Source: a virus (taxonomy: Duplodnaviria > Caudoviricetes). Taken from it: a stretch of 64,000 nucleotides of DNA. Positions within the stretch are counted from its first letter, which is position 1. Each line of letters starts with the position of its first letter. Position numbers and translations under genes: made by a program. Below are positions 1 to 64,000 of the stretch, one piece after another. The notes beneath the pieces were generated by a model that did not search any database, was not told the origin of the DNA, and saw only the letters and a list, made by a program, of their open reading frames with translations. The stretch lies in IMG/VR virus record IMGVR_UViG_3300031088_000758; one strand, written 5' to 3'.

Positions 1-1224
1 AACACTTCCTTGGTTGATTTTGATTATGCCATTACCACTACCTGTCAAAGCACTAAATCCTTCAGCATTACAGTGAACAGTAAGCATCTGCCAGAATCCT
101 GTATTGCGAGGAGTAGGAAGAGTTTTATTGACAACTGGCTTTCCTTTAGTTTCTGTCTTCTTCCAAGCAGAACATTCTACTACAGGAGCATTGTATTTTC
201 CAAGCTTAGAGTTCCAAGTTTGAGTGCTTGTGCAATTTCTGTTGTAAGTAGTTGTATCGCTTCTTGTAAGGGTAATTTTCGCTAGTTGTGTTTGCTCTTG
301 AACGTTAAGAACTCCACCTTCAGCCATTGCTGCCTTATTGTTATTGTTCAAATTAATGGTAGCATTTTTAGGGTTTTGCTTGTCCTTCTTTATGGCTGCA
401 TCAATATCTTTGATAATTGCATCCATGTTTTTGTTATTTTGTCCCTTTGAAATGCTGTCAATAAGCACACCGTAAGAAGTTCTTGAAGCACCTGTACTTT
501 GTGCATTTAAATTATTTTTACCAATAGGATCTACAAGCTTTCCAGCTTCGTTAAAGTTAACTGTTTGAGGAACAAGGTCTGTTTTGTAGCTATGTGGTTC
601 AGTATAAGTTTTAGTCACAACATTGCTATCACTCTTCTCTTCAGGCCAAGAAGTTTTGATAGGTGGTTTATTCACTTGTTCATCAAAGGCACCTGAACAG
701 ATAATAACATAACCTGGAGCCTTATTGATTAAGTATCCATTGTTCTTTCGGTCCCAGTTTTTGAAAGCATCAATTTCGCCCTGTGAAGGTGCTCTATCAC
801 CACGAACTTCTGATGGTTTTTCAATGGTGCTTTTTTGTTTGTTAGTAGTATAGTTATTCCAAGCATCACCATGAGTTTCGCGGCTGTAGTTGTACACCCA
901 TCTTCCTGAACGGTCATGTTCTAAGTACCATACAACACGAGAATTCTGACAAACACTATTGCTTTTTACTCGATTAACAACTTGACCTTCTACCCAAGAT
1001 TGTCCACGACCAGTCATTTGTTCAAATTTCAAAAAGTCTTGATAAGCTTTTCCTTTTTGATCATAGGCAATAGAAGTCCAGTGCACTGAACCTCTAAGGT
1101 TACCATTTGAGCCACCACCACCGATTCCACCACCAGTTTCAGCGGAAGCTGACGGAATAGCAACAATTACGCCTACTCCTACAAGGAGAGAAACCGCAAT
1201 CTTTTTCCAGAATTGTTTGTTCAT
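1..1224 (-). CDS. Secreted/surface protein with signal peptide; 3' end runs off the window (absent from the ORF track)
   Basis: ATG at 1224 read by hand: MNKQFWKKIAVSLLVGVGVIVAIPSASA|ETGGGIGGGGS..., a Sec-type signal ending in ASA. The frame stays open to base 1 and starts 8 nt after the upstream stop. Confidence 0.8.
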   Translation of the reverse strand, partial: MNKQFWKKIAVSLLVGVGVIVAIPSASAETGGGIGGGGSNGNLRGSVHWTSIAYDQKGKAYQDFLKFEQMTGRGQSWVEGQVVNRVKSNSVCQNSRVVWYLEHDRSGRWVYNYSRETHGDAWNNYTTNKQKSTIEKPSEVRGDRAPSQGEIDAFKNWDRKNNGYLINKAPGYVIICSGAFDEQVNKPPIKTSWPEEKSDSNVVTKTYTEPHSYKTDLVPQTVNFNEAGKLVDPIGKNNLNAQSTGASRTSYGVLIDSISKGQNNKNMDAIIKDIDAAIKKDKQNPKNATINLNNNNKAAMAEGGVLNVQEQTQLAKITLTRSDTTTYNRNCTSTQTWNSKLGKYNAPVVECSAWKKTETKGKPVVNKTLPTPRNTGFWQMLTVHCNAEGFSALTGSGNGIIKINQGSV

Positions 1225-1232
1225 TTTTATCA

Positions 1233-2330
1233 TCATTCCACCTTCAGGCTAGCGCTATCAATAAGAACTTTATGATCGCTTTCACCTGCTCCATTTGCAT
1301 TGGCTACAAATTTAATTGTTAAGTTTCCATTCTTTTCTAACTTACTTTGATCTTTTGCCCAAGCTGTGTATTTTACTTCAGCAGTCATGTTTACAACATA
1401 TGAACTGGTTTCTTCATCATACACAAATTCGTAATTACTACTTGTGATTTCACCATACCAACGTGGTCCTGTTTCTAACAAATTATCCATTCCACCATAA
1501 TTATCCCCATTCCAATCAGCATAAATTGGAATGTATTCTGAATAAGCTTTTTCGCTGTTTTCCTGTAAATAACGAGTAGTGAATAAATCTTCTAATGTTG
1601 AAGGATCATAAGATTTATTTCCCGCATAACCAGGATATTGAATAAGAGACCATTCACCGAAAGTTGGATTAAGTAGTCTTTCTTGAATTACTGACACTTC
1701 TGAAATAAATCCTTCAGCCGTCCAATAACTATATTCAGGATTAATTGTTCCGTCTTCTAGAAGCGCTTTACTGTCATCAGAAGTATATCCTGCAGCTTCA
1801 AAAGGAAGAGTGCTTGCTGTATCTTTTAAGCTTGTTCCATTTGAACTGTAAAGAATTGGTCCACGTTGTTCAGTTGAAATTTCTGATGTATAAACTGACT
1901 GTTGCCATTCTTCTTTTTCTATTGGGAAAAACTTACCCTGTTGCAAATAGAAATCTTCATCATTGTTAACTAGAGCTGCAACATCATTTTCATCTTCTTC
2001 TGTGAAATCCTTATCCATGTCGTATTCATCATTAGGATTTTCCCCTCCACCATCAGAAGTATTAACCACTGTACCAGGTTCTTTCTCCCCCACAGTTTGA
2101 TCTCCACCAAGAGGATTGAACAAGAAAGCAGCAGTAACAATTCCTGCTGTGGCTAATGCACCTACCCCAGCAAAAACAATTTTCTTAGTGCGCCCGTTTC
2201 CTTTTTCAGAATTAAGGATATCATCTTCAGCTTCAGCAGCTTCTCTATCCTCACGAATCAAATCTTCAATAGATCTGTCATCCTCATTTCCAAAAGGATC
2301 ATCAGGCAATTTATCATCATCAATGTTCAT
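1233..2330 (-). CDS. Bitopic membrane protein, acidic, probably transfer-associated
   Basis: Single TM (IVFAGVGALATAGIVTAAFLF). GGAG RBS before ATG 2330 (MNIDDD), so the start is moved from 2375. Confidence 0.7.
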   Translation of the reverse strand: MNIDDDKLPDDPFGNEDDRSIEDLIREDREAAEAEDDILNSEKGNGRTKKIVFAGVGALATAGIVTAAFLFNPLGGDQTVGEKEPGTVVNTSDGGGENPNDEYDMDKDFTEEDENDVAALVNNDEDFYLQQGKFFPIEKEEWQQSVYTSEISTEQRGPILYSSNGTSLKDTASTLPFEAAGYTSDDSKALLEDGTINPEYSYWTAEGFISEVSVIQERLLNPTFGEWSLIQYPGYAGNKSYDPSTLEDLFTTRYLQENSEKAYSEYIPIYADWNGDNYGGMDNLLETGPRWYGEITSSNYEFVYDEETSSYVVNMTAEVKYTAWAKDQSKLEKNGNLTIKFVANANGAGESDHKVLIDSASLKVE

Positions 2331-2450
2331 AATTCTCCACAATCCAAAAATACATATACAATGTTCAGTTAACACTATTAAATATCGTTTTCAGAAAAAA
2401 GATAACAATATTGATGAAATTAAACAAATATATATTAGTATTGTCGAAAT

Positions 2451-2996
2451 TCATGCTCCCATTAAGAAAAGGCTCAAGCCAAGACCTATAATCATAGGAA
2501 TTGCAAAAACAATGTTTGAACGTTTTTGAAAAGTTTCAAATTCTTCTTCTTTCATCTTCTTTTTTGCTACTGATAGACTAATATATCTTGGATGCCCTAC
2601 ACTCTTAAAAGCCCATGTCTGAAGAGACAAAGCGTAAACAGCAGAAACAAAAATAGTTACTAAGAAAATTAAAATTGACTCTTTCCAGCCTAAATACCAT
2701 GGAGTTAATCCGACAAAAGCCATAATGCTAGAGTAATTCAAATTATTTATTCCAGTTCCTATGAAACCTACTAACAAAATAGTAGCGATAAAACCTACCA
2801 AACCTATGACAATAGTAGGTATCAAATACTCCCCTGGCGCAACTAATTCATGTATTGTTACATTTAAAGCAATCATGACAAAGTATAAGCCTGTGAACTT
2901 GTTTAATGAAAGCTTAGCGATTTTCACAAGTAGCAAAGTCAATAATAAAATAGAACCATGTAGAAAAAATAATTCATCAAAGGGGATATTGGTCAT
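2451..2996 (-). CDS. Polytopic membrane protein, prepilin peptidase (A24)-like but degenerate
   Basis: Several TMs. The C-terminal half (..WYLGWKESILIFLVT..IVFAIPMIIG) follows the A24 layout, but the GxGD motif is absent. Confidence 0.45.
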   Translation of the reverse strand: MTNIPFDELFFLHGSILLLTLLLVKIAKLSLNKFTGLYFVMIALNVTIHELVAPGEYLIPTIVIGLVGFIATILLVGFIGTGINNLNYSSIMAFVGLTPWYLGWKESILIFLVTIFVSAVYALSLQTWAFKSVGHPRYISLSVAKKKMKEEEFETFQKRSNIVFAIPMIIGLGLSLFLMGA

Positions 2997-4438
2997 TGAT
3001 TGTTGCTCCAGTTCTGCAATCTTTCTATCTCATCTTCTTCATCATCTGGATCGTAGTAAGTTCCAATTTTTCCGGCATTCTGAACACGACCATTATCATC
3101 TAGAACTTCAATTGCACTGTTAAAGTTTTCTGAAGTATTATTTACATTTTCAAAAGACAGGCCAGAAAGCTCTTCCTCATCAAATACAAAATCAAGACTA
3201 TCATTTTCAACTGATTCGTTGGATTCAGGTTGCTGCTCATACAGGTTGTTGTTTAAGGTTTCTTCTTCTGGATTGTAAAACTCTTCTGGTTCAAAGCTTG
3301 GCAGAGAAAACTCTGATTCATTATTATTTATTTCATCATAATAATTTGGTTCTGCTTCCAAAGCTGGCTCATTGATGTTTTCAGAAGCATCAACATAAGC
3401 ACTTATAGAATCTGTATACTGGGTTGAATCGCTAAAATCAAAAGCACTTTGCTCAGATTCATCATTAGTGTTTTCAAATTCAAAGTCAGGCTCAGAATCT
3501 TCGTCCTTTAATGCTAATTTACTTTTTAGCTCATATACTTCATCTTCTAAATCTTTGATGTCTCTGTTTTTCAGAGAAAGCTCATCTTGAAGTTTTTCAT
3601 AAGTTTCTCTTTCTTCTGAACTAAGAGTATCATCAACTCCGTTTTGATTATCTAACTGCTCTTCTAATCTTTTAATAATCAACTTTAATTCAAGATTTTC
3701 TTGTTCGTAATCCTCATCATCATTAGTTGGCATAATATTAATTCCATTAGCAATCTCTGATTGGAATTTAATGTTACTAACATCAACTTGTAATCTATCT
3801 ACTACTGTGGCAAGTTTAGCTACATGTTCATTTCGAAGTCTGAGAAGTTCAACATACTTTTTAACAGTTACTTCTACTCTTGAAACAAAAGTATCCACTT
3901 CACCCATTTCGTAACCCTGCGGAACTTGAATGTCAAAGCCTACTTCTTCCAGATCTTCAGGAAGGAATATATCATTGTCAATTTCAAAAGTTGCTGGAAT
4001 ATTTAAAATTTCAAGAACATCCTGGATTTTTCCTTCATCGGGAACGGGAACGGGAACCGATTCATACTCTTTCATTTTCTTCTTATGTTTGAGTGTCATG
4101 TTTCTCATGAAGCTTTTTGTGCCATCTTCATCTTCAAGCTCAAAAGCTGAGGATTCATCACTAGCAGGTATTTCTGTGGATTCCTCTTCAACGAAAACTT
4201 CTTCTTCAAAAACAGGTTCTTCTTCTACTGCTTTTGGGCGTTCTACAATCCTATTTTTAACAGGCTTTTTCTTTAGAGCAGTATTTTGGACTCTTTTTAC
4301 TGGACTCTTTTTTTGTTTTTCAGGTCGTTGTTTTTCTTCAGGTTCATCTTTGACAGCATCCATAACACGAACAGTCTCTTCACCTATACCTTTTAATCTT
4401 TCTTGTAATTGGCTTTTTGCTTTGTCAAGAATACCCAT
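2993..4438 (-). CDS. DivIVA-domain coiled-coil protein with acidic tail
   Basis: LPEDLEEVGFDIQVPQGYEMGEVDTFVSRV matches the DivIVA pattern (TPEDI..F...RGY...EVD.FL.RV) and is followed by coiled coil. Confidence 0.65.
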   Translation of the reverse strand: MGILDKAKSQLQERLKGIGEETVRVMDAVKDEPEEKQRPEKQKKSPVKRVQNTALKKKPVKNRIVERPKAVEEEPVFEEEVFVEEESTEIPASDESSAFELEDEDGTKSFMRNMTLKHKKKMKEYESVPVPVPDEGKIQDVLEILNIPATFEIDNDIFLPEDLEEVGFDIQVPQGYEMGEVDTFVSRVEVTVKKYVELLRLRNEHVAKLATVVDRLQVDVSNIKFQSEIANGINIMPTNDDEDYEQENLELKLIIKRLEEQLDNQNGVDDTLSSEERETYEKLQDELSLKNRDIKDLEDEVYELKSKLALKDEDSEPDFEFENTNDESEQSAFDFSDSTQYTDSISAYVDASENINEPALEAEPNYYDEINNNESEFSLPSFEPEEFYNPEEETLNNNLYEQQPESNESVENDSLDFVFDEEELSGLSFENVNNTSENFNSAIEVLDDNGRVQNAGKIGTYYDPDDEEDEIERLQNWSNNQ

Positions 4439-4517
4439 TTTTGTTCCTTTGCCACATAATAAAATACTTAAAATTGTTCAATAAATATACATATATAAAT
4501 ATCAGCGCATATCTATT

Positions 4518-4847
4518 TTATTCGTTTAGCTCTCTTTGCGCAGTTCCATCAAGAAAATCTTCTAATGTAAAGTACACTGGCTCACCAGCAATACTTTCCA
4601 CATAAATAATCCAAGCTTTAACATATTCTTCTCTTATGAATTCATATTCTAGATTAGCCCAAGCATCATTTATTCCAGAAAAATTCAAGTATTGAATAAT
4701 TTCTTTCGGATAGTAAGGGATTGACTTTTCTGTTTTTTGAAGAATTTTTGTATGATTATCAAATATCCTATTTAAACCAGAAATGAAATTGACTACTTCA
4801 AGGTCAGCTCTAGACGGGTAAAAAGATTCAGATTCATACTCACTCAT
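4518..4847 (-). CDS. Hypothetical protein
   Basis: Co-oriented 109 aa ORF with RBS-like upstream sequence. Confidence 0.6.
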   Translation of the reverse strand: MSEYESESFYPSRADLEVVNFISGLNRIFDNHTKILQKTEKSIPYYPKEIIQYLNFSGINDAWANLEYEFIREEYVKAWIIYVESIAGEPVYFTLEDFLDGTAQRELNE

Positions 4848-4892
4848 TTATACCATCTCTTTCTTTTTCCTTAGTGTAAATTACATGTACTA

Positions 4893-7800
4893 TCATTCTG
4901 AATCTTTTTCTTTCTCTGTGGTTTCAGTGTTTTGTTTATTAAGTGGTGCTCTATTAGCCACTTCTTTATTTTTGAAAGCCACAAAGAATTCTTCCCAATC
5001 CATGTTCAAATCTCCACCAACTGCTTCTTTGTACCATACGAAGACAGCTGCAGCATATACTGATTCAATGAATTCATATTCTTCATTAACCCAAGCAAGG
5101 GCAAGAAGATCTTCTCGATTTACATATGGTTTCAAGAATTCAGGTACCTTAGCACTTGCAGGAGCTGAAGCATCTTTTTGGGTTTTGAATTTTTCAAGAT
5201 TTTCTTTGTAGTCTCGAATATCGAAATGAACTGTGTTAGCTAGTCCAAGAAGATCTTTTTGTCTTCTTTCTACAAGTTGTTTCTTATCTAATACAGGTTC
5301 CCCATTCTTATAGAAGTAGCTTCCGTTTTCAAGTCTTTCTTTTTGTTGACCAGCTATCTTAAGAGATTTCTCTTCAGTAATGAAACTTGATTTACCTTTA
5401 AGAGCAAGTCTGTTGAGCTGTTCAACTCTTTCTTTTTCTTTCTTATCAAGTTCTTCTTCTTCCTTGCGAAGGTAGACAAGTTCAACTTCATCTGAACCAG
5501 GTCGCATTCCGTCTGCTTGGCAATCGTAACATAGAAGGTTTCCTTCAATAGTTCTACCACCACGGAAAATACCTGTTCCATTACTGTTCATGTCAAACTC
5601 AATGTTTTCACCACAAGAGGCACATTGTACCAATCCGTTATTGATTTTCTCTTCTTCTGAGATATCACCTTTCAAACGTCTTGTGTTTTCATAAGTAATT
5701 CGAGCATGATTCAAAGATTGCTTACGGTAGGTCAAGTTCTTTATTTCTCTCTTCACACCATAAGCAGCTCCTTCTTTGAATGTTCCACCAGCTCTCTTAG
5801 AGCCAACAGCACCAGCTACAACGCTACCAGTCATTCTTGAAGCATCCTTACTTGCTGTCTTAGCTCTTCCGATAGTTTGCTGTTGAATAACACCACTCAT
5901 TCTATTAGCAGTTCCACTTAAATCAGCACCAGCAAATCGTATATTTGCCATCATGTCAACTAATTTCTTTCTACTGTTCAAAATCAAGATAGACAATAGA
6001 AGGAGAACAATCATACCTTGGAACCAACCTACATTATCAATGATACCAATAGCGGTAGTTATGAATGACATACTCAAAGCTAGTAGTAATCCAATGATAA
6101 TTCTCTTCAAAGTAGTGTTAATTACTAGTTCAGCCCAGCCTTTAAATATTTCCCATCCTTTTCCGCTCCAACATCCTAACAATAAGAATATAGGAGCAAA
6201 AGCCATGATAAGCGCTGTTCCGATAGAATATACTGCTGCCATAGATGCTAATACAAGCGGAGCAGACAGACCAATGAGAGCAATGAGGATACTGGACATG
6301 CTTGTCCAAATTCTTCCGAAACTATTGTTGCCCACCCAAGTGTCCCAATATGGTGTTACAGGATTGTTCTTTGGGACACCATATTCATAAGGTTGTGTTG
6401 TTGTAGTTCCAGACGAAGGTGCTGAACCTTGTGCTGTTCCTGCTCCACTACCGTTTTCAGGGTTAAATCCCATGGCTGTTAAACGCTGGTTAGTGTCAAT
6501 TTTGTTTCCACCTGGGTCAACAGTTTCAAAGTGAAGGTGAGCACCTGTAACACGACCTGTGGCTCCTACTTTACCTACTTCTTGACCTGCTTGTACTGTT
6601 TGTCCGTTGCTTACGCTATAGCCTGATAAATGAAGATAACGATAAGTCCATCCGTCAGCACCTTTAAGTTCAATAATGTTTCCACCAGTACTTGATGAAC
6701 TAGTAGAAATAGTTCCATTCGCAACAGCATACAAAGGTGTTCCAGTAGGTGCGGAATAATCATTTCCAGCGTGAAGTTTTCTCTCACCAGTTACAGGGTG
6801 AGTTCTCATTCCATAGTTAGAGCTTTTACTTGCATTAGCAATAGGGAACACATACTCACCTGATACAGAGACTTCACCAGTACCGGGCACTCCAGAAGAA
6901 ATAACTAAATCAGCAGTTTTTGTTTCTTCTTCGTAATTTGACAAAGCATCAACAATTCTCCACCAATCATTGGACACTCCAGATGTATATTTAGCTTTTT
7001 GTCCTTGATTATCTTCGCCTGTTGCCGCATGAACATTAGTTTGAGTGCTTAAATGATAAATAGCCCAATTATTGATGAATTCACCATCACCAATCGGAAC
7101 AGCTGCATCACCAACCATCTCACCATTTAAGTTTCGTAAATCTGATGATTCGCTTTTCTCGCTCCATTTAGGGATTTCATCGTTAGCCCACAACATTTTC
7201 CAATCAGTTCCAAACTGTCCTTGAGCCCAAGGGCGGAATAAGAAAGCTTGCCAGAACTGACAACTTACTGCTGAGCGCATATTTTCAGAAGCTTGTGTAA
7301 GTAGATTTACATTTTCTTCAATAGTTCCTGATTTTCCATCACCTAGCTTATAACTACCTATATCTGTGTCACATAAACCCGAACTGTTAGGAAGGTTGCC
7401 ACTTAATGTTGTCAATACAACGCTCTGTCCGACTATGGCAACGTTATTGGGAAGAGACATCCAGAAAGAAGGATTAGCAGCAATTATAAACGCCATCAGG
7501 AACATAAACAAAGAACGCAATAAACCTATAAGGGAAGTTCTATACTGTCGTTTAACAATAGCATCCCAGAATAATTTAAAAGCTGTTGCTAAGAATGCCA
7601 AGAAGACTAATGGTTGGAAAATACCTGCAAATAAGGTATCAAACATTCCGCCTTCACTGCCTATGAATTCGTCAATTCCAAACATTCCCACAATATCTGA
7701 TAGGGACAGACCAATGAGAGAGATGGTTACCACAACTATTACTTTAGTTACCCAGAATAAAGCATTCGCTACAACATTTACGATAGAAGTCCAATAATGA

Positions 7801-8465
7801 ACAAGAATACCACGATCAAATTGAATAGTTCTTGGGTCGGGTGAGCTAGATACGTATTCCCATGTAGAACGAGGTTCTAATCTTTCCTCATAGTATAAAC
7901 CTGCACGAGGATCTTTCGGATCAGCATCAGGATTACAAGCATCTACTAGAATGTATTTCCACTCACCTTGATAAGAGCTGAAACTCATGCCTGCTACACC
8001 GAATCGGTCATAGACATTTACTTTTGTTCCACCGTTAAAGGCTTTTTCTGTTTCAGCATCACTTTCATTAGGGATAGCTTCAAGATCATAGCCTAGAATT
8101 TTCTCATTAGTCTCTTTAAATCCAGGGCCAAAAAGATTTAACAACCAATTCAAACCTTGATCAACTTCGGCTATATCACCATTCATAGTGCTTTTCGAGC
8201 GAATTTCATACCAAAAGTCAGAAGTTTGTGAATATTGGTAAAGCTGTTTAGAAGGATCAGGAGCAACATTACATAAAATCCATTGAGTCCAATCAACAGC
8301 TTCAGCTTCCTTTGCTTGTTGAGCTGCTACAGCACTGCCCAAGAAAAATGTGCCTAAAATTACAGCAATCATCATAGAAGCGAATAGTTTGACTCCGCTT
8401 ACAGCGCTTCTTTTTGAATATGTTGTTGAAGGATTCAAGTATGTACTTGAAGCATATTTCTTCAT
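4893..8465 (-). CDS. Giant VirB6/TrbL-like membrane protein with inserted M23 peptidase and C-terminal CxxC..CxxC
   Basis: Two TM clusters including APIFLLLG..GWEIFKGW. M23 motifs HAGND and HLHFE, plus YGMRTHPVTG. CASC and CYDC in the tail. Confidence 0.75.
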   Translation of the reverse strand: MKKYASSTYLNPSTTYSKRSAVSGVKLFASMMIAVILGTFFLGSAVAAQQAKEAEAVDWTQWILCNVAPDPSKQLYQYSQTSDFWYEIRSKSTMNGDIAEVDQGLNWLLNLFGPGFKETNEKILGYDLEAIPNESDAETEKAFNGGTKVNVYDRFGVAGMSFSSYQGEWKYILVDACNPDADPKDPRAGLYYEERLEPRSTWEYVSSSPDPRTIQFDRGILVHYWTSIVNVVANALFWVTKVIVVVTISLIGLSLSDIVGMFGIDEFIGSEGGMFDTLFAGIFQPLVFLAFLATAFKLFWDAIVKRQYRTSLIGLLRSLFMFLMAFIIAANPSFWMSLPNNVAIVGQSVVLTTLSGNLPNSSGLCDTDIGSYKLGDGKSGTIEENVNLLTQASENMRSAVSCQFWQAFLFRPWAQGQFGTDWKMLWANDEIPKWSEKSESSDLRNLNGEMVGDAAVPIGDGEFINNWAIYHLSTQTNVHAATGEDNQGQKAKYTSGVSNDWWRIVDALSNYEEETKTADLVISSGVPGTGEVSVSGEYVFPIANASKSSNYGMRTHPVTGERKLHAGNDYSAPTGTPLYAVANGTISTSSSSTGGNIIELKGADGWTYRYLHLSGYSVSNGQTVQAGQEVGKVGATGRVTGAHLHFETVDPGGNKIDTNQRLTAMGFNPENGSGAGTAQGSAPSSGTTTTQPYEYGVPKNNPVTPYWDTWVGNNSFGRIWTSMSSILIALIGLSAPLVLASMAAVYSIGTALIMAFAPIFLLLGCWSGKGWEIFKGWAELVINTTLKRIIIGLLLALSMSFITTAIGIIDNVGWFQGMIVLLLLSILILNSRKKLVDMMANIRFAGADLSGTANRMSGVIQQQTIGRAKTASKDASRMTGSVVAGAVGSKRAGGTFKEGAAYGVKREIKNLTYRKQSLNHARITYENTRRLKGDISEEEKINNGLVQCASCGENIEFDMNSNGTGIFRGGRTIEGNLLCYDCQADGMRPGSDEVELVYLRKEEEELDKKEKERVEQLNRLALKGKSSFITEEKSLKIAGQQKERLENGSYFYKNGEPVLDKKQLVERRQKDLLGLANTVHFDIRDYKENLEKFKTQKDASAPASAKVPEFLKPYVNREDLLALAWVNEEYEFIESVYAAAVFVWYKEAVGGDLNMDWEEFFVAFKNKEVANRAPLNKQNTETTEKEKDSE

Positions 8466-8480
8466 ACTTTTACTCCTCCA

Positions 8481-11400
8481 TCAATCTTTCTTTGCACGAT
8501 GAACAAGACCATGAACCAGATTTCGCATCTCTTCGATTCTTTCTTGATTCATCTGTTGTTTATCCGTTATGTTAGCTAGCTTTTCAGAATCTTTATCTAA
8601 TGATTTCGACAACTCTTCATTGTTCCTATCATTCATACTTCTAATATCTTCTTGGGCTTGTAAAGTGACACTTGAAGAAGCTATGGTATCTTCATACTTC
8701 TTTTCTAATTCTTTCAGAGTTTGATTATAGTTGCTAATCTGTCGTTTTATGTATGCAACAGTTTTATCTCTTGTGTCTTTATCTTTGATATCTTTACTTT
8801 CCGCTAGTGCTCTTCTACGTTCTTGGCGCTTTACCTTCACTTCTTCAATCTCATCTCTTATCGGTTTGACAAGAGCGGATTCTTCCAAATGACTAATAGA
8901 TGATAGTTCATCTTCTGACAACTCAGTTTGATCAGTATTAACATCAGAGTTTTTTGCATCATTATAGTTATTGACAAAACTTCTACTGTCTTGATTCATA
9001 GAGCGAATTTCTTCAAGATTCTGTTTATTAATTTCTTCTTGAACTTTATTCATCTTTTCACGTGTATTTATTTGACGTGAAAGTCTTCTAGAGGCAATTG
9101 CACCAGTTGCCATGTTAGACATAACAGGAGGTTCAGGCTTGACAACTTTGGTTCCATCAGCATCAATCTTGAATTTCTCATCTGATTTAGTCACAGGGTT
9201 TTGCTCAACTGTTTCCTCTGCTTTGAGAGATTCATACTTCTGTAATTCGCTTTCATACTGACGATGTTTTTCAGTTTTCTCATGGGCAGATTTACGAATG
9301 TCTTTAGCAAGGCCATGTTCATTCAATCTTTGTTCTGTTTGTTGCTCAGCAGCTATTCTTGATTCAATCATAGTCTGAGCAAGTCCAAATCCACGATGAC
9401 GTTGACGATTCTTCAAGCGAGCAACAGCTTGCTGACTGCTCTTAGAAGCTTCACCTTTAATGTTATCCCAAGCAGCTTTTCCACGTGCACCTTTTCCGCC
9501 TGACATGTATCCACCAATAGCGCCACCAGCAAAAGCAGTAGCACCTACCTGTGCTCTCTTAATATTGTTTCCAAGAAGAGAACCAGAAGTATGCTTATCC
9601 CTAATGTTCTGATCAATCCATTCTTTAGGCTTATCCATGAACTGTTGTCCAATAGGTTGTCCAAATCCACTACTAATTGTCTCAAATACAAATCTGAGTA
9701 TACTTTTACGTGCTCCTATGAAGAATAGAAGAATAGCCACTGTAAACACTATAGACAATAGGTAGTTTTCTGATAGTGTTCCTAGTTGAGCAACAATTCT
9801 AAAAAGAACAGCCAGTATAGTTACAAGAACAATTCTTTGTACCATCAAGCCAATAATACTTCCTATGTATCCTTTAAGTTTTAAACGTCCCATAGTTGGG
9901 TGGATACCGAATAAGAACATGAAAGGAAGCAATATGAGCATCATAGTCATAACAAAAGCAATTTGAATTTTTGCTAAGGAGTAAGAGATTACTGTAATAG
10001 CCCCTATAATCGCTACAATAGCCGATAAAGGCCCGATTAAGGCACGTTCAAGAGTTTGTCCACTCCATGCCTCAAAGTATCTAGAATCGGTTCCAGCGCC
10101 GTTGTTTGGACCTGCTTGAAGATCTACTATTCTGTATAAGTCAGTATCTAAACGACCTGTTGGTGTCTCTAAATCTTTAAAGTAAGCAGTTCCTGATGAC
10201 ATTGTATCTAGTTGGTACAATGCCCAGTTTCTTTCGTTAAATCCTCCGCCCATGTTAACAGAAGCATTTCCGACCAAAGCTTGATTAGTATTAGTCATAG
10301 TGTTTTCGTTGCCACTATTCGCTGCATAAAGGTTACTGTAATCCGTTCCCCATTGACCCCTAACCCAAGGATTAAAAGCAAATGTTCTCCAGTTTTCGCA
10401 CATCAACACACGTGTACCTTCATTGGTTCCAATACCAATAGCATTTCCATCAAGATCAACAAAATTAGAACCCGCTATTGATCCTGTAGCATGACACAAA
10501 TTATCATCAGATCTATTACCAAGGCTGAAAACGCTTCCCATTATGGCTGTTTCAACCATTGATGGAACCTCATCAACAGCGTTAACTACCATGGCAGGCT
10601 TGAACATTAGAATAGTTCCAGCAATTATTGTCAAACAAAGCATCAATATGCTTCCCGCTTGTGTTTGGTAATTCTTATTACGTCCAACATTCCACATAAT
10701 TTGCACACCGGCTAAACCAATGAACAAAGTAATCAAAGGGAAGAAAAGGCTCTCACGGAATCTTTCAATAAGTTCTACTACTAACTTGTCAATACCCAAA
10801 GTTTTCAAAACAGGTTCATAAGATAGGCTGATAACAGTGTTTGAAATCCTAGTAGCGAAAGAAGCAATAGTTAAACCTACGTTTCCTATTGAAGAAACAA
10901 TTCGGTCTATTGGAAATATAATACTTAGGAAGTTATCGCTTGAGTTTTTGTATCTTGTGTCAATTCCTGGTTGTTTTTGACTACTCTCATAGCCGTTTCC
11001 GAAAAATCCATTTTGAATAGGAGGTCTTACAGGTTTACAGCCCTCGTTTAGATCACCATTATAATCATACAATGGAACTAATTGTCCATTAGAGTCTAAG
11101 ATATCATTACCTTTTGAATCAACACAAACATATCTATTCCAAGGTGCATTAAAGTTTTCTTTATGGTTTCCAGTTATCCAATTGCTGATGTTAGCCGGAT
11201 TGAACAAATTAGTCAACCATTCCACATTGGAATCATATTGCTCTTGATTTTCAACGTTTTTCACAACAATGCTATAATTTGTGTTCCAGCATATACGGAA
11301 GCTAGCAAGAGTATCTTTACGTGCTGATTCATTTGTGTTTATATCACACTGTAGATTATACTTATCAGCGGTTTTAAACATTTCGGAATTATTTGACTTC

Positions 11401-12764
11401 CATTGAGCCATTGTTTCTAGCTTCTGATTACCTTCAGCATCCCAAGTGTATTTTGCTTTATCGTTTGATTCAGGATCATTTCCACGATCTCTTATTTCAA
11501 AAGCTACCTGAGCAGCTTTCGCACATTCAGGCTCAGTAACTCCAGGCGCTATTTTACCGTTTCCGTACTTTATCTCTTCGTTTCTGCCGCTTTCATTGAC
11601 AATAACACACTTTGATATGGCTTCTTTGGGATCAGGTGGACCTTCTTTAATTTGTCTTAACTCACCTGGAATAGTGGCTAAATCAGGTGAAGATGAGGTA
11701 AGCATTGAAATAATCGTATTTTGTGTTCTTGCAGCCATTTCTGTTTCAGTTAACTCACGAGCATTATATAGAGTTCCACCATAAGATACACGATACCAAG
11801 CATTAGTTGCAAAAACATTATGATCTGAAGTGTCTAATATGGAATTTATACTTGATGATGCAGCACCTGACCAGAATCCAGAGAATCCACCACCTACGGC
11901 TGAGAAAAAGTTTCCTGTTGATAATCCATCCATGAAACCTTGAGCACTGCCTGAAACACCACCAGCAACACCTTGTGCAACAGAAGTGACTCCCATTTTA
12001 AAATCATCCATGAAACCAAAGTTAGACATTGCACGAGCTGTTGTCATGACTTTTATATGGTCCCATTCACCATTGTACGTAGTGTAGCTTAGGTTATATC
12101 CATATAATTCTAAGGCTGTGTATTTAACAGCTCTTTCATTGGGATTAACAGGAGCACCATCTGCGGGGATTCCTTGTGGCAAACCAAAAACAGAAGCATC
12201 CAATGTTGCACTTGTTGTGTTGCCACCAATAATTCCTTGCTGAGAACCAACGGATAAGAAATCTTGAATAAGTTCAGTAAGAATATTCGGGATATCGCAA
12301 TTATGGTATACTGGAGTCCCTGAATGAGGATTATCAGCACTACATTGGAGTCCTACTGGAACGCTGTTATCGGAGCTATAGCCTTTAGAAGTATCATTAA
12401 TATAGTGAATGCTGAATAAACGTGATAGAACATATCCGAACGAATCTTTGTCCTCTTTTGCACTTTCGGCTTTTTCTAAGGCTGGAAAAAGCGCCGACCT
12501 TTCTTCACCTTCTTTTGAATCTTCTAAAAATTTGTCAGCTGCTTCTTGAATTTTTTCTTTTGCTTCATCTTCTTTTTCAGCGTGAGCTAATAAACTTCCT
12601 GAGGAAAAGATTGTTGTTGTTAAACTAGTTCCCGCAAAAACAAAGGCTAGGATTATACATATAATAGCGTATGAAGCAGTAGGTAGGCGCGAGAATCTAA
12701 CAGTATCTTGTGTTCCGTCAAGATACTGGTTGCTTAGATTAATCCTCTTTTTTTTAAAAAGCAT
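8481..12764 (-). CDS. Giant VirB6/TrbL-like membrane protein
   Basis: Paralogue of its neighbour (CENWRTFAFNPWVRGQWGT vs CQFWQAFLFRPWAQGQFGT). TM cluster LPFMFLFGIHP. Coiled-coil tail. Confidence 0.7.
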   Translation of the reverse strand: MLFKKKRINLSNQYLDGTQDTVRFSRLPTASYAIICIILAFVFAGTSLTTTIFSSGSLLAHAEKEDEAKEKIQEAADKFLEDSKEGEERSALFPALEKAESAKEDKDSFGYVLSRLFSIHYINDTSKGYSSDNSVPVGLQCSADNPHSGTPVYHNCDIPNILTELIQDFLSVGSQQGIIGGNTTSATLDASVFGLPQGIPADGAPVNPNERAVKYTALELYGYNLSYTTYNGEWDHIKVMTTARAMSNFGFMDDFKMGVTSVAQGVAGGVSGSAQGFMDGLSTGNFFSAVGGGFSGFWSGAASSSINSILDTSDHNVFATNAWYRVSYGGTLYNARELTETEMAARTQNTIISMLTSSSPDLATIPGELRQIKEGPPDPKEAISKCVIVNESGRNEEIKYGNGKIAPGVTEPECAKAAQVAFEIRDRGNDPESNDKAKYTWDAEGNQKLETMAQWKSNNSEMFKTADKYNLQCDINTNESARKDTLASFRICWNTNYSIVVKNVENQEQYDSNVEWLTNLFNPANISNWITGNHKENFNAPWNRYVCVDSKGNDILDSNGQLVPLYDYNGDLNEGCKPVRPPIQNGFFGNGYESSQKQPGIDTRYKNSSDNFLSIIFPIDRIVSSIGNVGLTIASFATRISNTVISLSYEPVLKTLGIDKLVVELIERFRESLFFPLITLFIGLAGVQIMWNVGRNKNYQTQAGSILMLCLTIIAGTILMFKPAMVVNAVDEVPSMVETAIMGSVFSLGNRSDDNLCHATGSIAGSNFVDLDGNAIGIGTNEGTRVLMCENWRTFAFNPWVRGQWGTDYSNLYAANSGNENTMTNTNQALVGNASVNMGGGFNERNWALYQLDTMSSGTAYFKDLETPTGRLDTDLYRIVDLQAGPNNGAGTDSRYFEAWSGQTLERALIGPLSAIVAIIGAITVISYSLAKIQIAFVMTMMLILLPFMFLFGIHPTMGRLKLKGYIGSIIGLMVQRIVLVTILAVLFRIVAQLGTLSENYLLSIVFTVAILLFFIGARKSILRFVFETISSGFGQPIGQQFMDKPKEWIDQNIRDKHTSGSLLGNNIKRAQVGATAFAGGAIGGYMSGGKGARGKAAWDNIKGEASKSSQQAVARLKNRQRHRGFGLAQTMIESRIAAEQQTEQRLNEHGLAKDIRKSAHEKTEKHRQYESELQKYESLKAEETVEQNPVTKSDEKFKIDADGTKVVKPEPPVMSNMATGAIASRRLSRQINTREKMNKVQEEINKQNLEEIRSMNQDSRSFVNNYNDAKNSDVNTDQTELSEDELSSISHLEESALVKPIRDEIEEVKVKRQERRRALAESKDIKDKDTRDKTVAYIKRQISNYNQTLKELEKKYEDTIASSSVTLQAQEDIRSMNDRNNEELSKSLDKDSEKLANITDKQQMNQERIEEMRNLVHGLVHRAKKD

Positions 12765-12912
12765 CTACAACTTCTCCAAAGTAATACCATATTGATTCAA
12801 GATTCATATGTTCTTTTATCTTTTATTTTCTAAAAATTTTTAATATTTTCCACATTAAATCATCAATATGAATATCTACTACGCTTCTTTAAATGTATTG
12901 AAAAAATAATTA

Positions 12913-13467
12913 TTATTTTTCAGTGTTATCTCTGTCGTTTATTGCATATAAGACCGCTTTGCATGTATCTGGTCTATTACCGCAAAATCTACAATCGTAT
13001 CCATACTTGCGAGACTTCTGAACATAATGATTTTCATAAACTTTAACTTTTCGAAAGCCGAGACAGAACAACAAATCTTCGCTTCCAATAAGAGGAACAC
13101 CTGGTTCACCATCTCTATCGTCAATACCAGGTGTTTTTAACATTAATTCTACTCTGTCTACTCCGTATGCTGACATTTTTCGTAAAACACCAAATGTTAA
13201 TAATGTTCCGAAACCTTCTTTTCGATAAGGAGTAGCTACACAAACTGCATCAACTATTCCCGTAACATATGTTCTGCCATTTCCTAATCTTGTGTTTTCA
13301 AAATGGTATAAAGCAAAACCAATAAAAATTCCATCAGAAATTTTAATCATTAGATGGTAAGTGTGAGAATAGCTGAACAAAGATTTAAGTACACCAAGAC
13401 CTAGTGCATCATTGGCAATATGTTTAATCTCCAAAGGGAGTGAAGCATAAGTTAATTTGGAGCTCAT
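12913..13467 (-). CDS. GNAT-family acetyltransferase with C-terminal Cys cluster
   Basis: Motif A AVCVATPYRKEGFGTLL, LGF motif, and CRFCGNRPDTC. Confidence 0.75.
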   Translation of the reverse strand: MSSKLTYASLPLEIKHIANDALGLGVLKSLFSYSHTYHLMIKISDGIFIGFALYHFENTRLGNGRTYVTGIVDAVCVATPYRKEGFGTLLTFGVLRKMSAYGVDRVELMLKTPGIDDRDGEPGVPLIGSEDLLFCLGFRKVKVYENHYVQKSRKYGYDCRFCGNRPDTCKAVLYAINDRDNTEK

Positions 13468-13569
13468 TAAATCCTCTTTCTTAGTTAAAAACTACAAGCA
13501 TAATTATAATATCATTTATACAACTGTATTTCTAAGCAAGATAAAAAGAAAACGCACACTTTTAGAGTC

Positions 13570-14034
13570 TCAGTATTCTTCTTCATCATCATGCAAAAAC
13601 GGATTATACGGATCTGTTTTTTCAGTAGGTTCATTATTGCTTTTTTCAGAAGTCAATTGGTTATCCTTAGATTTTCTATTTCTAGGTTTAAGCCCGTATT
13701 CTTTGTAAATATCGCGCCAATTATTGCGATCTATAACATCTTTCTCGCCATTAAATTGATTGAACCTGATCTTCCACAATTCTTTTAAATGTTTAGACAA
13801 AGATATGGTTAACCTTTGATGGTTGTCAATCTTTTGTCCTTTACCAAAAGAATAACCTTTCCATTCTTTTGATTTGATATGAATCAAGCCTAAGAAAGAA
13901 AACTTGCCTTCATTGATGATTTCTTCTACCATGACATCTAACATGGAATTGACAATCATTTCTACTACATCTTGACGGATATTAGAGTGTTCAGAAATTT
14001 TTTTGATAAATAAGTATTTTTTAGAGTATGCCAT
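13570..14034 (-). CDS. HU/IHF-like DNA-binding protein (divergent)
   Basis: IKKISEHSNIRQDVVEMIVNSMLDVMVEEIINEGKFSFLGL..RLTISLSKHLKE resembles the HU fold. Confidence 0.6.
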   Translation of the reverse strand: MAYSKKYLFIKKISEHSNIRQDVVEMIVNSMLDVMVEEIINEGKFSFLGLIHIKSKEWKGYSFGKGQKIDNHQRLTISLSKHLKELWKIRFNQFNGEKDVIDRNNWRDIYKEYGLKPRNRKSKDNQLTSEKSNNEPTEKTDPYNPFLHDDEEEY

Positions 14035-14059
14035 AGTGTTTTTAAAACCTTATCAGTAA

Positions 14060-14530
14060 TCAGCTAGAATATGAGCCAACACCATAAAATACGGCTGTTC
14101 TTGCCCATGTTTTAATTTTTGATTGAATAAAATCCGCAAAATGAGACAGTTCTATGGATTCTTCATTCTTTTCTTGATCCAGTTCCCACCCATCACGTGT
14201 GTAAAAAAGTCTAGCACTTGGCAATTTTACATCTTCAGGTGCGGGAAGAGTTATCTCAATACCTCTTTTGTGTGAGTTAGCTCGAATAGTGAGCTGATCT
14301 GAAAAATCCCAATTATTTTTAGCATGATCCGAAGTTTTCATTCTTACTTGCTCTTTGGCATAATTAAAAATAGTCTCTTTTTGTTTGTAATTAATATAAA
14401 CTCCCCATTTTTTGCTTGATTTTTCTAATTCTTTTTCCATCTCATCTGATAGAATCTCAGCAAAATTTTCGGGTAGATTTATATGTATAATCATCTTAGT
14501 ATCAGTTCTCACAGTATTTATGCCTCTCAT
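14060..14530 (-). CDS. Hypothetical protein
   Basis: Co-oriented 156 aa ORF, no recognised motif. Confidence 0.55.
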   Translation of the reverse strand: MRGINTVRTDTKMIIHINLPENFAEILSDEMEKELEKSSKKWGVYINYKQKETIFNYAKEQVRMKTSDHAKNNWDFSDQLTIRANSHKRGIEITLPAPEDVKLPSARLFYTRDGWELDQEKNEESIELSHFADFIQSKIKTWARTAVFYGVGSYSS

Positions 14531-14570
14531 TTTATTAATGTTAAGAAATTACAATAATATCTTATCAATA

Positions 14571-14608
14571 AAATAATGACCCAACCAAAAATAGTTGGGT
14601 CATTATTT
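14571..14608 (-). terminator. Intrinsic terminator hairpin after HU gene
   Basis: AAATAATGACCCAAC / GTTGGGTCATTATTT inverted repeat. Confidence 0.7.
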
Positions 14609-14621
14609 ATGAAATTTTATT

Positions 14622-14921
14622 TCATTCAGATTCTGCTTCTCCAGCAACAACATCTCTGAAGTGCCTGAAAATACGAACTTTTACAGCATTACGCTCAGGA
14701 ACAGTAATTTCTTCACCAGAAATAGGTGAGATTGCTTTACGCTCTGAACGAACAACAGGTGTGAATGCTACGAATCCGCTAATCTTCACTTCTACTTTGC
14801 CTACAACTGACTCTTCAACAGTCTCTTGGAACGCTGTTAAGAAACGATCAGTTGCCGCTTTGCTCTCGCCTGTTTTTTCTGCAATTTTTGCTACTAACTC
14901 GGGTCTATTCATAACTGACAT
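14622..14921 (-). CDS. hup: HU-family DNA-binding protein
   Basis: MNRPELVAKIAEKTGESKA..VKISGFVAF..RSERKAISPISGEEITVPER is a canonical HU pattern. Confidence 0.88.
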   Translation of the reverse strand: MSVMNRPELVAKIAEKTGESKAATDRFLTAFQETVEESVVGKVEVKISGFVAFTPVVRSERKAISPISGEEITVPERNAVKVRIFRHFRDVVAGEAESE

Positions 14922-15117
14922 ACTTTATCTCCAATCTAATTTAACTTACATTTACTCTAAAAATAGTCCGATAAAATCCTGACTTTTTATTAATTTTAAT
15001 ATCAGAACAATCTTTTTAAGAAAAATATCTAAAAAATAATCTAACTATTTGAAGCCTATATTATTATAACATTTTATTAATGAAAAACACAGAATAAGTT
15101 GAGCATTCTGTAATTTA

Positions 15118-15417
15118 TTATTTTCTGTCTAAGAAACTTTCTACATTCAAATTATTTTCTTCATCCTCGTAGAACAAAGATGAAGCTTCGCCTTCTTCTA
15201 GTACTTCTGTTGGTTCTTCTTCAACTTCAGAAGTATCTAGCCCTAACTCCGACAAAGAAGGAAGAATTTCGCTTTTTTGTTCATCACGAGAAGCTTTTAT
15301 CTTTAGAGCAAGGATAATAAGCAGAAAAACTGCCAACAATCCAATTACTCCAGTAAAACCATAAATGATTAGTTGACGTTCTTGAATCGTCATAGCGTTC
15401 AATAGTAAATTGATCAT
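15118..15417 (-). CDS. Small membrane-anchored acidic protein
   Basis: N-terminal TM. 4-nt overlap with the upstream gene. Confidence 0.6.
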   Translation of the reverse strand: MINLLLNAMTIQERQLIIYGFTGVIGLLAVFLLIILALKIKASRDEQKSEILPSLSELGLDTSEVEEEPTEVLEEGEASSLFYEDEENNLNVESFLDRK

Positions 15418-16517
15418 CTTTTTGCTATCCTTTTTCCTTCAAATAATGAAATGTATCTAGTTGGCTTAATTATTTTATTGTGTGACTCAATGTTTTTTAT
15501 TGTTTCATATATATCGAAACTGCCTGATGTTGAACCTTCGTAGTTCTTTAAAAACTCATAAAATGGACCATTAACATCTCGCATTAGATCTTTCCACTTA
15601 GCCGAAATTTGCTTGTATTCAGTGTTCTCCAAGCCTTCTATTATAGCGTTTATTGCTTCGGATATATTGTTCATTTTTAAATCAGATAACAAAACTGCTA
15701 TTGCTTCGGGTGTAAAATTATAAGCAGAAACAAAAGTTCCAATCAAAGTCTCTTCAAAAATAGGAGTGCTTGTCTCTGAAAGTTTGATTTCAGCACTATA
15801 ATCTTCTAATGGGTCCAGTAGATTAGTATGGTTAAGGTTCTGTTCAAAGTTTTCTTGTTCTTCAATAATACTGATAGTCATGTTTTGATTAACCGCATAA
15901 GGCTTATCTTCTTTTTCAAGTTTTCCGTTCATAGTCTTTAAATCGGCTTTACCTGAAATAAAGAAATCAAGAACTTCTTCATTTGTAGCATAACGACCAA
16001 TTGATTCGGAAAGTTTTTTACGCACAGCGGAAATTTTTTTGTATCTTTGAAAGCGCGAAGGAGCAATCCCAAATGGTGCTTCTAGAACATTCAATTCTTT
16101 TTTCGCATAAGTAACTATCCATTGGAACAAATAATTAGTAGAAGACTTGTTCAACTTATCTACGTCAAAATGACGGAGACCTTTAATCATTCCGTTTATA
16201 CCAGCATAGTATAGTATGTCAAATAAGTCCTCTCTACCATTCAAATGAGAACCTTTTATTATCTTATTTAATTCTCTTGTAATAAGAGGCCCTGCTAAGG
16301 AAGAAATTTTTTCTACTGCTAAATCTTTTAATCGTGCTTCAGTTTCCAGAAGATTTTTCTCAGCAGGTGATAAGTTTTCTGGCTCTTCTAAAAGTCTTTC
16401 AGCAGCTTCATCCCCACGTTGAAAGAAAGGAACATAATAGCGCAAAGCTTCTACTGTGATTCTGTCATTCGTATTCTTTCGAATGATCTTTGTAGGATTG
16501 ACTAAAGTTTCACTCAT
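15414..16517 (-). CDS. Divergent sigma-70-family factor (regions 2-3)
   Basis: AGINGMIKGLRHFDVDK..TNYLFQWI (region 2) and RKKLSESIGRYATNEEV (region 3). Confidence 0.65.
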   Translation of the reverse strand: MSETLVNPTKIIRKNTNDRITVEALRYYVPFFQRGDEAAERLLEEPENLSPAEKNLLETEARLKDLAVEKISSLAGPLITRELNKIIKGSHLNGREDLFDILYYAGINGMIKGLRHFDVDKLNKSSTNYLFQWIVTYAKKELNVLEAPFGIAPSRFQRYKKISAVRKKLSESIGRYATNEEVLDFFISGKADLKTMNGKLEKEDKPYAVNQNMTISIIEEQENFEQNLNHTNLLDPLEDYSAEIKLSETSTPIFEETLIGTFVSAYNFTPEAIAVLLSDLKMNNISEAINAIIEGLENTEYKQISAKWKDLMRDVNGPFYEFLKNYEGSTSGSFDIYETIKNIESHNKIIKPTRYISLFEGKRIAKR

Positions 16518-18895
16518 ATACTTCTTCTTCCTTGTGAGTTGTTAAATGGATTAGTAGGTAATCTTCGAGGATTATTCACCGGAATACCAGGAGAACCAAT
16601 TTCACGAAGATTGCTCTCATCAGCATCAGTCCTAATATGACCAATCGAAGGAACCTTCTTTCGTGTTTCGCTTTTCAAGAATTCATTGACATCTTGACCA
16701 CGAATTTTACAATACTCTCTAAGGCTATCAGACATGTTTCCTTCTTTGTAAAAACTGTCAGTAGCTCTATCATAAAGATAAAGTGGCTGTGTTGATATCT
16801 GAGCGTCATCATTATTGCTCAAAGTTGTAGTTATTTCTTCAATATGGCTCACTCTGTGCTTTCCGCCAGGAAGAATTATTAACTGCACAATTAATTTAAC
16901 AGCAGAGGCAATGTCTGTATTGATAGATCGAATAGGAACCCCAGGTCTTGCTTCAGATGTAAAACCTGTCATCTTTCTCAAACATGCAGAAGGTGTTTCA
17001 GCGTGGATAGTAGTCATTCCACCTTCCATTCCTGAATTAGCAGCAATTAAATATCCTCCAAATTCTTTACCTCTTACTTCTCCAATAATCAGCCTATCAC
17101 ATCTGTTACGCATAAACTGAGCAACTACCCAATCCAATGTAGCAACTTCATTAGGATTCATACCAGGAGACCAAGGTGTGGAGTTTAGATACGTTGTATT
17201 AGGTAAATCAAATTTTAGTTCGGGAGTGTCCTCGGCAATTCCTAAACGTGTTTCCTTGGGAATGAATTTACCAAGAGCCTCAAGCATTGTAGTGTTATGA
17301 GTAGGTATAAAAGATTCTGTGATCAAATAAGTTGAATCAACTCCATCTACTGTTATACATGCCATTTCTTCACGTCTGTCTGTGATAGAAATAGATTTAA
17401 TGATTCTGTTTCTATCACGTGGTTTTTGATTTTCAACTAATTTAATATATTTCTCATACTTATCTTTTTTCCTAGGCAACATAGATAAAGTAATGCCACC
17501 AGACACATATAATCGCCATATAGGTTGATAATATTCATCAGTTGTTTTCTCTCGTTTTTTGAGATAAGGTTCTTGACTGATGGAAGTTCTTAGCCCCAAG
17601 CTTGAAGAAATTTCTCTTACATCATTTATTAAATCAAGATTTGAATTACAGAAAATAAACAAACGTTTATGGACAGTTCCATCACTATCCATAAGACCTG
17701 CTAAAAGGAGTCTACGTGCTTCAACAGAAGATTTTTTGTAAATTTCTGGAATGCTTTTTTTACTTCCTTTTTCTTGCTTTCCTACAAAGATGTCTAATTT
17801 TTGTAGATTCTTTTGCATATCCTTGATATCAAACTTCCAGCGTCTACCATTGCTTCCAACAGGCTCAAGTTTTGAATCAATTCCAAGTTGTTCAAAGATT
17901 TTGACGTATTCTTTTCTGTCATCAGGATGGGCAGTCAGTCGTACAGAATTTGAATCTCCGTCTCCAAGCCATAATCCCAAGACGTAAGGATGAATAGGAA
18001 GTTCCTCTATATCCAAAGAGTCAAAGTATTCGACAGGTTTTTCTAAAATTGGAACATTGAAAGATCTTATCCCATAGTGCTTAATGTTTTTGGACTCTTG
18101 AAGCATTTCATCTGTTGTTTTAACTACATGTAAAGGGTTATCTTTCAATCTTGAATCAGAAACATATTTATCAAATTCATTAATTTTTCTGCTTTTTTGC
18201 GTGCTTACTAACCAATTATGCTCAGCATCACAATATACTTTTTCACCCGTGTTGAATTCGACTTCATATACTTGTCTAGCTGGTTGTGGGAATTTATGAG
18301 TGACTTTAACTACGTTGCCAAAACGATCAAAAACCTCATCACCAACTTTAATCTCACCCATTGTGGACCATCCTGATGGTGTAGGTATTTTGGTGTCTAG
18401 TGTCACGCTTTTACCAGCTCCGGTGGCACCTGAAATTACCATTGTGATGTTAGCTTCAACAGCCATCCTAAGGAATTTACGCATCTCATCACTCATGGAA
18501 CCAGCTGCAGCAATAGCATCTAAACTTAGCAAAGATGTAGTCTTCTTAGCAATAGTAACTTGAGGATAATCAGAAGCAGGTGGAAGTACAATATGACAAC
18601 GACCTCTAACTTCTACTTCTCCTACTTCGTATTCTAATCTTCCTTCGAAAATAAAGCTCTCTCGACTAAAAACGTTCTGACTTTTTACAAAAGGAACCAA
18701 CCCGTGTTGTATACCATTAAAATATGTTTCTTCAGTCATACGCGGAATATTGCTAATAGCTATTCTTTTTCCTGCTCGCTTCATGAAAAACTGATCAGGT
18801 CCATTAGCTGCAATCTCTGAAACTTTTGGATCTAAAAGTAGATTGAAAATAACATTCCACTCAGGGGAACGAGTTATTTGATAATTTTGCTCCAA
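16514..18895 (-). CDS. CpaF/TadA/VirB11-family secretion ATPase containing an intein
   Basis: Walker A GATGAGK|T split by the intein. IAED, DRLIIGEVRGKE and MTTIHA motifs. Start set at TTG 18895, 10 nt after AGGAG. Confidence 0.9.
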   Translation of the reverse strand: MEQNYQITRSPEWNVIFNLLLDPKVSEIAANGPDQFFMKRAGKRIAISNIPRMTEETYFNGIQHGLVPFVKSQNVFSRESFIFEGRLEYEVGEVEVRGRCHIVLPPASDYPQVTIAKKTTSLLSLDAIAAAGSMSDEMRKFLRMAVEANITMVISGATGAGKSVTLDTKIPTPSGWSTMGEIKVGDEVFDRFGNVVKVTHKFPQPARQVYEVEFNTGEKVYCDAEHNWLVSTQKSRKINEFDKYVSDSRLKDNPLHVVKTTDEMLQESKNIKHYGIRSFNVPILEKPVEYFDSLDIEELPIHPYVLGLWLGDGDSNSVRLTAHPDDRKEYVKIFEQLGIDSKLEPVGSNGRRWKFDIKDMQKNLQKLDIFVGKQEKGSKKSIPEIYKKSSVEARRLLLAGLMDSDGTVHKRLFIFCNSNLDLINDVREISSSLGLRTSISQEPYLKKREKTTDEYYQPIWRLYVSGGITLSMLPRKKDKYEKYIKLVENQKPRDRNRIIKSISITDRREEMACITVDGVDSTYLITESFIPTHNTTMLEALGKFIPKETRLGIAEDTPELKFDLPNTTYLNSTPWSPGMNPNEVATLDWVVAQFMRNRCDRLIIGEVRGKEFGGYLIAANSGMEGGMTTIHAETPSACLRKMTGFTSEARPGVPIRSINTDIASAVKLIVQLIILPGGKHRVSHIEEITTTLSNNDDAQISTQPLYLYDRATDSFYKEGNMSDSLREYCKIRGQDVNEFLKSETRKKVPSIGHIRTDADESNLREIGSPGIPVNNPRRLPTNPFNNSQGRRSI
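17294..18409 (-). mobile_element. Intein (372 aa) with LAGLIDADG homing endonuclease, class-3 signature
   Basis: Begins SVTLDTKIPTPSGWSTMGEIKVGD and ends IPTHN before Thr. LGLWLGDG and LAGLMDSDG motifs. WCT triad: EHNW, MACITV, PTHN. Confidence 0.92.
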
Positions 18896-18964
18896 GATAA
18901 TCAATCTCCTATCAAGATTAAACTAAGATTATTTATACATATACTAATATCTTTTAACTACATT

Positions 18965-21247
18965 TCAGGACAATTCAACCACTTTATCCGCTATCGAATC
19001 CAAAGATTCGTTATGAGCAATCATAATAACCTGCCCTTGACACACTTCTTTAATAGTAGAAATGCTCAAATCAGCACGATTAGAGTCTTGTGAAACGAAC
19101 ACCTCATCAAGAATAATAGGGTTTTTTGAACCGGACCCATTTAACAGCATTGAAATAGAAATTAAAAGAGCAATAGAAGATAAGGATAGTTCTCCACCAG
19201 ACAAAGAGCCTACAGAACGGGTTTTTCCATTTGATAGAACAACTTTGGTGTTAAATTTGTCGTCCATTTTAATTCCTGTGAACTTTCCTTCTGTAAATCT
19301 TGTTATTAAATCAGAAGCGTAAGATTCTATAATAGGGACAGAATTATTAATTCTATCCTTTTTGAATTCTTCAATAACTTGTACAGTAGCTTTAGCAATC
19401 TCACGACTATTAAGAAGTGCTTTGTAGCTCTTTACTTCTTTTTCTAAGTTTTCAATGTTTTGCTCAAGATTATTGATCTTTTCTTTGAAAACTTTTAAAT
19501 CGCCTGATGATTCAGTGTAAGCAATAGAATCAGAATTATATGAGTCATGAGCTGATGCCATTTTTTTGCGCACAGATTCTAAAGCTGATTCACTAATAGC
19601 ACCTGATTGTTTTATTGAATCCTGTATACTATTGAGTTCACCTTTCATAGTGTTGATGGCTTCAGCTAGCTTCTTAATTCGTGTAACCAAATTATCATAA
19701 GATTCTTTTTTGTCCGCTTGTTTCTTTGCTTCATCGTAAACTTTTGTGAGAGCATCTATTTCAGCTTCAGAAGCAACAATAGTAGCTTTAAGCTTGTCCC
19801 TTTTATCACTGTTATCTTTTATTTCGCTGTTAAGTGTTTCTGTTTCTTCTAATGCTTCGACAAGTAGAGTGAATTTTTCTACAAGATTTTCTGTTTTATC
19901 ACATGTTTCACTTAATGAAGAGATTTCTGAATCATTGCTATCAATCTTTTCATTGATTTCTTCTTTTTGTTTGTTAAGCATTTCTACTGCTGCTTTAGCA
20001 TCTTCAACATCTTGCAAACAAGTAGGGCATGTTCCTTTATCACTTGAAAGAACACGAATAGCTCTTTCAAGTTTTTTGATTTCAGAATTTAAAGAAATAT
20101 TTGAATCATGATGGTCATTAATTTTGTTTTTTAACTGTTCAACTTTTGCTTCTGCTTTGTACTGAGAGTTAGAAGCGTCCTGTAGTGTTTTGACAGTAGA
20201 TTTTTCCAATAAACTTTTATGTTGAGTAATCTTGTCTTCCGATTTTTTAATGTCTCTAATAAGTTCATTATATTGGACTTGCTTAGAGTTTAAATCACGT
20301 CTAAGTGTTTTTATTTGCGTCTCTAATTCTTCAACATTACTTCCTGCAACAACTAAGGACAATTGTTTTTTCTGAATGTCTTTTTCTTTTACTAATTCTT
20401 CTAAATTTTCTTCGTATGTTTCAATTTTAGCATTTAAAAAGTTTTCTCTCTTGCGGTTATTGTCGTTATCCTGTATTTTTTGGTATTCTTCTTCAACCTG
20501 TGTAGACAGTTTCGTGTACAAAGCCTTGCTTTTTTGAGATTTGAGCTGCAAATCTTCTACTTTTTTAGTTTCCTTCGCTAAATCAGCTACAAGTTTTGAA
20601 TATTCTTTTTTCTTTTCGACTACTTCTTTTTCGTCTACGTCTAATGCATTGACTGTTTTATTGATTACATTATACTCTTGCCTTGCTTCGGTTAATGCAT
20701 TACTAATAGAAGATATTCCAGTCAGTTTCTCAATAACCGCAGCTCTTTCTCTGGCCGTTGCTGAAATCAACTTATCAACTTCTTTTTGCTGTATTAAAAT
20801 AGCCGTAAGAAACCCTTTTTCATCCATTCTTAAAATTTTTCGAATGTAAATTTCAGCATGAGATACTGCTGGTCCAGCTTGGTGTCTGTCTTCTGACTCT
20901 TTTGTTTCTTCGTCCACAAAATGTTCAACTACATTACATTCAGTTTTTCCTTTTTTGTCAAGCATTTTTCGTTCAACCGTAAAATGTCTTCCATCCACGG
21001 TTAACTCTACTTTGACGAAACATTTGTCTTTCGGGAACGAAGCCTCTTCATTATATAAGTCTATTGCTTTTGACACACCTGGTGGTTTAGTTCCATATAA
21101 TGCCCATGCAATGCTGTCTACAATTGTAGATTTACCTGTACCATTAGCTCCACGAATAGCAGTCACACCTTCGCTATTAGGGATAAAAACAAAATGCTTA
21201 TGCGCTTGAATATTCGAAATTTCTACTTGTTTAATATTTATACTCAT
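18965..21247 (-). CDS. SbcC/Rad50-like SMC-family ATPase
   Basis: Walker A GANGTGKS, coiled coils with CPTC zinc hook, LSGGE signature, IILDE Walker B, IAH. Confidence 0.9.
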   Translation of the reverse strand: MSINIKQVEISNIQAHKHFVFIPNSEGVTAIRGANGTGKSTIVDSIAWALYGTKPPGVSKAIDLYNEEASFPKDKCFVKVELTVDGRHFTVERKMLDKKGKTECNVVEHFVDEETKESEDRHQAGPAVSHAEIYIRKILRMDEKGFLTAILIQQKEVDKLISATARERAAVIEKLTGISSISNALTEARQEYNVINKTVNALDVDEKEVVEKKKEYSKLVADLAKETKKVEDLQLKSQKSKALYTKLSTQVEEEYQKIQDNDNNRKRENFLNAKIETYEENLEELVKEKDIQKKQLSLVVAGSNVEELETQIKTLRRDLNSKQVQYNELIRDIKKSEDKITQHKSLLEKSTVKTLQDASNSQYKAEAKVEQLKNKINDHHDSNISLNSEIKKLERAIRVLSSDKGTCPTCLQDVEDAKAAVEMLNKQKEEINEKIDSNDSEISSLSETCDKTENLVEKFTLLVEALEETETLNSEIKDNSDKRDKLKATIVASEAEIDALTKVYDEAKKQADKKESYDNLVTRIKKLAEAINTMKGELNSIQDSIKQSGAISESALESVRKKMASAHDSYNSDSIAYTESSGDLKVFKEKINNLEQNIENLEKEVKSYKALLNSREIAKATVQVIEEFKKDRINNSVPIIESYASDLITRFTEGKFTGIKMDDKFNTKVVLSNGKTRSVGSLSGGELSLSSIALLISISMLLNGSGSKNPIILDEVFVSQDSNRADLSISTIKEVCQGQVIMIAHNESLDSIADKVVELS

Positions 21248-21439
21248 CTAACCCTCTTGCTTCTTGACACAGATACATGTTTCAACTTTTATTTTAACAA
21301 TTAATGAGTTAATTTATTCAAAATAGTCTGACTTAAAATCCAGATATTAAAATCGTTCTAATGAATTCTAAGATGAATTATTAACGTAAACAATCCCAGG
21401 ATACGTAAATAGGGTTTTTCGAAAAAACCTTTGAATATA

Positions 21440-21496
21440 AGAATTCTATGCCTAAAAAAGAGCCAATTTTAAAGGGTTTTTTAGGCATAGAATTCT
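21440..21496 (-). terminator. 20-bp perfect inverted repeat, probable terminator
   Basis: AGAATTCTATGCCTAAAAAA (21440-21459) / TTTTTTAGGCATAGAATTCT (21477-21496). Confidence 0.65.
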
Positions 21497-21535
21497 AAGG
21501 CATTTTAAAGAATATATAATTAATCGTTTTTGCTT

Positions 21536-22333
21536 TTATTCAGTGGGTACAGAAGGAACTATCGACTCACCGTTTTGTTGTTGTTGAATTGTTGCTGAAA
21601 GATTAATTATATTCAATAATGAGTATGGTGAAAGTTTCCACTCTCCATCAGTGTATACTAGCTCTAAACTAAAAGAAGCACCAGGTGAGTAAAAAGCGGA
21701 TATAGGAACATATGCTACACCTATCTCCTGATCCAAATAAACCTCTTGCCACACTTCTTCATTAACTGGGTTAAAATCTTCTTCCTCAAGATAAGATGAT
21801 AGGATTATCAAAGCTTGATAGGTTGTATTTTGCAGACTAGGGTCACTTTCAAAATCATCTTTAAATCTCATCTTATTTTTCAAATCATCTGAAACAACAG
21901 AATTGTCCCCATCTTCTAAAGCTTCAACTCGTTCTTCAGGAGATAATCCATCAGGGCTTTTTGAAGCTTCTTCTAAAATTAATTGAGCAGAAGATAACGC
22001 ATCTTTTTTATCTTGCTCTATTGTTTTTCCAGAAATAGAATATTCAACCTGTTCAACTTTGACATCAGAGCTAGGTTCATTTAACTGAGATGTATTATTC
22101 TTAGAAGTAGCATAATATACAACCCAAAGTCCTGAAATTACTAACAACATACTTAAAACCAAAACTATCCCAAGCGTTTTTTTCTTAATACTTACAGAAG
22201 AAGAGTTTCCAGGCACTATTTTCTCTTGATCAAAAGTTTTATCTTCTAAAGAGGATTCTAATTCTTGTATTTTACTATAGCTTGAAGAAGATTTTTTATT
22301 TTTTGTGTTTTTAGAATTACTTTTTGTCATCAT
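21536..22333 (-). CDS. Membrane-anchored hypothetical protein
   Basis: Single TM. GAGG RBS before ATG 22333. Confidence 0.6.
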   Translation of the reverse strand: MMTKSNSKNTKNKKSSSSYSKIQELESSLEDKTFDQEKIVPGNSSSVSIKKKTLGIVLVLSMLLVISGLWVVYYATSKNNTSQLNEPSSDVKVEQVEYSISGKTIEQDKKDALSSAQLILEEASKSPDGLSPEERVEALEDGDNSVVSDDLKNKMRFKDDFESDPSLQNTTYQALIILSSYLEEEDFNPVNEEVWQEVYLDQEIGVAYVPISAFYSPGASFSLELVYTDGEWKLSPYSLLNIINLSATIQQQQNGESIVPSVPTE

Positions 22334-22895
22334 TATCTTCCTCAGGTGTAGTCTCACTATTTAGGTTCTTATTTAGTCTTTTGTTCTTTCTTTTATTTTT
22401 GACTAATTTTTTATTTCTTTTCCATTGAGCAATTTTTACAGAAAAGAAATTATCGTACAAGATTACTAACATAGCGATAAAGAAAAATAGGGTAAATATT
22501 GCTGCTACTATCAACCATCTGTTGTCATATATAGTAGCAACAGTAGCCACCCATTCGAACCCCATGCCAGCTGCTGCATCTTTTACTTCTTTTCCTGTAG
22601 GATCATTTGCTAACCATTCTAATGTTCCTGAACCGAACATGGCTTCAACCCTAAATAAAAGAAACATTAGTAGAGCACTGAACAAAATTGGAGCTACCAT
22701 AAAAGCAGCTGCCCAATGAGCCGGGTTTTTGTAAGCCGGGACTCTATGTTTTTGTTTTTTTATGGGTGCTGAGACTGTTTTAACTTTATAGTCAGAAGAA
22801 TCATTTTTATTCAAATCTTTTGATAGCTCAAGATTATCTTGGTATTCTAATGTATCTTCTATAAAAGCAATCTCTTCATTTGTTAAATCTTTCAT
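22317..22895 (-). CDS. Membrane protein (2 TM)
   Basis: Two hydrophobic segments and a basic tail. Confidence 0.6.
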   Translation of the reverse strand: MKDLTNEEIAFIEDTLEYQDNLELSKDLNKNDSSDYKVKTVSAPIKKQKHRVPAYKNPAHWAAAFMVAPILFSALLMFLLFRVEAMFGSGTLEWLANDPTGKEVKDAAAGMGFEWVATVATIYDNRWLIVAAIFTLFFFIAMLVILYDNFFSVKIAQWKRNKKLVKNKRKNKRLNKNLNSETTPEEDNDDKK

Positions 22896-22905
22896 AATCT
22901 TACAC

Positions 22906-24189
22906 TCACTCTACGCCAAAATTTGCGCCTAATTCTTGAATGAAAACTTCTGAAACTGTATCTAACTGAGCCATATTAATTTCAGCAACATCAATCTGAG
23001 ACAGAATACTGAACGCATCTTCATATAAACCTGTTGAACATGCAGTTTCAACAACTGCTCGACTTATTTTATGTGCCAATGCTATATTTGTTGACGTAGA
23101 TAATTCTTCAACTGTCAGCTCTGGTGCTTTTTCATCGCTGTTTTCATCCCATGTCAAACTTGTAGGCTTGCGAGACTTGCTCCATACTTTATGTTTTTCT
23201 TCCAAATCGTTGAAATGATACTGGTCCATCTCCATAGCCTGAGCTAATTCAATGTTCGTAAAGTTTTTTTCATCTCCATGCTTTTCTTTTAGTCTCTCCA
23301 CAGCTTTTGAACGTTGGCGCTGGAATTGACTTAAATCTTTGCCCAAGTGTGCAGGTGGAAGGTCATAAGGCCAACGTTTTAGAACAGAATTTAAATAACC
23401 ACTGAAAGGAACCGCTGTTGATTCATCAAATTTTTCAATAGCTGCTAGAACCCACAGAGTAATTTGTGATTCTTGATCTTCTGGATCAGGCAAGAATATT
23501 TGAATAGTTTCCATCTCTTTTTTCACTAATGTTCTAGCGAAAGATTTATAGAACATCACTAAATCATTAGCAAACTGATCACTAAAGTCTACTATTTCTC
23601 GTCTTTTAGCTTCAGCCCTTGAGTAAGTTTTCCTATTTAACCCTTTTAGCATGTCTTTGTATTCGTCTTCTTGTTCAAGGGTTTTAAGAGTATCTTCAAT
23701 GATTTTTTTGACAGTAGCTGCATGTAGGCAGTAAGCTTTGTATCTTCCAGGTTCGAACTCTCGGATTTTTGCTATTCCTCGTAAAGCTTCGCTTACTCTA
23801 GTGGCTATTTTACTATTAGCAGAAAAAGATACAATTCCTATTTCACGAAGTGGAGCATCCATGAATCCTTCGGCTTCTGTCATATCATCCCAAATTCGAG
23901 GGGGAAAGATAGAATCTATTAGTTGGACACCAATTTCTAGATTATGATCTTTATACCATTTTTGAATAGATTCATGTGGGAAACGATACGATTTAGCTCC
24001 TGTTTCGGATTGGATTAAAGAACCATCAGCTAAATGTTTTTCAATCCAATCATTAATCTCTTCTTCTGAAACTTTAGCTATTTTTCGCCATTTCGTTAAA
24101 GAATACCACATTCCATCTGAAACTACTGCACCAATACGAAAGTCTACAGGTTGGTGTTTTAACGTTGTCTTAGTAAAAAGTGCGCTCAT
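22906..24189 (-). CDS. Sigma-70-like (FliA/WhiG/SigF-type) domain fused to N-terminal excisionase-like HTH
   Basis: VLAAIEKFDESTAVPFSGYL (region 2) and FTNIELAQAMEM (region 3). N-terminal WYSLTKWRKIAKVSEEEINDWI..SYRFPHESIQKW. Confidence 0.6.
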   Translation of the reverse strand: MSALFTKTTLKHQPVDFRIGAVVSDGMWYSLTKWRKIAKVSEEEINDWIEKHLADGSLIQSETGAKSYRFPHESIQKWYKDHNLEIGVQLIDSIFPPRIWDDMTEAEGFMDAPLREIGIVSFSANSKIATRVSEALRGIAKIREFEPGRYKAYCLHAATVKKIIEDTLKTLEQEDEYKDMLKGLNRKTYSRAEAKRREIVDFSDQFANDLVMFYKSFARTLVKKEMETIQIFLPDPEDQESQITLWVLAAIEKFDESTAVPFSGYLNSVLKRWPYDLPPAHLGKDLSQFQRQRSKAVERLKEKHGDEKNFTNIELAQAMEMDQYHFNDLEEKHKVWSKSRKPTSLTWDENSDEKAPELTVEELSTSTNIALAHKISRAVVETACSTGLYEDAFSILSQIDVAEINMAQLDTVSEVFIQELGANFGVE

Positions 24190-24569
24190 TTATTTACTCC
24201 ATCTTTGTTGCTAACTTTAACAGTTGAACCGAGATTGTGTTTTCTGGACTCAATGATGTTATCCAATTCTTCGCTATCCACCTGTGTAAAGTGTGGTAGC
24301 ATTTCACTTGTTTTTTCAAATAATTTATGTAATTTATTAAAAAATGTTTCATTATCTTTGTCATTAGACACAAGAAGTGGTTGCTGTATCTTATATATTA
24401 TTTCAAACCCATTATCATTTTCGCTTTTTACCAAACGATTACTCTCATTCTTGAATAATTCATACATAGAAGTTTCTACAATTTTTTGAGATAGCTCAGT
24501 AGAACTATCGTTTGAAATATGAAAAGCAACAAAAATAGATAAATCATTGTGAGTACTGTTTTGTTTCAT
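24186..24569 (-). CDS. Hypothetical protein
   Basis: GGAG RBS. Translationally coupled to the downstream sigma-like gene. Confidence 0.6.
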   Translation of the reverse strand: MKQNSTHNDLSIFVAFHISNDSSTELSQKIVETSMYELFKNESNRLVKSENDNGFEIIYKIQQPLLVSNDKDNETFFNKLHKLFEKTSEMLPHFTQVDSEELDNIIESRKHNLGSTVKVSNKDGVNK

Positions 24570-24636
24570 ATAGGCTCCGTCTATTCATTGTTAATTCTTA
24601 GTGGTCTAAACAAATTATAACAATAAAAATATAAAA

Positions 24637-24672
24637 TAGTAGGAACCTGCGAAAATAAGCAGGTTCCTACTA
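24637..24672 (-). terminator. Intrinsic terminator after sigma gene
   Basis: TAGTAGGAACCTGC / GCAGGTTCCTACTA. Confidence 0.7.
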
Positions 24673-24693
24673 AGTTTTTTTAAAAATTTATTA

Positions 24694-25593
24694 TCAAGAA
24701 GATATAAAATCTTCAAAACTTAAATCAAGCTCTTTCATGTCTCTATTTATCTCTGATAATGCTAAAGTTAATATTCGTTTATACTTAGAAGCTGAAAGGT
24801 TATACTTTTCTTTGACTTTCTTAGGAGTGGTAGGTTCATATCCTGGAATGTTGTCCATAGAAAATTGTGAGAGAACTACTTCTCTTTCAATGTCTTTCAT
24901 TTCGTTTAATTTATCTACTAATATTTGGAAAGTTGCGTCCATAACAACTACTGACTCTGCTGAATCAGCTGTATCATCAAGAACAAGTTCAATTAGTTCT
25001 TTATTAGATTCTTCATCTACTGTTCGGTTTAAGCTGGCTGGTATAGAAGCTGCTCCATTGATGAAGAACATGTCATCACGAGATAGTTTAAGCTCTTCCA
25101 TGATTCTTTCGTCAATGTCAAGCTTGTTCATGCCTTCTTCTTTGTACTGATTGCGAAGTCTTGAGATTTTTGTATAATCAGTTACTCGGTTTTCAGGAAG
25201 TTTTACTAATCGACCAGTTTTATTTGTCCATCGTGTAATACTTTGGAAAATCCAATAAGTTGCGACGGTGGAAAGTTTGTTGCCACGTTCAGGTGCGTAT
25301 CTCATAATGGCTGTTACTAGACCTGCCATTCCTTCTTGGACTAAATCTTCCATAGCTGGTGCACTAGGGTATTTAGACTTAAAATTACGCGCTATGTTCC
25401 ACACTAAGCCTGTGTTAGACTCTACTAGTTTTGCTACTGCTTCTTCGCCATGAAAAATTTGTTCTTTGTAGCTTCTTAATTCTCTTTTTGTAAGACCAGG
25501 TTCTTTAATTTGTTCTTTTGCTTTGACCATAGATTGAACAATTGAACCTAAACGAAGTTCTTCTTCTTTTGACAAATGTTGCGCTTTACTCAT
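24694..25593 (-). CDS. RNA polymerase sigma-70 factor, RpoD/SigB-like
   Basis: LSKEEELRL (1.2), LVESNTGLV, EDLVQEGMAGL..RYAPERGNKLSTVATYWIFQSITR (region 2), PASLN. Region 4 is divergent. Confidence 0.9.
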   Translation of the reverse strand: MSKAQHLSKEEELRLGSIVQSMVKAKEQIKEPGLTKRELRSYKEQIFHGEEAVAKLVESNTGLVWNIARNFKSKYPSAPAMEDLVQEGMAGLVTAIMRYAPERGNKLSTVATYWIFQSITRWTNKTGRLVKLPENRVTDYTKISRLRNQYKEEGMNKLDIDERIMEELKLSRDDMFFINGAASIPASLNRTVDEESNKELIELVLDDTADSAESVVVMDATFQILVDKLNEMKDIEREVVLSQFSMDNIPGYEPTTPKKVKEKYNLSASKYKRILTLALSEINRDMKELDLSFEDFISS

Positions 25594-25798
25594 CTCTTAC
25601 CACCTTTTTTATCTACTTACTCAGAATATTTTTTGTGCAGCTTTTCTTCTAACTTTAGCCACACCATATTTATTTCACTTTTAGGAGAGATCAAGCCAAC
25701 ATATTAAGAAAATTAGCTTTATCTACTCATATAAATATCAGTAAAACCTCAAAATCTGAAATCTTAAAAATACTTATTTTTAAAAGAGAACAAGGGAC

Positions 25799-25828
25799 AT
25801 TATATTATTAATACTTTTAAAAAGTCAA
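25799..25828 (-). promoter_or_regulatory. Housekeeping-sigma-type promoter upstream of the element sigma factor
   Basis: Minus strand TTGACT-18 nt-TATAAT. Confidence 0.55.
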
Positions 25829-25929
25829 ATTCAAATGGGGCTTTATTCAAATATTTACCATTTCGTTATAATGATGATAAAATAAAAGAATGACGAATAT
25901 TACATTATGGTTTATAGTAATTTAATAAA

Positions 25930-26367
25930 TTAGTACAACTCGTCATCATCATCATAATTACTTGTCAGATTGAGAAGCTGATCATTAAACGATTGTAAAT
26001 CATCATCGAAAACAATATTTTCTTCGTGAATATCCAGCTCTTTATACAATCCCTCATCAAAGTAAACGTCACCATGGAAATCCTTTTCATTTTTAGCATG
26101 TGAGTTAACTTCTTCAAATAATTCAATCAAAGAATCCGCATCATCATCAGTGAGAGTGTCTTGCTCATTCTCTTCAGATGTTTCATAATTTATAACACCT
26201 GATTCTATAAACTCTTGTTTTAATTGTTGAACCAACATTTCATCTGTTTTTCGAATAGGTTTAGGGTTAACAAAAACTGGAACCACAAATTCACTAAGAT
26301 CAGGCTCTTTTAATGTTCTATCTTCAGTATGATCTTTGTTTCTTTTCATAAAATCCCAGAAACCCAT
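25930..26367 (-). CDS. Acidic hypothetical protein
   Basis: Co-oriented ORF with AGGAAG RBS. Confidence 0.6.
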   Translation of the reverse strand: MGFWDFMKRNKDHTEDRTLKEPDLSEFVVPVFVNPKPIRKTDEMLVQQLKQEFIESGVINYETSEENEQDTLTDDDADSLIELFEEVNSHAKNEKDFHGDVYFDEGLYKELDIHEENIVFDDDLQSFNDQLLNLTSNYDDDDELY

Positions 26368-26386
26368 GACAACACTTCCTTATTTT

Positions 26387-26794
26387 TCAATCATCAGTTC
26401 GATGTTGCATCGTATTTATACAAATATCATTAACTAATATTTCTAGGTTTCGTTTAGAGATTTCATCTACAATTTTAAAAAGCAAAGCTTCTTCTAAGTT
26501 TTCTTCAGTGCTTTCAAAATCTTGAAGAAAAGAAATACGAAGTGAGATCTTTTTCAATCCATCTTTGTCAGTGTAAGGTACAGCATTTAATTCATAAAAT
26601 TCACTACTGGATATTTTAGTAAATGTGTCTGAGAAGCTCAACGATATACGCTCTATAATAGGCATCAAAAAACTATTCGCTTGACTATCATCTTCTACAA
26701 TTCGACTGCTTGCCATTTTTGATAATTCTTTTTTATCACTATCTGACCCAACATTATGTAGCTCATTAACAATTGCGATTAAGCTTTTCGACAT
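26387..26794 (-). CDS. Hypothetical protein
   Basis: Co-oriented ORF. Confidence 0.55.
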   Translation of the reverse strand: MSKSLIAIVNELHNVGSDSDKKELSKMASSRIVEDDSQANSFLMPIIERISLSFSDTFTKISSSEFYELNAVPYTDKDGLKKISLRISFLQDFESTEENLEEALLFKIVDEISKRNLEILVNDICINTMQHRTDD

Positions 26795-26815
26795 ATTATT
26801 TCATTCACCGTTCTG

Positions 26816-27049
26816 TCATCCGTTGACGTAAAGGTTAAAACCTAAGTAGCTTACATAAACAATTCCAGCGACAATAATAATTGCACCGAGAACACCCAGG
26901 ATAGTTAAAGTTGTATTAACTGTCCTTAAAGAAACAGAGCTAAACTTGCTTTTCTTCTTTTTTGGCTTAGAAACACGCTTAATATCCTCAGCACGACGTT
27001 CTTCAGGCTCTTCTAATCTTCTATTTTTGCCTAATTCTTCAAATAACAT
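26816..27049 (-). CDS. Small membrane protein
   Basis: C-terminal TM. AGGAGG RBS. Confidence 0.65.
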   Translation of the reverse strand: MLFEELGKNRRLEEPEERRAEDIKRVSKPKKKKSKFSSVSLRTVNTTLTILGVLGAIIIVAGIVYVSYLGFNLYVNG

Positions 27050-27062
27050 TATTAACCCCTCC

Positions 27063-27680
27063 TTATTCTATATCAGTTCTTGTTAAAACACTGCCATAAA
27101 TATGTTCTTTATCAATAATAAAAGCCTCACCAACATTGCAATCACCAGAAATACAAACAACAACATACTGGTTCTTCAAGAAAGGGTCTTCACTATTAAT
27201 AGGTGATTTGCCTTCACTATCAGCGGGAAAAGGATATCCTATCGGTTCACCATTAACAGTTAGTATTTCCGGTGAAGCCCATGTCATCTCTCCATAAGGA
27301 CCAGCAACAACTTCAACTACAGCAGCATTACTACGAGGAGTAAAAGATTGTTTTAATCTGTCAAGAACATTTGTTCCCTGTGCTTCTTCTGTATCTACTA
27401 AAATCTGTGCACCCGGAGGAAGAATGCCACCCTCATAAGTAACATTTTTAATGGGGACTAATCCTGAACCCGATGTAGTGGGAACAATTCTCAACCAAGT
27501 AGCAGCAAAGCATAGATAAAGAATGATAATAGCTAATCCGGCAAAAGATAGAATCTGAAAAATACGACGCGAAATTAAGCGCCCATACATACCCTTAGTG
27601 ATACGAACTTCGGGTTCCTTGGGCAACGTTTCTTCTTCGAGTTCTGCTTGATTATTAGACTTCTTTAAGAATGAGGGCAT
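27063..27680 (-). CDS. Membrane-anchored protein, signal peptidase S26/TraF-like fold, apparently degenerate
   Basis: N-terminal TM, then VVEVVAGPYG..LTVNGEP..QYVVV..IIDKEHIYG, which parallels the S26 boxes without the catalytic Lys or GDN. Confidence 0.4.
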   Translation of the reverse strand: MPSFLKKSNNQAELEEETLPKEPEVRITKGMYGRLISRRIFQILSFAGLAIIILYLCFAATWLRIVPTTSGSGLVPIKNVTYEGGILPPGAQILVDTEEAQGTNVLDRLKQSFTPRSNAAVVEVVAGPYGEMTWASPEILTVNGEPIGYPFPADSEGKSPINSEDPFLKNQYVVVCISGDCNVGEAFIIDKEHIYGSVLTRTDIE

Positions 27681-27764
27681 TTCAAACCTTCCACAATACC
27701 AATAAAATATCTGACATAATTAATATCAGGAGGATAAAATATTCGCTTTATAAGTTATATATTC

Positions 27765-28316
27765 TCAAATAGAGATAAGAATAGTGTAGCCAATAAACAT
27801 TGCTACCATGACACCTAAGAATATTGATTTCACCTTATTCGTCTTTGCCCAATTTACAACTCTGTCAAAAGTATTATGGATTTCTTCTTGATCCACTTTT
27901 TTCTTCTTAGCTGAAGGAATTCCAAGATAAGATTTTTCTACTGTCTTCAAAGTGTCGGCAATACTCTTCGTGAAATTCTGAGTAAGAACAAAATCAGCGG
28001 ATTGACCATCACTAGAGCTTATATGAAGGACAGGAGGGTCATTCCTCAAAGACATCCTGTTTCTAGGCTTTCCCTTTTCGTCATAAAAATTGAGGATTTC
28101 GCAAGAGACTACATTATCAGATTGCTTAAAAAGACTTAATACATCTTTTTCAACGATAACGCTATCATCACCTTTTAAAAACTGCTCATCATCATCAAAA
28201 TAATCTTTTTGCGTAATGTTTTCCTCATACGGTTCTTCATAATCATATATTTCCTCAGGTTCTTCCTGAGACGAAGGATTAGTTTGCGTGTTCATTTTGT
28301 CTCTTATCTTTCTCAT
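27765..28316 (-). CDS. C-terminally anchored membrane protein
   Basis: C-terminal TM. ATGA overlap with the upstream gene. Confidence 0.6.
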   Translation of the reverse strand: MRKIRDKMNTQTNPSSQEEPEEIYDYEEPYEENITQKDYFDDDEQFLKGDDSVIVEKDVLSLFKQSDNVVSCEILNFYDEKGKPRNRMSLRNDPPVLHISSSDGQSADFVLTQNFTKSIADTLKTVEKSYLGIPSAKKKKVDQEEIHNTFDRVVNWAKTNKVKSIFLGVMVAMFIGYTILISI

Positions 28317-29155
28317 TCAGTAGGTTCTATATCTTGGTCTTGATTCGGTGGAGTAATTTTATCAATTTCTTGTAAATCAAATTGAGTCTCTGAGAAAGCA
28401 TCAGACCTAGGATTGTCCCAAGTAGCCAATAAAAACTCATTTTCTAGATCACGGATATCGTATAATTTCCATTCATTATCTGAGTCTATTACAAAAACTA
28501 AAGTAGCAGTTGTATTGTTAAAGTTTTTAGAGCGAACAGAATAAGAACGCTCAGCTCCAAATTCACTTCCTACTTCTACAAACATTGTTTCATTACTGTT
28601 AAAAGAAACTCTAACGCTAGCTGATCGTAATTGCGTACCATCAATATCTACATAACTGCCTTTCTCATACGCAGAGGCTTCAACAGATTCAATAGAAAAA
28701 CTATTCCTGAACAAAGTTTCAAAATCGTTAGACCAAGAATTTACTTCGGTCTCATTATAATCAATTGGAGAGCCTTCCATAATATAATCGTCAATACTGT
28801 TATAAGCTGTAGAACGTGAAGTAAAGTAGTAATCTGCTGAGTTAACATCAATTTCCAGTAAAGTTGCTAACTCATCAATATTTTCAGGAGTAATTACATC
28901 TTTTTTTACTCCAAATTCTCCCGTTTGATTAATAATCGTCTCAGAAATTCCTTCTAATTTAACCTGCTCTGATTCAGAAATTTCTACGGTGCTTGAAACT
29001 ATTGGTTGGTTAGTTTCTTCATTGTTCGTATTTCCTGGAAAAACTACGAAAAAGAGAATCAAGAAAATAGCAACTGCAACAACTGGCAAAACAACCACAA
29101 CTATTGCTTTCTTGTTTAAAGGAGCTTCTTCGTTAGTGTTTTCTGATTGTGTCAT
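28313..29155 (-). CDS. Bitopic membrane protein, possible VirB8/NTF2-like extracellular domain
   Basis: N-terminal TM. Ends ATLVFVIDSDNEWKLYDI, an NTF2-like terminal strand pattern. Confidence 0.5.
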   Translation of the reverse strand: MTQSENTNEEAPLNKKAIVVVVLPVVAVAIFLILFFVVFPGNTNNEETNQPIVSSTVEISESEQVKLEGISETIINQTGEFGVKKDVITPENIDELATLLEIDVNSADYYFTSRSTAYNSIDDYIMEGSPIDYNETEVNSWSNDFETLFRNSFSIESVEASAYEKGSYVDIDGTQLRSASVRVSFNSNETMFVEVGSEFGAERSYSVRSKNFNNTTATLVFVIDSDNEWKLYDIRDLENEFLLATWDNPRSDAFSETQFDLQEIDKITPPNQDQDIEPTE

Positions 29156-29276
29156 AATAAATCTTCCGCATTTAGATGTGTTATTTACATAAAAATATAT
29201 TAATAATATGCTTTATACTAATATCTGTTTATAGTGTACTTATGGGAATTTTATTAGAAATACCATGAGTTTTTAA

Positions 29277-30989
29277 TCATCCACCAACATAGCTAAACCC
29301 ATAATAACCTCTACCACTTTTATCAGTCATAGCATCACTAATATAACTAGCACGCGGTTGAAGAGCTGCTACACGGCTGTTTCCACGTTGACTATATGAA
29401 GCATGCATGATCATGTCTTGTCCATTTATCGTTCCCAGATACATTACTGTATGTCCACCACCATCATGCCCCGGTTTAGTAATCCATACATCACCTGGCT
29501 TTGCTTCTGACAAATTACTGTATTTTTTCCATTTATTCGGATTACTCTCAGCATATTTTCTTTGAGTAACAATGTTTCCCCAAGGATAGTTAGGGTCCAT
29601 AGTGTTTATAACAACTGTTGCTACTGCTCGGTCGCAAGAGGCATAAAGACTAGGCATTCCGTCTTTACTGCCTATTTGTTGTGCTTTATCTTTTGCTGTT
29701 ACATACTCAGGCTTAGCTTTAGATGTTCCCATCTGATCTCCACCAGTTCTTGATTCATCCACAGTAGGGTAAGCAATTTGTATAGCAAGATTTACTGAAT
29801 CACTTGTATCCACAGCACCAGACATAGAACCAGAGGTCAAGCAACTACCACCTGAAGATGAAGATGAAAAAGCTGCGCCAGAGCCAGGTGAATATGCTGA
29901 ATTAAAAGAATTAGCATAATTAATTCTCTGATTCATCATAGGTTGTCCAGCTCTTGTGAACCCTTTCTCCCAAGCCTCTGTGTAATGTTCAATACTTTCA
30001 CCTGTATCTCCAAATCCTTTTTGAAGAACTAAATCACGATTATATGTTGCTCCAGGATAAGGCGCTGTACCTTCAAACTCCATTTTTAAAAATTCAAGCT
30101 GAACACCTAAATCAGACCAAGGCTTACCTTTTGATTCAGCATATTGTGCTAGATAGAATCTTCTTTCGGAATCCCATTGGATAAGACCAATAGCTCTTCC
30201 TCCATTACCTTTACCAAGGTTCATAACCTCTGAATTTGAAGAACTTGAAGATATTGAACTACTTTGACTTGCCGCAGGATTAACAGTAGACTCTTGCCAC
30301 ATGTTTCCAATAAGACCCGCTGCTTGTTCACGGTTCATTGGTTTGTTTCCTAATGAGGTAAAGTTAGTTGTCATAGCCCAATCCGCAATGGTGCTAGCGT
30401 TAGCCATAGAATCAGCTGAGGTAGGAACGTTAATTGATAATGAGCCTCCTGATCCTGTCTGCCCGTACATTCCTATACCATAGCATCCATCAGCATTATC
30501 CGTTTTACCGAAAACTTGAACACCAGCTATAATTCCTATTACTAATACAATGATAACAGCAATAACCGCAATAACGATCCATGTAATAGGGTCTACTAAA
30601 AGTGCCACAGCAGCTGAAGCCCACTGAGATATAGAAGCAACTGCACCTTTAACCATAATTGCAGTACTACCAAGTTTTGTAACTTTCTCTGTTGCTTCAC
30701 CTACTTTTTCAGCAGCCTCAGGGTTTGCCTCTCCAATTGTTTTTTGAGCAGTATCTTTCGCAGTCCCAGCAATAGCATCTGTTGCTGCACCTTTAAGATT
30801 AGTGCCGTTTTTTTGAAGGGCATTTTTGGAATTTTTTAAAGCATCTTGACCTATTTCCCCAGCTTTTTGAGCAACACCTTTTTGTGGAGAGCCATTATCA
30901 GATAAGTTTTCACCATTATCTAAATTTTGCTGTCCACTGTTTTTGTCATTTGGATCAGACCCATCTAAAGGTATCTCAAATTTAGCCAT
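29277..30989 (-). CDS. Conjugative cell-wall hydrolase: phage-tail-lysozyme domain plus NlpC/P60/CHAP-like domain (VirB1 role)
   Basis: AAGLIGNMWQES..GLIQW..DLGVQLEFL, then ASCDRAV..PGDVWI..GHTVMYLG. TM near the N-terminus. Confidence 0.8.
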   Translation of the reverse strand: MAKFEIPLDGSDPNDKNSGQQNLDNGENLSDNGSPQKGVAQKAGEIGQDALKNSKNALQKNGTNLKGAATDAIAGTAKDTAQKTIGEANPEAAEKVGEATEKVTKLGSTAIMVKGAVASISQWASAAVALLVDPITWIVIAVIAVIIVLVIGIIAGVQVFGKTDNADGCYGIGMYGQTGSGGSLSINVPTSADSMANASTIADWAMTTNFTSLGNKPMNREQAAGLIGNMWQESTVNPAASQSSSISSSSSNSEVMNLGKGNGGRAIGLIQWDSERRFYLAQYAESKGKPWSDLGVQLEFLKMEFEGTAPYPGATYNRDLVLQKGFGDTGESIEHYTEAWEKGFTRAGQPMMNQRINYANSFNSAYSPGSGAAFSSSSSGGSCLTSGSMSGAVDTSDSVNLAIQIAYPTVDESRTGGDQMGTSKAKPEYVTAKDKAQQIGSKDGMPSLYASCDRAVATVVINTMDPNYPWGNIVTQRKYAESNPNKWKKYSNLSEAKPGDVWITKPGHDGGGHTVMYLGTINGQDMIMHASYSQRGNSRVAALQPRASYISDAMTDKSGRGYYGFSYVGG

Positions 30990-31064
30990 TCATCAAATCC
31001 TCTAAAGAAATTAGTTCATTAAATTTGTTCTACTTTTAATAAACATTACACTTACTAATATCAC

Positions 31065-31119
31065 AATCATAGAGTATAAATACAAAATTAAAACGAGATT
31101 GTATTTATACTCTATGATT
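31065..31119 (-). terminator. 21-bp inverted repeat terminator
   Basis: AATCATAGAGTATAAATACAA / TTGTATTTATACTCTATGATT. Confidence 0.65.
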
Positions 31120-31150
31120 ATTTCTATCTAATTATTTAAGACGTTTCTCA

Positions 31151-34100
31151 TCAACTTTCGTCTTTATCATCCTTTGGACGCAATACTCTACCTCTACGTC
31201 CTTGATTACGTCCTAATCCTCTGTAAGGGTCATCTGGTGAATTAAATAGTTTTCCTTGTGGATTACCAGGTTTTCCACTTACCCTAGGAGCATTATTTGA
31301 AGTATCATTGCTTTCATCCATTGCTTCATTTTGCATATTCTGATCATTCTCTTCCATAGAGTCCCATATTAATTGTTCCCCATTTTGGTTTTCAGAAGAT
31401 CGCTTTATTCTTCTTTCAGAAGCTTTTCTATTCATTGCTTCACGACGATCATTCTTATTATCTTTTTGAATCATCTCTTCTTCTTCAACAGACAAAGGTG
31501 GTTCATCAGATACAGAACTGGTTCTACTTCTAAAACCTGAATTGTTGTTTGGTTGATTGCGCAATTGTTGTTCTACAGATTTCTTTATCTTTTCTTCATT
31601 CCCTTGCTCAGCTCTTGTTAATCTGTCATCAATTTCACGTTCATGTTGTTCACGTTCTGATTCTCTCTGTTTCTTCAAAGTTGCATTTTGTTCTTCTTGA
31701 ACCCTACGAGAATCAACAGATGCATTTTGGATTTCTGATGCACGTTTATTGACATCATTATTCAAGTTTTTAATATTATTTTGCAAACTTTCTGCTTCTC
31801 TTCTAGCTCTGTTAACTTCGTTCTTTAGCTCATTTTCTGAATTATTCTTATGCTCACTTGATGGAGATACAGGAGCAGGTGAAGAAGGTCTAGAAGTTGG
31901 AATAGGTGTTGCCTGAGATACAGAAGGAACATTGCTATTTATATTTTGTTGTTTAGCTTGTTCAGCTGCAAATTCCTCTTCATCTCTTGCTCTCTGTTCG
32001 TTTTCTGGGAAGTCAGGACGGCGAGTAGGAACATTTACAGGATTATTAGAGTCTGTTCGCACATTAGAGGAAGGAGAAGTAGGACTTGTTGGAATACCAC
32101 TTGCTCTGTTTGTAGCCTCTTTGTGTGCGTTAGCTTGTTCAGCTGCGAATTCTTCCTCATCTCTTGCTCTCTGTTCGTTTTCTGGGAAGTCAGGACGACG
32201 AATAGGAACGTTTACAGAATTAGAACTTGTCTTTACTGGAGCAGAAGGAGATACAAAAGCGTTATCTGGTTTATGAAGCTCATTAGCTTGTTCAGCTGCA
32301 AATTCCTCTTCATCTCTTGCTCTCTGTTCGTTCTCTGGGAAATCAGGACGACGAGGAATTGGAGTATTACTTATTGAAGGAGCAACTGAACTTACTGACT
32401 GTTCTGAATCTGTCTTAGCATTAGCATCATCATTGTCTCTACTTGGTATTACAGGAGCTGCAAAGCTGGATTCTGAATTAGCAGATACTACATTAGATTC
32501 ATCATTGTTTTGTTGAGGAATCTCTGTGTTAAGTCTTCCGTCAACAGGTTTAACAAAAGGAACAACAGGGATTTCATCAGCATTAGCATGGTTCTTCACA
32601 GCGTCTTCAGCATGTTTGATGTCATCATCTGAAGCTTTCATTTTAACAAGTTTGTCATTGAGATCTCGCTCAATGTTGTTTAAATCGCTGTCTTTCAATG
32701 TGTCACCAGGTCGTAGATTTTCAAGTTCAGATTTGTAAACGTTGAATCTAGTCTTAGCGTTATCATACTTTGCGTTTGTTGCTTCTAGATCAAGCTCAGC
32801 ATGTTCTTTAGCCTGACCAGCTTTACTTATGATATCATCTGAAAGTTCATTTTGTACATTGAGTCTGACATATTCATTGAAATCTTGTTTATCCATTCTT
32901 GAAATTCCATGATCATTCAAATGCTCATTAAGATGTACATTGTATTGGTGACGCATACGTGAAGCATCTTGTGCCCCTATTGAAGCATACAAAGCATCTT
33001 TCTGTGGCTTCAAGTTGTTTATTTCGTTTCTATACTGTTCAACTGCTGCAGTATCCCCAGTAGCTTCTGCTATGTGTAATTTCATCTTAGCATCATGCAT
33101 AGCATTTGAAAGATTCTGATAATTAGCAAAGTCAACAACAAGTTTGTGCTCAGCTTCTACAGCGGCTATCTTTTCTTCCTTTTCAGCAGCGGTTAATGAA
33201 GGATTAGACTCAATTTCTCGTATTTTCTGTGCTCTGCTAATGTTAGAATCGGAAACCATTTCTTCTGTTGTTTCTTTTTCAGCTTCACGGAAATGTGCAA
33301 GTTGTTCTGTCTTATCTTCTAATTGCTGATTTCCAGACTCTTTATTTGCTACTGCTTCATCATACGATTGAGTAGCTGATGCAAGTGTAGCTTCTTCTCT
33401 CTTCTTGTCATTTTCAGCATCAATCATTGTATGCTGAGCCTTTTGTTCCTCAGAGCGAAGTTTTTGCTTATTGCCTGTGCTTGCTCGTTCATACTGAGCA
33501 ACCGCATTACCAAGCACTCCACCTTGACGACGGATACTTCTCTTAGCACTATCCTTAGCACCAGCTTTTGCGGCATCCAACCTATCACCAAGAGTAACAC
33601 CTGATCCAATACCACCACTTGCTACAAGAGCACCAGCTGTTCCAGCAAGAGCTGCAGTTCCAACGTTAGCAGTTTTTTGAGTCAAATTCTTAGTCTTGCC
33701 ACCAATGCCTTGAGCAACATCTCCTAGTTTATTAGACATAGCATTAGACAATTGTTGACCACCCATATTTGCTCGGCCTAGAAGACCCATAAGTTCATTA
33801 CGATACATGAACAACGCCATAGTAACAACGATAACGAATAATAGAGTCATACCAATATTAGATATGTCGGTTAACACAGCACCATAGATTGCTAAGGTAG
33901 CAACTAAGAATACAGCGGATAGAAGATATTTCAAAAGATTTGTGACAATCTTTTCAAGCCACCCTAAGAACAGTTTCTTTCCACGTCCAGGATGAACAGC
34001 AAATAAGAAGAATATAGGCGCAAAAGCCATAAGAATCAAAGTTCCTATATAGTAGACTAATGCGAATATGGCTGTTACTATGATGATGAAAGTTCCCAAA

Positions 34101-35590
34101 GCAGAAGTAATAATGGCTAACAATGGCATGAACAAGTTTCCGCTGATGCCTGACCAGTATGACCATGTGTTATCATTAGCTGCCGCTACAGCAACAACTT
34201 TATACCATCTATCATCAATAGAACCACTACGTGGAAGTTCAGAACTTTTTGAGACTTCATCACTCTGTGAAACGGCATTAACTTGAAGATACATTTGATA
34301 TGTCAAAACATTACATATTTTAGCACCACCATTGCTTGTCAAAGTCAATGTCTTATCTCTCATAGAATTATAAGATCCTGATGAGTATAAATCTACACAG
34401 AAATCGCTACTCTTTAAGCCAGCTTCTTCAATGCTGTCTTTTATTCTTCCTGTATTAGCATCTAGCTCATTAAAGCTCATACCAAAAGAACTATGCGCTA
34501 ATGGTTCAAGCACAAAGGCTTTCCATATGCTACATGTTATAGCGTTGGTACGAAGAAGCATTGTATCTGATATGCTAGCTCCAGAAACATTAGATTTACA
34601 AATATTAGTAGAAGTATTGGCTCCCTCTTTAAACTCTAATGTAGCATTAGTTCTACTGGCATCCATACAATTTTCGCCATTGAAAGCGCCAATAACACAA
34701 GTTGAAACAGCATTCGAAAAGGATATAGTTCCTTTAGATAGAATAGACGGATTCAATAGAAGCGCAAGCCCAACAATTACAGAAGCAATTAGCCATATTA
34801 CTCCAAATAAAGCTTCTCTGATTTTTCTCTTCACAAAGCCAATGTAGGCCACCCAAAATGCTGATATAGTCACAGCTATGACTAATAATGGAAGATAAAT
34901 GCTTGCTGTTAACGCTCCAATAATTCCGCCTGTTTGAGAACCTGTGCCACCAATTATTTTTCCTAAATTAAAACAGTTACCAGTAGGCTTAGCGGGATCA
35001 GAACATATAAATTCAGTGTTGAATGCAGTAACCGCAAAGAATTTGGCTAATCCTGTAACTAGGTTTGCTATACCTAGTCCGAGGTTAGTTAATCGTGTGA
35101 AAACTCCACCTATACAGTTACCAGCTGTCCTGCGTTCTTCTAATTTATCGCTATATTGAGAAGCATAGTTCTTGTAATTTTCGCCTTTTGGTTCAGCCTT
35201 GTCTCTAACCCAAAAATCGCCTTCACCTTCACCATGATACTGAACAGTAGTAGCACCTGCGCTAAAAGCTTCTTCAACAGTCCATGTTCTTCCCGATTTA
35301 TTAGGCAATGGGTAGCTTCCAATTCCATCACTTTCCCAAGAAGAACGATTATCCATGCCAACGCCCATAACAGGGGAGCAAAGAATACCAAAAGCATTAG
35401 CTGAGGTACCGTTATTGTTCTTACCGCTGATTCCTGCGATTAATGGTTGAGCAGTTATCAACATGATAAAAAGAGCGCTAAAAACAGATAGCAAAAATAG
35501 TACAGGGGACATGTTGTTCCCTGAATTCTTTATTTTTGGCAAATACATTTCATCAATATATTTAGAACTGTTTTTCCTACTATTGCCCAT
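31151..35590 (-). CDS. Third giant VirB6/TrbL-like protein with long repeat-bearing cytoplasmic tail
   Basis: CSIWKAFVLEP and FAPIFFLFAVHPGRGKKLFLGW are shared with the two paralogues. GGAG RBS before ATG 35590. Confidence 0.75.
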   Translation of the reverse strand: MGNSRKNSSKYIDEMYLPKIKNSGNNMSPVLFLLSVFSALFIMLITAQPLIAGISGKNNNGTSANAFGILCSPVMGVGMDNRSSWESDGIGSYPLPNKSGRTWTVEEAFSAGATTVQYHGEGEGDFWVRDKAEPKGENYKNYASQYSDKLEERRTAGNCIGGVFTRLTNLGLGIANLVTGLAKFFAVTAFNTEFICSDPAKPTGNCFNLGKIIGGTGSQTGGIIGALTASIYLPLLVIAVTISAFWVAYIGFVKRKIREALFGVIWLIASVIVGLALLLNPSILSKGTISFSNAVSTCVIGAFNGENCMDASRTNATLEFKEGANTSTNICKSNVSGASISDTMLLRTNAITCSIWKAFVLEPLAHSSFGMSFNELDANTGRIKDSIEEAGLKSSDFCVDLYSSGSYNSMRDKTLTLTSNGGAKICNVLTYQMYLQVNAVSQSDEVSKSSELPRSGSIDDRWYKVVAVAAANDNTWSYWSGISGNLFMPLLAIITSALGTFIIIVTAIFALVYYIGTLILMAFAPIFFLFAVHPGRGKKLFLGWLEKIVTNLLKYLLSAVFLVATLAIYGAVLTDISNIGMTLLFVIVVTMALFMYRNELMGLLGRANMGGQQLSNAMSNKLGDVAQGIGGKTKNLTQKTANVGTAALAGTAGALVASGGIGSGVTLGDRLDAAKAGAKDSAKRSIRRQGGVLGNAVAQYERASTGNKQKLRSEEQKAQHTMIDAENDKKREEATLASATQSYDEAVANKESGNQQLEDKTEQLAHFREAEKETTEEMVSDSNISRAQKIREIESNPSLTAAEKEEKIAAVEAEHKLVVDFANYQNLSNAMHDAKMKLHIAEATGDTAAVEQYRNEINNLKPQKDALYASIGAQDASRMRHQYNVHLNEHLNDHGISRMDKQDFNEYVRLNVQNELSDDIISKAGQAKEHAELDLEATNAKYDNAKTRFNVYKSELENLRPGDTLKDSDLNNIERDLNDKLVKMKASDDDIKHAEDAVKNHANADEIPVVPFVKPVDGRLNTEIPQQNNDESNVVSANSESSFAAPVIPSRDNDDANAKTDSEQSVSSVAPSISNTPIPRRPDFPENEQRARDEEEFAAEQANELHKPDNAFVSPSAPVKTSSNSVNVPIRRPDFPENEQRARDEEEFAAEQANAHKEATNRASGIPTSPTSPSSNVRTDSNNPVNVPTRRPDFPENEQRARDEEEFAAEQAKQQNINSNVPSVSQATPIPTSRPSSPAPVSPSSEHKNNSENELKNEVNRARREAESLQNNIKNLNNDVNKRASEIQNASVDSRRVQEEQNATLKKQRESEREQHEREIDDRLTRAEQGNEEKIKKSVEQQLRNQPNNNSGFRSRTSSVSDEPPLSVEEEEMIQKDNKNDRREAMNRKASERRIKRSSENQNGEQLIWDSMEENDQNMQNEAMDESNDTSNNAPRVSGKPGNPQGKLFNSPDDPYRGLGRNQGRRGRVLRPKDDKDES
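31953..32353. repeat. Three ~71-nt direct repeats inside the CDS (RRPDFPENEQRARDEEEFAAEQA)
   Basis: Copies at about 31953-32023, 32130-32200 and 32283-32353, in frame, differing at synonymous positions. Confidence 0.9.
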
Positions 35591-35667
35591 CAGCAACTCC
35601 ATAAAATTTTAAACTTTGTATTAGTTTATTTTCTATACGATATATAGCATTATCTAAAAACATAGAA

Positions 35668-35705
35668 AGACCTGATTGATACAATAATTAATATCAATCA
35701 GGTCT
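35668..35705 (-). terminator. Inverted repeat after PhoH gene
   Basis: AGACCTGATTGATA / TATCAATCAGGTCT. Confidence 0.65.
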
Positions 35706-35724
35706 CTCTTATAAGAAGACAATA

Positions 35725-37152
35725 TTAGTTTTGTTCTTCAATAAGCTTCGAAGCAATTTCAGCCACTTTTGAACGTTCAGTACGTTTCAAAGAAATATGA
35801 GCGAAAATATCTTCTTTCTTCAAACTTTCAATAACTGACCAAATATCCGCTTTGCTTCCTGCTTGGAGGAATTTGTTGTCCACTTGCATGTCGTCAAAAG
35901 TAAACACAATCTTTGAGCCTTCGCCCGCACGAGAAAGAATATTAAGAATCTCTGAACGAGAAAAGTTCTGAGCCTCTTCAAGAACTAAGTATGAGTTTGC
36001 TAAGCTTCGTCCACGAAGATAAGTAATTGGCGAAATTTCTACCATACTTTTTAACTTATCAGTTTCTGCTTTAAGAGCTGTGTCAGCATGTGGACCTTGA
36101 TTTTTCTTGACATTCTTTTTAGAAGAAGCAATAACGTCAATAGCATCATAAATAGCTCCGGCCCAAGCACCCATCTTTTCTCCTACGTCACCTGGCAAAA
36201 ATCCCATTTCTTGACCGTTTCCCATTTCGTGAAGACTTCTGAATACAATAACCTTTTGATATCTTCCCGCTCTTAATTCGTCAAGACCAGCAGCAATAGT
36301 AACTAATGTTTTTCCACTACCTGCTTTGCCTTGAAGAGAAACAATAGATACTTCATCATATGGCTTCTTCAAGTATTCCATTGCTATGTCTTGTTCAACT
36401 GTTCTCGCAACAATGTTAGAAGCTCTATGCTTACGGTTTAGATTAGTAACTTTATCTCCAAAAACAAGCACATTAGAAATTTCAGCTCCTGTGTCTGAAA
36501 CAATCTTCACATAAGCATTTTTAGCACGAGAGCTAGGCAAAGATTGAAGAACAAACTTATCTAAATCATTTTCCTTGTCTAAAATGTTGCTGTACTCATC
36601 ATCTGATATAACAAGCTCGTAAGTTCCATCAAAAGGCTTAGAAGGAACGATAGCGTTAGCATTAAATTCAACTGCTTCAAGGTTTAAATCAAGTGTAGCG
36701 TGAATTCGCATAGGAACATCGTTTGACATAAGCACTACTTGATTATTGTTTTCATCTGAAAGATTTTTTGCCACTGAAAGAATAGTACTATCCCGAGATT
36801 TTTTATCTTGTAAATGTTTTGGAAGACTAGCTTGTGTTCTATGGTTAGGCTCAACTTTCAAGGTTAAATTATCATACTCTTTTAATTCTACTCCTGTTGA
36901 GAGTTCTTTGCCATATTCGGCACGCAGATTTTCAATTAACCTTAACCATTCTCTTGCTAGGAAGCCAATGCTATTGTGAGTTCTTTTTTCTTCTAGCTCT
37001 CTTACTACAATGGCTGGAATAATTATTAAACAGTTATTTAAGACTTTTAACATTCCCGTTCCCGCCATTAGCAACGATGAAGTGTCTATTACAACCATCT
37101 TTCCCTTCAACTTGTCCGCCAAAACACTTTGATTTTCTACAGATTTAGTCAT
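35725..37152 (-). CDS. PIN-PhoH fusion protein (PhoH2/YlaK-like)
   Basis: VVIDTS..VVRELE..DSTIL..SND PIN domain. GKAGSGKT, GFLPGD, YLRGRSL and EEAQN PhoH motifs. Confidence 0.9.
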   Translation of the reverse strand: MTKSVENQSVLADKLKGKMVVIDTSSLLMAGTGMLKVLNNCLIIIPAIVVRELEEKRTHNSIGFLAREWLRLIENLRAEYGKELSTGVELKEYDNLTLKVEPNHRTQASLPKHLQDKKSRDSTILSVAKNLSDENNNQVVLMSNDVPMRIHATLDLNLEAVEFNANAIVPSKPFDGTYELVISDDEYSNILDKENDLDKFVLQSLPSSRAKNAYVKIVSDTGAEISNVLVFGDKVTNLNRKHRASNIVARTVEQDIAMEYLKKPYDEVSIVSLQGKAGSGKTLVTIAAGLDELRAGRYQKVIVFRSLHEMGNGQEMGFLPGDVGEKMGAWAGAIYDAIDVIASSKKNVKKNQGPHADTALKAETDKLKSMVEISPITYLRGRSLANSYLVLEEAQNFSRSEILNILSRAGEGSKIVFTFDDMQVDNKFLQAGSKADIWSVIESLKKEDIFAHISLKRTERSKVAEIASKLIEEQN

Positions 37153-37290
37153 ATCTATGGTTTCCTGTCTTCAGTTATCTCAGGATACAAATAATTTACC
37201 TATTCGTATCATTCTTATTTAAAAACATTAAATAACATTTTTAAATCTTGCTTGTACTACTTTCTATAATGTTAACCAAAAGATTATTAA

Positions 37291-37346
37291 AAAAGCTAAA
37301 AGTGCAACATAATTATTTTTCGAATTATGTTGCACTTTTAGCTTTT
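37291..37346 (-). terminator. 24-bp inverted repeat terminator after pilin genes
   Basis: AAAAGCTAAAAGTGCAACATAATT / AATTATGTTGCACTTTTAGCTTTT. Confidence 0.7.
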
Positions 37347-37351
37347 AAGTT

Positions 37352-37969
37352 TCAGATGTCTTCGTTGCTACCAAATGATACAGCTGAAACGGTTGAATGA
37401 TGTGTTTGACAACTTGGCAACCCAAAAATACCCCAGTCATTAGTACTGGAATCATATACTTCAGCATTAATGACTTTATAATTACCAGGAGAAGGTCTTG
37501 CACCATCAATGGTAGAAGTGTTAAAGTTTTCAGAAGTATAGAATGTAGAAGCTGCAGGCTGAGACTCGCCACGCTCATTTCCTAACGTTATTTTAATATA
37601 AGGTGCTTGTCTTTCAATTCCGTCAACCATGACTGTATTACATGTTTCTGATTTAAGAGAAGCTATATCATTAGTATGAGCTGTAGAAGGATTAGACTGA
37701 CGTTTATACTCATTAATAAAAGCGTATACAGTGTTTTTGTTCAAACTACCCGAAGAATCAACAGTGCGGATAGAAGCTTGCGCTGATTCTTGTGCGGAAG
37801 TGCTAAAAACAATTCTTGCGTTAACGTTTTTGTTAAGGTCTGAAACAAAGCCCATCACGATCAGAACAAGAGGTATAGATATCAAAAAAATGATTAATGT
37901 TGAATCAGCTTTGTCTGTTTTTAGCTTAGTGAAAATACTTTTCATCTTGTCCATAATAGACCTCCTCAT
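37352..37969 (-). CDS. TadE/TadG-like pilin or pseudopilin
   Basis: DKADSTLIIFLISIPLVLIVMGFVSD..SAQESAQAS, a TadE/G-type N-terminal helix. Confidence 0.6.
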   Translation of the reverse strand: MRRSIMDKMKSIFTKLKTDKADSTLIIFLISIPLVLIVMGFVSDLNKNVNARIVFSTSAQESAQASIRTVDSSGSLNKNTVYAFINEYKRQSNPSTAHTNDIASLKSETCNTVMVDGIERQAPYIKITLGNERGESQPAASTFYTSENFNTSTIDGARPSPGNYKVINAEVYDSSTNDWGIFGLPSCQTHHSTVSAVSFGSNEDI

Positions 37970-38544
37970 CTACGATTAGTGGTATCTGAGTTGGTAAGCT
38001 GAACTTCTGATTCAGCAGATCCAGTAGTTGTGTGTTGTCCACCTAAACCTTTTCCGTCCCCTGAACCTTTCGCAAAACTCATTGCTGATCCTGGTATTCC
38101 ACCATTATCCCAATTTACTTCACAATATGTTCGTTCACCAATAGAACCAGCCACTGAAGGACCACAATTAACATTAGCAATAGTAACGTTAACTAATCCA
38201 CTCTGGCTTGTAAGAGCGCTGACAACATTACATTCAGTAGTGCTCAAACTACTTATGTTGCCCTTGTAAAATTCTGTATTGATTCCAGAACATGCTTCTT
38301 CTTTACTTTGTCCATAAGCAAATTCAAGGTTTGTTGATCTTGTGGAAGTTCCATCTCCACCCATGATAGCTACCGTTCTTGCTCCATCTCTTGCAACAGC
38401 TTGAATTTGCCCTCGATTAGACATGTAAATGCCGAAATCTATCGTAGTAACAAGCATGAAAAAAAGCATTGGAAGGATAAAAACAGCTGAAACAAGTGAA
38501 TCAGCGCGGTCAGAACCAATTCTGTCCTGTAGTTTTTTAATCAT
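37966..38544 (-). CDS. TadE-family pilin or pseudopilin
   Basis: ILPMLFFMLVTTIDFG..QAVARDGARTVA is the TadE pattern. Confidence 0.8.
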   Translation of the reverse strand: MIKKLQDRIGSDRADSLVSAVFILPMLFFMLVTTIDFGIYMSNRGQIQAVARDGARTVAIMGGDGTSTRSTNLEFAYGQSKEEACSGINTEFYKGNISSLSTTECNVVSALTSQSGLVNVTIANVNCGPSVAGSIGERTYCEVNWDNGGIPGSAMSFAKGSGDGKGLGGQHTTTGSAESEVQLTNSDTTNRR

Positions 38545-38647
38545 TAGTAATCCATCCCCGTTTAATTTATGTTATACATATTTATAATATCAATAGGTTT
38601 TCTAATGAACTTATAAAATCTGTACGATAAGAATCAAATATTCCAGA

Positions 38648-39517
38648 TCAAACAAATCGACGCATTTGTTCAAGCTCTTCACGAAGTCTACGAATTTCTT
38701 CCATATAGTTCATACATTGAGAACATTCATAAACAGTTGGTGGAGTTCCCCACCCGTTTTTAGCCACATCAGCAATAGAAATGTAGAACCTTCGTTTAGC
38801 ATCAAGACTCATGTGAGAGTCAGCGTTAGAATCAGGCTCTAAAGCAAAAATCATCATTCTCAAATAATCACTAGAAGATATACACAATCGTTGTGCTCTC
38901 CATTTTATAGTTTCTGCTTCTGTCATACTCATACGGCCCGAAAGTCTATTATTCCTCTTTTCATTTTGAGCTACAAGTTTGTCTAACTTACGATTTATTT
39001 CGTTAATTTTTATACTATATACGGAGATGACATCCTCATCATCTTCATCATCTAGTAATGTTATCATTTGCTCTTTATCTTTGCGATACTTAGCTTGGTT
39101 CTCATAAGCATCATCTATCTCTTTGAACGCTTTTTCTGCTCTTTCTCTCCAGCCATTTATGTCTACTGAACCTAGAGCACGATTTCTGATAAATTGAGAC
39201 ATAGTGATTTTTTCACCAGCGGTTTTTATTGCTTGTAATTCTTGGTCTAAAGACACTCGCTCCTGAGTGGTTACTGTGATAGAAACACGTTGATCTAACG
39301 GAGCACCACGTTTTTTACGATTAGAAACACGAGGCTTCCAGTCTTTGAAAAGATCAATAAGTTCTGGACGACCTCTTTCTTCGAGAATGCTCAGCTTCTC
39401 TTCAGTAGACATTGCTTCAGCAGCAACAACATAGCGATTATCATTTTCATTAGAATGATCTAAATGCTGTTTTACATTAGTTGCTGCTTTAATCTGTCTT
39501 GTCTTGCGATTACTCAT
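38648..39517 (-). CDS. Tandem MobC-like ribbon-helix-helix protein (relaxosome accessory or regulator)
   Basis: QRVSITVTTQER..ITMSQFIRNRAL and NRLSGRMSMTEAETI..ISSSDYLR. C-terminal CxxC. Confidence 0.55.
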   Translation of the reverse strand: MSNRKTRQIKAATNVKQHLDHSNENDNRYVVAAEAMSTEEKLSILEERGRPELIDLFKDWKPRVSNRKKRGAPLDQRVSITVTTQERVSLDQELQAIKTAGEKITMSQFIRNRALGSVDINGWRERAEKAFKEIDDAYENQAKYRKDKEQMITLLDDEDDEDVISVYSIKINEINRKLDKLVAQNEKRNNRLSGRMSMTEAETIKWRAQRLCISSSDYLRMMIFALEPDSNADSHMSLDAKRRFYISIADVAKNGWGTPPTVYECSQCMNYMEEIRRLREELEQMRRFV

Positions 39518-39572
39518 TTTTACTCCTAAAAAATTTTACTAAGTATATTTATTTAAACTGAACTAAAATCAA

Positions 39573-40397
39573 TCAAGCATCACAAGTCCTTAATCCTTTT
39601 TCCAAAGCACGCTTGTCTTTAGCAGTAATTGTGGCATCATATTTATCAGCAGTTTCAACCCATAATTTGCTGTACTCACAGTGAAAATCTTTGTTTTTAG
39701 GCATGTAGTCACCTGGACCAGCATCACCTTTCTTTCTATTTTCAGTTGCAGATACGGCTAGAAGCTGACTTTTATCGTTAGCAAATGTTTCTTTTTGTTC
39801 AGGAGTCCAGTTTTGTCCTCCACGTTGCGCCATTGCTGAAAGAGGAATAACATGGTCTATATCTAGTTTGCTTGCGTCAGTAAACGTTTCATTCGAATAA
39901 GGATCAACCCAAGTTCCAGAAGTTATTTTACAAGTTTTAGCATCCGCTTTAACATCAGTGCCTTGTTCCTTCAACACTTCTTCACGAGTGTTGCAAGGGC
40001 TACCTGTCCAATGCTTCCAATCCGAACGTTCATAATCCACATTTTGAAGTTCCGCTATCTTCAGCGTATCAAGTTTCTTTAAGGATGAATTCTTATCCGT
40101 TCCGCTAGTTGCTGATCCTTGACTACCCTTGCCTTCACCATTACTAGATCCGCCTGAGCTACTGCCACCATTAGACCCACCACCAAAAGGATTAGCACAT
40201 TCCCATTTTATACTGCCATCTGAACATTCCCATATTTTGTCTGAATAAGATTTGAAATACGCAAACAAATCACTAGGACTATTTATATCATTGACCTTAG
40301 CAATTCCAATTAGTCCTGATGCCATTAAAATTAGAGTGATACCAGTAGCAATGAGACCTTTAAAGCCTCCACTGTTATTACCTTTTTTAGCACTCAT
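39573..40397 (-). CDS. Membrane-anchored/secreted HNH nuclease (DUF1524-type)
   Basis: N-terminal TM. CNTREEVL..GTWVDPY..LDIDHVIPL..FAND..LLAVSATENRKKGD. Confidence 0.85.
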   Translation of the reverse strand: MSAKKGNNSGGFKGLIATGITLILMASGLIGIAKVNDINSPSDLFAYFKSYSDKIWECSDGSIKWECANPFGGGSNGGSSSGGSSNGEGKGSQGSATSGTDKNSSLKKLDTLKIAELQNVDYERSDWKHWTGSPCNTREEVLKEQGTDVKADAKTCKITSGTWVDPYSNETFTDASKLDIDHVIPLSAMAQRGGQNWTPEQKETFANDKSQLLAVSATENRKKGDAGPGDYMPKNKDFHCEYSKLWVETADKYDATITAKDKRALEKGLRTCDA

Positions 40398-40421
40398 AAA
40401 AACTCTCCTATAATCTTATAC

Positions 40422-41858
40422 TTACTTTGCTGATGTTGGATCACCAAAAGTTGGATCACCTATATCGGACGAAAAATTAAAGCCTGAAGTTCCAACCATA
40501 TTCAAAGTAGTAATTTGCTTGAAAGACTTCATTCTATGATGATCACCAGGCATTTGCTCTAAGAACAATGTTTTCTGATCTCCTGCTGTCCATAGCAACG
40601 TTATTCCTTCATCTTCGTATGTTTGTTGTAGAACAGCACAAATTTCTTTTAAAAAGTTTTCGTCAGGTGCTTCAACACACATTCTGTAAGAACCTTCAAT
40701 CCAAGCAGTTTTGTCAGAAGCTACAATTGAGCCTACTTCTTGAACATCATGAAGAGCTTGGCTAAAGTCTTCTGGCATTCCTGAGGTAGCGCTTGTAAAG
40801 CTATCTTGTCCAGCAACAATGTTTTCGAATTCGTCTTTCTGTTCTTTTCTCTTTTTTTCTATATCCTTTTTGATTTTAGCACTGGGGAAAAGAGTGAAAC
40901 GTGAGTAAAGAGTAAAAGGAACGGGAAGAGAAAGCCTAGAAGGAAGGTAAAAGAATGGAAAATTGACAGGAAAGTGCATATCACGAGGGAACTTAGCAAA
41001 TGATAATGTTGCTCGGTATCCTGACATTTCTACGTCACCTACCATTTGAGTCATTTTCAGCCATCTCCATTTATTTTCAATAACAGAAGCACTTTCTAAC
41101 TCTAAATCTCCTGGGCCAACCCTGTTGTCAGGATCAACATTTAAATATGGAACAGGCATAGGATAAGGATGGAATTGTCTTTTGATTAGTAGAAGAAGCT
41201 CTTCAGTGGTTGCCCGTGAAGCCCTTAGATTGCCTGTAGAAAGGATTGTAGAGAAGGCTTGTTCTTTCCTTCGGAAAGATACTTCTTCGGCGGCTGAAAC
41301 CGTGTCTGAGGGAGTTTGAGCTGCTGCAGCTGCCCATTCTTTAAGTGTGTCAAAAGCACCTCTAAGACCTACTTCTAAAAAGTTCAAGTTAGTTGAATCT
41401 AATGCACCTCTTTTGCCTAAATGAAGTCCAATATAAGTAACTTTCTTCATATATTCTTGTTCTGCTAAATGATTAAATTGTTCATCCAAGAAATCTTCAA
41501 ATCGAGGTCCAGTGTTCCAGTTTTCAGATACACTTAACATTTGTTGTGCCCAAGCATCTACGTCAAAAGGTAGAGAAGTTTGAACTATATGCCCATCAAG
41601 AGGATCTTGTCTATTAGACATAAGATTGTTTAAAGCATTAGTTGTTTTTAAACCCAAAGAAATTTTTTGATCATTAGACAAGAAATCAAACACATCATTA
41701 CTTAGTCTGTAATAAGCATAAACATCTGTCTTGCTGAACACCATATTGTCAACAATACTTCGTGGGGATATATTTAACTTCTTTTCTTTTCGTTCGCTTT
41801 TACCAAGAGACGATAAAAAACTCGACTTTTCTTTTGGTTTTGCTTTGTCCTTAGCCAT
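40422..41858 (-). CDS. VirB4 (ConE/TcpF-type) N-terminal-domain-like protein without ATPase domain
   Basis: IVDNMVFSKTDVYAYYRL..FDFLS start and GDQKTLFLEQMPG..IGD end resemble the N-terminal half of Gram-positive VirB4. No Walker motifs. Sits after TcpC- and TcpD-like genes. Confidence 0.55.
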   Translation of the reverse strand: MAKDKAKPKEKSSFLSSLGKSERKEKKLNISPRSIVDNMVFSKTDVYAYYRLSNDVFDFLSNDQKISLGLKTTNALNNLMSNRQDPLDGHIVQTSLPFDVDAWAQQMLSVSENWNTGPRFEDFLDEQFNHLAEQEYMKKVTYIGLHLGKRGALDSTNLNFLEVGLRGAFDTLKEWAAAAAQTPSDTVSAAEEVSFRRKEQAFSTILSTGNLRASRATTEELLLLIKRQFHPYPMPVPYLNVDPDNRVGPGDLELESASVIENKWRWLKMTQMVGDVEMSGYRATLSFAKFPRDMHFPVNFPFFYLPSRLSLPVPFTLYSRFTLFPSAKIKKDIEKKRKEQKDEFENIVAGQDSFTSATSGMPEDFSQALHDVQEVGSIVASDKTAWIEGSYRMCVEAPDENFLKEICAVLQQTYEDEGITLLWTAGDQKTLFLEQMPGDHHRMKSFKQITTLNMVGTSGFNFSSDIGDPTFGDPTSAK

Positions 41859-41938
41859 TAATTCTCCCTTAAAACTTATATTTATAATACGTTTTTAATA
41901 TCAATAAAACGCACACCTATAAAACAAATGAATACATA

Positions 41939-41976
41939 AAAGAGTAGAGTGAAGACAATTCTTCACTCTACTCTTT
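41939..41976 (-). terminator. Terminator hairpin after VirB2-like gene
   Basis: AAAGAGTAGAGTGAAGA-CAAT-TCTTCACTCTACTCTTT. Confidence 0.7.
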
Positions 41977-42001
41977 GTTTAACGCTATTTAGTGGTTATT
42001 C

Positions 42002-42400
42002 TCAATCGCTGTAAGGATTTTCTAGCTCAGCAAATGTTGCAACGCCTCCTGCTGTATTAACTGTGTTAATGTCATCAGCTAACTTTTTAGCAGTTCCTGT
42101 AAGTCCCTTGTTTTTGCCACCGAACAAGTCGCCACCAGCAAATACAAGCACACCTACAACCGCAGCAATACCAACAAAGCCAATAAGTTTCATCCAAGCA
42201 CGATCTTTAATAAAGAACAACGCAAAGATAGCAACCATAGCAATGAAGATTGGAGTGATCCAGTTTGAAAGAATATTGTTCCAGAAACCATTAAGTCCTC
42301 TGTTTCCAATAATCTCAACAGTATCAACACCGCCAACCATGTGAACTACTGACGAATTAACGCCCGCAATTAAATCTACAATGTTATCCATAATTTTCAT
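42002..42400 (-). CDS. TcpD/VirB2-like small membrane protein
   Basis: Two TMs joined by a basic loop (FFIKDRAWMKLIGF), located within the T4SS core. Confidence 0.55.
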   Translation of the reverse strand: MKIMDNIVDLIAGVNSSVVHMVGGVDTVEIIGNRGLNGFWNNILSNWITPIFIAMVAIFALFFIKDRAWMKLIGFVGIAAVVGVLVFAGGDLFGGKNKGLTGTAKKLADDINTVNTAGGVATFAELENPYSD

Positions 42401-42575
42401 CTACTCCGTGGATAGTAATTATTTTTTTTCTGATCAGATATTGATATCCACTTTCAGCGACGTGTAAACCACTAAAAGTAAATTCATTTATAATATCAGA
42501 ATGCTTTTCTAAAACAATTAAAGTAACATTCCTTAACTAATATCATTTCTATCTAATTTTAAATATTTTTATATA

Positions 42576-44402
42576 TTATTCCGTAGCTTCTTCAGCATTT
42601 TCTTCAGCTTCAGCTTCTTGCTCAGCCGCTGCAGCCTCTTCGTCTTGAACAAAATACAAAGGTTGGAATTTAGCAACAAGGAACATTCCATTTGATTGTT
42701 CTTGCAAAGTAGCAACATAAGTAGAAGTCATTTGAATATTTGAGTTTTCGTTAATACCTGTACTCCATGTTACATTAGTCAAAACTTTCATCACATTAGG
42801 ATCTTCAGGATCAGTATACACAGTATAAGTAACAGCGTTTTCTACACTTCCACCCATAAAATCATAATTACTATTTAATCCTTGAGTCAATGTGGCAGGA
42901 GGATTGCTAACTACATATTGGTCAAGAGTAGAATGATCATCCGCAGAAGATTCACGATAACCATTTAAGAAACCGTAAAGAACAGGCTGAACTCTATCTA
43001 TAACTTCAGGGTCACTCACTTCTTCGCCCAAAGATTGTTGAGCTGGCAATTCAGCTCCATTGCCCACAGAACTTGTAGGTAATATAGAAGGTGATTCAGG
43101 AGTAATAGTGAATTTATCTGTGTCAACATCATAGTATACGTTGACATTCAAGAATATCCATTGTGAAACAGCTGCATTTGCTTCTTCACCTTCTACTTGT
43201 TGCGCTGATGATTCTACTACTGCACCAATAGTATATCTAGCAGAATAATCGGTAAGTGCAACAGATTCATAAACTGTGGGTCCATAAACCACTGATTGGT
43301 TATAGCCAGAACCTATAACTCTATTGGATTCTGATTGATCTTCAGCTGTAAGCTCACCTGTGTAGAAGTAAGATAGCACACTCGAATTTATTGCTCTACC
43401 TTCAGTGTCAGTACTTAAATATGCTTGTGCAAAATCTGTAGCAAAACCTTCACCACGTTCTAGTGGGAAGCTCGTAAGATTAACGGTATTTTGTATCGTT
43501 GCTACAATTTCATCTTCTGAAAGTTGAGGCTCAGGGAAAAATGTGTTCTTAGCACCTAATCCTAATAAACCTACAAGTGCAGCGATAATAAACAGACGTG
43601 TTATATTAGCTGCTGTTCTCATATTTTTTCGTTCATCGTATTCATGTTCTTTGGTTTTTAGCTTTTTGCTCTTTTTGCCACCGAAAGGAAGCAACTTACC
43701 GTTTTTTTCGTCTATGAAAACATCTTGTCCATATTCATCTTTGACATTATCTTCAAACATACTCTTTTTATTTGATTTCTTTTTTCTTGAAGATTCTTCA
43801 TGAACCATTTCGTCGTTTTCTGGAGAAGAGTCTTCATCAGAAGAAATCTCATCCTCAAAAGAATTATCAGTGTCATCAAAGTTAATATCTTCTGTTTCAG
43901 GCTCAGGTTTACCTAAATTCATTTCTTCTTCTAAAGCTTTACGACGTTCAGCTCTTACACGTTCAGCTTGTTGTTTAGCTCTACGTTCTGCTGATTGTCT
44001 TTTAGCATCACGACGTTTTTGCTCTTCTTCTTCCTGGGTATCATACTCTAACTGTTCATCAATAGATAAACTTTCGAAAGTATCATCATTTTCGTCATCA
44101 TACTGATTTACTACTGGTTCTGGCTTTCGTCTTTTATTAACTTCTCTTAGTCTATCCCTTAACTGTGCTTGAGCAACATTAGGGTCTACATGAGCTGTTC
44201 CTTTTACCTCAAGTTCTTCGTCAAAGTCAGGCTCCAGCATTGGATTTACTGGGTTAACATCCTGTCTTTGTTGAGATTGTGGCAGTCCGTTGTTTGGTCT
44301 GCGCTGATCAGATTGTTGAGGGTTTTGGTTAGGACGTGGCAAACCCTGCCCTGGTCCCTGAGGACGCTGATTAGGCAAACCAGGCTTGTTAGGTAATGGC
44401 AT
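42576..44402 (-). CDS. TcpC/ConB (VirB8-like) conjugal transfer protein with long disordered N-terminus
   Basis: Single TM, then GFATDFAQAYLS..VNVYY..FTITPESP and a second domain (VLYGFLNGY..STYVATL). Confidence 0.7.
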   Translation of the reverse strand: MPLPNKPGLPNQRPQGPGQGLPRPNQNPQQSDQRRPNNGLPQSQQRQDVNPVNPMLEPDFDEELEVKGTAHVDPNVAQAQLRDRLREVNKRRKPEPVVNQYDDENDDTFESLSIDEQLEYDTQEEEEQKRRDAKRQSAERRAKQQAERVRAERRKALEEEMNLGKPEPETEDINFDDTDNSFEDEISSDEDSSPENDEMVHEESSRKKKSNKKSMFEDNVKDEYGQDVFIDEKNGKLLPFGGKKSKKLKTKEHEYDERKNMRTAANITRLFIIAALVGLLGLGAKNTFFPEPQLSEDEIVATIQNTVNLTSFPLERGEGFATDFAQAYLSTDTEGRAINSSVLSYFYTGELTAEDQSESNRVIGSGYNQSVVYGPTVYESVALTDYSARYTIGAVVESSAQQVEGEEANAAVSQWIFLNVNVYYDVDTDKFTITPESPSILPTSSVGNGAELPAQQSLGEEVSDPEVIDRVQPVLYGFLNGYRESSADDHSTLDQYVVSNPPATLTQGLNSNYDFMGGSVENAVTYTVYTDPEDPNVMKVLTNVTWSTGINENSNIQMTSTYVATLQEQSNGMFLVAKFQPLYFVQDEEAAAAEQEAEAEENAEEATE

Positions 44403-44466
44403 ATATACTCCCGAATCATCGAATAAAAACTACATTAATAATATCTGACAATTATTTATTTAAGAA

Positions 44467-46986
44467 TTAAAAATTAAAATCAGGTAGAGCATCATCTAAG
44501 TCATCATCATCATCTACGATAGGTGGACGTTCTTTTCTTCTTTTTGCTGGTTTAAAACTGTCTGAACCTACAATAGAGCTGAATGAATCTCCGGCACTAT
44601 TGTTCATTGAAGAAACATTAGAACTTTTAGGTGGACGAACAGGTAATTTAGTGCTCTTTGAAAGTTGCGGGGTTTTAGATTTATTAAAATTTTCTCTTTT
44701 TTCAAAATTATCAAGGGTTTTATTTTCTTTTCGCTCAATTACATCATCTTCTGGAAAATCAATGTTTATATTATTTGATAAATCATCATCTTCTTCATCT
44801 ATAACCGAGAATTCGAAATCTCCATCAGTAACTTCCTCATTGTCTATATTCTCCTGAGAAAATTCATCTAACTCATCTTGACGATCTTCAAAAGGTTCTT
44901 CTTCGTAGCTAGCATGATGCATATAATCAACAGGTGGTTCAGGAATATTGAATTCTTTTTCTTGGAGAAAGTTATCAATATTCTCATCATCTTCTATTAC
45001 TTCGGGAGATATTTCTTCATCATAAACAACTTTTGCCTCTTCTTCTTCAATGGAGGAATGCTTTTCTAAAACACGATTAGTAGGTATCATCCATACTTTT
45101 TTAATCACTACACCTTCTTTTCCTCTGTTATTCGGTTCATCAGAAGATTTCTTTACAATAATAGCTTCAGTCTTGTAATTATTTGAAGATTTAGGCATTG
45201 ATAGATTCATAAATTTACTAGGTGGTGCTATCCAATCTTTTTCAGTGCTTGTATGCACCATTTGATTTCTTCGGTTTTTCCAGTTTAAAGAGAATATGAA
45301 ACTTTGATTTTGATTAGCTTGTCTATAGATGGTTTTAGTTTCTTGACCAGCAATATTAGAAAGTCTTTGTGCTGATTTCTCAGTTGCTCCAGCATGAACA
45401 ATAAAGTTAGCACAAGTGTCTAGAATACTGTTGAGTTGTGCTTCCCCGTTTGATTCAGCAGCTGATATGATTTGTTCATAAGATTGTGAAGCCATAGTTG
45501 TTCCAAATCCTGATGCTCTTGATTTTTCAAGCAGTGGAGCAAGAGAAGTTGGTGAAACCGCTTGGAATTCATCAATATACACATTAACATGGTCATCTAT
45601 GCCATTTCTTAACCTCATAGCTGATACTGCGCTAAGATCACTGAGTATTAAGGAACCCATATATCTTGCAAAGTCTTTTTCTGAAAGGCCATCCATTGAG
45701 AACAAAATAACATTCCCAGGTTCTTTAAGAAGCTTATAAAGATCAATGTTTCTATCATTCTTTTCGTATTTCAACCAGCGTCCATATTCTGAATTGACTA
45801 ATGTGCTCATCTGTCCCTGTAAAGCAATAAATGCTTGGTTAAGTCCACTAGTTTTCTTTTTAACCTTCAACTCAAAATCCCTAGCGACTGACTCTGCCTC
45901 AGTTCCTGAAGTAGCATCAATAAGTTCCATTAAGTTGCCTTCAGCGCTTCCGTTTAAACCGTTAACTATGGAGTTAATCTTGTAAATTTCGCCTTGGTCC
46001 CATTTAATGTTTTTTGTTTTCTTCTTATCAGCATATTTCATTATAAAGAACAATGTTTGTAAAAGTTCACGCATGTTCTGTTTATATACTGCAGCAGCTG
46101 TGTCGTATTCGCGCATACCTAAAATCATGTCAGCTTTTGCTGAACCTGAATTTTTTAAAGGATCGTAAAATGCATGCCCTGGAGAGCCTTCTACTTTATA
46201 TTCTTCGGGCGCACCATTGTCAAAATGGTAAAAATCTCTACCCTGTTCATTAGCCCATTGAGCGAGTTTTGTAGAAAATTCTTGCGAACGCTTAAAGTCA
46301 ATAACAATTATCGAAATGCCATTAATGATGTCACTCAACATCGAATTTAGCATAGTAATAGTTTTTCCTGAACCTGTTGTTCCAGAAATTAAAGTGGACT
46401 GATGCATTTCAGTATTGTAGCGATAAACAATGTTATCTTCTTCGTCAATACCTATTGCTATTTTCTCTTCAGAGTGGTATTTCCCTTCCATTAATCCTTT
46501 GATTTTCTTCTTTCGTTTGTAATATTCCCAAGGAGTTCGACGGAATTTAAACTTATACATCCAACTTCCTTCAAGTTGGACCCTATGTGGATTAGACTTT
46601 ATCTGTCTTACTTCCCAAAGGATAAGGATAAAACCGAATAAGCTCCCCAATAGAATATTTACAGAAACAAAAGCGGGAACTAAATCAACCCAATAAACAT
46701 TGATGTATCGCCAATTTTCTATTACCCCTAGAAACTTAATACCAGCATCAGAAAGGTACCACACGATTAATGACAAAGAACCAATAATAGATGATACAAC
46801 AAAAGAGACAGAAATTCTTTGTCTTAGCTTTCTTAGCAAAATAGCATACATAAGAAGACCTAACACAAAAGCTGGAAGAAATAACAAAAGTATAAGACTT
46901 AATACCAGCTTGCCCGGAACACTACTATCTTTTTTAGTGCTAGAGCTATTATTGTTAGATTCTCTTTCTTGCTCTTCTTCAGCCAT
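44467..46986 (-). CDS. Type IV coupling protein, VirD4/TraD/TrwB family
   Basis: N-terminal TMs. ISGTTGSGKT, IVIDFK, YIDEF and EKSRASG..ASQS motifs. Confidence 0.88.
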   Translation of the reverse strand: MAEEEQERESNNNSSSTKKDSSVPGKLVLSLILLLFLPAFVLGLLMYAILLRKLRQRISVSFVVSSIIGSLSLIVWYLSDAGIKFLGVIENWRYINVYWVDLVPAFVSVNILLGSLFGFILILWEVRQIKSNPHRVQLEGSWMYKFKFRRTPWEYYKRKKKIKGLMEGKYHSEEKIAIGIDEEDNIVYRYNTEMHQSTLISGTTGSGKTITMLNSMLSDIINGISIIVIDFKRSQEFSTKLAQWANEQGRDFYHFDNGAPEEYKVEGSPGHAFYDPLKNSGSAKADMILGMREYDTAAAVYKQNMRELLQTLFFIMKYADKKKTKNIKWDQGEIYKINSIVNGLNGSAEGNLMELIDATSGTEAESVARDFELKVKKKTSGLNQAFIALQGQMSTLVNSEYGRWLKYEKNDRNIDLYKLLKEPGNVILFSMDGLSEKDFARYMGSLILSDLSAVSAMRLRNGIDDHVNVYIDEFQAVSPTSLAPLLEKSRASGFGTTMASQSYEQIISAAESNGEAQLNSILDTCANFIVHAGATEKSAQRLSNIAGQETKTIYRQANQNQSFIFSLNWKNRRNQMVHTSTEKDWIAPPSKFMNLSMPKSSNNYKTEAIIVKKSSDEPNNRGKEGVVIKKVWMIPTNRVLEKHSSIEEEEAKVVYDEEISPEVIEDDENIDNFLQEKEFNIPEPPVDYMHHASYEEEPFEDRQDELDEFSQENIDNEEVTDGDFEFSVIDEEDDDLSNNINIDFPEDDVIERKENKTLDNFEKRENFNKSKTPQLSKSTKLPVRPPKSSNVSSMNNSAGDSFSSIVGSDSFKPAKRRKERPPIVDDDDDLDDALPDFNF

Positions 46987-47019
46987 GCCTTATACCCCTC
47001 CTACTTATACATTCATCTA

Positions 47020-48636
47020 TCAAGCACTTAAAATATCTTCAAAAGGGTTGCCATACTCTTCTACAAGTTTGAAAAACAAAGGTGTTTGAGTCAAAGTGTA
47101 TTCTTCTTTTTTAATTGCTTCAACAGCTGCATCTTCTGAATAGATTTCATCATCTTTAGCTGTATGTAAGGCTTTATTCAAGACGCTATCTATAGCTTCC
47201 AGTTTTTGGTCAATTAAATAAATTATTTCTTGAATATTTCCTTCATCGAAATTCGAAATCATACTCTTGATTTTGTGAAGAACATTTTTCCTATCTTTTC
47301 CAATAATAGAACGTTCAAACTCTAACTCATATAGATCTTGAAAAATATCATTAGATTCAGATCGTATCTCATCCAATTTTTCATCAGTAATATTTTCGTT
47401 TTCGTTGAAATTTTTATCTACTGCTGTATACTGGAATTTATGAAACGCCTCTTCATATGTATTTTGAGCTGATAAAATTTCTTCGTCAATAGTATCAGTT
47501 TCTTTTTCAAGCGCACTATTCTTGCGAAGAAGCTCAGACACATTTTTAATAGTTTCTTTATCCTGTATATTGTCGCTCATACATTTTTTCACTATATTTT
47601 CAAAATCATCAAGAATATTTGACGTTCTGCCTGTTTCCAACTTATTCAATTCTTCATACTCAAAGTCTCCATCATCAGTATCAGAGTCAGAAGGTTTAGC
47701 ATAGTCCCATTCTTCTTCGTCTGGTTCCTCTAAATCAGAGAAAGCAGCACCTGGGATTTCTGGAAGATCTTCTTCAATCGTTTCTTCTTTTTCTTCGGAG
47801 TTTGATCCAGAAAGAAAAGAGGGAAGAGCATCATCCTCAGGTATTGTTTCTTCATATGAAGGATCATTAACTGAAATGTACCCAATTTTAGCCAGTTCTT
47901 GAGCACGATCTAAAATATTAGCAAAAATAAAACCTTGAGACAGGTTTTTTACATCTTCCAAACTTGAATTACTTTCAGCAGCTGCATAAATAATTCTATC
48001 TATATCGTTAAGGCAATCGAAATCTTCAGTCTTTAAATGAAGAGTTGTGATATCTAATGGGCTGCTAGTAATTTGATCTACTCTGTCTTTTTCAAAATCG
48101 TTTTTTTCATTAACAAACTTTTCCAGTTCTCTAATGTCTATACTCATGTATTGCGTATCTTTAACAATTTTTTCAGCTTGTCCAAGAAGGATATCCAGAC
48201 TTACATTTTTAATTTCTTCATTAATGTGTAAGAAGATTGTCTCTACACTATAACTGTAAAGTATATCATTCAATATTTCTACATAATCAGGATAAGTATT
48301 TTTAACTTTTGAGTAGAAAACTGGGATTTCATTTTCTTGTGCCAATGAGGCAATATTTGTCAAAACTGTTTCATCATAGTTGCTTTTATCCAACCAATAG
48401 AAACGTTGGAAAAGCTCTAAAGGTAATTGTTCGCTTTCAACAATTCTCAGCAATCCACTGTCAAAGAAATAAGTTACTTTATCCTCTTCATATGTAACAA
48501 CTACTTTTTTAACATCGCTTGAACCGACTCCAATAGTTTTCAAAAGAGTAGTTGGGAGGTTCTCTTCATACGTAACTTCGGGTACATACAATTTACGTGG
48601 ATCAAAGTCGTTCTTTTTTCTGCTGAATAATCCCAT
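47020..48636 (-). CDS. Acidic hypothetical protein, possibly DUF4388/PatA-like N-terminus
   Basis: VTYFFDSGLL and DRIIYAAA..SSLEDV..ELAKIGYI loosely resemble that architecture. Confidence 0.45.
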   Translation of the reverse strand: MGLFSRKKNDFDPRKLYVPEVTYEENLPTTLLKTIGVGSSDVKKVVVTYEEDKVTYFFDSGLLRIVESEQLPLELFQRFYWLDKSNYDETVLTNIASLAQENEIPVFYSKVKNTYPDYVEILNDILYSYSVETIFLHINEEIKNVSLDILLGQAEKIVKDTQYMSIDIRELEKFVNEKNDFEKDRVDQITSSPLDITTLHLKTEDFDCLNDIDRIIYAAAESNSSLEDVKNLSQGFIFANILDRAQELAKIGYISVNDPSYEETIPEDDALPSFLSGSNSEEKEETIEEDLPEIPGAAFSDLEEPDEEEWDYAKPSDSDTDDGDFEYEELNKLETGRTSNILDDFENIVKKCMSDNIQDKETIKNVSELLRKNSALEKETDTIDEEILSAQNTYEEAFHKFQYTAVDKNFNENENITDEKLDEIRSESNDIFQDLYELEFERSIIGKDRKNVLHKIKSMISNFDEGNIQEIIYLIDQKLEAIDSVLNKALHTAKDDEIYSEDAAVEAIKKEEYTLTQTPLFFKLVEEYGNPFEDILSA

Positions 48637-48739
48637 GTCAGTCCATTCTCTATAATTGTTCCTAAATAACGTTGTTTTTTCTTAATATCTACTAAACCGC
48701 ATATCCAACGTTTTATTGTTCACTTAAAATATCAGCCTT

Positions 48740-50638
48740 TCATTCAGATACTTCAAGCATTTTCTTTTCTTTTTTCAGCGCTTTTTCTAATAACTCTACA
48801 GGACTGTCAACATTGCTAGACTTTTGCAAGACTTTAGCAATGTTGCTACGTACATAATCAGCTTTTTCCTCAGTTTCTATCTTTTTCAAAAAGCTCATTA
48901 AATATTTAAAATGTTTCTTTTGATGTTCGACGTTCATAAGATGCGAAAAAGGCAATAAGTTTGAGTTTACAATAAAATTAACAACATCTGAACGATCAAA
49001 CAACTCAGGAATTAAAGTTTCCTTATCTTGAAGAGTTTTTAAATCTTCAACGATTGACTCAAACCCTAATGGCATTAACTTTTCATTGTGCAATAAAGCC
49101 GGTATAAATCTTGGTTCCGAAAGAGTTAAACTAAGGATTTTTGCAGCTGCTGAATAAGAGTTGTCATGTTTTATAAGAGAAACTAAATCTTCATATGATA
49201 CATAAGATTCTTTTTCAGTTTCTTCTACAGCAGATTCTTCGTAGTTTCTAGCAGCAAAATATTCCTTTTCTTTTGAATCATCTTGAGGGGTATCATTCTG
49301 ACTTATATTGATCTGTTCAACAGCCTTTTCAGGAGAAACAGATTTGCTTTTAGAGACTATTTCTCTAACCACTTCAACAGGTGTGAAGCTGTCTAATGAG
49401 ACTCTTCTAATGTAACTTTCACGTAATGGAATGTTTGAAATTGTTATTAATGTTTTTGCTACTTCTTCCACATAATTGCTTCTATCCAAAGCTGATTCTA
49501 GCTTATATTTTGAAGCAATATTGTTAATTACGAACTCTACTAAGGGAATTTGCGTTTCTTGAATATGCTTTACTAATTCTTCTGAACCATACTTATCTTT
49601 GTAATCACAGGGATCCATGCCTTCTGGAAAGGAAACCACATAAGATTGAGAGTGAATAGCAGGAGTGTTTTTGAATACTTTCAAAGCAGCTTCGATTCCG
49701 GCTTTGTCACCATCAAAACAAAAAACAATTTTTCCTGAATCCGATACTAGTCTTCTACACATTAAAGCTTGATTTGTTGTAAAAGCTGTTCCTGAACTTG
49801 CCACAACATTGCTTAATCCAGATTCGACTAATGCTACAACATCAAATTGTCCTTCATTCACATAAATTATTTGCTCATCAGACGCTTGTTTTTTTGCTTT
49901 TTCGATGTTAAACAAAGCATTTCCTTTATCGAACAAAGGCCCATCTGATGAATTCACATATTTACCCATCGTATCAGTTTCGTATAGCTTACGACCCGAA
50001 AAGCCGATAGGACGACCTGAAATGTCAGTTATGACAAACATTAAGCGACCCTGCCAAAAGTCTCTTACATAGCCCGTTTTGTCCGATTTACGGCATACTC
50101 CAGTCAGAAGTATAGTTTCTTCTGTAAAACCTTGTTCTTTCAAAAAATTGAATAAAGTATTGCGACCCTCAGGTGCATAACCATATAAAAAGCCACGAGT
50201 AGACAAACCTCTATTAGTTATTTCCAACTTTGCAGGATGATCTTCGTTTAGTTTACGAAACTCTTTTACAAAAAAATTTGCCGCTGAACGTATACAGGAT
50301 TTTAATGATTTATAATCAATTGTAGAATCAGAATTTATTTCAATTGCAATGTTCTTATCTTCTGCAAGTTTTCTAACGGCTTCCATAAAATCTAATCGTT
50401 CGTATTTTTCTACAAAAGAAATTAGATCACCATGTTCACCGCAGCCAAAACAACGGTAATTTTGAAAATGGCTATCCACTGTAAAGCTTGGAGATTTTTC
50501 GGAATGAAAAGGACAAAGACCAAGGTTCTTGTTTCCTCGCTGTTTAAGTGTAATTCCTGACTGTTGAATATAATCAACTATATCATACGCTAACTTTACC
50601 TCAGCTACTACTTTTTTAAAGTCTTTAGTCTCACTCAT
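48740..50638 (-). CDS. dnaG: DNA primase DnaG
   Basis: CPFHSEKSPSF..CFGC zinc finger, GFSGR, KYVNS, EGQFDV and FDGDKAG TOPRIM motifs. Confidence 0.95.
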   Translation of the reverse strand: MSETKDFKKVVAEVKLAYDIVDYIQQSGITLKQRGNKNLGLCPFHSEKSPSFTVDSHFQNYRCFGCGEHGDLISFVEKYERLDFMEAVRKLAEDKNIAIEINSDSTIDYKSLKSCIRSAANFFVKEFRKLNEDHPAKLEITNRGLSTRGFLYGYAPEGRNTLFNFLKEQGFTEETILLTGVCRKSDKTGYVRDFWQGRLMFVITDISGRPIGFSGRKLYETDTMGKYVNSSDGPLFDKGNALFNIEKAKKQASDEQIIYVNEGQFDVVALVESGLSNVVASSGTAFTTNQALMCRRLVSDSGKIVFCFDGDKAGIEAALKVFKNTPAIHSQSYVVSFPEGMDPCDYKDKYGSEELVKHIQETQIPLVEFVINNIASKYKLESALDRSNYVEEVAKTLITISNIPLRESYIRRVSLDSFTPVEVVREIVSKSKSVSPEKAVEQINISQNDTPQDDSKEKEYFAARNYEESAVEETEKESYVSYEDLVSLIKHDNSYSAAAKILSLTLSEPRFIPALLHNEKLMPLGFESIVEDLKTLQDKETLIPELFDRSDVVNFIVNSNLLPFSHLMNVEHQKKHFKYLMSFLKKIETEEKADYVRSNIAKVLQKSSNVDSPVELLEKALKKEKKMLEVSE

Positions 50639-50652
50639 AGTATCTCTCCTTC

Positions 50653-50694
50653 ATTAAAAAGATTGGATAACTCTCATTATCCAATCTTTTTAAT
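50653..50694 (-). terminator. 18-bp hairpin between NrdH-like gene and dnaG RBS
   Basis: ATTAAAAAGATTGGATAA / TTATCCAATCTTTTTAAT. Confidence 0.6.
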
Positions 50695-50742
50695 AATCTG
50701 TTCATGTTTACTACACTATCTTATCAATGACACTGAAAAAAC

Positions 50743-51033
50743 TCAGAAATCCCAAGTATCATCTTCAGTATCATCTTCTTGAATTGCTACACCTGCAAGA
50801 GCTAAGATTTTTTCGGGCTTGTGACCACTCCAACTATCTTCATTATTACCTACAATAACAACTGGGGCTTCAGAAAATCCCATACCCTTAACTTTCTTCA
50901 ATGCTTCTTTGTCATGAGACATGTTTTTCGTAGTAAAAGATACACCAAGTTCTTTCATCAAATCTTCAGTATCTCTGCAATTACCACAATCATCCTTGTC
51001 ATATACAATGACATCTTTTACTTCTTGTTCCAT
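50743..51033 (-). CDS. nrdH: NrdH-like glutaredoxin
   Basis: VYDKDDCGNC..ALKKVKGMGFSEAPVV..WSGHKPEKI. Confidence 0.8.
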   Translation of the reverse strand: MEQEVKDVIVYDKDDCGNCRDTEDLMKELGVSFTTKNMSHDKEALKKVKGMGFSEAPVVIVGNNEDSWSGHKPEKILALAGVAIQEDDTEDDTWDF

Positions 51034-51141
51034 AAAACTAACTCCTCTTTAAAATTTAAAAACCGAACGCTAACATGTTTTCATACATCTTAACATCTAA
51101 AAACTGTAACAATATTTTTTCGAAAATATTTCATCAAGAAA

Positions 51142-51747
51142 TTATACAATATTTTTTACACAACTAAGATAATACCTATACTCTAAAACAGAATCTTGAG
51201 CATCCAACAAAGCTCTATGTGCTTTTTGTTTTTTATAAGGACCCACTAACGTATTAGACTGCAAAGCAATAGAAAGTGAAGTAACGTCAATTGAACGGTG
51301 AGATATTTTTCTATAAAAATTAGGTAAGTTCAATCTTACAAAATTTCTGTCCAAAGTTATTGAGTTGCCACCAAAATATAGAACAGTTTCAGTATCAACA
51401 TGTGTTTCCAGCCATTCAATAATGCTACACTCAATTTGATGCACATCAAAAGTCTTTTTATTCCAGAGGTCAAACCAAAGACCAGATTTTTCATGAATAT
51501 TTATTACATTTTGAGATGTTTTGGATAGAACTTCTGGTAAATTGCTTAAAGTAACTAATGATTCAAAATTGTTTCCGATGTTTCTGCCGGACAGGTCTGT
51601 AATACAAGCACCTATTTCTAATAATTCATCTGTCTCAGGAGACTCTCCCGAGGTTTCAACATCAATCCAAATTATAGCTTCAGCTAATTCTGTTTTAGTG
51701 TTAAAAGTGTCAGGATATTCAGACGCAATAGTAGTGTAATTCAACAT
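51142..51747 (-). CDS. orn: Oligoribonuclease-like DEDDh exonuclease
   Basis: IWIDVETSG..HEKSGL..GNSITLDRNF..HRSIDVTS..HRALLD. Confidence 0.85.
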   Translation of the reverse strand: MLNYTTIASEYPDTFNTKTELAEAIIWIDVETSGESPETDELLEIGACITDLSGRNIGNNFESLVTLSNLPEVLSKTSQNVINIHEKSGLWFDLWNKKTFDVHQIECSIIEWLETHVDTETVLYFGGNSITLDRNFVRLNLPNFYRKISHRSIDVTSLSIALQSNTLVGPYKKQKAHRALLDAQDSVLEYRYYLSCVKNIV

Positions 51748-51801
51748 AACGCCTTTCTTTCCGTCTGCTTCTTGAATAGTGTCTTATTATTGTATTATGA
51801 T

Positions 51802-52089
51802 TTAGTTTTCATCATCGTATTCTTCTGATGACTTTAGTTCTTCTATAAAAAATCTCATTTCTTCAGCTGAGTAACCTTCTTTGTCCCCTAAAATTATAAG
51901 ATTGATAACAGTTAAATCAGAAAACTCGTCAGAATTAGCTCCATTTTGAACTTCAATAACAGTTTTCTTTAAAGCTTTCATAAAAAGCACACCTAAATCT
52001 TCTCTGTCATCAGTTTTTTGAGAGATTAAAGCAGATTTAGTCAAAATAACATTAATTAAATCATGGAAAGAATCAGAAGACATTACCAA
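51802..52089 (-). CDS. Hypothetical protein
   Basis: Co-oriented ORF with GAGG RBS. Confidence 0.55.
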   Translation of the reverse strand: MVMSSDSFHDLINVILTKSALISQKTDDREDLGVLFMKALKKTVIEVQNGANSDEFSDLTVINLIILGDKEGYSAEEMRFFIEELKSSEEYDDEN

Positions 52090-52174
52090 ACCTCAAATTT
52101 CTTTGAATAAATAAAATACATTATCTATATCAATTAAACATTGTAATAACAATTAAAAATCTTTTCAATGGTTA

Positions 52175-53368
52175 TTACGCCACTCTTCTTGCTTTTATGT
52201 CATTAAACCAAGGTTCTACTGTTTTAGTAATATACTCTTCCATATTGACACCAGAGCCAGGAACTACCTCATCATCTTTGTGTAGTCTATATTCAAAAAC
52301 TTCGTTATCATTAATTAATGCTCTTACATCTGCGTATTCAAGACCTGTTGTGTTTAAATAATACAAAGTTTGCGCTCTGTAGTTATTCGGCACACCATTT
52401 TTCCAAATATCCGAATTGCTCCCAGTTTTAATTTCTAATATTCCGTTGGGGACTCCATCTTCTCTATCTGAAATTAGACCATCAAAATTAACTTGTTGCC
52501 ACTCGCGTTCAGGGTGAGAAAATTGCCCTTCCACAGAGTACACTTTTCTTTCGGGGTGCTCTTCAGCGTAGTTCTCTCTGATTCTATCTTCCCATACAGT
52601 CCCTCTATAAAGAGCTCCTTTACGCTGTGCAAATTTAAGATCGTTTTCTTTTTTGAAATCTTCATCTGTGAATGCATTAGTCTTTGTTTTAACTATTTTA
52701 GAATACCCAGCTTTTGTGTAACCAGCTGGTTCTTCTTCGAAATGTATAGAAGCCAAAGTTCCAACATCCGATCCACCAATTGTGTTGTATCTTGCTTCAT
52801 ACCATTCTCTTGAATGAGCAGGGTGTGATTCAGAATTTACAGCAATCCCTATGTTCTTTTCGGTCCAAGAATCTACTTTTGAGTTTAAAAATCTACTATC
52901 ATTAGTTGCTTCTACTAGCTCAGCAGTTAGATTTCGATAATCGTCATAATCTCTTTTATGAGACTTAACTGTTTTAGGGTCTATGAGCTTTCTTTCTTCA
53001 ACTCTTTTAATTGCTTCATTTCTTTGTCTCGTCTTTAAAATTCTATCTTCAATTATTTTATTAACTTGCTTATAGTTAGCAGCACTTTCATTAACAAAAT
53101 CTACTATCTCACTAACACTCTTTTTCTCAAGCTCTTTAATAAATGAATTTCTCACAGAAGTCTTTTTATTTCTAGCAACTTTTGTTGTTGTCAAAGTTCC
53201 ATACTTTTCTGATAATTGATCTTGCAAAGAGTTTTCTGCTTCTTCCTTGGTTTCATAGTGTGCTACTGTATCCCCTGAGATAATAGAAAACTTACAATTC
53301 TCTGGAGTCTGTGCCGAACAGGCACCTATCTTGCCTGTATCAGGATTAATATGAAACTTAACAGCCAT
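52175..53368 (-). CDS. YqaJ/lambda-exonuclease-family nuclease with N-terminal His/Cys module
   Basis: WYEARYNTIGGSDV..GTVWE..NFDG..ILEIKT..YRAQTLYY. Confidence 0.85.
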   Translation of the reverse strand: MAVKFHINPDTGKIGACSAQTPENCKFSIISGDTVAHYETKEEAENSLQDQLSEKYGTLTTTKVARNKKTSVRNSFIKELEKKSVSEIVDFVNESAANYKQVNKIIEDRILKTRQRNEAIKRVEERKLIDPKTVKSHKRDYDDYRNLTAELVEATNDSRFLNSKVDSWTEKNIGIAVNSESHPAHSREWYEARYNTIGGSDVGTLASIHFEEEPAGYTKAGYSKIVKTKTNAFTDEDFKKENDLKFAQRKGALYRGTVWEDRIRENYAEEHPERKVYSVEGQFSHPEREWQQVNFDGLISDREDGVPNGILEIKTGSNSDIWKNGVPNNYRAQTLYYLNTTGLEYADVRALINDNEVFEYRLHKDDEVVPGSGVNMEEYITKTVEPWFNDIKARRVA

Positions 53369-53468
53369 TAGATTACCAACCTTATCATGTTCTAAAATAC
53401 TTATAGTCGCTTTTCTAAAACATTTTATTGAATAAATTGATTTACTAAAAAATATTTTTGATACAATA

Positions 53469-53517
53469 AAATAGAAAATACCCCAACAAGTTTTAAATGT
53501 TGGGGTATTTTCTATTT
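53469..53517 (-). terminator. 20-bp inverted repeat terminator after WYL gene
   Basis: AAATAGAAAATACCCCAACA / TGTTGGGGTATTTTCTATTT. Confidence 0.75.
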
Positions 53518-53524
53518 AAGAACG

Positions 53525-53737
53525 TCAAAGAATTTCAATCTCTTCCATGCTGTCATAGGCAAACCTTCGATAGTCATCCTTATCCAAGTCAATCGCAACT
53601 AAAACATTTCCAGAAATAACTTCCACTGGACGAACATGTCGCTTTGAAACTTTGTTCTTATTCAGATTTGAATATGTAAAAACCAAATCCGAATTGTTTT
53701 GAATAGCAGCTTCAACTACTTTTTGAACATTCTTCAT
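53525..53737 (-). CDS. Stand-alone WYL-domain protein
   Basis: AIQNNSDLVFTY..SKRHVRPVEV..LVAIDLDKDDYRRFAYDSM. Confidence 0.75.
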   Translation of the reverse strand: MKNVQKVVEAAIQNNSDLVFTYSNLNKNKVSKRHVRPVEVISGNVLVAIDLDKDDYRRFAYDSMEEIEIL

Positions 53738-53738
53738 A

Positions 53739-56333
53739 TCATTTCACCTTATCTTCTTCTAAAAATTCGCCTACAATTTCGTCAATTCTTTTGCCCAAAG
53801 CTTCTTTAAGGTAATCCTGCTTAGAAAGTAAAAATGCTTTTACCATTGACCTAAGTTCATGAATCTCCTTGCTATCTCCGTATCGTGAATAACCCGGATC
53901 TTTAATAGCATGAATCAATTCAAGCTTCTTAGAAAACTCGTTTTGAACTTCCACAGAGAGACTTGAAAAGACACGAGAAGGATTAACTAGCTCTGTAGTT
54001 GTAGTATACTCCATACTCAATACATTTGTCAAGACACTAGAAATTTGATCCATATTTCTAGAACCTGCAGGAACGTTGCTAGAAATATTATCCATAACTT
54101 TTAGCAATCCTTCAACAGGATTATCATTGTTATTATTTTTGATAAATGAATTAACGTATTTTTCGTAATGTGTCTGATGAACATTATTCAAATAATAAAT
54201 AGCTAAACGTTCTTCCTCTGGAATCCTTGAGATTTTATCTTGAACAATATCCCGACTAAACACTCTTCCTTCAAGCCTGCTCTGAGCAGATTTGCTACGA
54301 GCAGTGTATTTAGGCCCAAAAGCATACAACGTATTATCCGTCACATAGTCAAAGAAATCTTTTTTAGGATCCGCAACAACAACAATGGACCTGCCAAACA
54401 AAGAATCGCCTTCTTCATGGTATACACCATTAATAATAGAGGGAATTTCGTATAAGGCCCTTCCCTGAACAGGAATGAACAAAGCATTCTGCTCAACATA
54501 TTCATCTACTTCTATGGCTGAATATGTATTAGCATAGCCACCATCAAGAGAATAAAGCTCATCTAAACTATTTACTGCTTCTATCACTTTTCCAGCAACA
54601 GTGAACGACTCAGATCCACTCTCACTTAGTGAATTTTCGGCAATCTTTGATTTCCTGACTTCTTTAACATGATCACTGAAAGTTTCAAAATCATAAAACT
54701 TAACAGTATTCAAATCAGTAAGTCTAAAATCAATAACCTTTTGTAAATCACTGCTTATAGTATCCTTAACGAAAATAATAGATGAAACCGAGTCTAAATT
54801 GTTTCTATTCCTCATAGCACTAGACACTTTTTTATCATTATCTACGCCGCTAATCACAACTACATTGCTGAGACGATACTTCATGAGATCTTTCTTAAGC
54901 TTTTCAATACTTGACAAGAAATGAATACTCTCCGAAGAAGAATTGTGTAACTGTTTCTCTAATTTCTCATTAGCAGATGAAATTTTTAGATTTGAATGAA
55001 CAGTGAGTTTGTCATTAGCTTTTGAATCCTCATTAAGACCTAACAAGTCGAACTTTTTGCGATCATAAGTCAAAGGAAGCACAGCTCCTAAAAGAATGCC
55101 TTCTGATTTGAAGCTGACATTTTCCATGAAAGGATTATAGCTATTTTCTGTATTTAAATCTTTCAAATCTACTGAATAACTAAACTCTTGAAAACGGTTG
55201 TTAGGGAACTCAAAAGACACCTTATTATCAACCAAGTTGTAGTTAATTTTCTCGCTGAATTCATATGCTTCATAATTATTGGTTAAAGTTTTATAATACT
55301 GAACAAGATTTTTGAACATGTAATCACTCTTGAACAGTTGACCTTTAACAAGAGAGTCAAAATTCTCTAATCTATCATCTTTCATGATCTGATCACGTGA
55401 AGAGGAAAACTCAACAATACCTGGTTTTAGCTCTACAATCAAATCATGTTCTTCAGATCCATATGAATTATAAGAATTGAAACCTTTAGGGTCATTATAC
55501 AAAAACCCAGAAAGCACATATCCTACTTTTAGTTCAGCTTTTTGATAATCATAACTACTGATAGCTTTCAAAACATTGGAAAGATTTTTCTTATTGAACC
55601 ACACTTGTCCCATGATATTGAACTCTTGTTCAATAAGAATTTCATCAAAACTGACAAAATCATCATTATGCGAATATTCTACTTCATCAATAATGATTGG
55701 CTCATCCATGGTAAAAGCGTATGCTTTGTACATGTCAATAGTTTCTTTGAACCTATCAAAATCATATTGAGTGTTGCGCACAGGAACTTTCACTAATGTC
55801 CCTGGCTGTTTGTTAGTCAGTTCTACATTCAAAATATTAGTCTCAGGTCCAGTGTCAAGACGCGAAATAACGTTTTCTGAGGTTTCACCATCACGTGTAC
55901 TTGTGAAGTAGAATTCGTTGCAATAAGCCAGAGGAGCTTTAAAACCAAGTCCATAAGCACCAACTTGATTAAAAGAGGTTTCTTTAGTAGAAGCACCATA
56001 TTCAGCAACAACTTCTTTAATGATCTTCTTAGACATTCCCATCCCATTATCCTCAACAGAGAACACAGGGTCAAAAGCATTAGGAGTGCTAATTTTAACA
56101 GGCTGAGGGTTTTTACCATTAGCCCGCGCTTCAGCAGTAGTATCCAAAGCGTTTGAAACAATTTCCCTCACAGTTGCTTGGATAGGATCATTATAAAGAT
56201 CTGTCAGACGATCCATAATTTTGCCAACAGCTGAAGCATTCAAGCTCATTACGATTCGCTCACTTTTGCTAACATCAGGGAACAAGTCTACAACATTAGA
56301 CTTACCTTTATTTCCACCTTTTGAAAGAGCCAT
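53739..56333 (-). CDS. rIIA-like GHKL (HSP90-type) ATPase
   Basis: LYNDPIQATVREIVSNALD..EDNGMGMS..YGASTK..GAYGLGFKAPLAY is the rIIA-type N-terminal signature. Confidence 0.8.
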   Translation of the reverse strand: MALSKGGNKGKSNVVDLFPDVSKSERIVMSLNASAVGKIMDRLTDLYNDPIQATVREIVSNALDTTAEARANGKNPQPVKISTPNAFDPVFSVEDNGMGMSKKIIKEVVAEYGASTKETSFNQVGAYGLGFKAPLAYCNEFYFTSTRDGETSENVISRLDTGPETNILNVELTNKQPGTLVKVPVRNTQYDFDRFKETIDMYKAYAFTMDEPIIIDEVEYSHNDDFVSFDEILIEQEFNIMGQVWFNKKNLSNVLKAISSYDYQKAELKVGYVLSGFLYNDPKGFNSYNSYGSEEHDLIVELKPGIVEFSSSRDQIMKDDRLENFDSLVKGQLFKSDYMFKNLVQYYKTLTNNYEAYEFSEKINYNLVDNKVSFEFPNNRFQEFSYSVDLKDLNTENSYNPFMENVSFKSEGILLGAVLPLTYDRKKFDLLGLNEDSKANDKLTVHSNLKISSANEKLEKQLHNSSSESIHFLSSIEKLKKDLMKYRLSNVVVISGVDNDKKVSSAMRNRNNLDSVSSIIFVKDTISSDLQKVIDFRLTDLNTVKFYDFETFSDHVKEVRKSKIAENSLSESGSESFTVAGKVIEAVNSLDELYSLDGGYANTYSAIEVDEYVEQNALFIPVQGRALYEIPSIINGVYHEEGDSLFGRSIVVVADPKKDFFDYVTDNTLYAFGPKYTARSKSAQSRLEGRVFSRDIVQDKISRIPEEERLAIYYLNNVHQTHYEKYVNSFIKNNNNDNPVEGLLKVMDNISSNVPAGSRNMDQISSVLTNVLSMEYTTTTELVNPSRVFSSLSVEVQNEFSKKLELIHAIKDPGYSRYGDSKEIHELRSMVKAFLLSKQDYLKEALGKRIDEIVGEFLEEDKVK

Positions 56334-56375
56334 ACTACTAACCTCACTTAACTATACTGAAATGTTCTAAAATAC

Positions 56376-56405
56376 AGTATAACATGAGATTATAATCAAA
56401 GTCAA
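56376..56405 (-). promoter_or_regulatory. Housekeeping-sigma-type promoter of the rIIA-like/WYL operon
   Basis: Minus strand TTGACT-18 nt-TATACT with extended TGn. Confidence 0.65.
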
Positions 56406-56431
56406 GCCTTTAATCCAATAATACGAAGTGT

Positions 56432-58513
56432 TTAAGAAGAATTATTCAACACCCATTCAGAATTAAAGCTCTCTTCGTTATCAACCGAATCGTTATCCTC
56501 AATTAAATCAAAAAGCATATCAAAACCGTCCTCTTTAAGGGAATTTTGGTTCTTTTTGTATGTAGGCTCAACAATCTCTCCAGTTAAAGTGTTGATTTCA
56601 GAACCATCTTCTTCATAAATATAAGTAGGTTCATCTTTGTCAAAATTCGAGTCAGTGTGAGTAGAAGAATCAGTTGATTCCTTGTTTTTATTGTAACCTA
56701 AAGCTTCCCTTTCAGAGACAAGATATCTTTCAGCAGCACCAGCTCTATAATCTTCTAAAACAAGACTTTCGGGAAGATTATTTGAAATAGTGTCCAACCA
56801 GGAAGTAAAATCAGATAATGGTTCTACTCTTTGATTAGTAAACACAGTCTCGAATTGTTTTTTCACAAAGTTAAAGTATATAGGATGAGGGTAATCGTAA
56901 TATTCTTCACTGTTGTACTTTCCCCAAGCTAATCTCAATGCTTTGCTTAAGAATGTATGAGAATATTTTTCAGGAACAGAATAGGTTGCCGCTAAACCTG
57001 TCCTCTGTTTCTGCTCAATACGAATAACCTCATTTTCTCTGAGTATTCTCATTGCTTGACTCACACGGGAACTACTGATGCCTAATCTTTCAGAGATGTC
57101 AGAATGAGCAAGTAGAATTCTAATGGCACCAACATTTGACAAAGGCTGAATATAGTAATTAACAATGTTCATCGCATCTTTATACTGTTGAGACAGCTTT
57201 TTCTTCCTGGACTCCTTGATAAGATCTTCACTAATTTTTGAAATATCCAATACTCTTGGTTTGGCGAATTTTGAGTTATTAGCTCTTTGTATTTTCTTTT
57301 TCTCTGCTAGCTTTTTTTTGTTGTATTCACGATAGTCCTCAGAAGTGAAAGAAGACTTCTGAAATTCTTCTTTTCCGTTAGCAAGTTTCTGTTGCTTTAA
57401 GTCTTTGAGCCTCTTTTTACCTTCGTAGCAGTAGTTATTGTGATATCTTTTCAATAATTTAAAATGATTTATATCGTTGATTAAATGACGAAAACCTAAT
57501 GATTCTTTTCGGTAAGAATCTTTATCTACACCTAATTCAATACAAGCCATAGCAATAGAGTAATTATCATAACAGCAGTGGAGAGAAGCCTTGATAACAG
57601 CCCTAGCTTGATGGAAAGTATCTATGTCTTTATTAGCTAGATTCTTTCTTAAGGAATTTATAATGTCAGGAGATGGAATAGCATGAATAAGATCAACAGT
57701 TTCATTTTCTCCAACTGTCATTTCATTCAGTATTTCTTTTTCAACAAAAGAAGAATCATATGAGAGGGGTTTTTTCACAGTGTTGATAGCATCTTTAACG
57801 TCGATTTTGTTGGAAGTTTTATTTGTTGATGAATTACGAGAGTCAGACTTAGATTGCTTGTAGAAAGAAACTATACGGTTTAGGTTCTCCATAGAAGAGT
57901 TATCCACTGTAAGTATTTCGTATGATGGATTCTTGAAGCCAAAGGATTCATTAGCAAGGAAATATCTTTTATATTGTGTTTTCTGTTCAGGATTAACAAA
58001 ATTTCCTGGGCCTACAACATATCCATTTGAAAAACCACTTCGTATGTCAGCATCTACTCGGACATCATATCCAGAAGTGTATGTAAAAGCATCGTTATAA
58101 GAGCGTAGAGAGCCTTTGGGTATTAGTTCAGCAATTTGTTCATTGCTGTATTCTGAGGGGAATTTAAGGTAAATATGGACACCACCAGAAGGAGTAATGA
58201 CAGCCAAAGATTCTCTCAGGTTAACCTTAAAAAAATCACTGAAGAAATCGATCTGCTGGTCCAGATCCCAATAACCTTCACGATGTTGATCAAGATCAAG
58301 TATGAACAGTTTATCTTGCGGAATGACTCCATAGCTGTGATCTTTTGGAATTCTTACATATCTGTTTCTCTTGCCAGGCTTGAAGCTTCCTTTGGGGGTT
58401 TTGCTGTTTAGTTTTAGTTTAGCATACTGTGCGCTTTTCCCTAGTGCTTTTTGAAATTTCTTCAGTATCTCTTGCTCAGGAGTGAGGTCAGTGGATGAGT
58501 AGTTCGAAGGCAC
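56432..58513 (-). CDS. Bifunctional primase-polymerase (AEP) domain plus C-terminal wHTH; candidate replication initiator
   Basis: FILDLDQH, ITPSGGVHIYL and DIRSG..GYVVGPG. HTH LAHSDISERLGISSSRVSQAMRIL. Confidence 0.75.
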   Translation of the reverse strand: MPSNYSSTDLTPEQEILKKFQKALGKSAQYAKLKLNSKTPKGSFKPGKRNRYVRIPKDHSYGVIPQDKLFILDLDQHREGYWDLDQQIDFFSDFFKVNLRESLAVITPSGGVHIYLKFPSEYSNEQIAELIPKGSLRSYNDAFTYTSGYDVRVDADIRSGFSNGYVVGPGNFVNPEQKTQYKRYFLANESFGFKNPSYEILTVDNSSMENLNRIVSFYKQSKSDSRNSSTNKTSNKIDVKDAINTVKKPLSYDSSFVEKEILNEMTVGENETVDLIHAIPSPDIINSLRKNLANKDIDTFHQARAVIKASLHCCYDNYSIAMACIELGVDKDSYRKESLGFRHLINDINHFKLLKRYHNNYCYEGKKRLKDLKQQKLANGKEEFQKSSFTSEDYREYNKKKLAEKKKIQRANNSKFAKPRVLDISKISEDLIKESRKKKLSQQYKDAMNIVNYYIQPLSNVGAIRILLAHSDISERLGISSSRVSQAMRILRENEVIRIEQKQRTGLAATYSVPEKYSHTFLSKALRLAWGKYNSEEYYDYPHPIYFNFVKKQFETVFTNQRVEPLSDFTSWLDTISNNLPESLVLEDYRAGAAERYLVSEREALGYNKNKESTDSSTHTDSNFDKDEPTYIYEEDGSEINTLTGEIVEPTYKKNQNSLKEDGFDMLFDLIEDNDSVDNEESFNSEWVLNNSS

Positions 58514-58763
58514 TGTATCCCCCTTTCTGAGTAGTAGCTGATTAGTAGGTTCGAGAGCTTAGTTTATCAATAATTTTTTACATATTAAGTTAGATCACAG
58601 CTTGTGATGAGGACTAGGTTCAAGCCGTCTTGATTCAATATCTTTTCTAAAATGTAAAAAGCTTACCCGACAAGCTTATTTACATACCATGTAAGATTCA
58701 AACCAGACTTTTAGGGCAAAACGGACATTAACCAGTCCATAGCAAGGTGGCTGAGTGTTTAAT

Positions 58764-59594
58764 TTAGTCTTTTGTTAGAGGGGTTTTTTCGACGTAGACA
58801 GTATAAGGTTGAGGGATACTACTTATCAGTTCTCCCTCAACCGGGATGTCTAAAGCTGTTATCTCTTCGTTATCTTTTATAAAATGTGAACCGTAAGTTC
58901 TATACAAAATTTTTTCAGCATAATGGTAAGGCGAGAATTCAGCATTTATAAAGCTTCGGCCTATCTTACTGTTAAGTGTATTGCCACTGTGAATTTGAGA
59001 AAAGGGGAGAGGATGCGGAGCGGTCAACCATGATGGGTAAGTTTCTAGAACAGGATCAGCCCAGATAGGGTTCGCTGAGTAATTTGGTGCCCCTCCTAGC
59101 AAGACAGAAGAGCCTTGGTGAAGAGTTCCAGCATATTTCTCATTAAGCCTTTCAGAGGCCGTTTGAGCGGTTTCAGGAGAGCCTATGGACAACCATTCTC
59201 CATAAGTAAGTCCACCATGTGTCAGTAATCTTCCATTATGAACTTCTGAGGTAAGCATAGTTGGGGTACTACTGAGCCAACTATTCCTGAGCACCTGTCT
59301 GCTTCGCTTGTTTGTCCATTCTTCAGGTAAGTTCAGTGCTGCAATTTCATTTGGGCCTGCTAATTGAATCCAATTTTCTTCAGTAGCACGATACAGTAAA
59401 AGGTATTTCAGTACACTTTCATTAGCTCCAAAGTCTTTCTTGTCCTTGACAAAATCATTACAACCTATGACATTCCCGAATTGAATAATCTTGTCAGCAT
59501 AATTACAGTATTGGGCGAGTTCGTTTTTCCATAATTTGTATTGACCATGTATGCCTGTTAAAAAAACTGTTTTAAAAAAGTTCTGTCGTGCCAT
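58764..59594 (-). CDS. Calcineurin-like metallophosphoesterase fold, degenerate active site
   Basis: Five motifs in order, most altered: TGIHG, FGNVIG, GPNE, THGG, SGNT. Confidence 0.6.
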   Translation of the reverse strand: MARQNFFKTVFLTGIHGQYKLWKNELAQYCNYADKIIQFGNVIGCNDFVKDKKDFGANESVLKYLLLYRATEENWIQLAGPNEIAALNLPEEWTNKRSRQVLRNSWLSSTPTMLTSEVHNGRLLTHGGLTYGEWLSIGSPETAQTASERLNEKYAGTLHQGSSVLLGGAPNYSANPIWADPVLETYPSWLTAPHPLPFSQIHSGNTLNSKIGRSFINAEFSPYHYAEKILYRTYGSHFIKDNEEITALDIPVEGELISSIPQPYTVYVEKTPLTKD

Positions 59595-59640
59595 AAAAAA
59601 TCTTCTTTCTCAACTTTTGTTATAAGCAAATGCGTTGAGT

Positions 59641-60849
59641 TCAGCTGAAGATATTAAGTATGTCTTTTATCGTACCTGAGTTATTCTTTCCGTAAAGGCT
59701 TGTTTTGGACCTTCTTTGGATAAGTTCAGCTTCTTCTTTTGCATCGCGGATTTCTTTTTTCTTGATGAAGTTTGTTACTGCTAGATCAATATCTGTTATG
59801 AGATCAGATGCGTAGCTTGCTTTTTTATGGGCAGTTTTGTCATCATTAGTTCTCATGTAGTTTTTGATATATGAATTTAAGTATCCATAAGCTTCATCTG
59901 CTGAATTTACTGGCTGGTGATGAAACTCGTTATTCACGCGAGTTTCGATATACCATTGTCCTTGATTGTATCGAACACCCCAAGAATTACGAGATTGATT
60001 CGTTTCATTATCGTATACTCTTACATCAATTTCTGGTGTCAAAGCTTGGTAGTATCCATTTTCGTTAAGGAATTGTTCAAAAATTTTGCCTCTAAAAGCA
60101 GAGTGTTGGTAATCAGCATTTACGATCAAAGAAGTAGGGTCGCTTTTAGCAAAGGTTCCATACCCATCTGTTCTAGCCCACAGTTTTTGAGGGCCTTCGG
60201 TTTCTTCTTCCACCATGAAGTAAGCATCAATTAACTGTCGTTTTAAGAATTTAGTTTGTCGCTCGATATCTTCTGAGTTTGTGTTTACAGTAGAATTAGA
60301 TATGACGGACTCACGAATGATATCTTCTGCACGAACAATTTCTCTTTCAAAATCATTGTGTAAATCTAAGTCATGTTTAACGGTTTTTCTAGCATAATTG
60401 TTGTTTGGTAGCTCTGTTTCTAGGAACCATTTGCTAGTAATTACTCCGTCATCGTAATCGGGAACGGGAATCCTTTTGATGAAGATTTTATGAGATGAGT
60501 CATTGTAATACATATTGTTCTGTTTTAACTGAGAATGTAAAGAATAAAATTCAGGTTCTTTTCCTGTTGAATAAAATTCATGATCTACTTTATCAGCAAA
60601 GTCTCTCATAGTTTCTTTTTGATTGATTCCGCTAAAATCGGTGAGAGCAACCATCCTTTTTGTGTCTGGATTAGAGAAAGCTTTCTTAACGTTTTCTCTA
60701 GCAGTTTCAAGGTCAGTTGCGGCTTTTTGCAAGAATAAAGCTGCACTGGCAGCTTCTACGGTACTGTAATCAGTTCTAGGGCAGCCTCTTAACTTGGCAC
60801 GACATTCAACAATGTCTCCATTAACGTCAATATGGTATTTCTTTGCCAT
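59641..60849 (-). CDS. Hypothetical protein with N-terminal His/Cys module
   Basis: MAKKYHIDVNGDIVECRAKLRGCP. AGGAG RBS. Confidence 0.7.
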   Translation of the reverse strand: MAKKYHIDVNGDIVECRAKLRGCPRTDYSTVEAASAALFLQKAATDLETARENVKKAFSNPDTKRMVALTDFSGINQKETMRDFADKVDHEFYSTGKEPEFYSLHSQLKQNNMYYNDSSHKIFIKRIPVPDYDDGVITSKWFLETELPNNNYARKTVKHDLDLHNDFEREIVRAEDIIRESVISNSTVNTNSEDIERQTKFLKRQLIDAYFMVEEETEGPQKLWARTDGYGTFAKSDPTSLIVNADYQHSAFRGKIFEQFLNENGYYQALTPEIDVRVYDNETNQSRNSWGVRYNQGQWYIETRVNNEFHHQPVNSADEAYGYLNSYIKNYMRTNDDKTAHKKASYASDLITDIDLAVTNFIKKKEIRDAKEEAELIQRRSKTSLYGKNNSGTIKDILNIFS

Positions 60850-61422
60850 AACTAATACTCCTAAATCCTTACCGATTACCTAATCTTTTTCTAAAAGATT
60901 TTGTTTAGTATTTCTTTTTGTAATCTCATAATTCTATATATCTTTTAGATTAACAAAATTTTATTAAAAAATCAAGTTTTTAAGGTAATTTTCTCGAATC
61001 CTCTTAAATATAATATCCATATTTCAAAGTTAAAAGAGTATTTTTAGAATACCAATTACAATTTGTTTAGTAAAATATAGGCACACGATTATGCAGGAAA
61101 GTATCGTCAAAATAGTTGACTACAAACCTAAAATAGCAGTTTAAAAGCATGTATGGTTTTTATTTAGGTTCTTAAAATGTGCGTTAAATTCTATGTAATT
61201 TTAATAAAAATATTTGTCAGTATTATTTTGAGTGTTCTATGGTAAGTGAAAGCCAAAAGAAGTCGTGTTTCTGCGATTTTTTTAGAAAATGATGTAAAAA
61301 TTACTAGAAACCTGAGTTTTTGCTGAGAAAAAATGTTGTGTAAAGTTTGAAACTTTGTCAAGTGCTTATTGAGTGTATGCAAATATGATAAATATTGATT
61401 CTTGTTTTTGATTAGTAATCAC

Positions 61423-61480
61423 ATGAAATGAGAACACCCCAGAAGCTTTGTATTTTCATTCTGGGGTGTTCTCATTTCAT
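61423..61480 (-). terminator. 22-bp inverted repeat terminator
   Basis: ATGAAATGAGAACACCCCAGAA / TTCTGGGGTGTTCTCATTTCAT. Confidence 0.75.
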
Positions 61481-61486
61481 ATATTC

Positions 61487-61852
61487 TTATAGTTTTTCGT
61501 TCAATATTTTATGTTGTATGGACCACTGAGTTCCGTTAATAAATATTACAGAAAAAAGCTTTCTGAAAGGAGTGTGAAAAGAATCTTCTATAATTTCTTC
61601 ACTACTTTCGGAGAATACTAGATTGCTATGAATGTTCATCAATTCTATTTCGACCTCTAATGTAGTAGTTTCTTCGTCTACTTCTAGTCCATACCTAACA
61701 CCTTCAAGAAAATAGTTCCTGATTTGTTCAGCCACATCAAAAGTAGTCAAAGAATTCATATGATTAACTAAATTAGATAATTCTAAACTTTCTAAATTTG
61801 TGTCAATTTCAAGTCGTGCGATAAGTTCTACTTCTTCAAAGCTAAGGCTCAT
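61487..61852 (-). CDS. Acidic hypothetical protein
   Basis: GGAG RBS before ATG 61852 (MSLSFEE). Confidence 0.6.
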   Translation of the reverse strand: MSLSFEEVELIARLEIDTNLESLELSNLVNHMNSLTTFDVAEQIRNYFLEGVRYGLEVDEETTTLEVEIELMNIHSNLVFSESSEEIIEDSFHTPFRKLFSVIFINGTQWSIQHKILNEKL

Positions 61853-61886
61853 ATACACTCCGTTTCTTCGTTGTTGCTGATTATTA

Positions 61887-62390
61887 TCAATCACCAGTAG
61901 TGTCATTCCATTCAGCTCTTCGTGCTTCTTGCTTAGTTGGAAGTACCATAAATACTAATAATATTAGCCCTCCGATAGAAGGAATGAATGACAAGAAATA
62001 AAAAGCACCAGAGAATCCAGCATCATGCAATCTTCTCCAGCATATTGCTAATGATGGAACTATCATGGCTAGCCACAGCAAGAAGAATACTATAAAACCA
62101 GCTACCATGAGGAAACTCCCTAGTGGGGATCCAGAATATTCGTAAGTTCCATAGCTGGTTTCTTCCATTGGGGACATTACAGCCCCAGCAATGACAAGTA
62201 TGCTTGGAATTATAGACAACAGAAAAGTGAATAATGTTGCCCACCAGTATTCACTTCTAGATGCATAACCACTAAATCTTGCATATTTTTTAAAAAACCT
62301 TTTAACAGATTGACTAAATGATGCTCCGTATAATGGTTCGCTAAGTGGCGGAGAAATTCTGGAATTTTGTTCATTATTTATAGCGTTCAT
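61887..62390 (-). CDS. DUF805-family membrane protein
   Basis: FFKKYARFSGYASRSEYWW..PSLAICWRRLHDAGFSG. Confidence 0.9.
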   Translation of the reverse strand: MNAINNEQNSRISPPLSEPLYGASFSQSVKRFFKKYARFSGYASRSEYWWATLFTFLLSIIPSILVIAGAVMSPMEETSYGTYEYSGSPLGSFLMVAGFIVFFLLWLAMIVPSLAICWRRLHDAGFSGAFYFLSFIPSIGGLILLVFMVLPTKQEARRAEWNDTTGD

Positions 62391-62410
62391 TATTATCACT
62401 CCCGTATATA

Positions 62411-62454
62411 ATATTATGACAACGCTGATTTTTTAGATAGCGTTGTCATAATAT
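62411..62454 (-). terminator. 16-bp inverted repeat
   Basis: ATATTATGACAACGCT / AGCGTTGTCATAATAT. Confidence 0.6.
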
Positions 62455-62481
62455 ATCAAGAATAGGCTTTGTAGAATACAA

Positions 62482-63321
62482 TTAGTGAGAGAAATATGGT
62501 GAATCAATTATGTCAGTTAGTCTAGGGTTTTCTACTAGTTCTTGAGCGTTTCTTTTGGTCATTTCCCAGTTATACAATAAATTTGGATTTTTTGTATTTC
62601 CAAGTCTGTCAAATTTTTTTAAATCATATGTTAATCTTACGAAAACCCTATCACCATCATATTCGGCAAATCCTGATTCATGTACAGTGTATGCATCCAT
62701 AAAATAAAAAGTATTTGGTTTAGCAATAAATGGCTTTCCGTCAACTTGTAAATCAAAGCCTTTGAAAACATTAAATTTTTCTGGATCTGCTACAACAAAT
62801 GGTTGATTCCAAAATTGAGTTCCCCCGTTAGTAGTGGCAACATAATTTCTTGTAATCTTTGTTTTAGGGTTAATTCTTGTTCCTTGAAAACCATCTACAT
62901 GTAAACCGCCATGTCTTTGCTGTTCTCCAGTTTTTACAGGTTTATTGTCTACCGTGATGTAAGTATAATAGTCTTTCCAATGAGGATTATGATAATGTTC
63001 AACAGAAATCAATTGTTCAAGAGTGTTTTGTAGAGATTTCCATTGTGTGGGAAGCTTATACTCTGATTCATCTGCTAAGCGAATAGGCATATCTAAACAT
63101 CTTTCATTATACGGAAAGTCTAATTTTCCTAGTGTTATTTCCACAGGTGAGTGAACTTCCTCAAAATATCTTTCGTAACTGAAAATTCTTTCATCTTCTA
63201 GTAATCTCTCATGATGAAAAGAAGATTTATTAATGTCTAACAGTATGTATTCATCATTGGCAAATGTTTCAATAATTTCAGCATCAGTGTTTCTCATAAA
63301 TATATTCCTCTCATTAAACAT
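62482..63321 (-). CDS. 2OG-Fe(II) oxygenase-like protein (start may be 63297)
   Basis: QRHGGLHVDG (HxD), GGTQF, VHES (distal His), RVFVRL. Confidence 0.6.
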   Translation of the reverse strand: MFNERNIFMRNTDAEIIETFANDEYILLDINKSSFHHERLLEDERIFSYERYFEEVHSPVEITLGKLDFPYNERCLDMPIRLADESEYKLPTQWKSLQNTLEQLISVEHYHNPHWKDYYTYITVDNKPVKTGEQQRHGGLHVDGFQGTRINPKTKITRNYVATTNGGTQFWNQPFVVADPEKFNVFKGFDLQVDGKPFIAKPNTFYFMDAYTVHESGFAEYDGDRVFVRLTYDLKKFDRLGNTKNPNLLYNWEMTKRNAQELVENPRLTDIIDSPYFSH

Positions 63322-63333
63322 TTGATAATGTTA

Positions 63334-63879
63334 TCAACAAGCGCTTGCTCCACCGCAAGGTCCACCATCATAATATGAATGTCTATAATTAGGTCTAGGT
63401 GTTGTTTTTATTTCTTGCTTCTCGATTTCTTGAGCAATTTCTTTTTGTTCTTTGAGGGAATCTTTTCGTTTTTTGTCAAGAATTAAAATGTCTTCATTCT
63501 GTTGTTTGATTTCTTCATAGATTTTATCTCTATCTTCTTTTGATTTGTCTAAGCTTAAAGATTTGTTAAGGTCTGTTAACTTGAATTTTCGATTTTGTAA
63601 GTTAGATGTAAGATGTTCAACTCGCCTATTAACAATAGCTAACTTTTTGCGGTTTGTTTCTAACGTTTCTTCATTACTAGATGTTTTAGAAGAGGATCGT
63701 TTAACAGTGGAAGTAGTTTTTGTGTCATTCATTTTTTCATAAGCTGCTTTTGCCTCATCTTTTGAATCATAATGTGCAACAACTGTTCCAGCGTCAGTTG
63801 AAAATTTACAGCTTTCGGCTGACGCTGCTGAGCATTTTCCGGCTCTTCCTGTCTCGGGATTAATATGAAATTTATTCAT
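63334..63879 (-). CDS. Coiled-coil protein with N-terminal His/Cys module
   Basis: MNKFHINPETGRAGKCSAASAESCKF..HY. AGGAG RBS. Confidence 0.7.
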   Translation of the reverse strand: MNKFHINPETGRAGKCSAASAESCKFSTDAGTVVAHYDSKDEAKAAYEKMNDTKTTSTVKRSSSKTSSNEETLETNRKKLAIVNRRVEHLTSNLQNRKFKLTDLNKSLSLDKSKEDRDKIYEEIKQQNEDILILDKKRKDSLKEQKEIAQEIEKQEIKTTPRPNYRHSYYDGGPCGGASAC

Positions 63880-64000
63880 TATGTACTCCTGTTTTTGTTG
63901 ATGTTAAAGAACTTTTCTAATTCATATCCAAAAAGAGTCCCATTGAAAAATTCTTTATTAAATTCATAATCAAACAGAGGGTAATCATCTAATGCTTTTT

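Follow-up and report, generated by a model that had tools for sequence, protein, structure and literature searches.

The systems closest to the one described here are the late promoters of the phages SPO1 and T4 and the promoters of SigN, a sigma factor of the plasmid pBS32. The late promoters of phage T4, TATAAATA, are read by gp55 together with gp33 and the gp45 clamp. Promoters of the sigma-28/SigD/WhiG type have the form TAAA-N15-GCCGATAT, in which GCCGATAT is the -10 element. In the Bacillus phage SPO1, late promoters described as CGTTAGA-N17-19-GATATT are read by gp34 with gp33 (PMC3601020). SigN (ZpdN), encoded by the Bacillus subtilis plasmid pBS32, recognizes -10 elements of the AGATAWAA type on that plasmid, and its promoters also need a TTTACGTTT -35 element (PMC6751061).

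The window, that is, the whole stretch of 64,000 nt analyzed here, belongs to a metagenomic contig of 727,572 bp. In its intergenic DNA (5,235 nt), GATATT was found 24 times in the sense and twice in the antisense orientation, with 4.7 copies expected (order-1 model, P 3e-10), and it is the highest-ranked hexamer (z 8.8). This agrees with the strand specificity claimed in the original prediction, which had named 17 coordinates; a minus-strand GATATT is present at all 17. The two intergenic copies of opposite orientation were verified at 21343 and 42437, and the spacing of 25-140 nt to the next start codon was reproduced. Sense sites that had not been predicted lie at 15024, 27706, 35690, 42539, 48728 and 61012, and two more were found in the final codons of the preceding gene (26423 and 47032). 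A copy at 26981 lies within a probable small unannotated gene.

In the coding DNA of the window (58.8 kb), 22 sense and 12 antisense copies were detected, and the density of sense copies is about 12 times greater in intergenic than in coding DNA. Over the whole window, the count is not enriched (60 vs 57.5 expected). The signal consists in the placement and strand of the copies. None of the 18 one-mismatch variants was enriched in the window intergenic DNA, including TATATT, AATATT and CATATT and likewise GATATA, GATATC and GATATG. Judged from the sequence, the initial G of the hexamer is specifically required, and so is the final T following GATAT.

GATATT is a real signal that heads most transcription units. 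The sites are as follows (L numbers denote relatives).

2381..2386, minus strand: GATATT 50 nt before the likely ATG (2330) of gene 1233-2375, function not assigned; 5 nt from the GTG start of the ORF, the likely true ATG having a GGAG ribosome-binding site
4498..4503, minus strand: GATATT 59 nt before gene 2993-4438 (481 aa), function not assigned
12871..12876, minus strand: GATATT 106 nt before the giant gene 8481-12764 (1427 aa)
13508..13513, minus strand: GATATT 40 nt before the GNAT-like gene 12913-13467
14556..14561, minus strand: GATATT 25 nt before gene 14060-14530, after an inverted repeat (hairpin)
14998..15029, minus strand: tandem GATATT (14998 and 15024), 76 and 102 nt before the HU gene 14622-14921
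18946..18951, minus strand: GATATT 41 nt before the VirB11-like ATPase operon (ATPase 16514-18904, sigma-like gene 15414-16517, gene 15118-15417); kept in L019 and L020
25734..25739, minus strand: GATATT 140 nt before the RpoD-like sigma gene; the orthologous gene is also preceded by a GATATT in L019 and in the 53%-GC relative L021
26423..26428, minus strand: GATATT in the 3' end of gene 26387-26794, 55 nt before gene 25930-26367; kept in L019 and L020
27706..27727, minus strand: tandem GATATT (27706 and 27722), 25 and 41 nt before gene 27063-27680
29220..29225, minus strand: GATATT 64 nt before gene 28313-29155
31057..31062, minus strand: GATATT 67 nt before the lysozyme-domain gene 29277-30989, after an inverted repeat (hairpin)
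35690..35695, minus strand: GATATT 87 nt before the giant TrbL-domain gene 31151-35602, inside a terminator-like hairpin (19-bp stem) 3' of a PhoH/PIN gene; arrangement common to L016 and L017
38586..38591, minus strand: GATATT 41 nt before the TadE-like gene 37966-38544; kept in L016, L017 and L018
41897..41902, minus strand: GATATT 38 nt before gene 40422-41858 (GmrSD-like and NikA-like genes come next), past a hairpin with a 17-bp stem
42492..42544, minus strand: tandem GATATT (42492 and 42539), 91 and 138 nt before gene 42002-42400
44440..44445, minus strand: GATATT 37 nt before gene 42576-44402, an orthologue of which matches Pfam TpcC; same junction in all three of L016-L018
47032..47037, minus strand: GATATT in the final codons of gene 47020-48636, 45 nt before the coupling-protein gene 44467-46986
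48684..48733, minus strand: tandem GATATT (48684 and 48728), 47 and 91 nt before gene 47020-48636
58637..58642, minus strand: GATATT 123 nt before the PrimPol-like gene 56432-58513

The proposed link to transfer genes alone did not hold, as HU, GNAT-like, sigma and PrimPol-like genes are also preceded by GATATT. The motif is not confined to the window either; it is found beyond it and throughout relatives of 345-420 kb. The 10 kb past the window have genes in both orientations, and all 4 intergenic sites there point to the downstream gene, so that the motif flips with gene direction just outside the window. In five syntenic relatives, whose coupling protein or A3 protein is 43-84% identical, 39 sense copies and 1 antisense copy were detected (6.9 expected), often at matching gene junctions.

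Hexamers were also searched with no prior motif in the relatives G002 (whole record) and G003 (first 400 kb of 420 kb). In G002 (345 kb, 42% GC), the most strand-asymmetric upstream hexamer was GATATT (33 sense, 2 antisense), with a peak 20-60 nt before starts; its enrichment over composition there is only about 2-fold, and what stands out is chiefly the strand asymmetry and the depletion elsewhere. The coding DNA of G002 holds 33 copies of GATATT (102 expected) and 26 of its complement (72 expected), each being the most depleted among 60 composition-matched permutations. In G003 (56% GC), GATATT was the most strand-asymmetric upstream hexamer (30 sense vs 4.1 expected) and also the most enriched one (z 12.9); most of its sites lie 27-110 nt upstream of starts. 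In G005, the most distant relative, GCTATT is preferred (20 vs 2.1 expected). The relatives that keep GATATT span 33-56% GC and probably have different hosts. On these comparisons, conservation of the motif extends over an entire lineage of uncultivated giant mobile elements that carry secretion-system genes.

An origin of the motif by chance or from the base composition of AT-rich intergenic DNA would be in keeping with the unenriched whole-window count and with the P of 0.09 under an order-4 background; trained on the same 5 kb, that background absorbs the motif and is therefore hardly informative. The relatives effectively refute this explanation, and we assign it almost no probability: the sense to antisense ratios are 24:2 in the window, 39:1 in the five relatives and 33:2 in G002, no hexamer ranks above GATATT in the 56%-GC relative, and no one-mismatch variant is enriched.

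The predicted absence of a -35 element was borne out in the 24 window sites, in 68 pooled sites (window and relatives) and in 30 sites of the 56%-GC relative. No TTGAC was found within 50 nt upstream of the 68 pooled sites. A pyrimidine-purine step lies 6-7 nt 3' of the hexamer in the window and the five closest relatives; position 11 after the G is T in 38 of the 68 sites, and position 12 is a purine in 54. On the 5' side, C is over-represented two positions before the G (9/24 window sites), and TT ahead of the G is not conserved among the window sites. In the register -12 to -7, the hexamer gives A at -11 and T at -7; GCTATT of G005 lacks that A. With the G at -14, as in SigN promoters, T at -7 is present in 21 of the 68 sites only. 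The conservation and the avoidance inside genes fit a self-sufficient promoter core. Since six bases are short for an autonomous promoter, an unseen co-factor or DNA-context requirement besides the hexamer is likely.

It is unlikely, in our estimate, that the promoter element is read by a host sigma factor, either a primary sigma tolerating G at -12 or one of the sigma-28/SigD type, with the element sigmas serving other promoters. The sigma-28/SigD -10 element has GATAT as its core, and the over-represented C two bases before the G recalls that element; in L021 (53% GC), CG or GC stands before three of the four GATAT copies and CT before the remaining one. However, unlike sigma-28/SigD/WhiG promoters, the element's sites have no CC directly before the G and no TAAA-type -35 at a fixed distance (68 sites), and the motif appears to require T after GATAT. 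Promoters with a -10 element only are normal for the actinobacterial primary sigma, but the required G, with TATATT, AATATT and CATATT unenriched, is unlike any primary-sigma -10 element. Furthermore, TTGACT-N18-TATAAT promoters form a separate class within the same element, and the hexamer is kept over relatives of 33-56% GC, probably with different hosts.

We give even less credence to GATATT as a regulator binding site, whether for an activator that takes over from the -35 contact, as T4 MotA does, for a repressor or for an HU/IHF-family protein of the element. Two HU-family proteins and a protein with a wHTH-like N-terminus are encoded by the element, and TGTA or TATAA-like strings lie 6-10 nt 3' of several window sites; nevertheless, no second element (-10 or IHF TTR arm) was detected at a fixed distance on either side in the 68 sites and the GC-rich relative. 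TATCAA, the complement of TTGATA, resembles the IHF core consensus WATCAA, but the TT concerned is unconserved in the window. Moreover, a non-palindromic 6-bp site is atypical of operators, and the strong avoidance of both orientations in genes fits a signal acting alone.

Just as doubtful is a function in RNA, where GAUAUU, located in a 5' leader or an intercistronic stretch, would serve for processing or be bound by a regulator. The sites are on the sense strand only, 25-140 nt before start codons, so that their transcription is possible, and the copies at 26423 and 47032 lie within final codons of the preceding gene. However, in the coding DNA of G002 the antisense copies are depleted nearly as much as the sense copies, which an RNA signal does not predict; at three loci, a long terminator stem encloses the hexamer, which is identical to a known -10 hexamer. 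Where terminator-like hairpins share a gap with the motif, 18 pairings have the motif past the hairpin, 7 have it within the hairpin and 3 have it ahead of the hairpin. A promoter predicts this mostly 3' position, although an RNA signal also permits it.

The sigma-like genes and the ordinary promoter-like sites of the window are as follows.

24694..25593, minus strand: sigma-70-family gene (299 aa, regions 1.2-4, altered region 4.2)
15414..16517, minus strand: divergent sigma-70-family gene (367 aa, without Pfam match), conserved core gene of the lineage
22906..24189, minus strand: probable sigma-like protein (427 aa) with an N-terminal wHTH/IclR-like module and a sigma 2-3-like C-terminal half
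25799..25828, minus strand: canonical TTGACT-N18-TATAAT promoter-like site ("P1"), host-type, upstream of the RpoD-like sigma gene 24694-25593
24614..24622, minus strand: extended -10-like TGTTATAAT before the operon of 24186-24569 and 22906-24189, in a gap that holds no GATATT

Three element-encoded sigma factors had been proposed. By its matches to Pfam and to PDB SigA (3e-22), gene 24694-25593 certainly belongs to the sigma-70 family. For gene 15414-16517, membership has good support from hhalign (E 2.7e-6) and from 49 Foldseek matches, all sigma A/B chains among the matches listed, and gene 22906-24189 is a weakly supported sigma-like candidate. Three sigma-like gene families are conserved, and each of five relatives has one Pfam-detectable sigma gene. 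An RpoB domain was detected in none of these 5 relatives, whereas 14 of 14 control genomes were positive. Since the RNA polymerase beta gene is absent from the five relatives, the core polymerase must be that of the host. Two of the sigma-like proteins appear full length, region 4 included, which alone does not explain the -35 independence. SPO1 gp34 has no detectable relative among the three; tblastn with all three gave no match to SPO1-type phage, and with two of them no match in a plasmid collection.

Two promoter classes seem to lie side by side in the window. The ordinary class, identified by its TTGACT/TATAAT-type motifs, would serve a few genes, namely the RpoD-like sigma gene, the operon of the third sigma-like gene and replication genes. 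This arrangement suggests a cascade.

We consider it moderately probable that GATATT is a hexamer-only, -35-independent promoter read by an element-encoded sigma on the host core polymerase. The -10-only private promoter originally proposed stands as to its strand specificity, link to genes, lack of a -35 and element sigma genes, but not as to its confinement to transfer genes. We infer the promoter role, the reading factor and the cascade alike. The hexamer would be the core, and apparently the sole conserved element, of a promoter class heading most transcription units of a giant extrachromosomal element with type IV secretion (T4SS) genes. This element, without an RNA polymerase core of its own, would supply sigma-70-family subunits that steer the host core polymerase to GATATT, and transcription would start about 6-8 nt 3' of the hexamer, at the pyrimidine-purine step. 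The cascade would run from the host sigma to the element sigma(s) and then to the GATATT regulon, which would take in the VirB11-like ATPase operon and hence the second sigma gene. If this is true, the element runs a private promoter class much as large phages run their late genes.

As in T4 late transcription, a single short, strict -10-type box without a -35 heads many transcription units; however, the box sequence differs, and the sigma-like proteins of the element look full length instead of consisting of region 2 only. The -10 hexamer described for SPO1 is identical to GATATT (PMC3601020), and SPO1 redirects the host core polymerase to private promoters by a sigma-type factor of its own, as the present element would do. 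In contrast to SPO1, a 130-kb myovirus, elements of the present kind measure 0.2-0.8 Mb and have T4SS genes, and CGTTAGA or any other fixed-distance -35 is absent. SigN resembles the present case as the sigma of an extrachromosomal element, with a regulon confined to the element (a feature of SigN) and a GATA core in the -10 (PMC6751061). SigN needs its TTTACGTTT -35, whereas no -35 is present here, and three sigma paralogues stand against one. The gene for SigN is served by the SigA of the host as well as through a promoter of the SigN class (PMC6751061); similarly, the canonical promoter-like site at 25799-25828 and the GATATT at 25734 both precede the RpoD-like gene.

Every long ORF of the window is encoded on the minus strand. 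Over the whole window, GATATT occurs 60 times against 57.5 copies expected from dinucleotide shuffles, and is thus not over-represented. When the intergenic DNA (5,235 nt) was considered, the gene strand carried 24 copies and the opposite strand 2, and the order-1 expectation for the gene strand was 4.7 (P 3e-10). Thus, the strand specificity described in the original prediction is borne out. GATATT was the most enriched of all hexamers in the intergenic DNA of the window (z 8.8), and it is about 12-fold denser there than in coding DNA. An order-4 background gave P 0.09. This test is uninformative, because the background was trained on the same 5 kb and absorbs the motif. Among the 18 one-mismatch variants, none was enriched in the window. 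Therefore, each of the six positions, including the G, is specifically required.

Every minus-strand copy previously reported was present, and the two reported opposite-strand intergenic copies were located at 21343 and 42437. Additional sense copies were detected at 15024, 27706, 35690, 42539, 48728, and 61012, and two further copies lie within the final codons of upstream genes (26423 and 47032). At site 2381, a GTG start is apparently only 5 nt away; the true start is likely at 2330, an ATG preceded by a GGAG ribosome-binding site, and the motif would then be 50 nt upstream. One of the two antisense intergenic copies lies within the string GGATATCAATATCTGATC at 42428-42447. The string, in which GATATC is accompanied by a near-repeat, is a distinct, partly palindromic feature.

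The genes of the window that were named by Pfam are as follows.

Pfam-based features of the window
Window: two giant TrbL/VirB6-domain proteins, one also with an M23 peptidase domain
16514-18904: VirB11-like (T2SSE) ATPase, with a LAGLIDADG/Hom_end intein inside
Window: TraG/VirD4-type coupling protein, NikA-like, TadE-like, and lysozyme-domain proteins
Window: two HU-family proteins, Rad50-like ATPase, PhoH-PIN protein
Window: DnaG, glutaredoxin, RNase T-like exonuclease, YqaJ-domain protein, PrimPol-like protein
Window: one Pfam-detectable sigma factor

Sense-oriented GATATT stands upstream of genes and operons and tracks the direction of the downstream gene in the window, in the adjoining 10 kb, and in the relatives. 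The motif had been described as belonging to transfer genes. It does precede T4SS-type genes within the window; however, it also precedes HU, GNAT-like, sigma, and PrimPol-like genes, so this limitation was not borne out. In the 10 kb past the window end, both strands carry genes, and the intergenic copies (4/4) each point to the downstream gene, at 38-78 nt from its start. Statements on the whole element draw on these 10 kb and on the relatives. A strand-polar chromosome signal of the Chi or KOPS type was rejected on the grounds that the copies are intergenic and oriented like the genes. Two apparent gaps of the window, 26795-27062 and 53369-53738, are probably small genes below the 80-aa ORF cut-off. 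A 76-79-aa gene occupies the position of the former in relatives, and in the latter a WYL-domain gene of 70 aa is called both on the contig of the window itself (L015) and at a syntenic locus of a relative (L016).

Five syntenic loci of relatives, with a coupling protein or A3 protein that shares 43-84% identity with its counterpart in the window, were analyzed in the same way. In their 9.2 kb of intergenic DNA, 39 copies are sense and 1 is antisense, against 6.9 expected, and no mismatch variant of GATATT was enriched at these loci. Many of the sites are at orthologous junctions. The motif is found before the TpcC-like gene in all of L016, L017, and L018 and before the TadE-like gene. In the window, L019, and L020, it also heads the operon that contains the second sigma gene along with the VirB11-like gene. 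The syntenic relatives range from 33% to 60% GC, and gene order and hexamer are kept despite this strong shift in composition.

For the whole records of two relatives, G002 (345 kb, 42% GC) and G003 (56% GC; first 400 kb of 420 kb), ORFs were cut with a crude caller before upstream hexamers were ranked. In both records, GATATT was the upstream hexamer with the greatest strand asymmetry. In G002, 33 sense and 2 antisense copies lie upstream of genes (28 versus 1 within -100 to -15 of starts); the sites extend across the whole record, with the highest density around the T4SS and sigma core. In G003, GATATT ranked first of all hexamers (z 12.9): 30 sense copies were counted where 4.1 were expected, and most of them stand 27-110 nt from starts.

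Inside genes, the motif is avoided. The coding DNA of G002 contains 33 copies of GATATT against 102 expected and 26 copies of its complement against 72 expected, each being the most depleted of 60 composition-matched permutations. In the coding DNA of the window, depletion is visible for antisense GATATT only (12 versus 22). Restriction-site avoidance was rejected as the sole cause of this depletion, because sense copies upstream of genes are enriched. Avoidance inside genes in both orientations, together with enrichment before genes in one orientation, is the pattern expected of a short signal that acts by itself. We are nearly certain that GATATT is a functional signal.

Position profiles of the 24 window sites, of 68 sites pooled from the window and relatives, and of the 30 G003 sites contained no conserved upstream element; the reported absence of a -35 element was thus confirmed. 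TTGAC does not occur within 50 nt upstream of any of the 68 pooled sites, and TTAGA, TAAA, and TTTAC have no preferred spacing from the hexamer in the same set. The flanks show weak preferences: T or C at the two bases preceding the G in low-GC genomes, and, after the hexamer, A in the window lineage and C or T in G003. Counted from the G, position 11 is T in 38/68 sites and position 12 is a purine in 54/68. In one of two possible registers, with GATATT at -12 to -7, the equivalents of A(-11) and T(-7), the bases flipped out by sigma-70-type factors, are both present, and the T-purine step would be at -1/+1. This preference at positions 11 and 12 is the only indirect sign of transcription that would begin about 6-8 nt downstream of the hexamer. 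Recognition as an IHF-like site was also considered and rejected: no second arm was found, and the window sites do not conserve the TT that precedes the G.

Where a terminator-like hairpin shares the gap with the motif, the motif follows the hairpin in 18 pairings, lies inside it in 7, and precedes it in 3. On the 3′ side of the PhoH-PIN gene, the hexamer is inside a long terminator-like stem in the window (35603-35724), L016 (about 21200-21250), and L017 (about 21250-21300), where it occupies the 5′ arm and loop. This arrangement is kept at the three loci though the stem sequences differ.

Three genes of the window were analyzed as candidate sigma factors.

Candidate sigma genes
24694-25593, minus strand: RpoD-like sigma gene
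15414-16517, minus strand: second sigma gene
22906-24189, minus strand: third sigma-like gene

RpoD-like sigma (24694-25593): The product matches Pfam Sigma70_r2 (1e-11) and, over residues 38-283 (regions 1.2-4), SigA in the PDB (3e-22). Regions 2, 3, and 4 can be aligned with primary or group-2 sigma factors, and the gene encodes a full sigma-70-family protein. The Q and T of region 2.4, which read the T at -12 in primary sigma factors, are retained. ASKYKR stands in place of RERIRQ, which reads the -35 element in primary sigma factors, and this protein has not kept the residues with which a TG motif is read. The last point also bears on an extended -10 reading of the motif (TGnTATTAn). This was rejected, since in addition its would-be T at -7 is found in only 9/24 window sites and, in this alternative register, is not conserved among the pooled sites (21/68).

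Second sigma (15414-16517): No Pfam match was obtained. The family profile aligned with the RpoD-like sigma (hhalign probability 88%, E 2.7e-6), and the AlphaFold model (pLDDT 78) gave 49 Foldseek matches at E < 1e-3; all among the matches listed were sigma A/B chains. The sigma-like proteins could be aligned to sigma A/B over about 320 columns. By the similarity of its profile and of its modelled fold to regions 2-4, the protein is assigned to the sigma-70 family. In our reading of the alignment, T and K occupy the two region 2.4 positions, which we infer would be compatible with a different base at -12.

Third sigma-like protein (22906-24189): The C-terminal half gave weak matches, mostly to sigma factors. 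Its profile matched sigma chains only among PDB sequences, at a weak E of 0.2, Foldseek matches were likewise weak (E 2e-3 to 0.1) and mostly to sigma chains, and the Atlas model matched SigF-family models over residues 148-360. The N-terminal part resembles wHTH/IclR-like modules, and hhalign against the RpoD-like sigma was negative. Thus, of the three element sigma factors originally proposed, the first two are supported, and the third has weak matches only. All three are conserved core genes, and the two divergent ones have >120 clusters each. A tblastn search of the plasmid collection with two of the three proteins gave no match.

The most distant relative, G005 (197,590 bp, 60% GC; loci L049-L058), has a different top upstream hexamer, GCTATT, with 20 copies (2.1 expected), most of them 40-100 nt ahead of starts; GATATT is weaker (8 versus 1.0 expected). 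GCTATT is without the A(-11) equivalent. A homologue of the second sigma was found in G001-G004, the other four IMG/VR relatives, and not in G005, a single and possibly incomplete record. The two observations may reflect co-evolution of sigma and promoter, which is only a hint because of the nature of this record.

The motif was compared with known promoter systems. The late promoter of phage SPO1 is CGTTAGA-N17-19-GATATT (PMC3601020). The -10 hexamer of these gp34/gp33 promoters is identical to the motif here. However, CGTTAGA at N17-19 is absent: TTAGA spacing is scattered among the 68 sites, which rules out a -35 element of this type, and isolated matches occur only at window site 13508 and L021 site 8647. 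When the three sigma-like proteins were searched by tblastn against 50,697 phage records, neither an SPO1-type phage relative nor a gp34-type sigma was among the matches listed (for the RpoD-like sigma, the best 15 of 226 matched records, with 45 Bacillus phages outside those 15). Two of the proteins matched only cyanophage sigma genes or unrelated Enterococcus phage genes. Since neither the SPO1 -35 element nor a gp34 homologue was found, the motif falls outside the SPO1 late promoter class. In its architecture, one strict -10-type box without a -35 element, the motif works like T4 late promoters. Promoters of the T4 late type are read by a gp55-like minimal sigma with gp33 and the clamp as co-activator. 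The closest biology is that of SigN of pBS32, an extrachromosomally encoded sigma whose regulon does not extend beyond its own element. In SigN promoters, the G of AGATAWAA is at -14 from mapped starts (PMC6751061). They combine a GATA-core -10 with a -35 element, whereas the element here is without a -35: the SigN-type -35 TTTACGTTT (consensus in PMC6751061) was not found, and TTTAC has no positional peak.

Host-type promoter-like sites were located by a simple sequence scan, and are listed with the GATATT copy that lies beside one of them.

Host-type promoter-like sites and the adjacent GATATT
25799-25828: TTGACT-N18-TATAAT, 205 nt before the RpoD-like sigma gene (sequence scan)
25734: GATATT, at -140 of the same gene (sequence)
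Before the operon of the third sigma-like gene, where no GATATT is present: TGTTATAAT (sequence scan)
Before the HU gene: TGTTATAAT (sequence scan)
48.7 to 64 kb, replication/recombination block: TTGACT-N18-TATACT and TTGAAA-N17-TACAAT (sequence scan)

The replication/recombination block is otherwise almost without GATATT; a canonical promoter-like site is at 56376-56405. The layout of the two promoter classes suggests a cascade, in which the host sigma would drive the element sigma(s) and these would drive the GATATT regulon. At the sequence level, the pair of sites before the RpoD-like sigma gene may echo sigN, which has a SigA promoter and one of its own class. The 14-mer GTATTTTAGAACAT occurs at 53387-53400 and 56362-56375, where it directly follows the -10-like hexamers of two promoter-like sites of host type; these precede 52175-53368 and 53739-56333. 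It may be an operator or the common leader start of early/replication genes. TTTTAGAA is over-represented in the window (24 versus 11.9 expected), with 17 copies on the gene strand.

We consider it quite probable that GATATT is a promoter core, and we lean slightly towards an element-encoded sigma as the factor that would read it. In the original prediction, the motif was interpreted as a -10-only promoter of transfer genes read by an element sigma. The promoter-like, -35-less, sigma-linked part of this interpretation is the best reading, and its scope is the whole element and lineage instead of the transfer genes. A broader picture is offered tentatively, as one that we think rather doubtful: a lineage of 0.2-0.8 Mb elements with T4SS genes (33-60% GC) would run most of its genes by a -35-less six-base code, with unannotated sigma paralogues in a three-sigma cascade, and the code would have shifted from GATATT to GCTATT in one deep branch with loss or divergence of one paralogue. 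If true, this would be a case of natural sigma-promoter co-evolution and of a phage-late-style programme in control of a conjugation-like machine. If one of the Pfam-invisible sigma families reads GATATT, it would form a new specificity class in the sigma-70 family, and would also show that an autonomous, phage-like programme of transcription can drive conjugation-type machinery. To our knowledge, regulatory annotation is almost entirely absent for the giant extrachromosomal elements that metagenomes have yielded. Here, most transcription units bear one and the same hexamer, which amounts to an operon map and, being kept across very different base compositions, helps to recognise members of the lineage. 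The small sigma set and the short promoter fragments are testable by standard in vitro transcription.

The window belongs to a metagenomic contig of 727,572 bp (ENA ERZ27247443, k141_1824502), and homologues of its core genes are on contigs of up to 0.83 Mb. The IMG/VR relatives measure 197-420 kb, one with direct terminal repeats; G001-G005 are classed as viral by IMG/VR, with CheckV completeness of 100%. In family-model searches, the coupling protein and a Sigma70_r2 gene were each found in 5/5 relatives, Terminase_6N and HK97-type capsid Pfam families in 0/5, and the RNA polymerase beta domain (Rpb2_6) in 0/5, against 14/14 control genomes. Since no beta-subunit domain was found in the relatives, the host polymerase core is needed. 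A small cellular (CPR-type) genome, a possibility raised by relatives on 0.6-0.8 Mb contigs, is unlikely for the same lack of the RpoB domain. The element, plasmid or phage, is thus giant and extrachromosomal, carries T4SS genes, and must depend on the polymerase core of the host. Megablast of 20 kb against plasmid and phage collections gave no match, and the coupling-protein search of genome contigs gave nothing or only unrelated Verrucomicrobiota/Bacteroidota matches. The "Hodor" megaplasmids (about 357 kb, 45-47% GC) are a different group, and their report mentions neither a sigma nor a promoter (PMC12934698). The VirB11-like ATPase with its intein is 796 aa long in the window; the L019 orthologue has 424 aa without the intein, and that of L020 has 683 aa. 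L021 is on a 727,102-bp contig (JGI 3300031417), and L018 and L020 are on a 697,643-bp contig from the same ENA sample as the window. One sample thus contains two or more related elements, each of about 0.7 Mb.

Follow-up and report, generated by a model that had tools for sequence, protein, structure and literature searches.

Why should three genes that encode unrelated proteins begin with the same short stretch of residues? The question is raised by the whole 64,000-nucleotide stretch of DNA considered here (the window), which belongs to a 727-kb element. An earlier note, made from the letters alone, had read a His-Cys-Cys-His module at the heads of these proteins and had proposed that it serves as an address tag for co-transfer of cargo through the element's type IV secretion system (T4SS) or, alternatively, for recruitment to a common hub. 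It is the second of these alternatives, the common hub, that our analysis favours. The features on which the argument rests are collected in Table 1.

Table 1. Module-bearing genes of the window, their parts, and the coupling protein encoded nearby
Feature	Position	Strand	Description
Gene 1	52175..53368	-	397 aa: module + linker + YqaJ/lambda-exonuclease-type nuclease
HCCH module, gene 1	53225..53368	-	residues 1-48; His6, Cys17, Cys25, His37; independent profile E 1.6e-20
Linker, gene 1	52808..53224	-	residues 49-187: Ser/Thr-rich, then basic, then helical spacer
YqaJ nuclease domain, gene 1	52340..52807	-	residues 188-343; PF09588 (Pfam), matched over profile positions 1-149 of 150
Gene 3	59641..60849	-	402 aa: short variant of the module, then conserved cargo of unknown fold
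Short HCC(D/N) module variant, gene 3	60742..60849	-	residues 1-36; His6, Cys16, Cys23; Asp27 replaces second His; independent profile E 8.5e-4
Gene 2	63334..63879	-	181 aa: module, then a helical K/E-rich region and a CGGxxxC motif at the C-terminus
HCCH module, gene 2	63736..63879	-	residues 1-48; His5, Cys16, Cys24, His36; independent profile E 1.9e-24
VirD4-like type IV coupling protein	44467..46986	-	PF12696 + PF10412

The relationship among the three N-termini was assessed with an independent profile of 145 foreign sequences that contained neither the rows from the window nor the close orthologue of these rows. Searched against the 1182 six-frame open reading frames (ORFs) of the window, this profile returns three matches, with the E values given in Table 1, and no fourth copy. 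Each of the three ORFs begins with the earliest start codon available after an in-frame upstream stop, so the module lies at the extreme N-terminus in every case. The two long copies share 53% identity in protein and ~70% in DNA, which indicates old paralogues under selection rather than a recent duplication. The third copy aligns to profile positions 1-27 only and lacks the second His, for which Asp stands in (Asp or Asn across the variant). This short form (C-P-x3-[D/N]-[Y/F]) does not reflect decay, since it recurs in gene 3 orthologues from two other elements (L032 and L059). The claim of a shared module with two long copies and one shorter copy is thus borne out.

Behind the module, the three proteins differ completely. 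The cargo of gene 1 is the YqaJ exonuclease named in the note (PF09588, 60.5 bits against a cut-off of 22; RecE-like exonuclease phrog_434, E 1e-26), and the linker that precedes it is without any family match. Orthologues of gene 1 that also carry the module include P0002, whose module is 73% identical, L025 of element G001, and P0275 of the syntenic contig L021. The 402-aa and 181-aa proteins have no family match in the searched domain libraries, in keeping with the unknown domain that had been assigned to the former. An AlphaFold2 (AF2) model of the 402-aa protein reaches a pLDDT of 84 and a pTM of 0.75 and finds no fold match in the PDB, where the best score (Z 6.0) falls on a ribosomal protein chain; its orthologues comprise P0279-P0282, L032 of G001 and L059 of G003. 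For the 181-aa protein the earlier label of coiled coil is tentative, the signs of it being K/E-rich sequence and weak SMC/Rad50-type matches; its C-terminal Cys motif is present in five of the seven aligned sequences (orthologues P0003-P0009). The genes downstream of the tagged genes (51802-52089, 58764-59594 and 62482-63321) match no family, and 24 kb of the window found nothing by megablast in plasmid and phage collections.

The module itself follows the pattern H-x10-C-x5-7-C-x7-11-H over ~48 residues. Across 149 sequences with a mean identity of ~40%, H6, C17 and C25 are 100% conserved and H37 is 99% conserved; three aromatic positions are conserved at 97-99%, seven positions are K or R in at least 50% of sequences, and the mean net charge is 0.0. 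Modeling of the gene 1 module by AF2 with the 149-row alignment (pLDDT 87) places strands at residues 4-7 and 14-17 and helices at 26-31 and 41-49. The predicted fold is a beta-hairpin, a short helix, a strand and a helix, with each ligand on a separate structural element. Given the invariant His and two Cys residues and the nearly invariant second His, a small metal-binding fold is likely, and, judging from ligand conservation and the model, the site most likely holds a single structural zinc ion. The small zinc-binding fold of the note is therefore likely for the long form; the short variant does without the second His. In three paralogues of element G003 the first His is gone (Y-A-L-N), but a His is gained two residues past the second Cys (C-P-H). 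Family-wide, the 30 residues that follow the module carry a net charge of +1.6, against -0.7 per 30 residues in the rest of the protein, and a phi-[KRTS]-K patch lies 14-33 residues past the second His in 45% of proteins (most commonly at 23-26) versus 9.5% in a control segment.

This mini-domain is real and uncatalogued: it is absent from the searched domain libraries. Neither isolated modules nor the N-termini of full proteins match Pfam-A 2025, NCBIfam 20 or PHROGs v4. When all 149 modules were searched against Pfam at E<=10, no family appeared in more than four members and the best E value was 0.025, and the module profile has no match among PDB sequences at E<=10. Structural searches with the module model give a similar picture, with nothing in the PDB by Foldseek at E<=0.001, a best score of Z 4.1 to Kunitz domains in an exhaustive VIA-align search of the PDB, and, in a shape search of the ESM-Atlas, only the module's own family followed by the Ada zinc domain at a TM of 0.51. 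A full-text literature search with motif strings of the module returned no relevant paper.

In public sequence data the family is large. A search of 1.84 billion representatives with the module profile yields 501 clusters at E<=1e-3. Among the best 150 of these, 147 are real, and in 146 of the 147 (proteins of 60-586 aa) the module begins within 17 residues of the N-terminus; in all 40 ORFs taken from three elements it begins within 8 residues. Overall, more than 97% of modules are N-terminal. The exceptions are rare and include a C-terminal copy (P0075) and two tandem copies in one protein (P0149); very short proteins with little beyond the module also occur (P0032, P0122). The many N-terminal matches on diverse cargo are as the note had expected; by its own terms, the C-terminal and tandem copies tell in part against its proposal.

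Portability of the module is equally clear. The 40 tagged proteins collected from four elements fall into 29 cargo clusters. Across the family the cargo comprises dozens of unrelated proteins, among them YqaJ, RNA_lig_T4_1, PolyA_pol/CCA-adding, RNase_T, HNH, HD, 2H-SAK, Zeta/AAA_33, ADPrib_exo_Tox, ART-PolyVal, LPD1, M78 peptidase, GNAT and TelA (Pfam identifiers among the cargo: PF18760, PF18796, PF22547, PF06114, PF09511 and PF03496). Most cargo is without a known family; of the cargo that can be annotated, over half acts on the ends of nucleic acids. Orthologous pairs of tag and cargo are shared between different elements, that is to say, the pairs are old and inherited. Module identity averages 36.4% within an element and 35.0% between elements. 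Concerted evolution within elements was considered and set aside, as this effect is too small to interpret; identity that is hardly higher within than between elements is what would be expected for one conserved target rather than for element-specific receptors. An RNA-level or promoter cause of the shared 5' gene ends was likewise ruled out because conservation is confined to the protein level.

Plasmid-like elements of 0.3-0.8 Mb that bear a T4SS form a large family, of which the module is the hallmark domain; each element has roughly 10-20 tagged proteins. The VirD4-like protein of the window has 131 homologue clusters, on contigs of up to 828 kb. Three complete relatives (309-437 kb) contain 10, 11 and ~15 unique module copies, dispersed over the elements and not restricted to one region. 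All three encode a VirD4 homologue (43-49% identity, E 1e-165 to 1e-212) together with an AAA_10 ATPase of the VirB4 type (E 1e-47 to 1e-53); the T4SS genes found for these elements are VirD4, VirB4 and TrbL/VirB6. Including the syntenic contig L021, module and T4SS occur together in four cases, and in both the window and L021 the tagged YqaJ gene lies ~5 kb from VirD4. These elements come from the phyllosphere (leaves) and soil. They resemble the Inocles, low-GC plasmid-like elements of 245-395 kb from oral Streptococcus that all carry VirB4 and VirD4 (Kiguchi et al. 2025, PMC12340149), in being giant, low in GC, plasmid-like and recovered from metagenomes with VirB4 and VirD4, and differ from them in habitat, the Inocles being found in saliva.

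Outside such elements the module is scarce. It occurs in none of 400 other sampled Actinomycetota genomes, and one scan across 185,579 species genomes turned up only seven loci. Searching IMG/VR with two further subtypes of the module brought no additional records. Single copies are present in five Actinomycetota genomes, four of them metagenome-assembled, that have no TraG-D_C/VirD4 (PF12696) match. One of the five is chromosomal, on a membrane protein with two transmembrane segments, beside an RNase T gene and among metabolic genes. Confinement to T4SS elements, as the note had foreseen it, therefore amounts to strong enrichment, with these five genomes as exceptions.

What, then, would the module do? 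We give about even chances to the explanation that it is a docking, or adaptor, domain that tethers enzymes to one common conserved target in the cell. In such a mechanism, the His/Cys ligands would hold zinc and keep a mini-domain folded at the head of the protein, a flexible Ser/Thr-rich and basic linker would join it to unrelated cargo, and the module would dock each enzyme, through this linker, on the shared intracellular target. The set so assembled would, in its recognisable part, consist mostly of RNA/DNA end-repair and host-modifying enzymes. The C-terminal, tandem and near-stand-alone copies, together with the copy on a chromosomal membrane protein, are more readily expected of a binding domain than of a signal specific to one end, and we do not think that the module is a classical secretion signal.

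Within this reading, a nucleic acid, whether RNA or single-stranded DNA entering the cell, is tentatively the likelier target; a conserved protein, encoded by element or host, is a somewhat less probable candidate. Comparison with the hybrid-binding domain of RNase H1, the N-domain of ribosomal protein L9 and the N-terminal zinc domain of Ada (PF02805) suggests a common beta-beta-alpha-beta-alpha order, as predicted for the module, along with an N-terminal position and a basic flexible linker before the enzyme. Against 1qhk, the N-terminal domain of RNase H1, the module model scores Z 3.2 with an rmsd of 2.4 A over 42 residues, and against the L9 N-domain it scores Z 2.0-2.5; these similarities are weak, and Kunitz domains equal or exceed them. 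None of the 149 modules matches PF01693 (Cauli_VI) at E<=10, and no RNase H1 hybrid-binding domain (PF01693) was found in 151 Actinomycetota genomes. The module also differs from these domains in being electrically neutral rather than basic, unlike typical nucleic-acid-binding mini-domains, and in having a His/Cys site as its core. Furthermore, TelA, the peptidases, the membrane protein and the coiled coil are cargo without an obvious link to nucleic acids. A delivery tag would account at least as well as docking on any target for the almost invariable placement at the N-terminus and for the near-confinement to T4SS-bearing elements.

Delivery through the T4SS, the first proposal of the note, is an explanation that we regard as unlikely. 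Here the VirD4-like coupling protein or an adaptor would recognise the module, and tagged enzymes would pass through the T4SS with the DNA to act as separately encoded 'polyvalent' early effectors. Abundance of the module in every complete relative, its presence there with VirD4 and VirB4 in genomes without terminase, HK97 capsid or portal matches, its scarcity elsewhere, its N-terminal position and the proximity of the tagged YqaJ gene to VirD4 all agree with such a role. Against it, five module-bearing genomes lack a TraG-D_C match, and one of them has the module on a membrane protein encoded in the chromosome; some copies are tandem, C-terminal or stand by themselves; tagged genes are scattered across the elements; and a folded metal-binding domain would need unfolding. 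When the module was co-folded with residues 120-839 of the VirD4-like protein, the score was 0.00, which is uninformative either way. In its broadest form, in which the module is the handle of an undescribed multi-cargo delivery and a Gram-positive-type T4SS co-transfers 10-20 tagged enzymes with DNA, the proposal would surprise us if it proved correct.

Known T4SS signals are a useful measure of this proposal. The VirB/D4 C-terminal signals, BID, XVIPCD and the relaxase TSA are C-terminal or internal, whereas the present module is N-terminal (146 of 147 and 40 of 40 proteins), and we know of no precedent for a folded metal-binding N-terminal domain as a T4SS signal. An analogy is offered by the X-Tfes of Xanthomonadales, in which one conserved domain, the XVIPCD, sits on many unrelated T4SS effectors and binds VirD4. 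Like XVIPCD and BID effectors, the tagged proteins are many unrelated proteins of a T4SS-bearing replicon with one conserved domain in common. The XVIPCD, found on Gram-negative chromosomes, is C-terminal, ~120 residues long and free of Cys/His ligands, whereas the module described here takes up 48 residues at the N-terminus and is putatively built on metal ligands.

The cargo invites comparison with two further systems. Polymorphic toxins (LXG, MuF, PAAR/Rhs) combine a constant N-terminal trafficking domain with swapped C-terminal payloads, an arrangement echoed here by a constant head with variable cargo and by some toxin-type folds (ART, Zeta, HNH). The recognisable payloads here are instead mostly repair enzymes, and the pairs of tag and cargo are old orthologues, not rapidly swapped cassettes. 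The polyvalent proteins of phages and conjugative elements, which have been argued to enter with DNA (Iyer, Burroughs, Anand, de Souza, Aravind 2017, PMC5512222), are likewise encoded by T4SS-bearing mobile elements and share with the tagged set ART-PolyVal (PF18760), LPD1 (PF18796), 2H phosphoesterase, zincin peptidases and RNA-repair enzymes, an overlap that speaks for delivery. The difference is one of architecture: polyvalent proteins unite many domains in one giant polypeptide and are recognised by at least two disparate effector domains each, whereas the tagged proteins are separate (60-620 aa), carry at most one recognised cargo domain, and have a common 48-residue head that matches no Pfam model, the LPD and ART-PolyVal families included.

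A regulatory or stability role appears less probable again and we consider it quite doubtful. The His/Cys site would then act as a zinc or redox switch, or be what a protease or chaperone recognises, and would set the timing or lifetime of many element enzymes together. Invariant thiol and imidazole ligands are consistent with this role, the phi-K-K patch past the module could be a processing site, and zincin-type peptidases are among the tagged proteins; peptidase processing has been proposed for polyvalent proteins (Iyer et al. 2017, PMC5512222). Weighing against it, no dedicated protease or chaperone was identified, the patch is found in under half of the proteins, and nothing sets the reading apart from a simple flexible basic linker.

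That the module directs proteins of a jumbo phage into the virion for injection is very improbable. The model for such packaging is the capsid-targeting sequence of T4 Alt and internal proteins. IMG/VR files the three complete relatives as viral, and ESM-Atlas clusters that share the module fold carry the label Uroviricota. Terminase_6N, TerL_ATPase, HK97 Phage_capsid and Phage_portal, Pfam models that very divergent jumbo-phage proteins may escape, find nothing in the same relatives, which do encode VirD4, VirB4 and TrbL/VirB6. The idea that the N-termini are alike by chance, or that the 5' end of one gene was recently copied nearby without any shared function, has only the short length of the motif in its favour and is refuted by the 501 clusters in public data, by E values of 1e-20 to 1e-24 for the two long copies with a profile that excludes window sequences, and by the conserved protein of long copies whose DNA has diverged.

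Taken together, the module is an uncatalogued, probably zinc-binding and putatively docking domain of giant conjugative elements. It constitutes a large domain family, with at least 501 clusters at 50% identity and no entry in the searched domain libraries, and it marks the probable establishment and counter-defence toolkit of widespread, unstudied conjugative elements of 0.3-0.8 Mb. A profile of 48 residues can thus retrieve hundreds of unknown effector or repair proteins. Should the module bind a single common partner, identifying it would reveal how the takeover enzymes of such giant elements are organised. Were that partner the T4SS, the module would represent a secretion signal of a new class, the first targeting domain of a T4SS to be both N-terminal and metal-dependent, and a possible protein-delivery tool.

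A profile built from 145 foreign sequences, leaving aside the three window copies and one close orthologue of theirs, recovered three ORFs among 1182 six-frame ORFs of the window (E 1.9e-24, 1.6e-20 and 8.5e-4) and no fourth copy. The earlier note had read a related N-terminal His-Cys-Cys-His module, ~45 aa long in two and shorter in the third, from these three genes, and the independent profile bears this out. Genes in the 52-64 kb portion lie on the minus strand only. Each of the three ORFs starts at the first start codon downstream of an in-frame stop, so the module sits at the extreme N-terminus, as proposed, and cannot be hidden behind an unseen extension. The two long copies, in the 397- and 181-aa proteins, share 53% protein identity with only ~70% DNA identity, and the regions upstream of their genes are unrelated to each other, which marks them as old paralogues retained by selection on the protein. 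The copy in the 402-aa protein aligns over profile positions 1-27 only and lacks the second His. Its short form, C-P-x3-[D/N]-[Y/F], is common to orthologues in two relatives (L032 in record G001 and L059 in record G003) and to four metagenomic proteins, and on this comparison is a conserved subtype; decay of the module was rejected since the orthologues keep the same form.

Beyond the module, the 397-aa protein carries a YqaJ/lambda-exonuclease domain at residues 188-343 (PF09588, 60.5 bits; phrog_434, E 1e-26), as the earlier note recognized. The cargo of the 402-aa protein, there called an unknown domain, retains that description: its AlphaFold2 model (m6a0110e46303, pLDDT 84) is two-lobed alpha/beta, and a structure search with it returned no fold match (best Z 6.0). 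The two lobes (approximately residues 76-226 and 244-369) are similar in the model, suggesting internal duplication, and ribosomal protein chains of like size are weak matches (Z 5.5-6.0) to each of them. The cargo of the 181-aa protein is K/E-rich and helical; beyond its helical part the protein ends, like most of its orthologues (P0003, P0005, P0006, P0009), in a conserved Y..CGGxxxC motif, possibly another small Cys site or a motif of the lipidation/cyclisation type. Separately, the 10-mer TTTTAGAAAA occurs 8 times in the window versus 1.5 expected, a count reached in 0 of 100 shuffles. Seven occurrences fall on the coding strand and five are found 38-130 nt ahead of gene starts, among them the starts of the tagged YqaJ and 402-aa genes and of the PrimPol-like gene; the 10-mer may act as a promoter or operator common to many genes, with tagged ones not singled out.

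Features of the window and their coordinates
Feature	Position	Strand	Length
VirD4-like coupling protein	44467-46986
Two TrbL/VirB6-like proteins, one with fused M23 peptidase
Lysozyme
T2SSE-type ATPase with intein	16514-18904		796 aa
NikA-like protein
DnaG primase, SbcC, HU, sigma factor
Module gene (YqaJ cargo)	52175-53368	minus	397 aa
Module gene (two-lobed cargo)	59641-60849	minus	402 aa
Module gene (helical cargo)	63334-63879	minus	181 aa
Ser/Thr-rich stretch and basic patch	around 53180-53200 and 63690-63705
Y..CGGxxxC motif	63337-63363
TTTTAGAAAA sites	12826, 18039, 42505, 45062, 53411, 58643, 60887	minus
TTTTAGAAAA site	61280	plus

Searched exhaustively with HMMER, 1.84 billion representative proteins gave 501 clusters at E<=1e-3. 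Among the best 150 of these, 147 are true module members (P0012, P0013, P0089 and P0105 were set aside; P0013 and P0089, on inspection, are repetitive proteins). The module starts within 17 residues of the N-terminus in 146 of the 147 proteins, which are 60-586 aa long. The family also includes a copy at the C-terminus (P0075), a protein with two tandem copies (P0149) and modules that stand almost alone. Ligand spacing across the family is H-x10-C-x5-7-C-x7-11-H. Over 149 aligned modules, mostly 35-50% identical to the reference module, conservation is 100% at the first His and at both Cys, 99% at the second His and 97-99% at three aromatic positions; an N-P-x-T-G turn, Ala19 and an [ST]-K-E-E-A helix cap are conserved too. 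Pfam, NCBIfam and PHROG models gave no match to whole proteins or to the isolated 50 residues; the 149 modules scanned singly against Pfam at E<=10 gave nothing consistent, and a profile search of all PDB sequences found nothing.

The AlphaFold2 model of the module, generated from the family alignment, is confident (pLDDT 87). Two strands (residues 4-7 and 14-17) precede a helix (26-31), after which the second His lies on a short strand and residues 41-49 form another helix, so that each of the four ligands occupies a separate structural element. In three G003 paralogues the first His is gone and a new His stands two residues after the second Cys; the short subtype has Asp or Asn in place of the second His. 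These two natural variants support a metal-ligand role. The module probably binds zinc. Foldseek found nothing with this model. An exhaustive structure search was topped by Kunitz domains (Z 4.1), with the RNase H1 N-terminal hybrid-binding domain at Z 3.2 and ribosomal L9 N-domains at Z 2.0-2.5, and an Atlas shape search placed the module's own family first, followed by the Ada zinc domain (TM 0.51). None of these searches gave the module a convincing structural relative.

A Ser/Thr-rich stretch follows the module, and a basic phi-K-K patch comes next. The pattern phi-[KRTS]-K is present in 45% of tagged proteins versus 9.5% in a control segment, 14-33 residues past the second His and most commonly 23-26. 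Net charge is +1.6 over the 30 residues that follow the neutral module and -0.7 per 30 residues in the remaining protein. This linker may act as a hinge, contact nucleic acid or be a site of processing.

The 40 tagged proteins of the window and three complete IMG/VR relatives fall into 29 cargo clusters, consistent with the proposal of a portable module on unrelated proteins. Ten clusters have more than one member and nine of these span different elements, indicating that many tag-cargo pairs are old orthologues. Approximately 85% of cargos have no Pfam family match. Those that do are YqaJ, T4-type RNA ligase, CCA-adding/poly(A) polymerase, RNase T, HNH, 2H phosphoesterase, Zeta/AAA_33 kinase, HD, GNAT, TelA, M78 and M48 peptidases, LPD1 and ADP-ribosyltransferases including ART-PolyVal. 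RNA/DNA end repair and host modification make up this repertoire, the one that Iyer et al. 2017 (PMC5512222) reported for polyvalent proteins in phages and in conjugative elements.

A phyllosphere metagenome yielded the 727,572-bp contig that contains the window, and further runs from phyllosphere and soil hold partial matches. The window encodes a transfer apparatus of Gram-positive type along with associated functions (see the table). Its T2SSE (VirB11/CpaF-type) ATPase is split by an intein containing a LAGLIDADG homing endonuclease; many VirD4-like homologues, at 1000-1400 aa, also have LAGLIDADG/intein Pfam matches. Homologues of the VirD4-like protein form 131 clusters, on contigs of up to 828 kb, several of which share the synteny PrimPol - HATPase - DnaG - VirD4 - TcpC-like - GmrSD - NikA - TadE - PIN/PhoH. 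In alignment A7, VirD4-like proteins, the window's included, end in a nearly invariant L-P-D-L after a non-conserved tail, which could be a coupling-protein docking motif. The element has 35% GC and its relatives 40-59%, so the family seems to occupy hosts that differ greatly in base composition. Among these relatives are an 828-kb contig (L062, 55% GC) and a 63-kb contig (L019, 59% GC) with five or six tagged genes within 16.5 kb. On a syntenic 300-kb contig (L021), a YqaJ gene ~5 kb from VirD4 is likewise headed by a module, strongly diverged with all four ligands retained.

The three complete relatives (309, 345 and 438 kb) contain 11, 10 and 21 module matches, the last equivalent to ~15 unique copies because the record is a partial palindrome. 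In this record (G003, IMGVR_UViG_3300012642_000011, 437,576 bp), module matches are mirror-paired with coordinates summing to 437,577; the pairing reaches at least 107 kb inward from either end and is gone at 131 kb. Either the inverted terminal repeats of this record are enormous, then, or its assembly folded back on itself as an artefact. Every module copy in the extracted ORFs begins within 8 residues of the inferred start. All three relatives encode a VirD4 homologue (43-49% identity) and a VirB4-type AAA_10 domain (E 1e-47 to 1e-53), and Terminase_6N, TerL_ATPase, HK97 capsid and portal models found no match in them. Within Pfam-model sensitivity, these are therefore plasmid-like conjugative elements rather than phages, despite the viral labels.

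The module is rare in cellular genomes, with 7 loci in 185,579 species genomes by one pattern scan and none found in 400 further Actinomycetota genomes by profile search. Five Actinomycetota genomes without a TraG-D_C match hold single copies, one in a chromosomal two-TM membrane protein amid metabolic genes and adjoining an RNase T gene, another in a small integrase/resolvase island of Gordonia sinesedis.

We favor, at an even chance, a docking domain that tethers enzymes to a common cellular target. The surface turn and aromatic positions are strictly conserved over hundreds of diverged copies, each element carries many unrelated cargos, and module identity within an element (36.4%) is nearly equal to that between elements (35.0%). 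Together with the basic flexible linker, these features point to a single conserved partner rather than a spacer or chance motif. The target would be nucleic acid or a conserved protein. In favor of nucleic acid are the basic linker, the architectural parallels with RNase H1 and Ada, and the action of most recognizable cargos on the ends of nucleic acids; against it stand the neutrality of the module and those cargos that are unconnected with nucleic acids. The tag for co-transfer through the T4SS that the earlier note proposed we consider possible at a low probability: association with T4SS elements and the N-terminal rule agree with it, but T4SS signals known to date are C-terminal or internal, and the five genomes lacking a TraG-D_C match, the P0075 and P0149 copies and the near-stand-alone modules all speak against it. 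A regulatory or processing role is less probable again, and capsid packaging is very improbable.

A constant targeting domain shared by many payloads has precedents in polymorphic toxins, in XVIPCD effectors and, as fusions, in polyvalent proteins. The module differs from all three in position, size and ligand pattern, and the domain itself is absent from every library searched.
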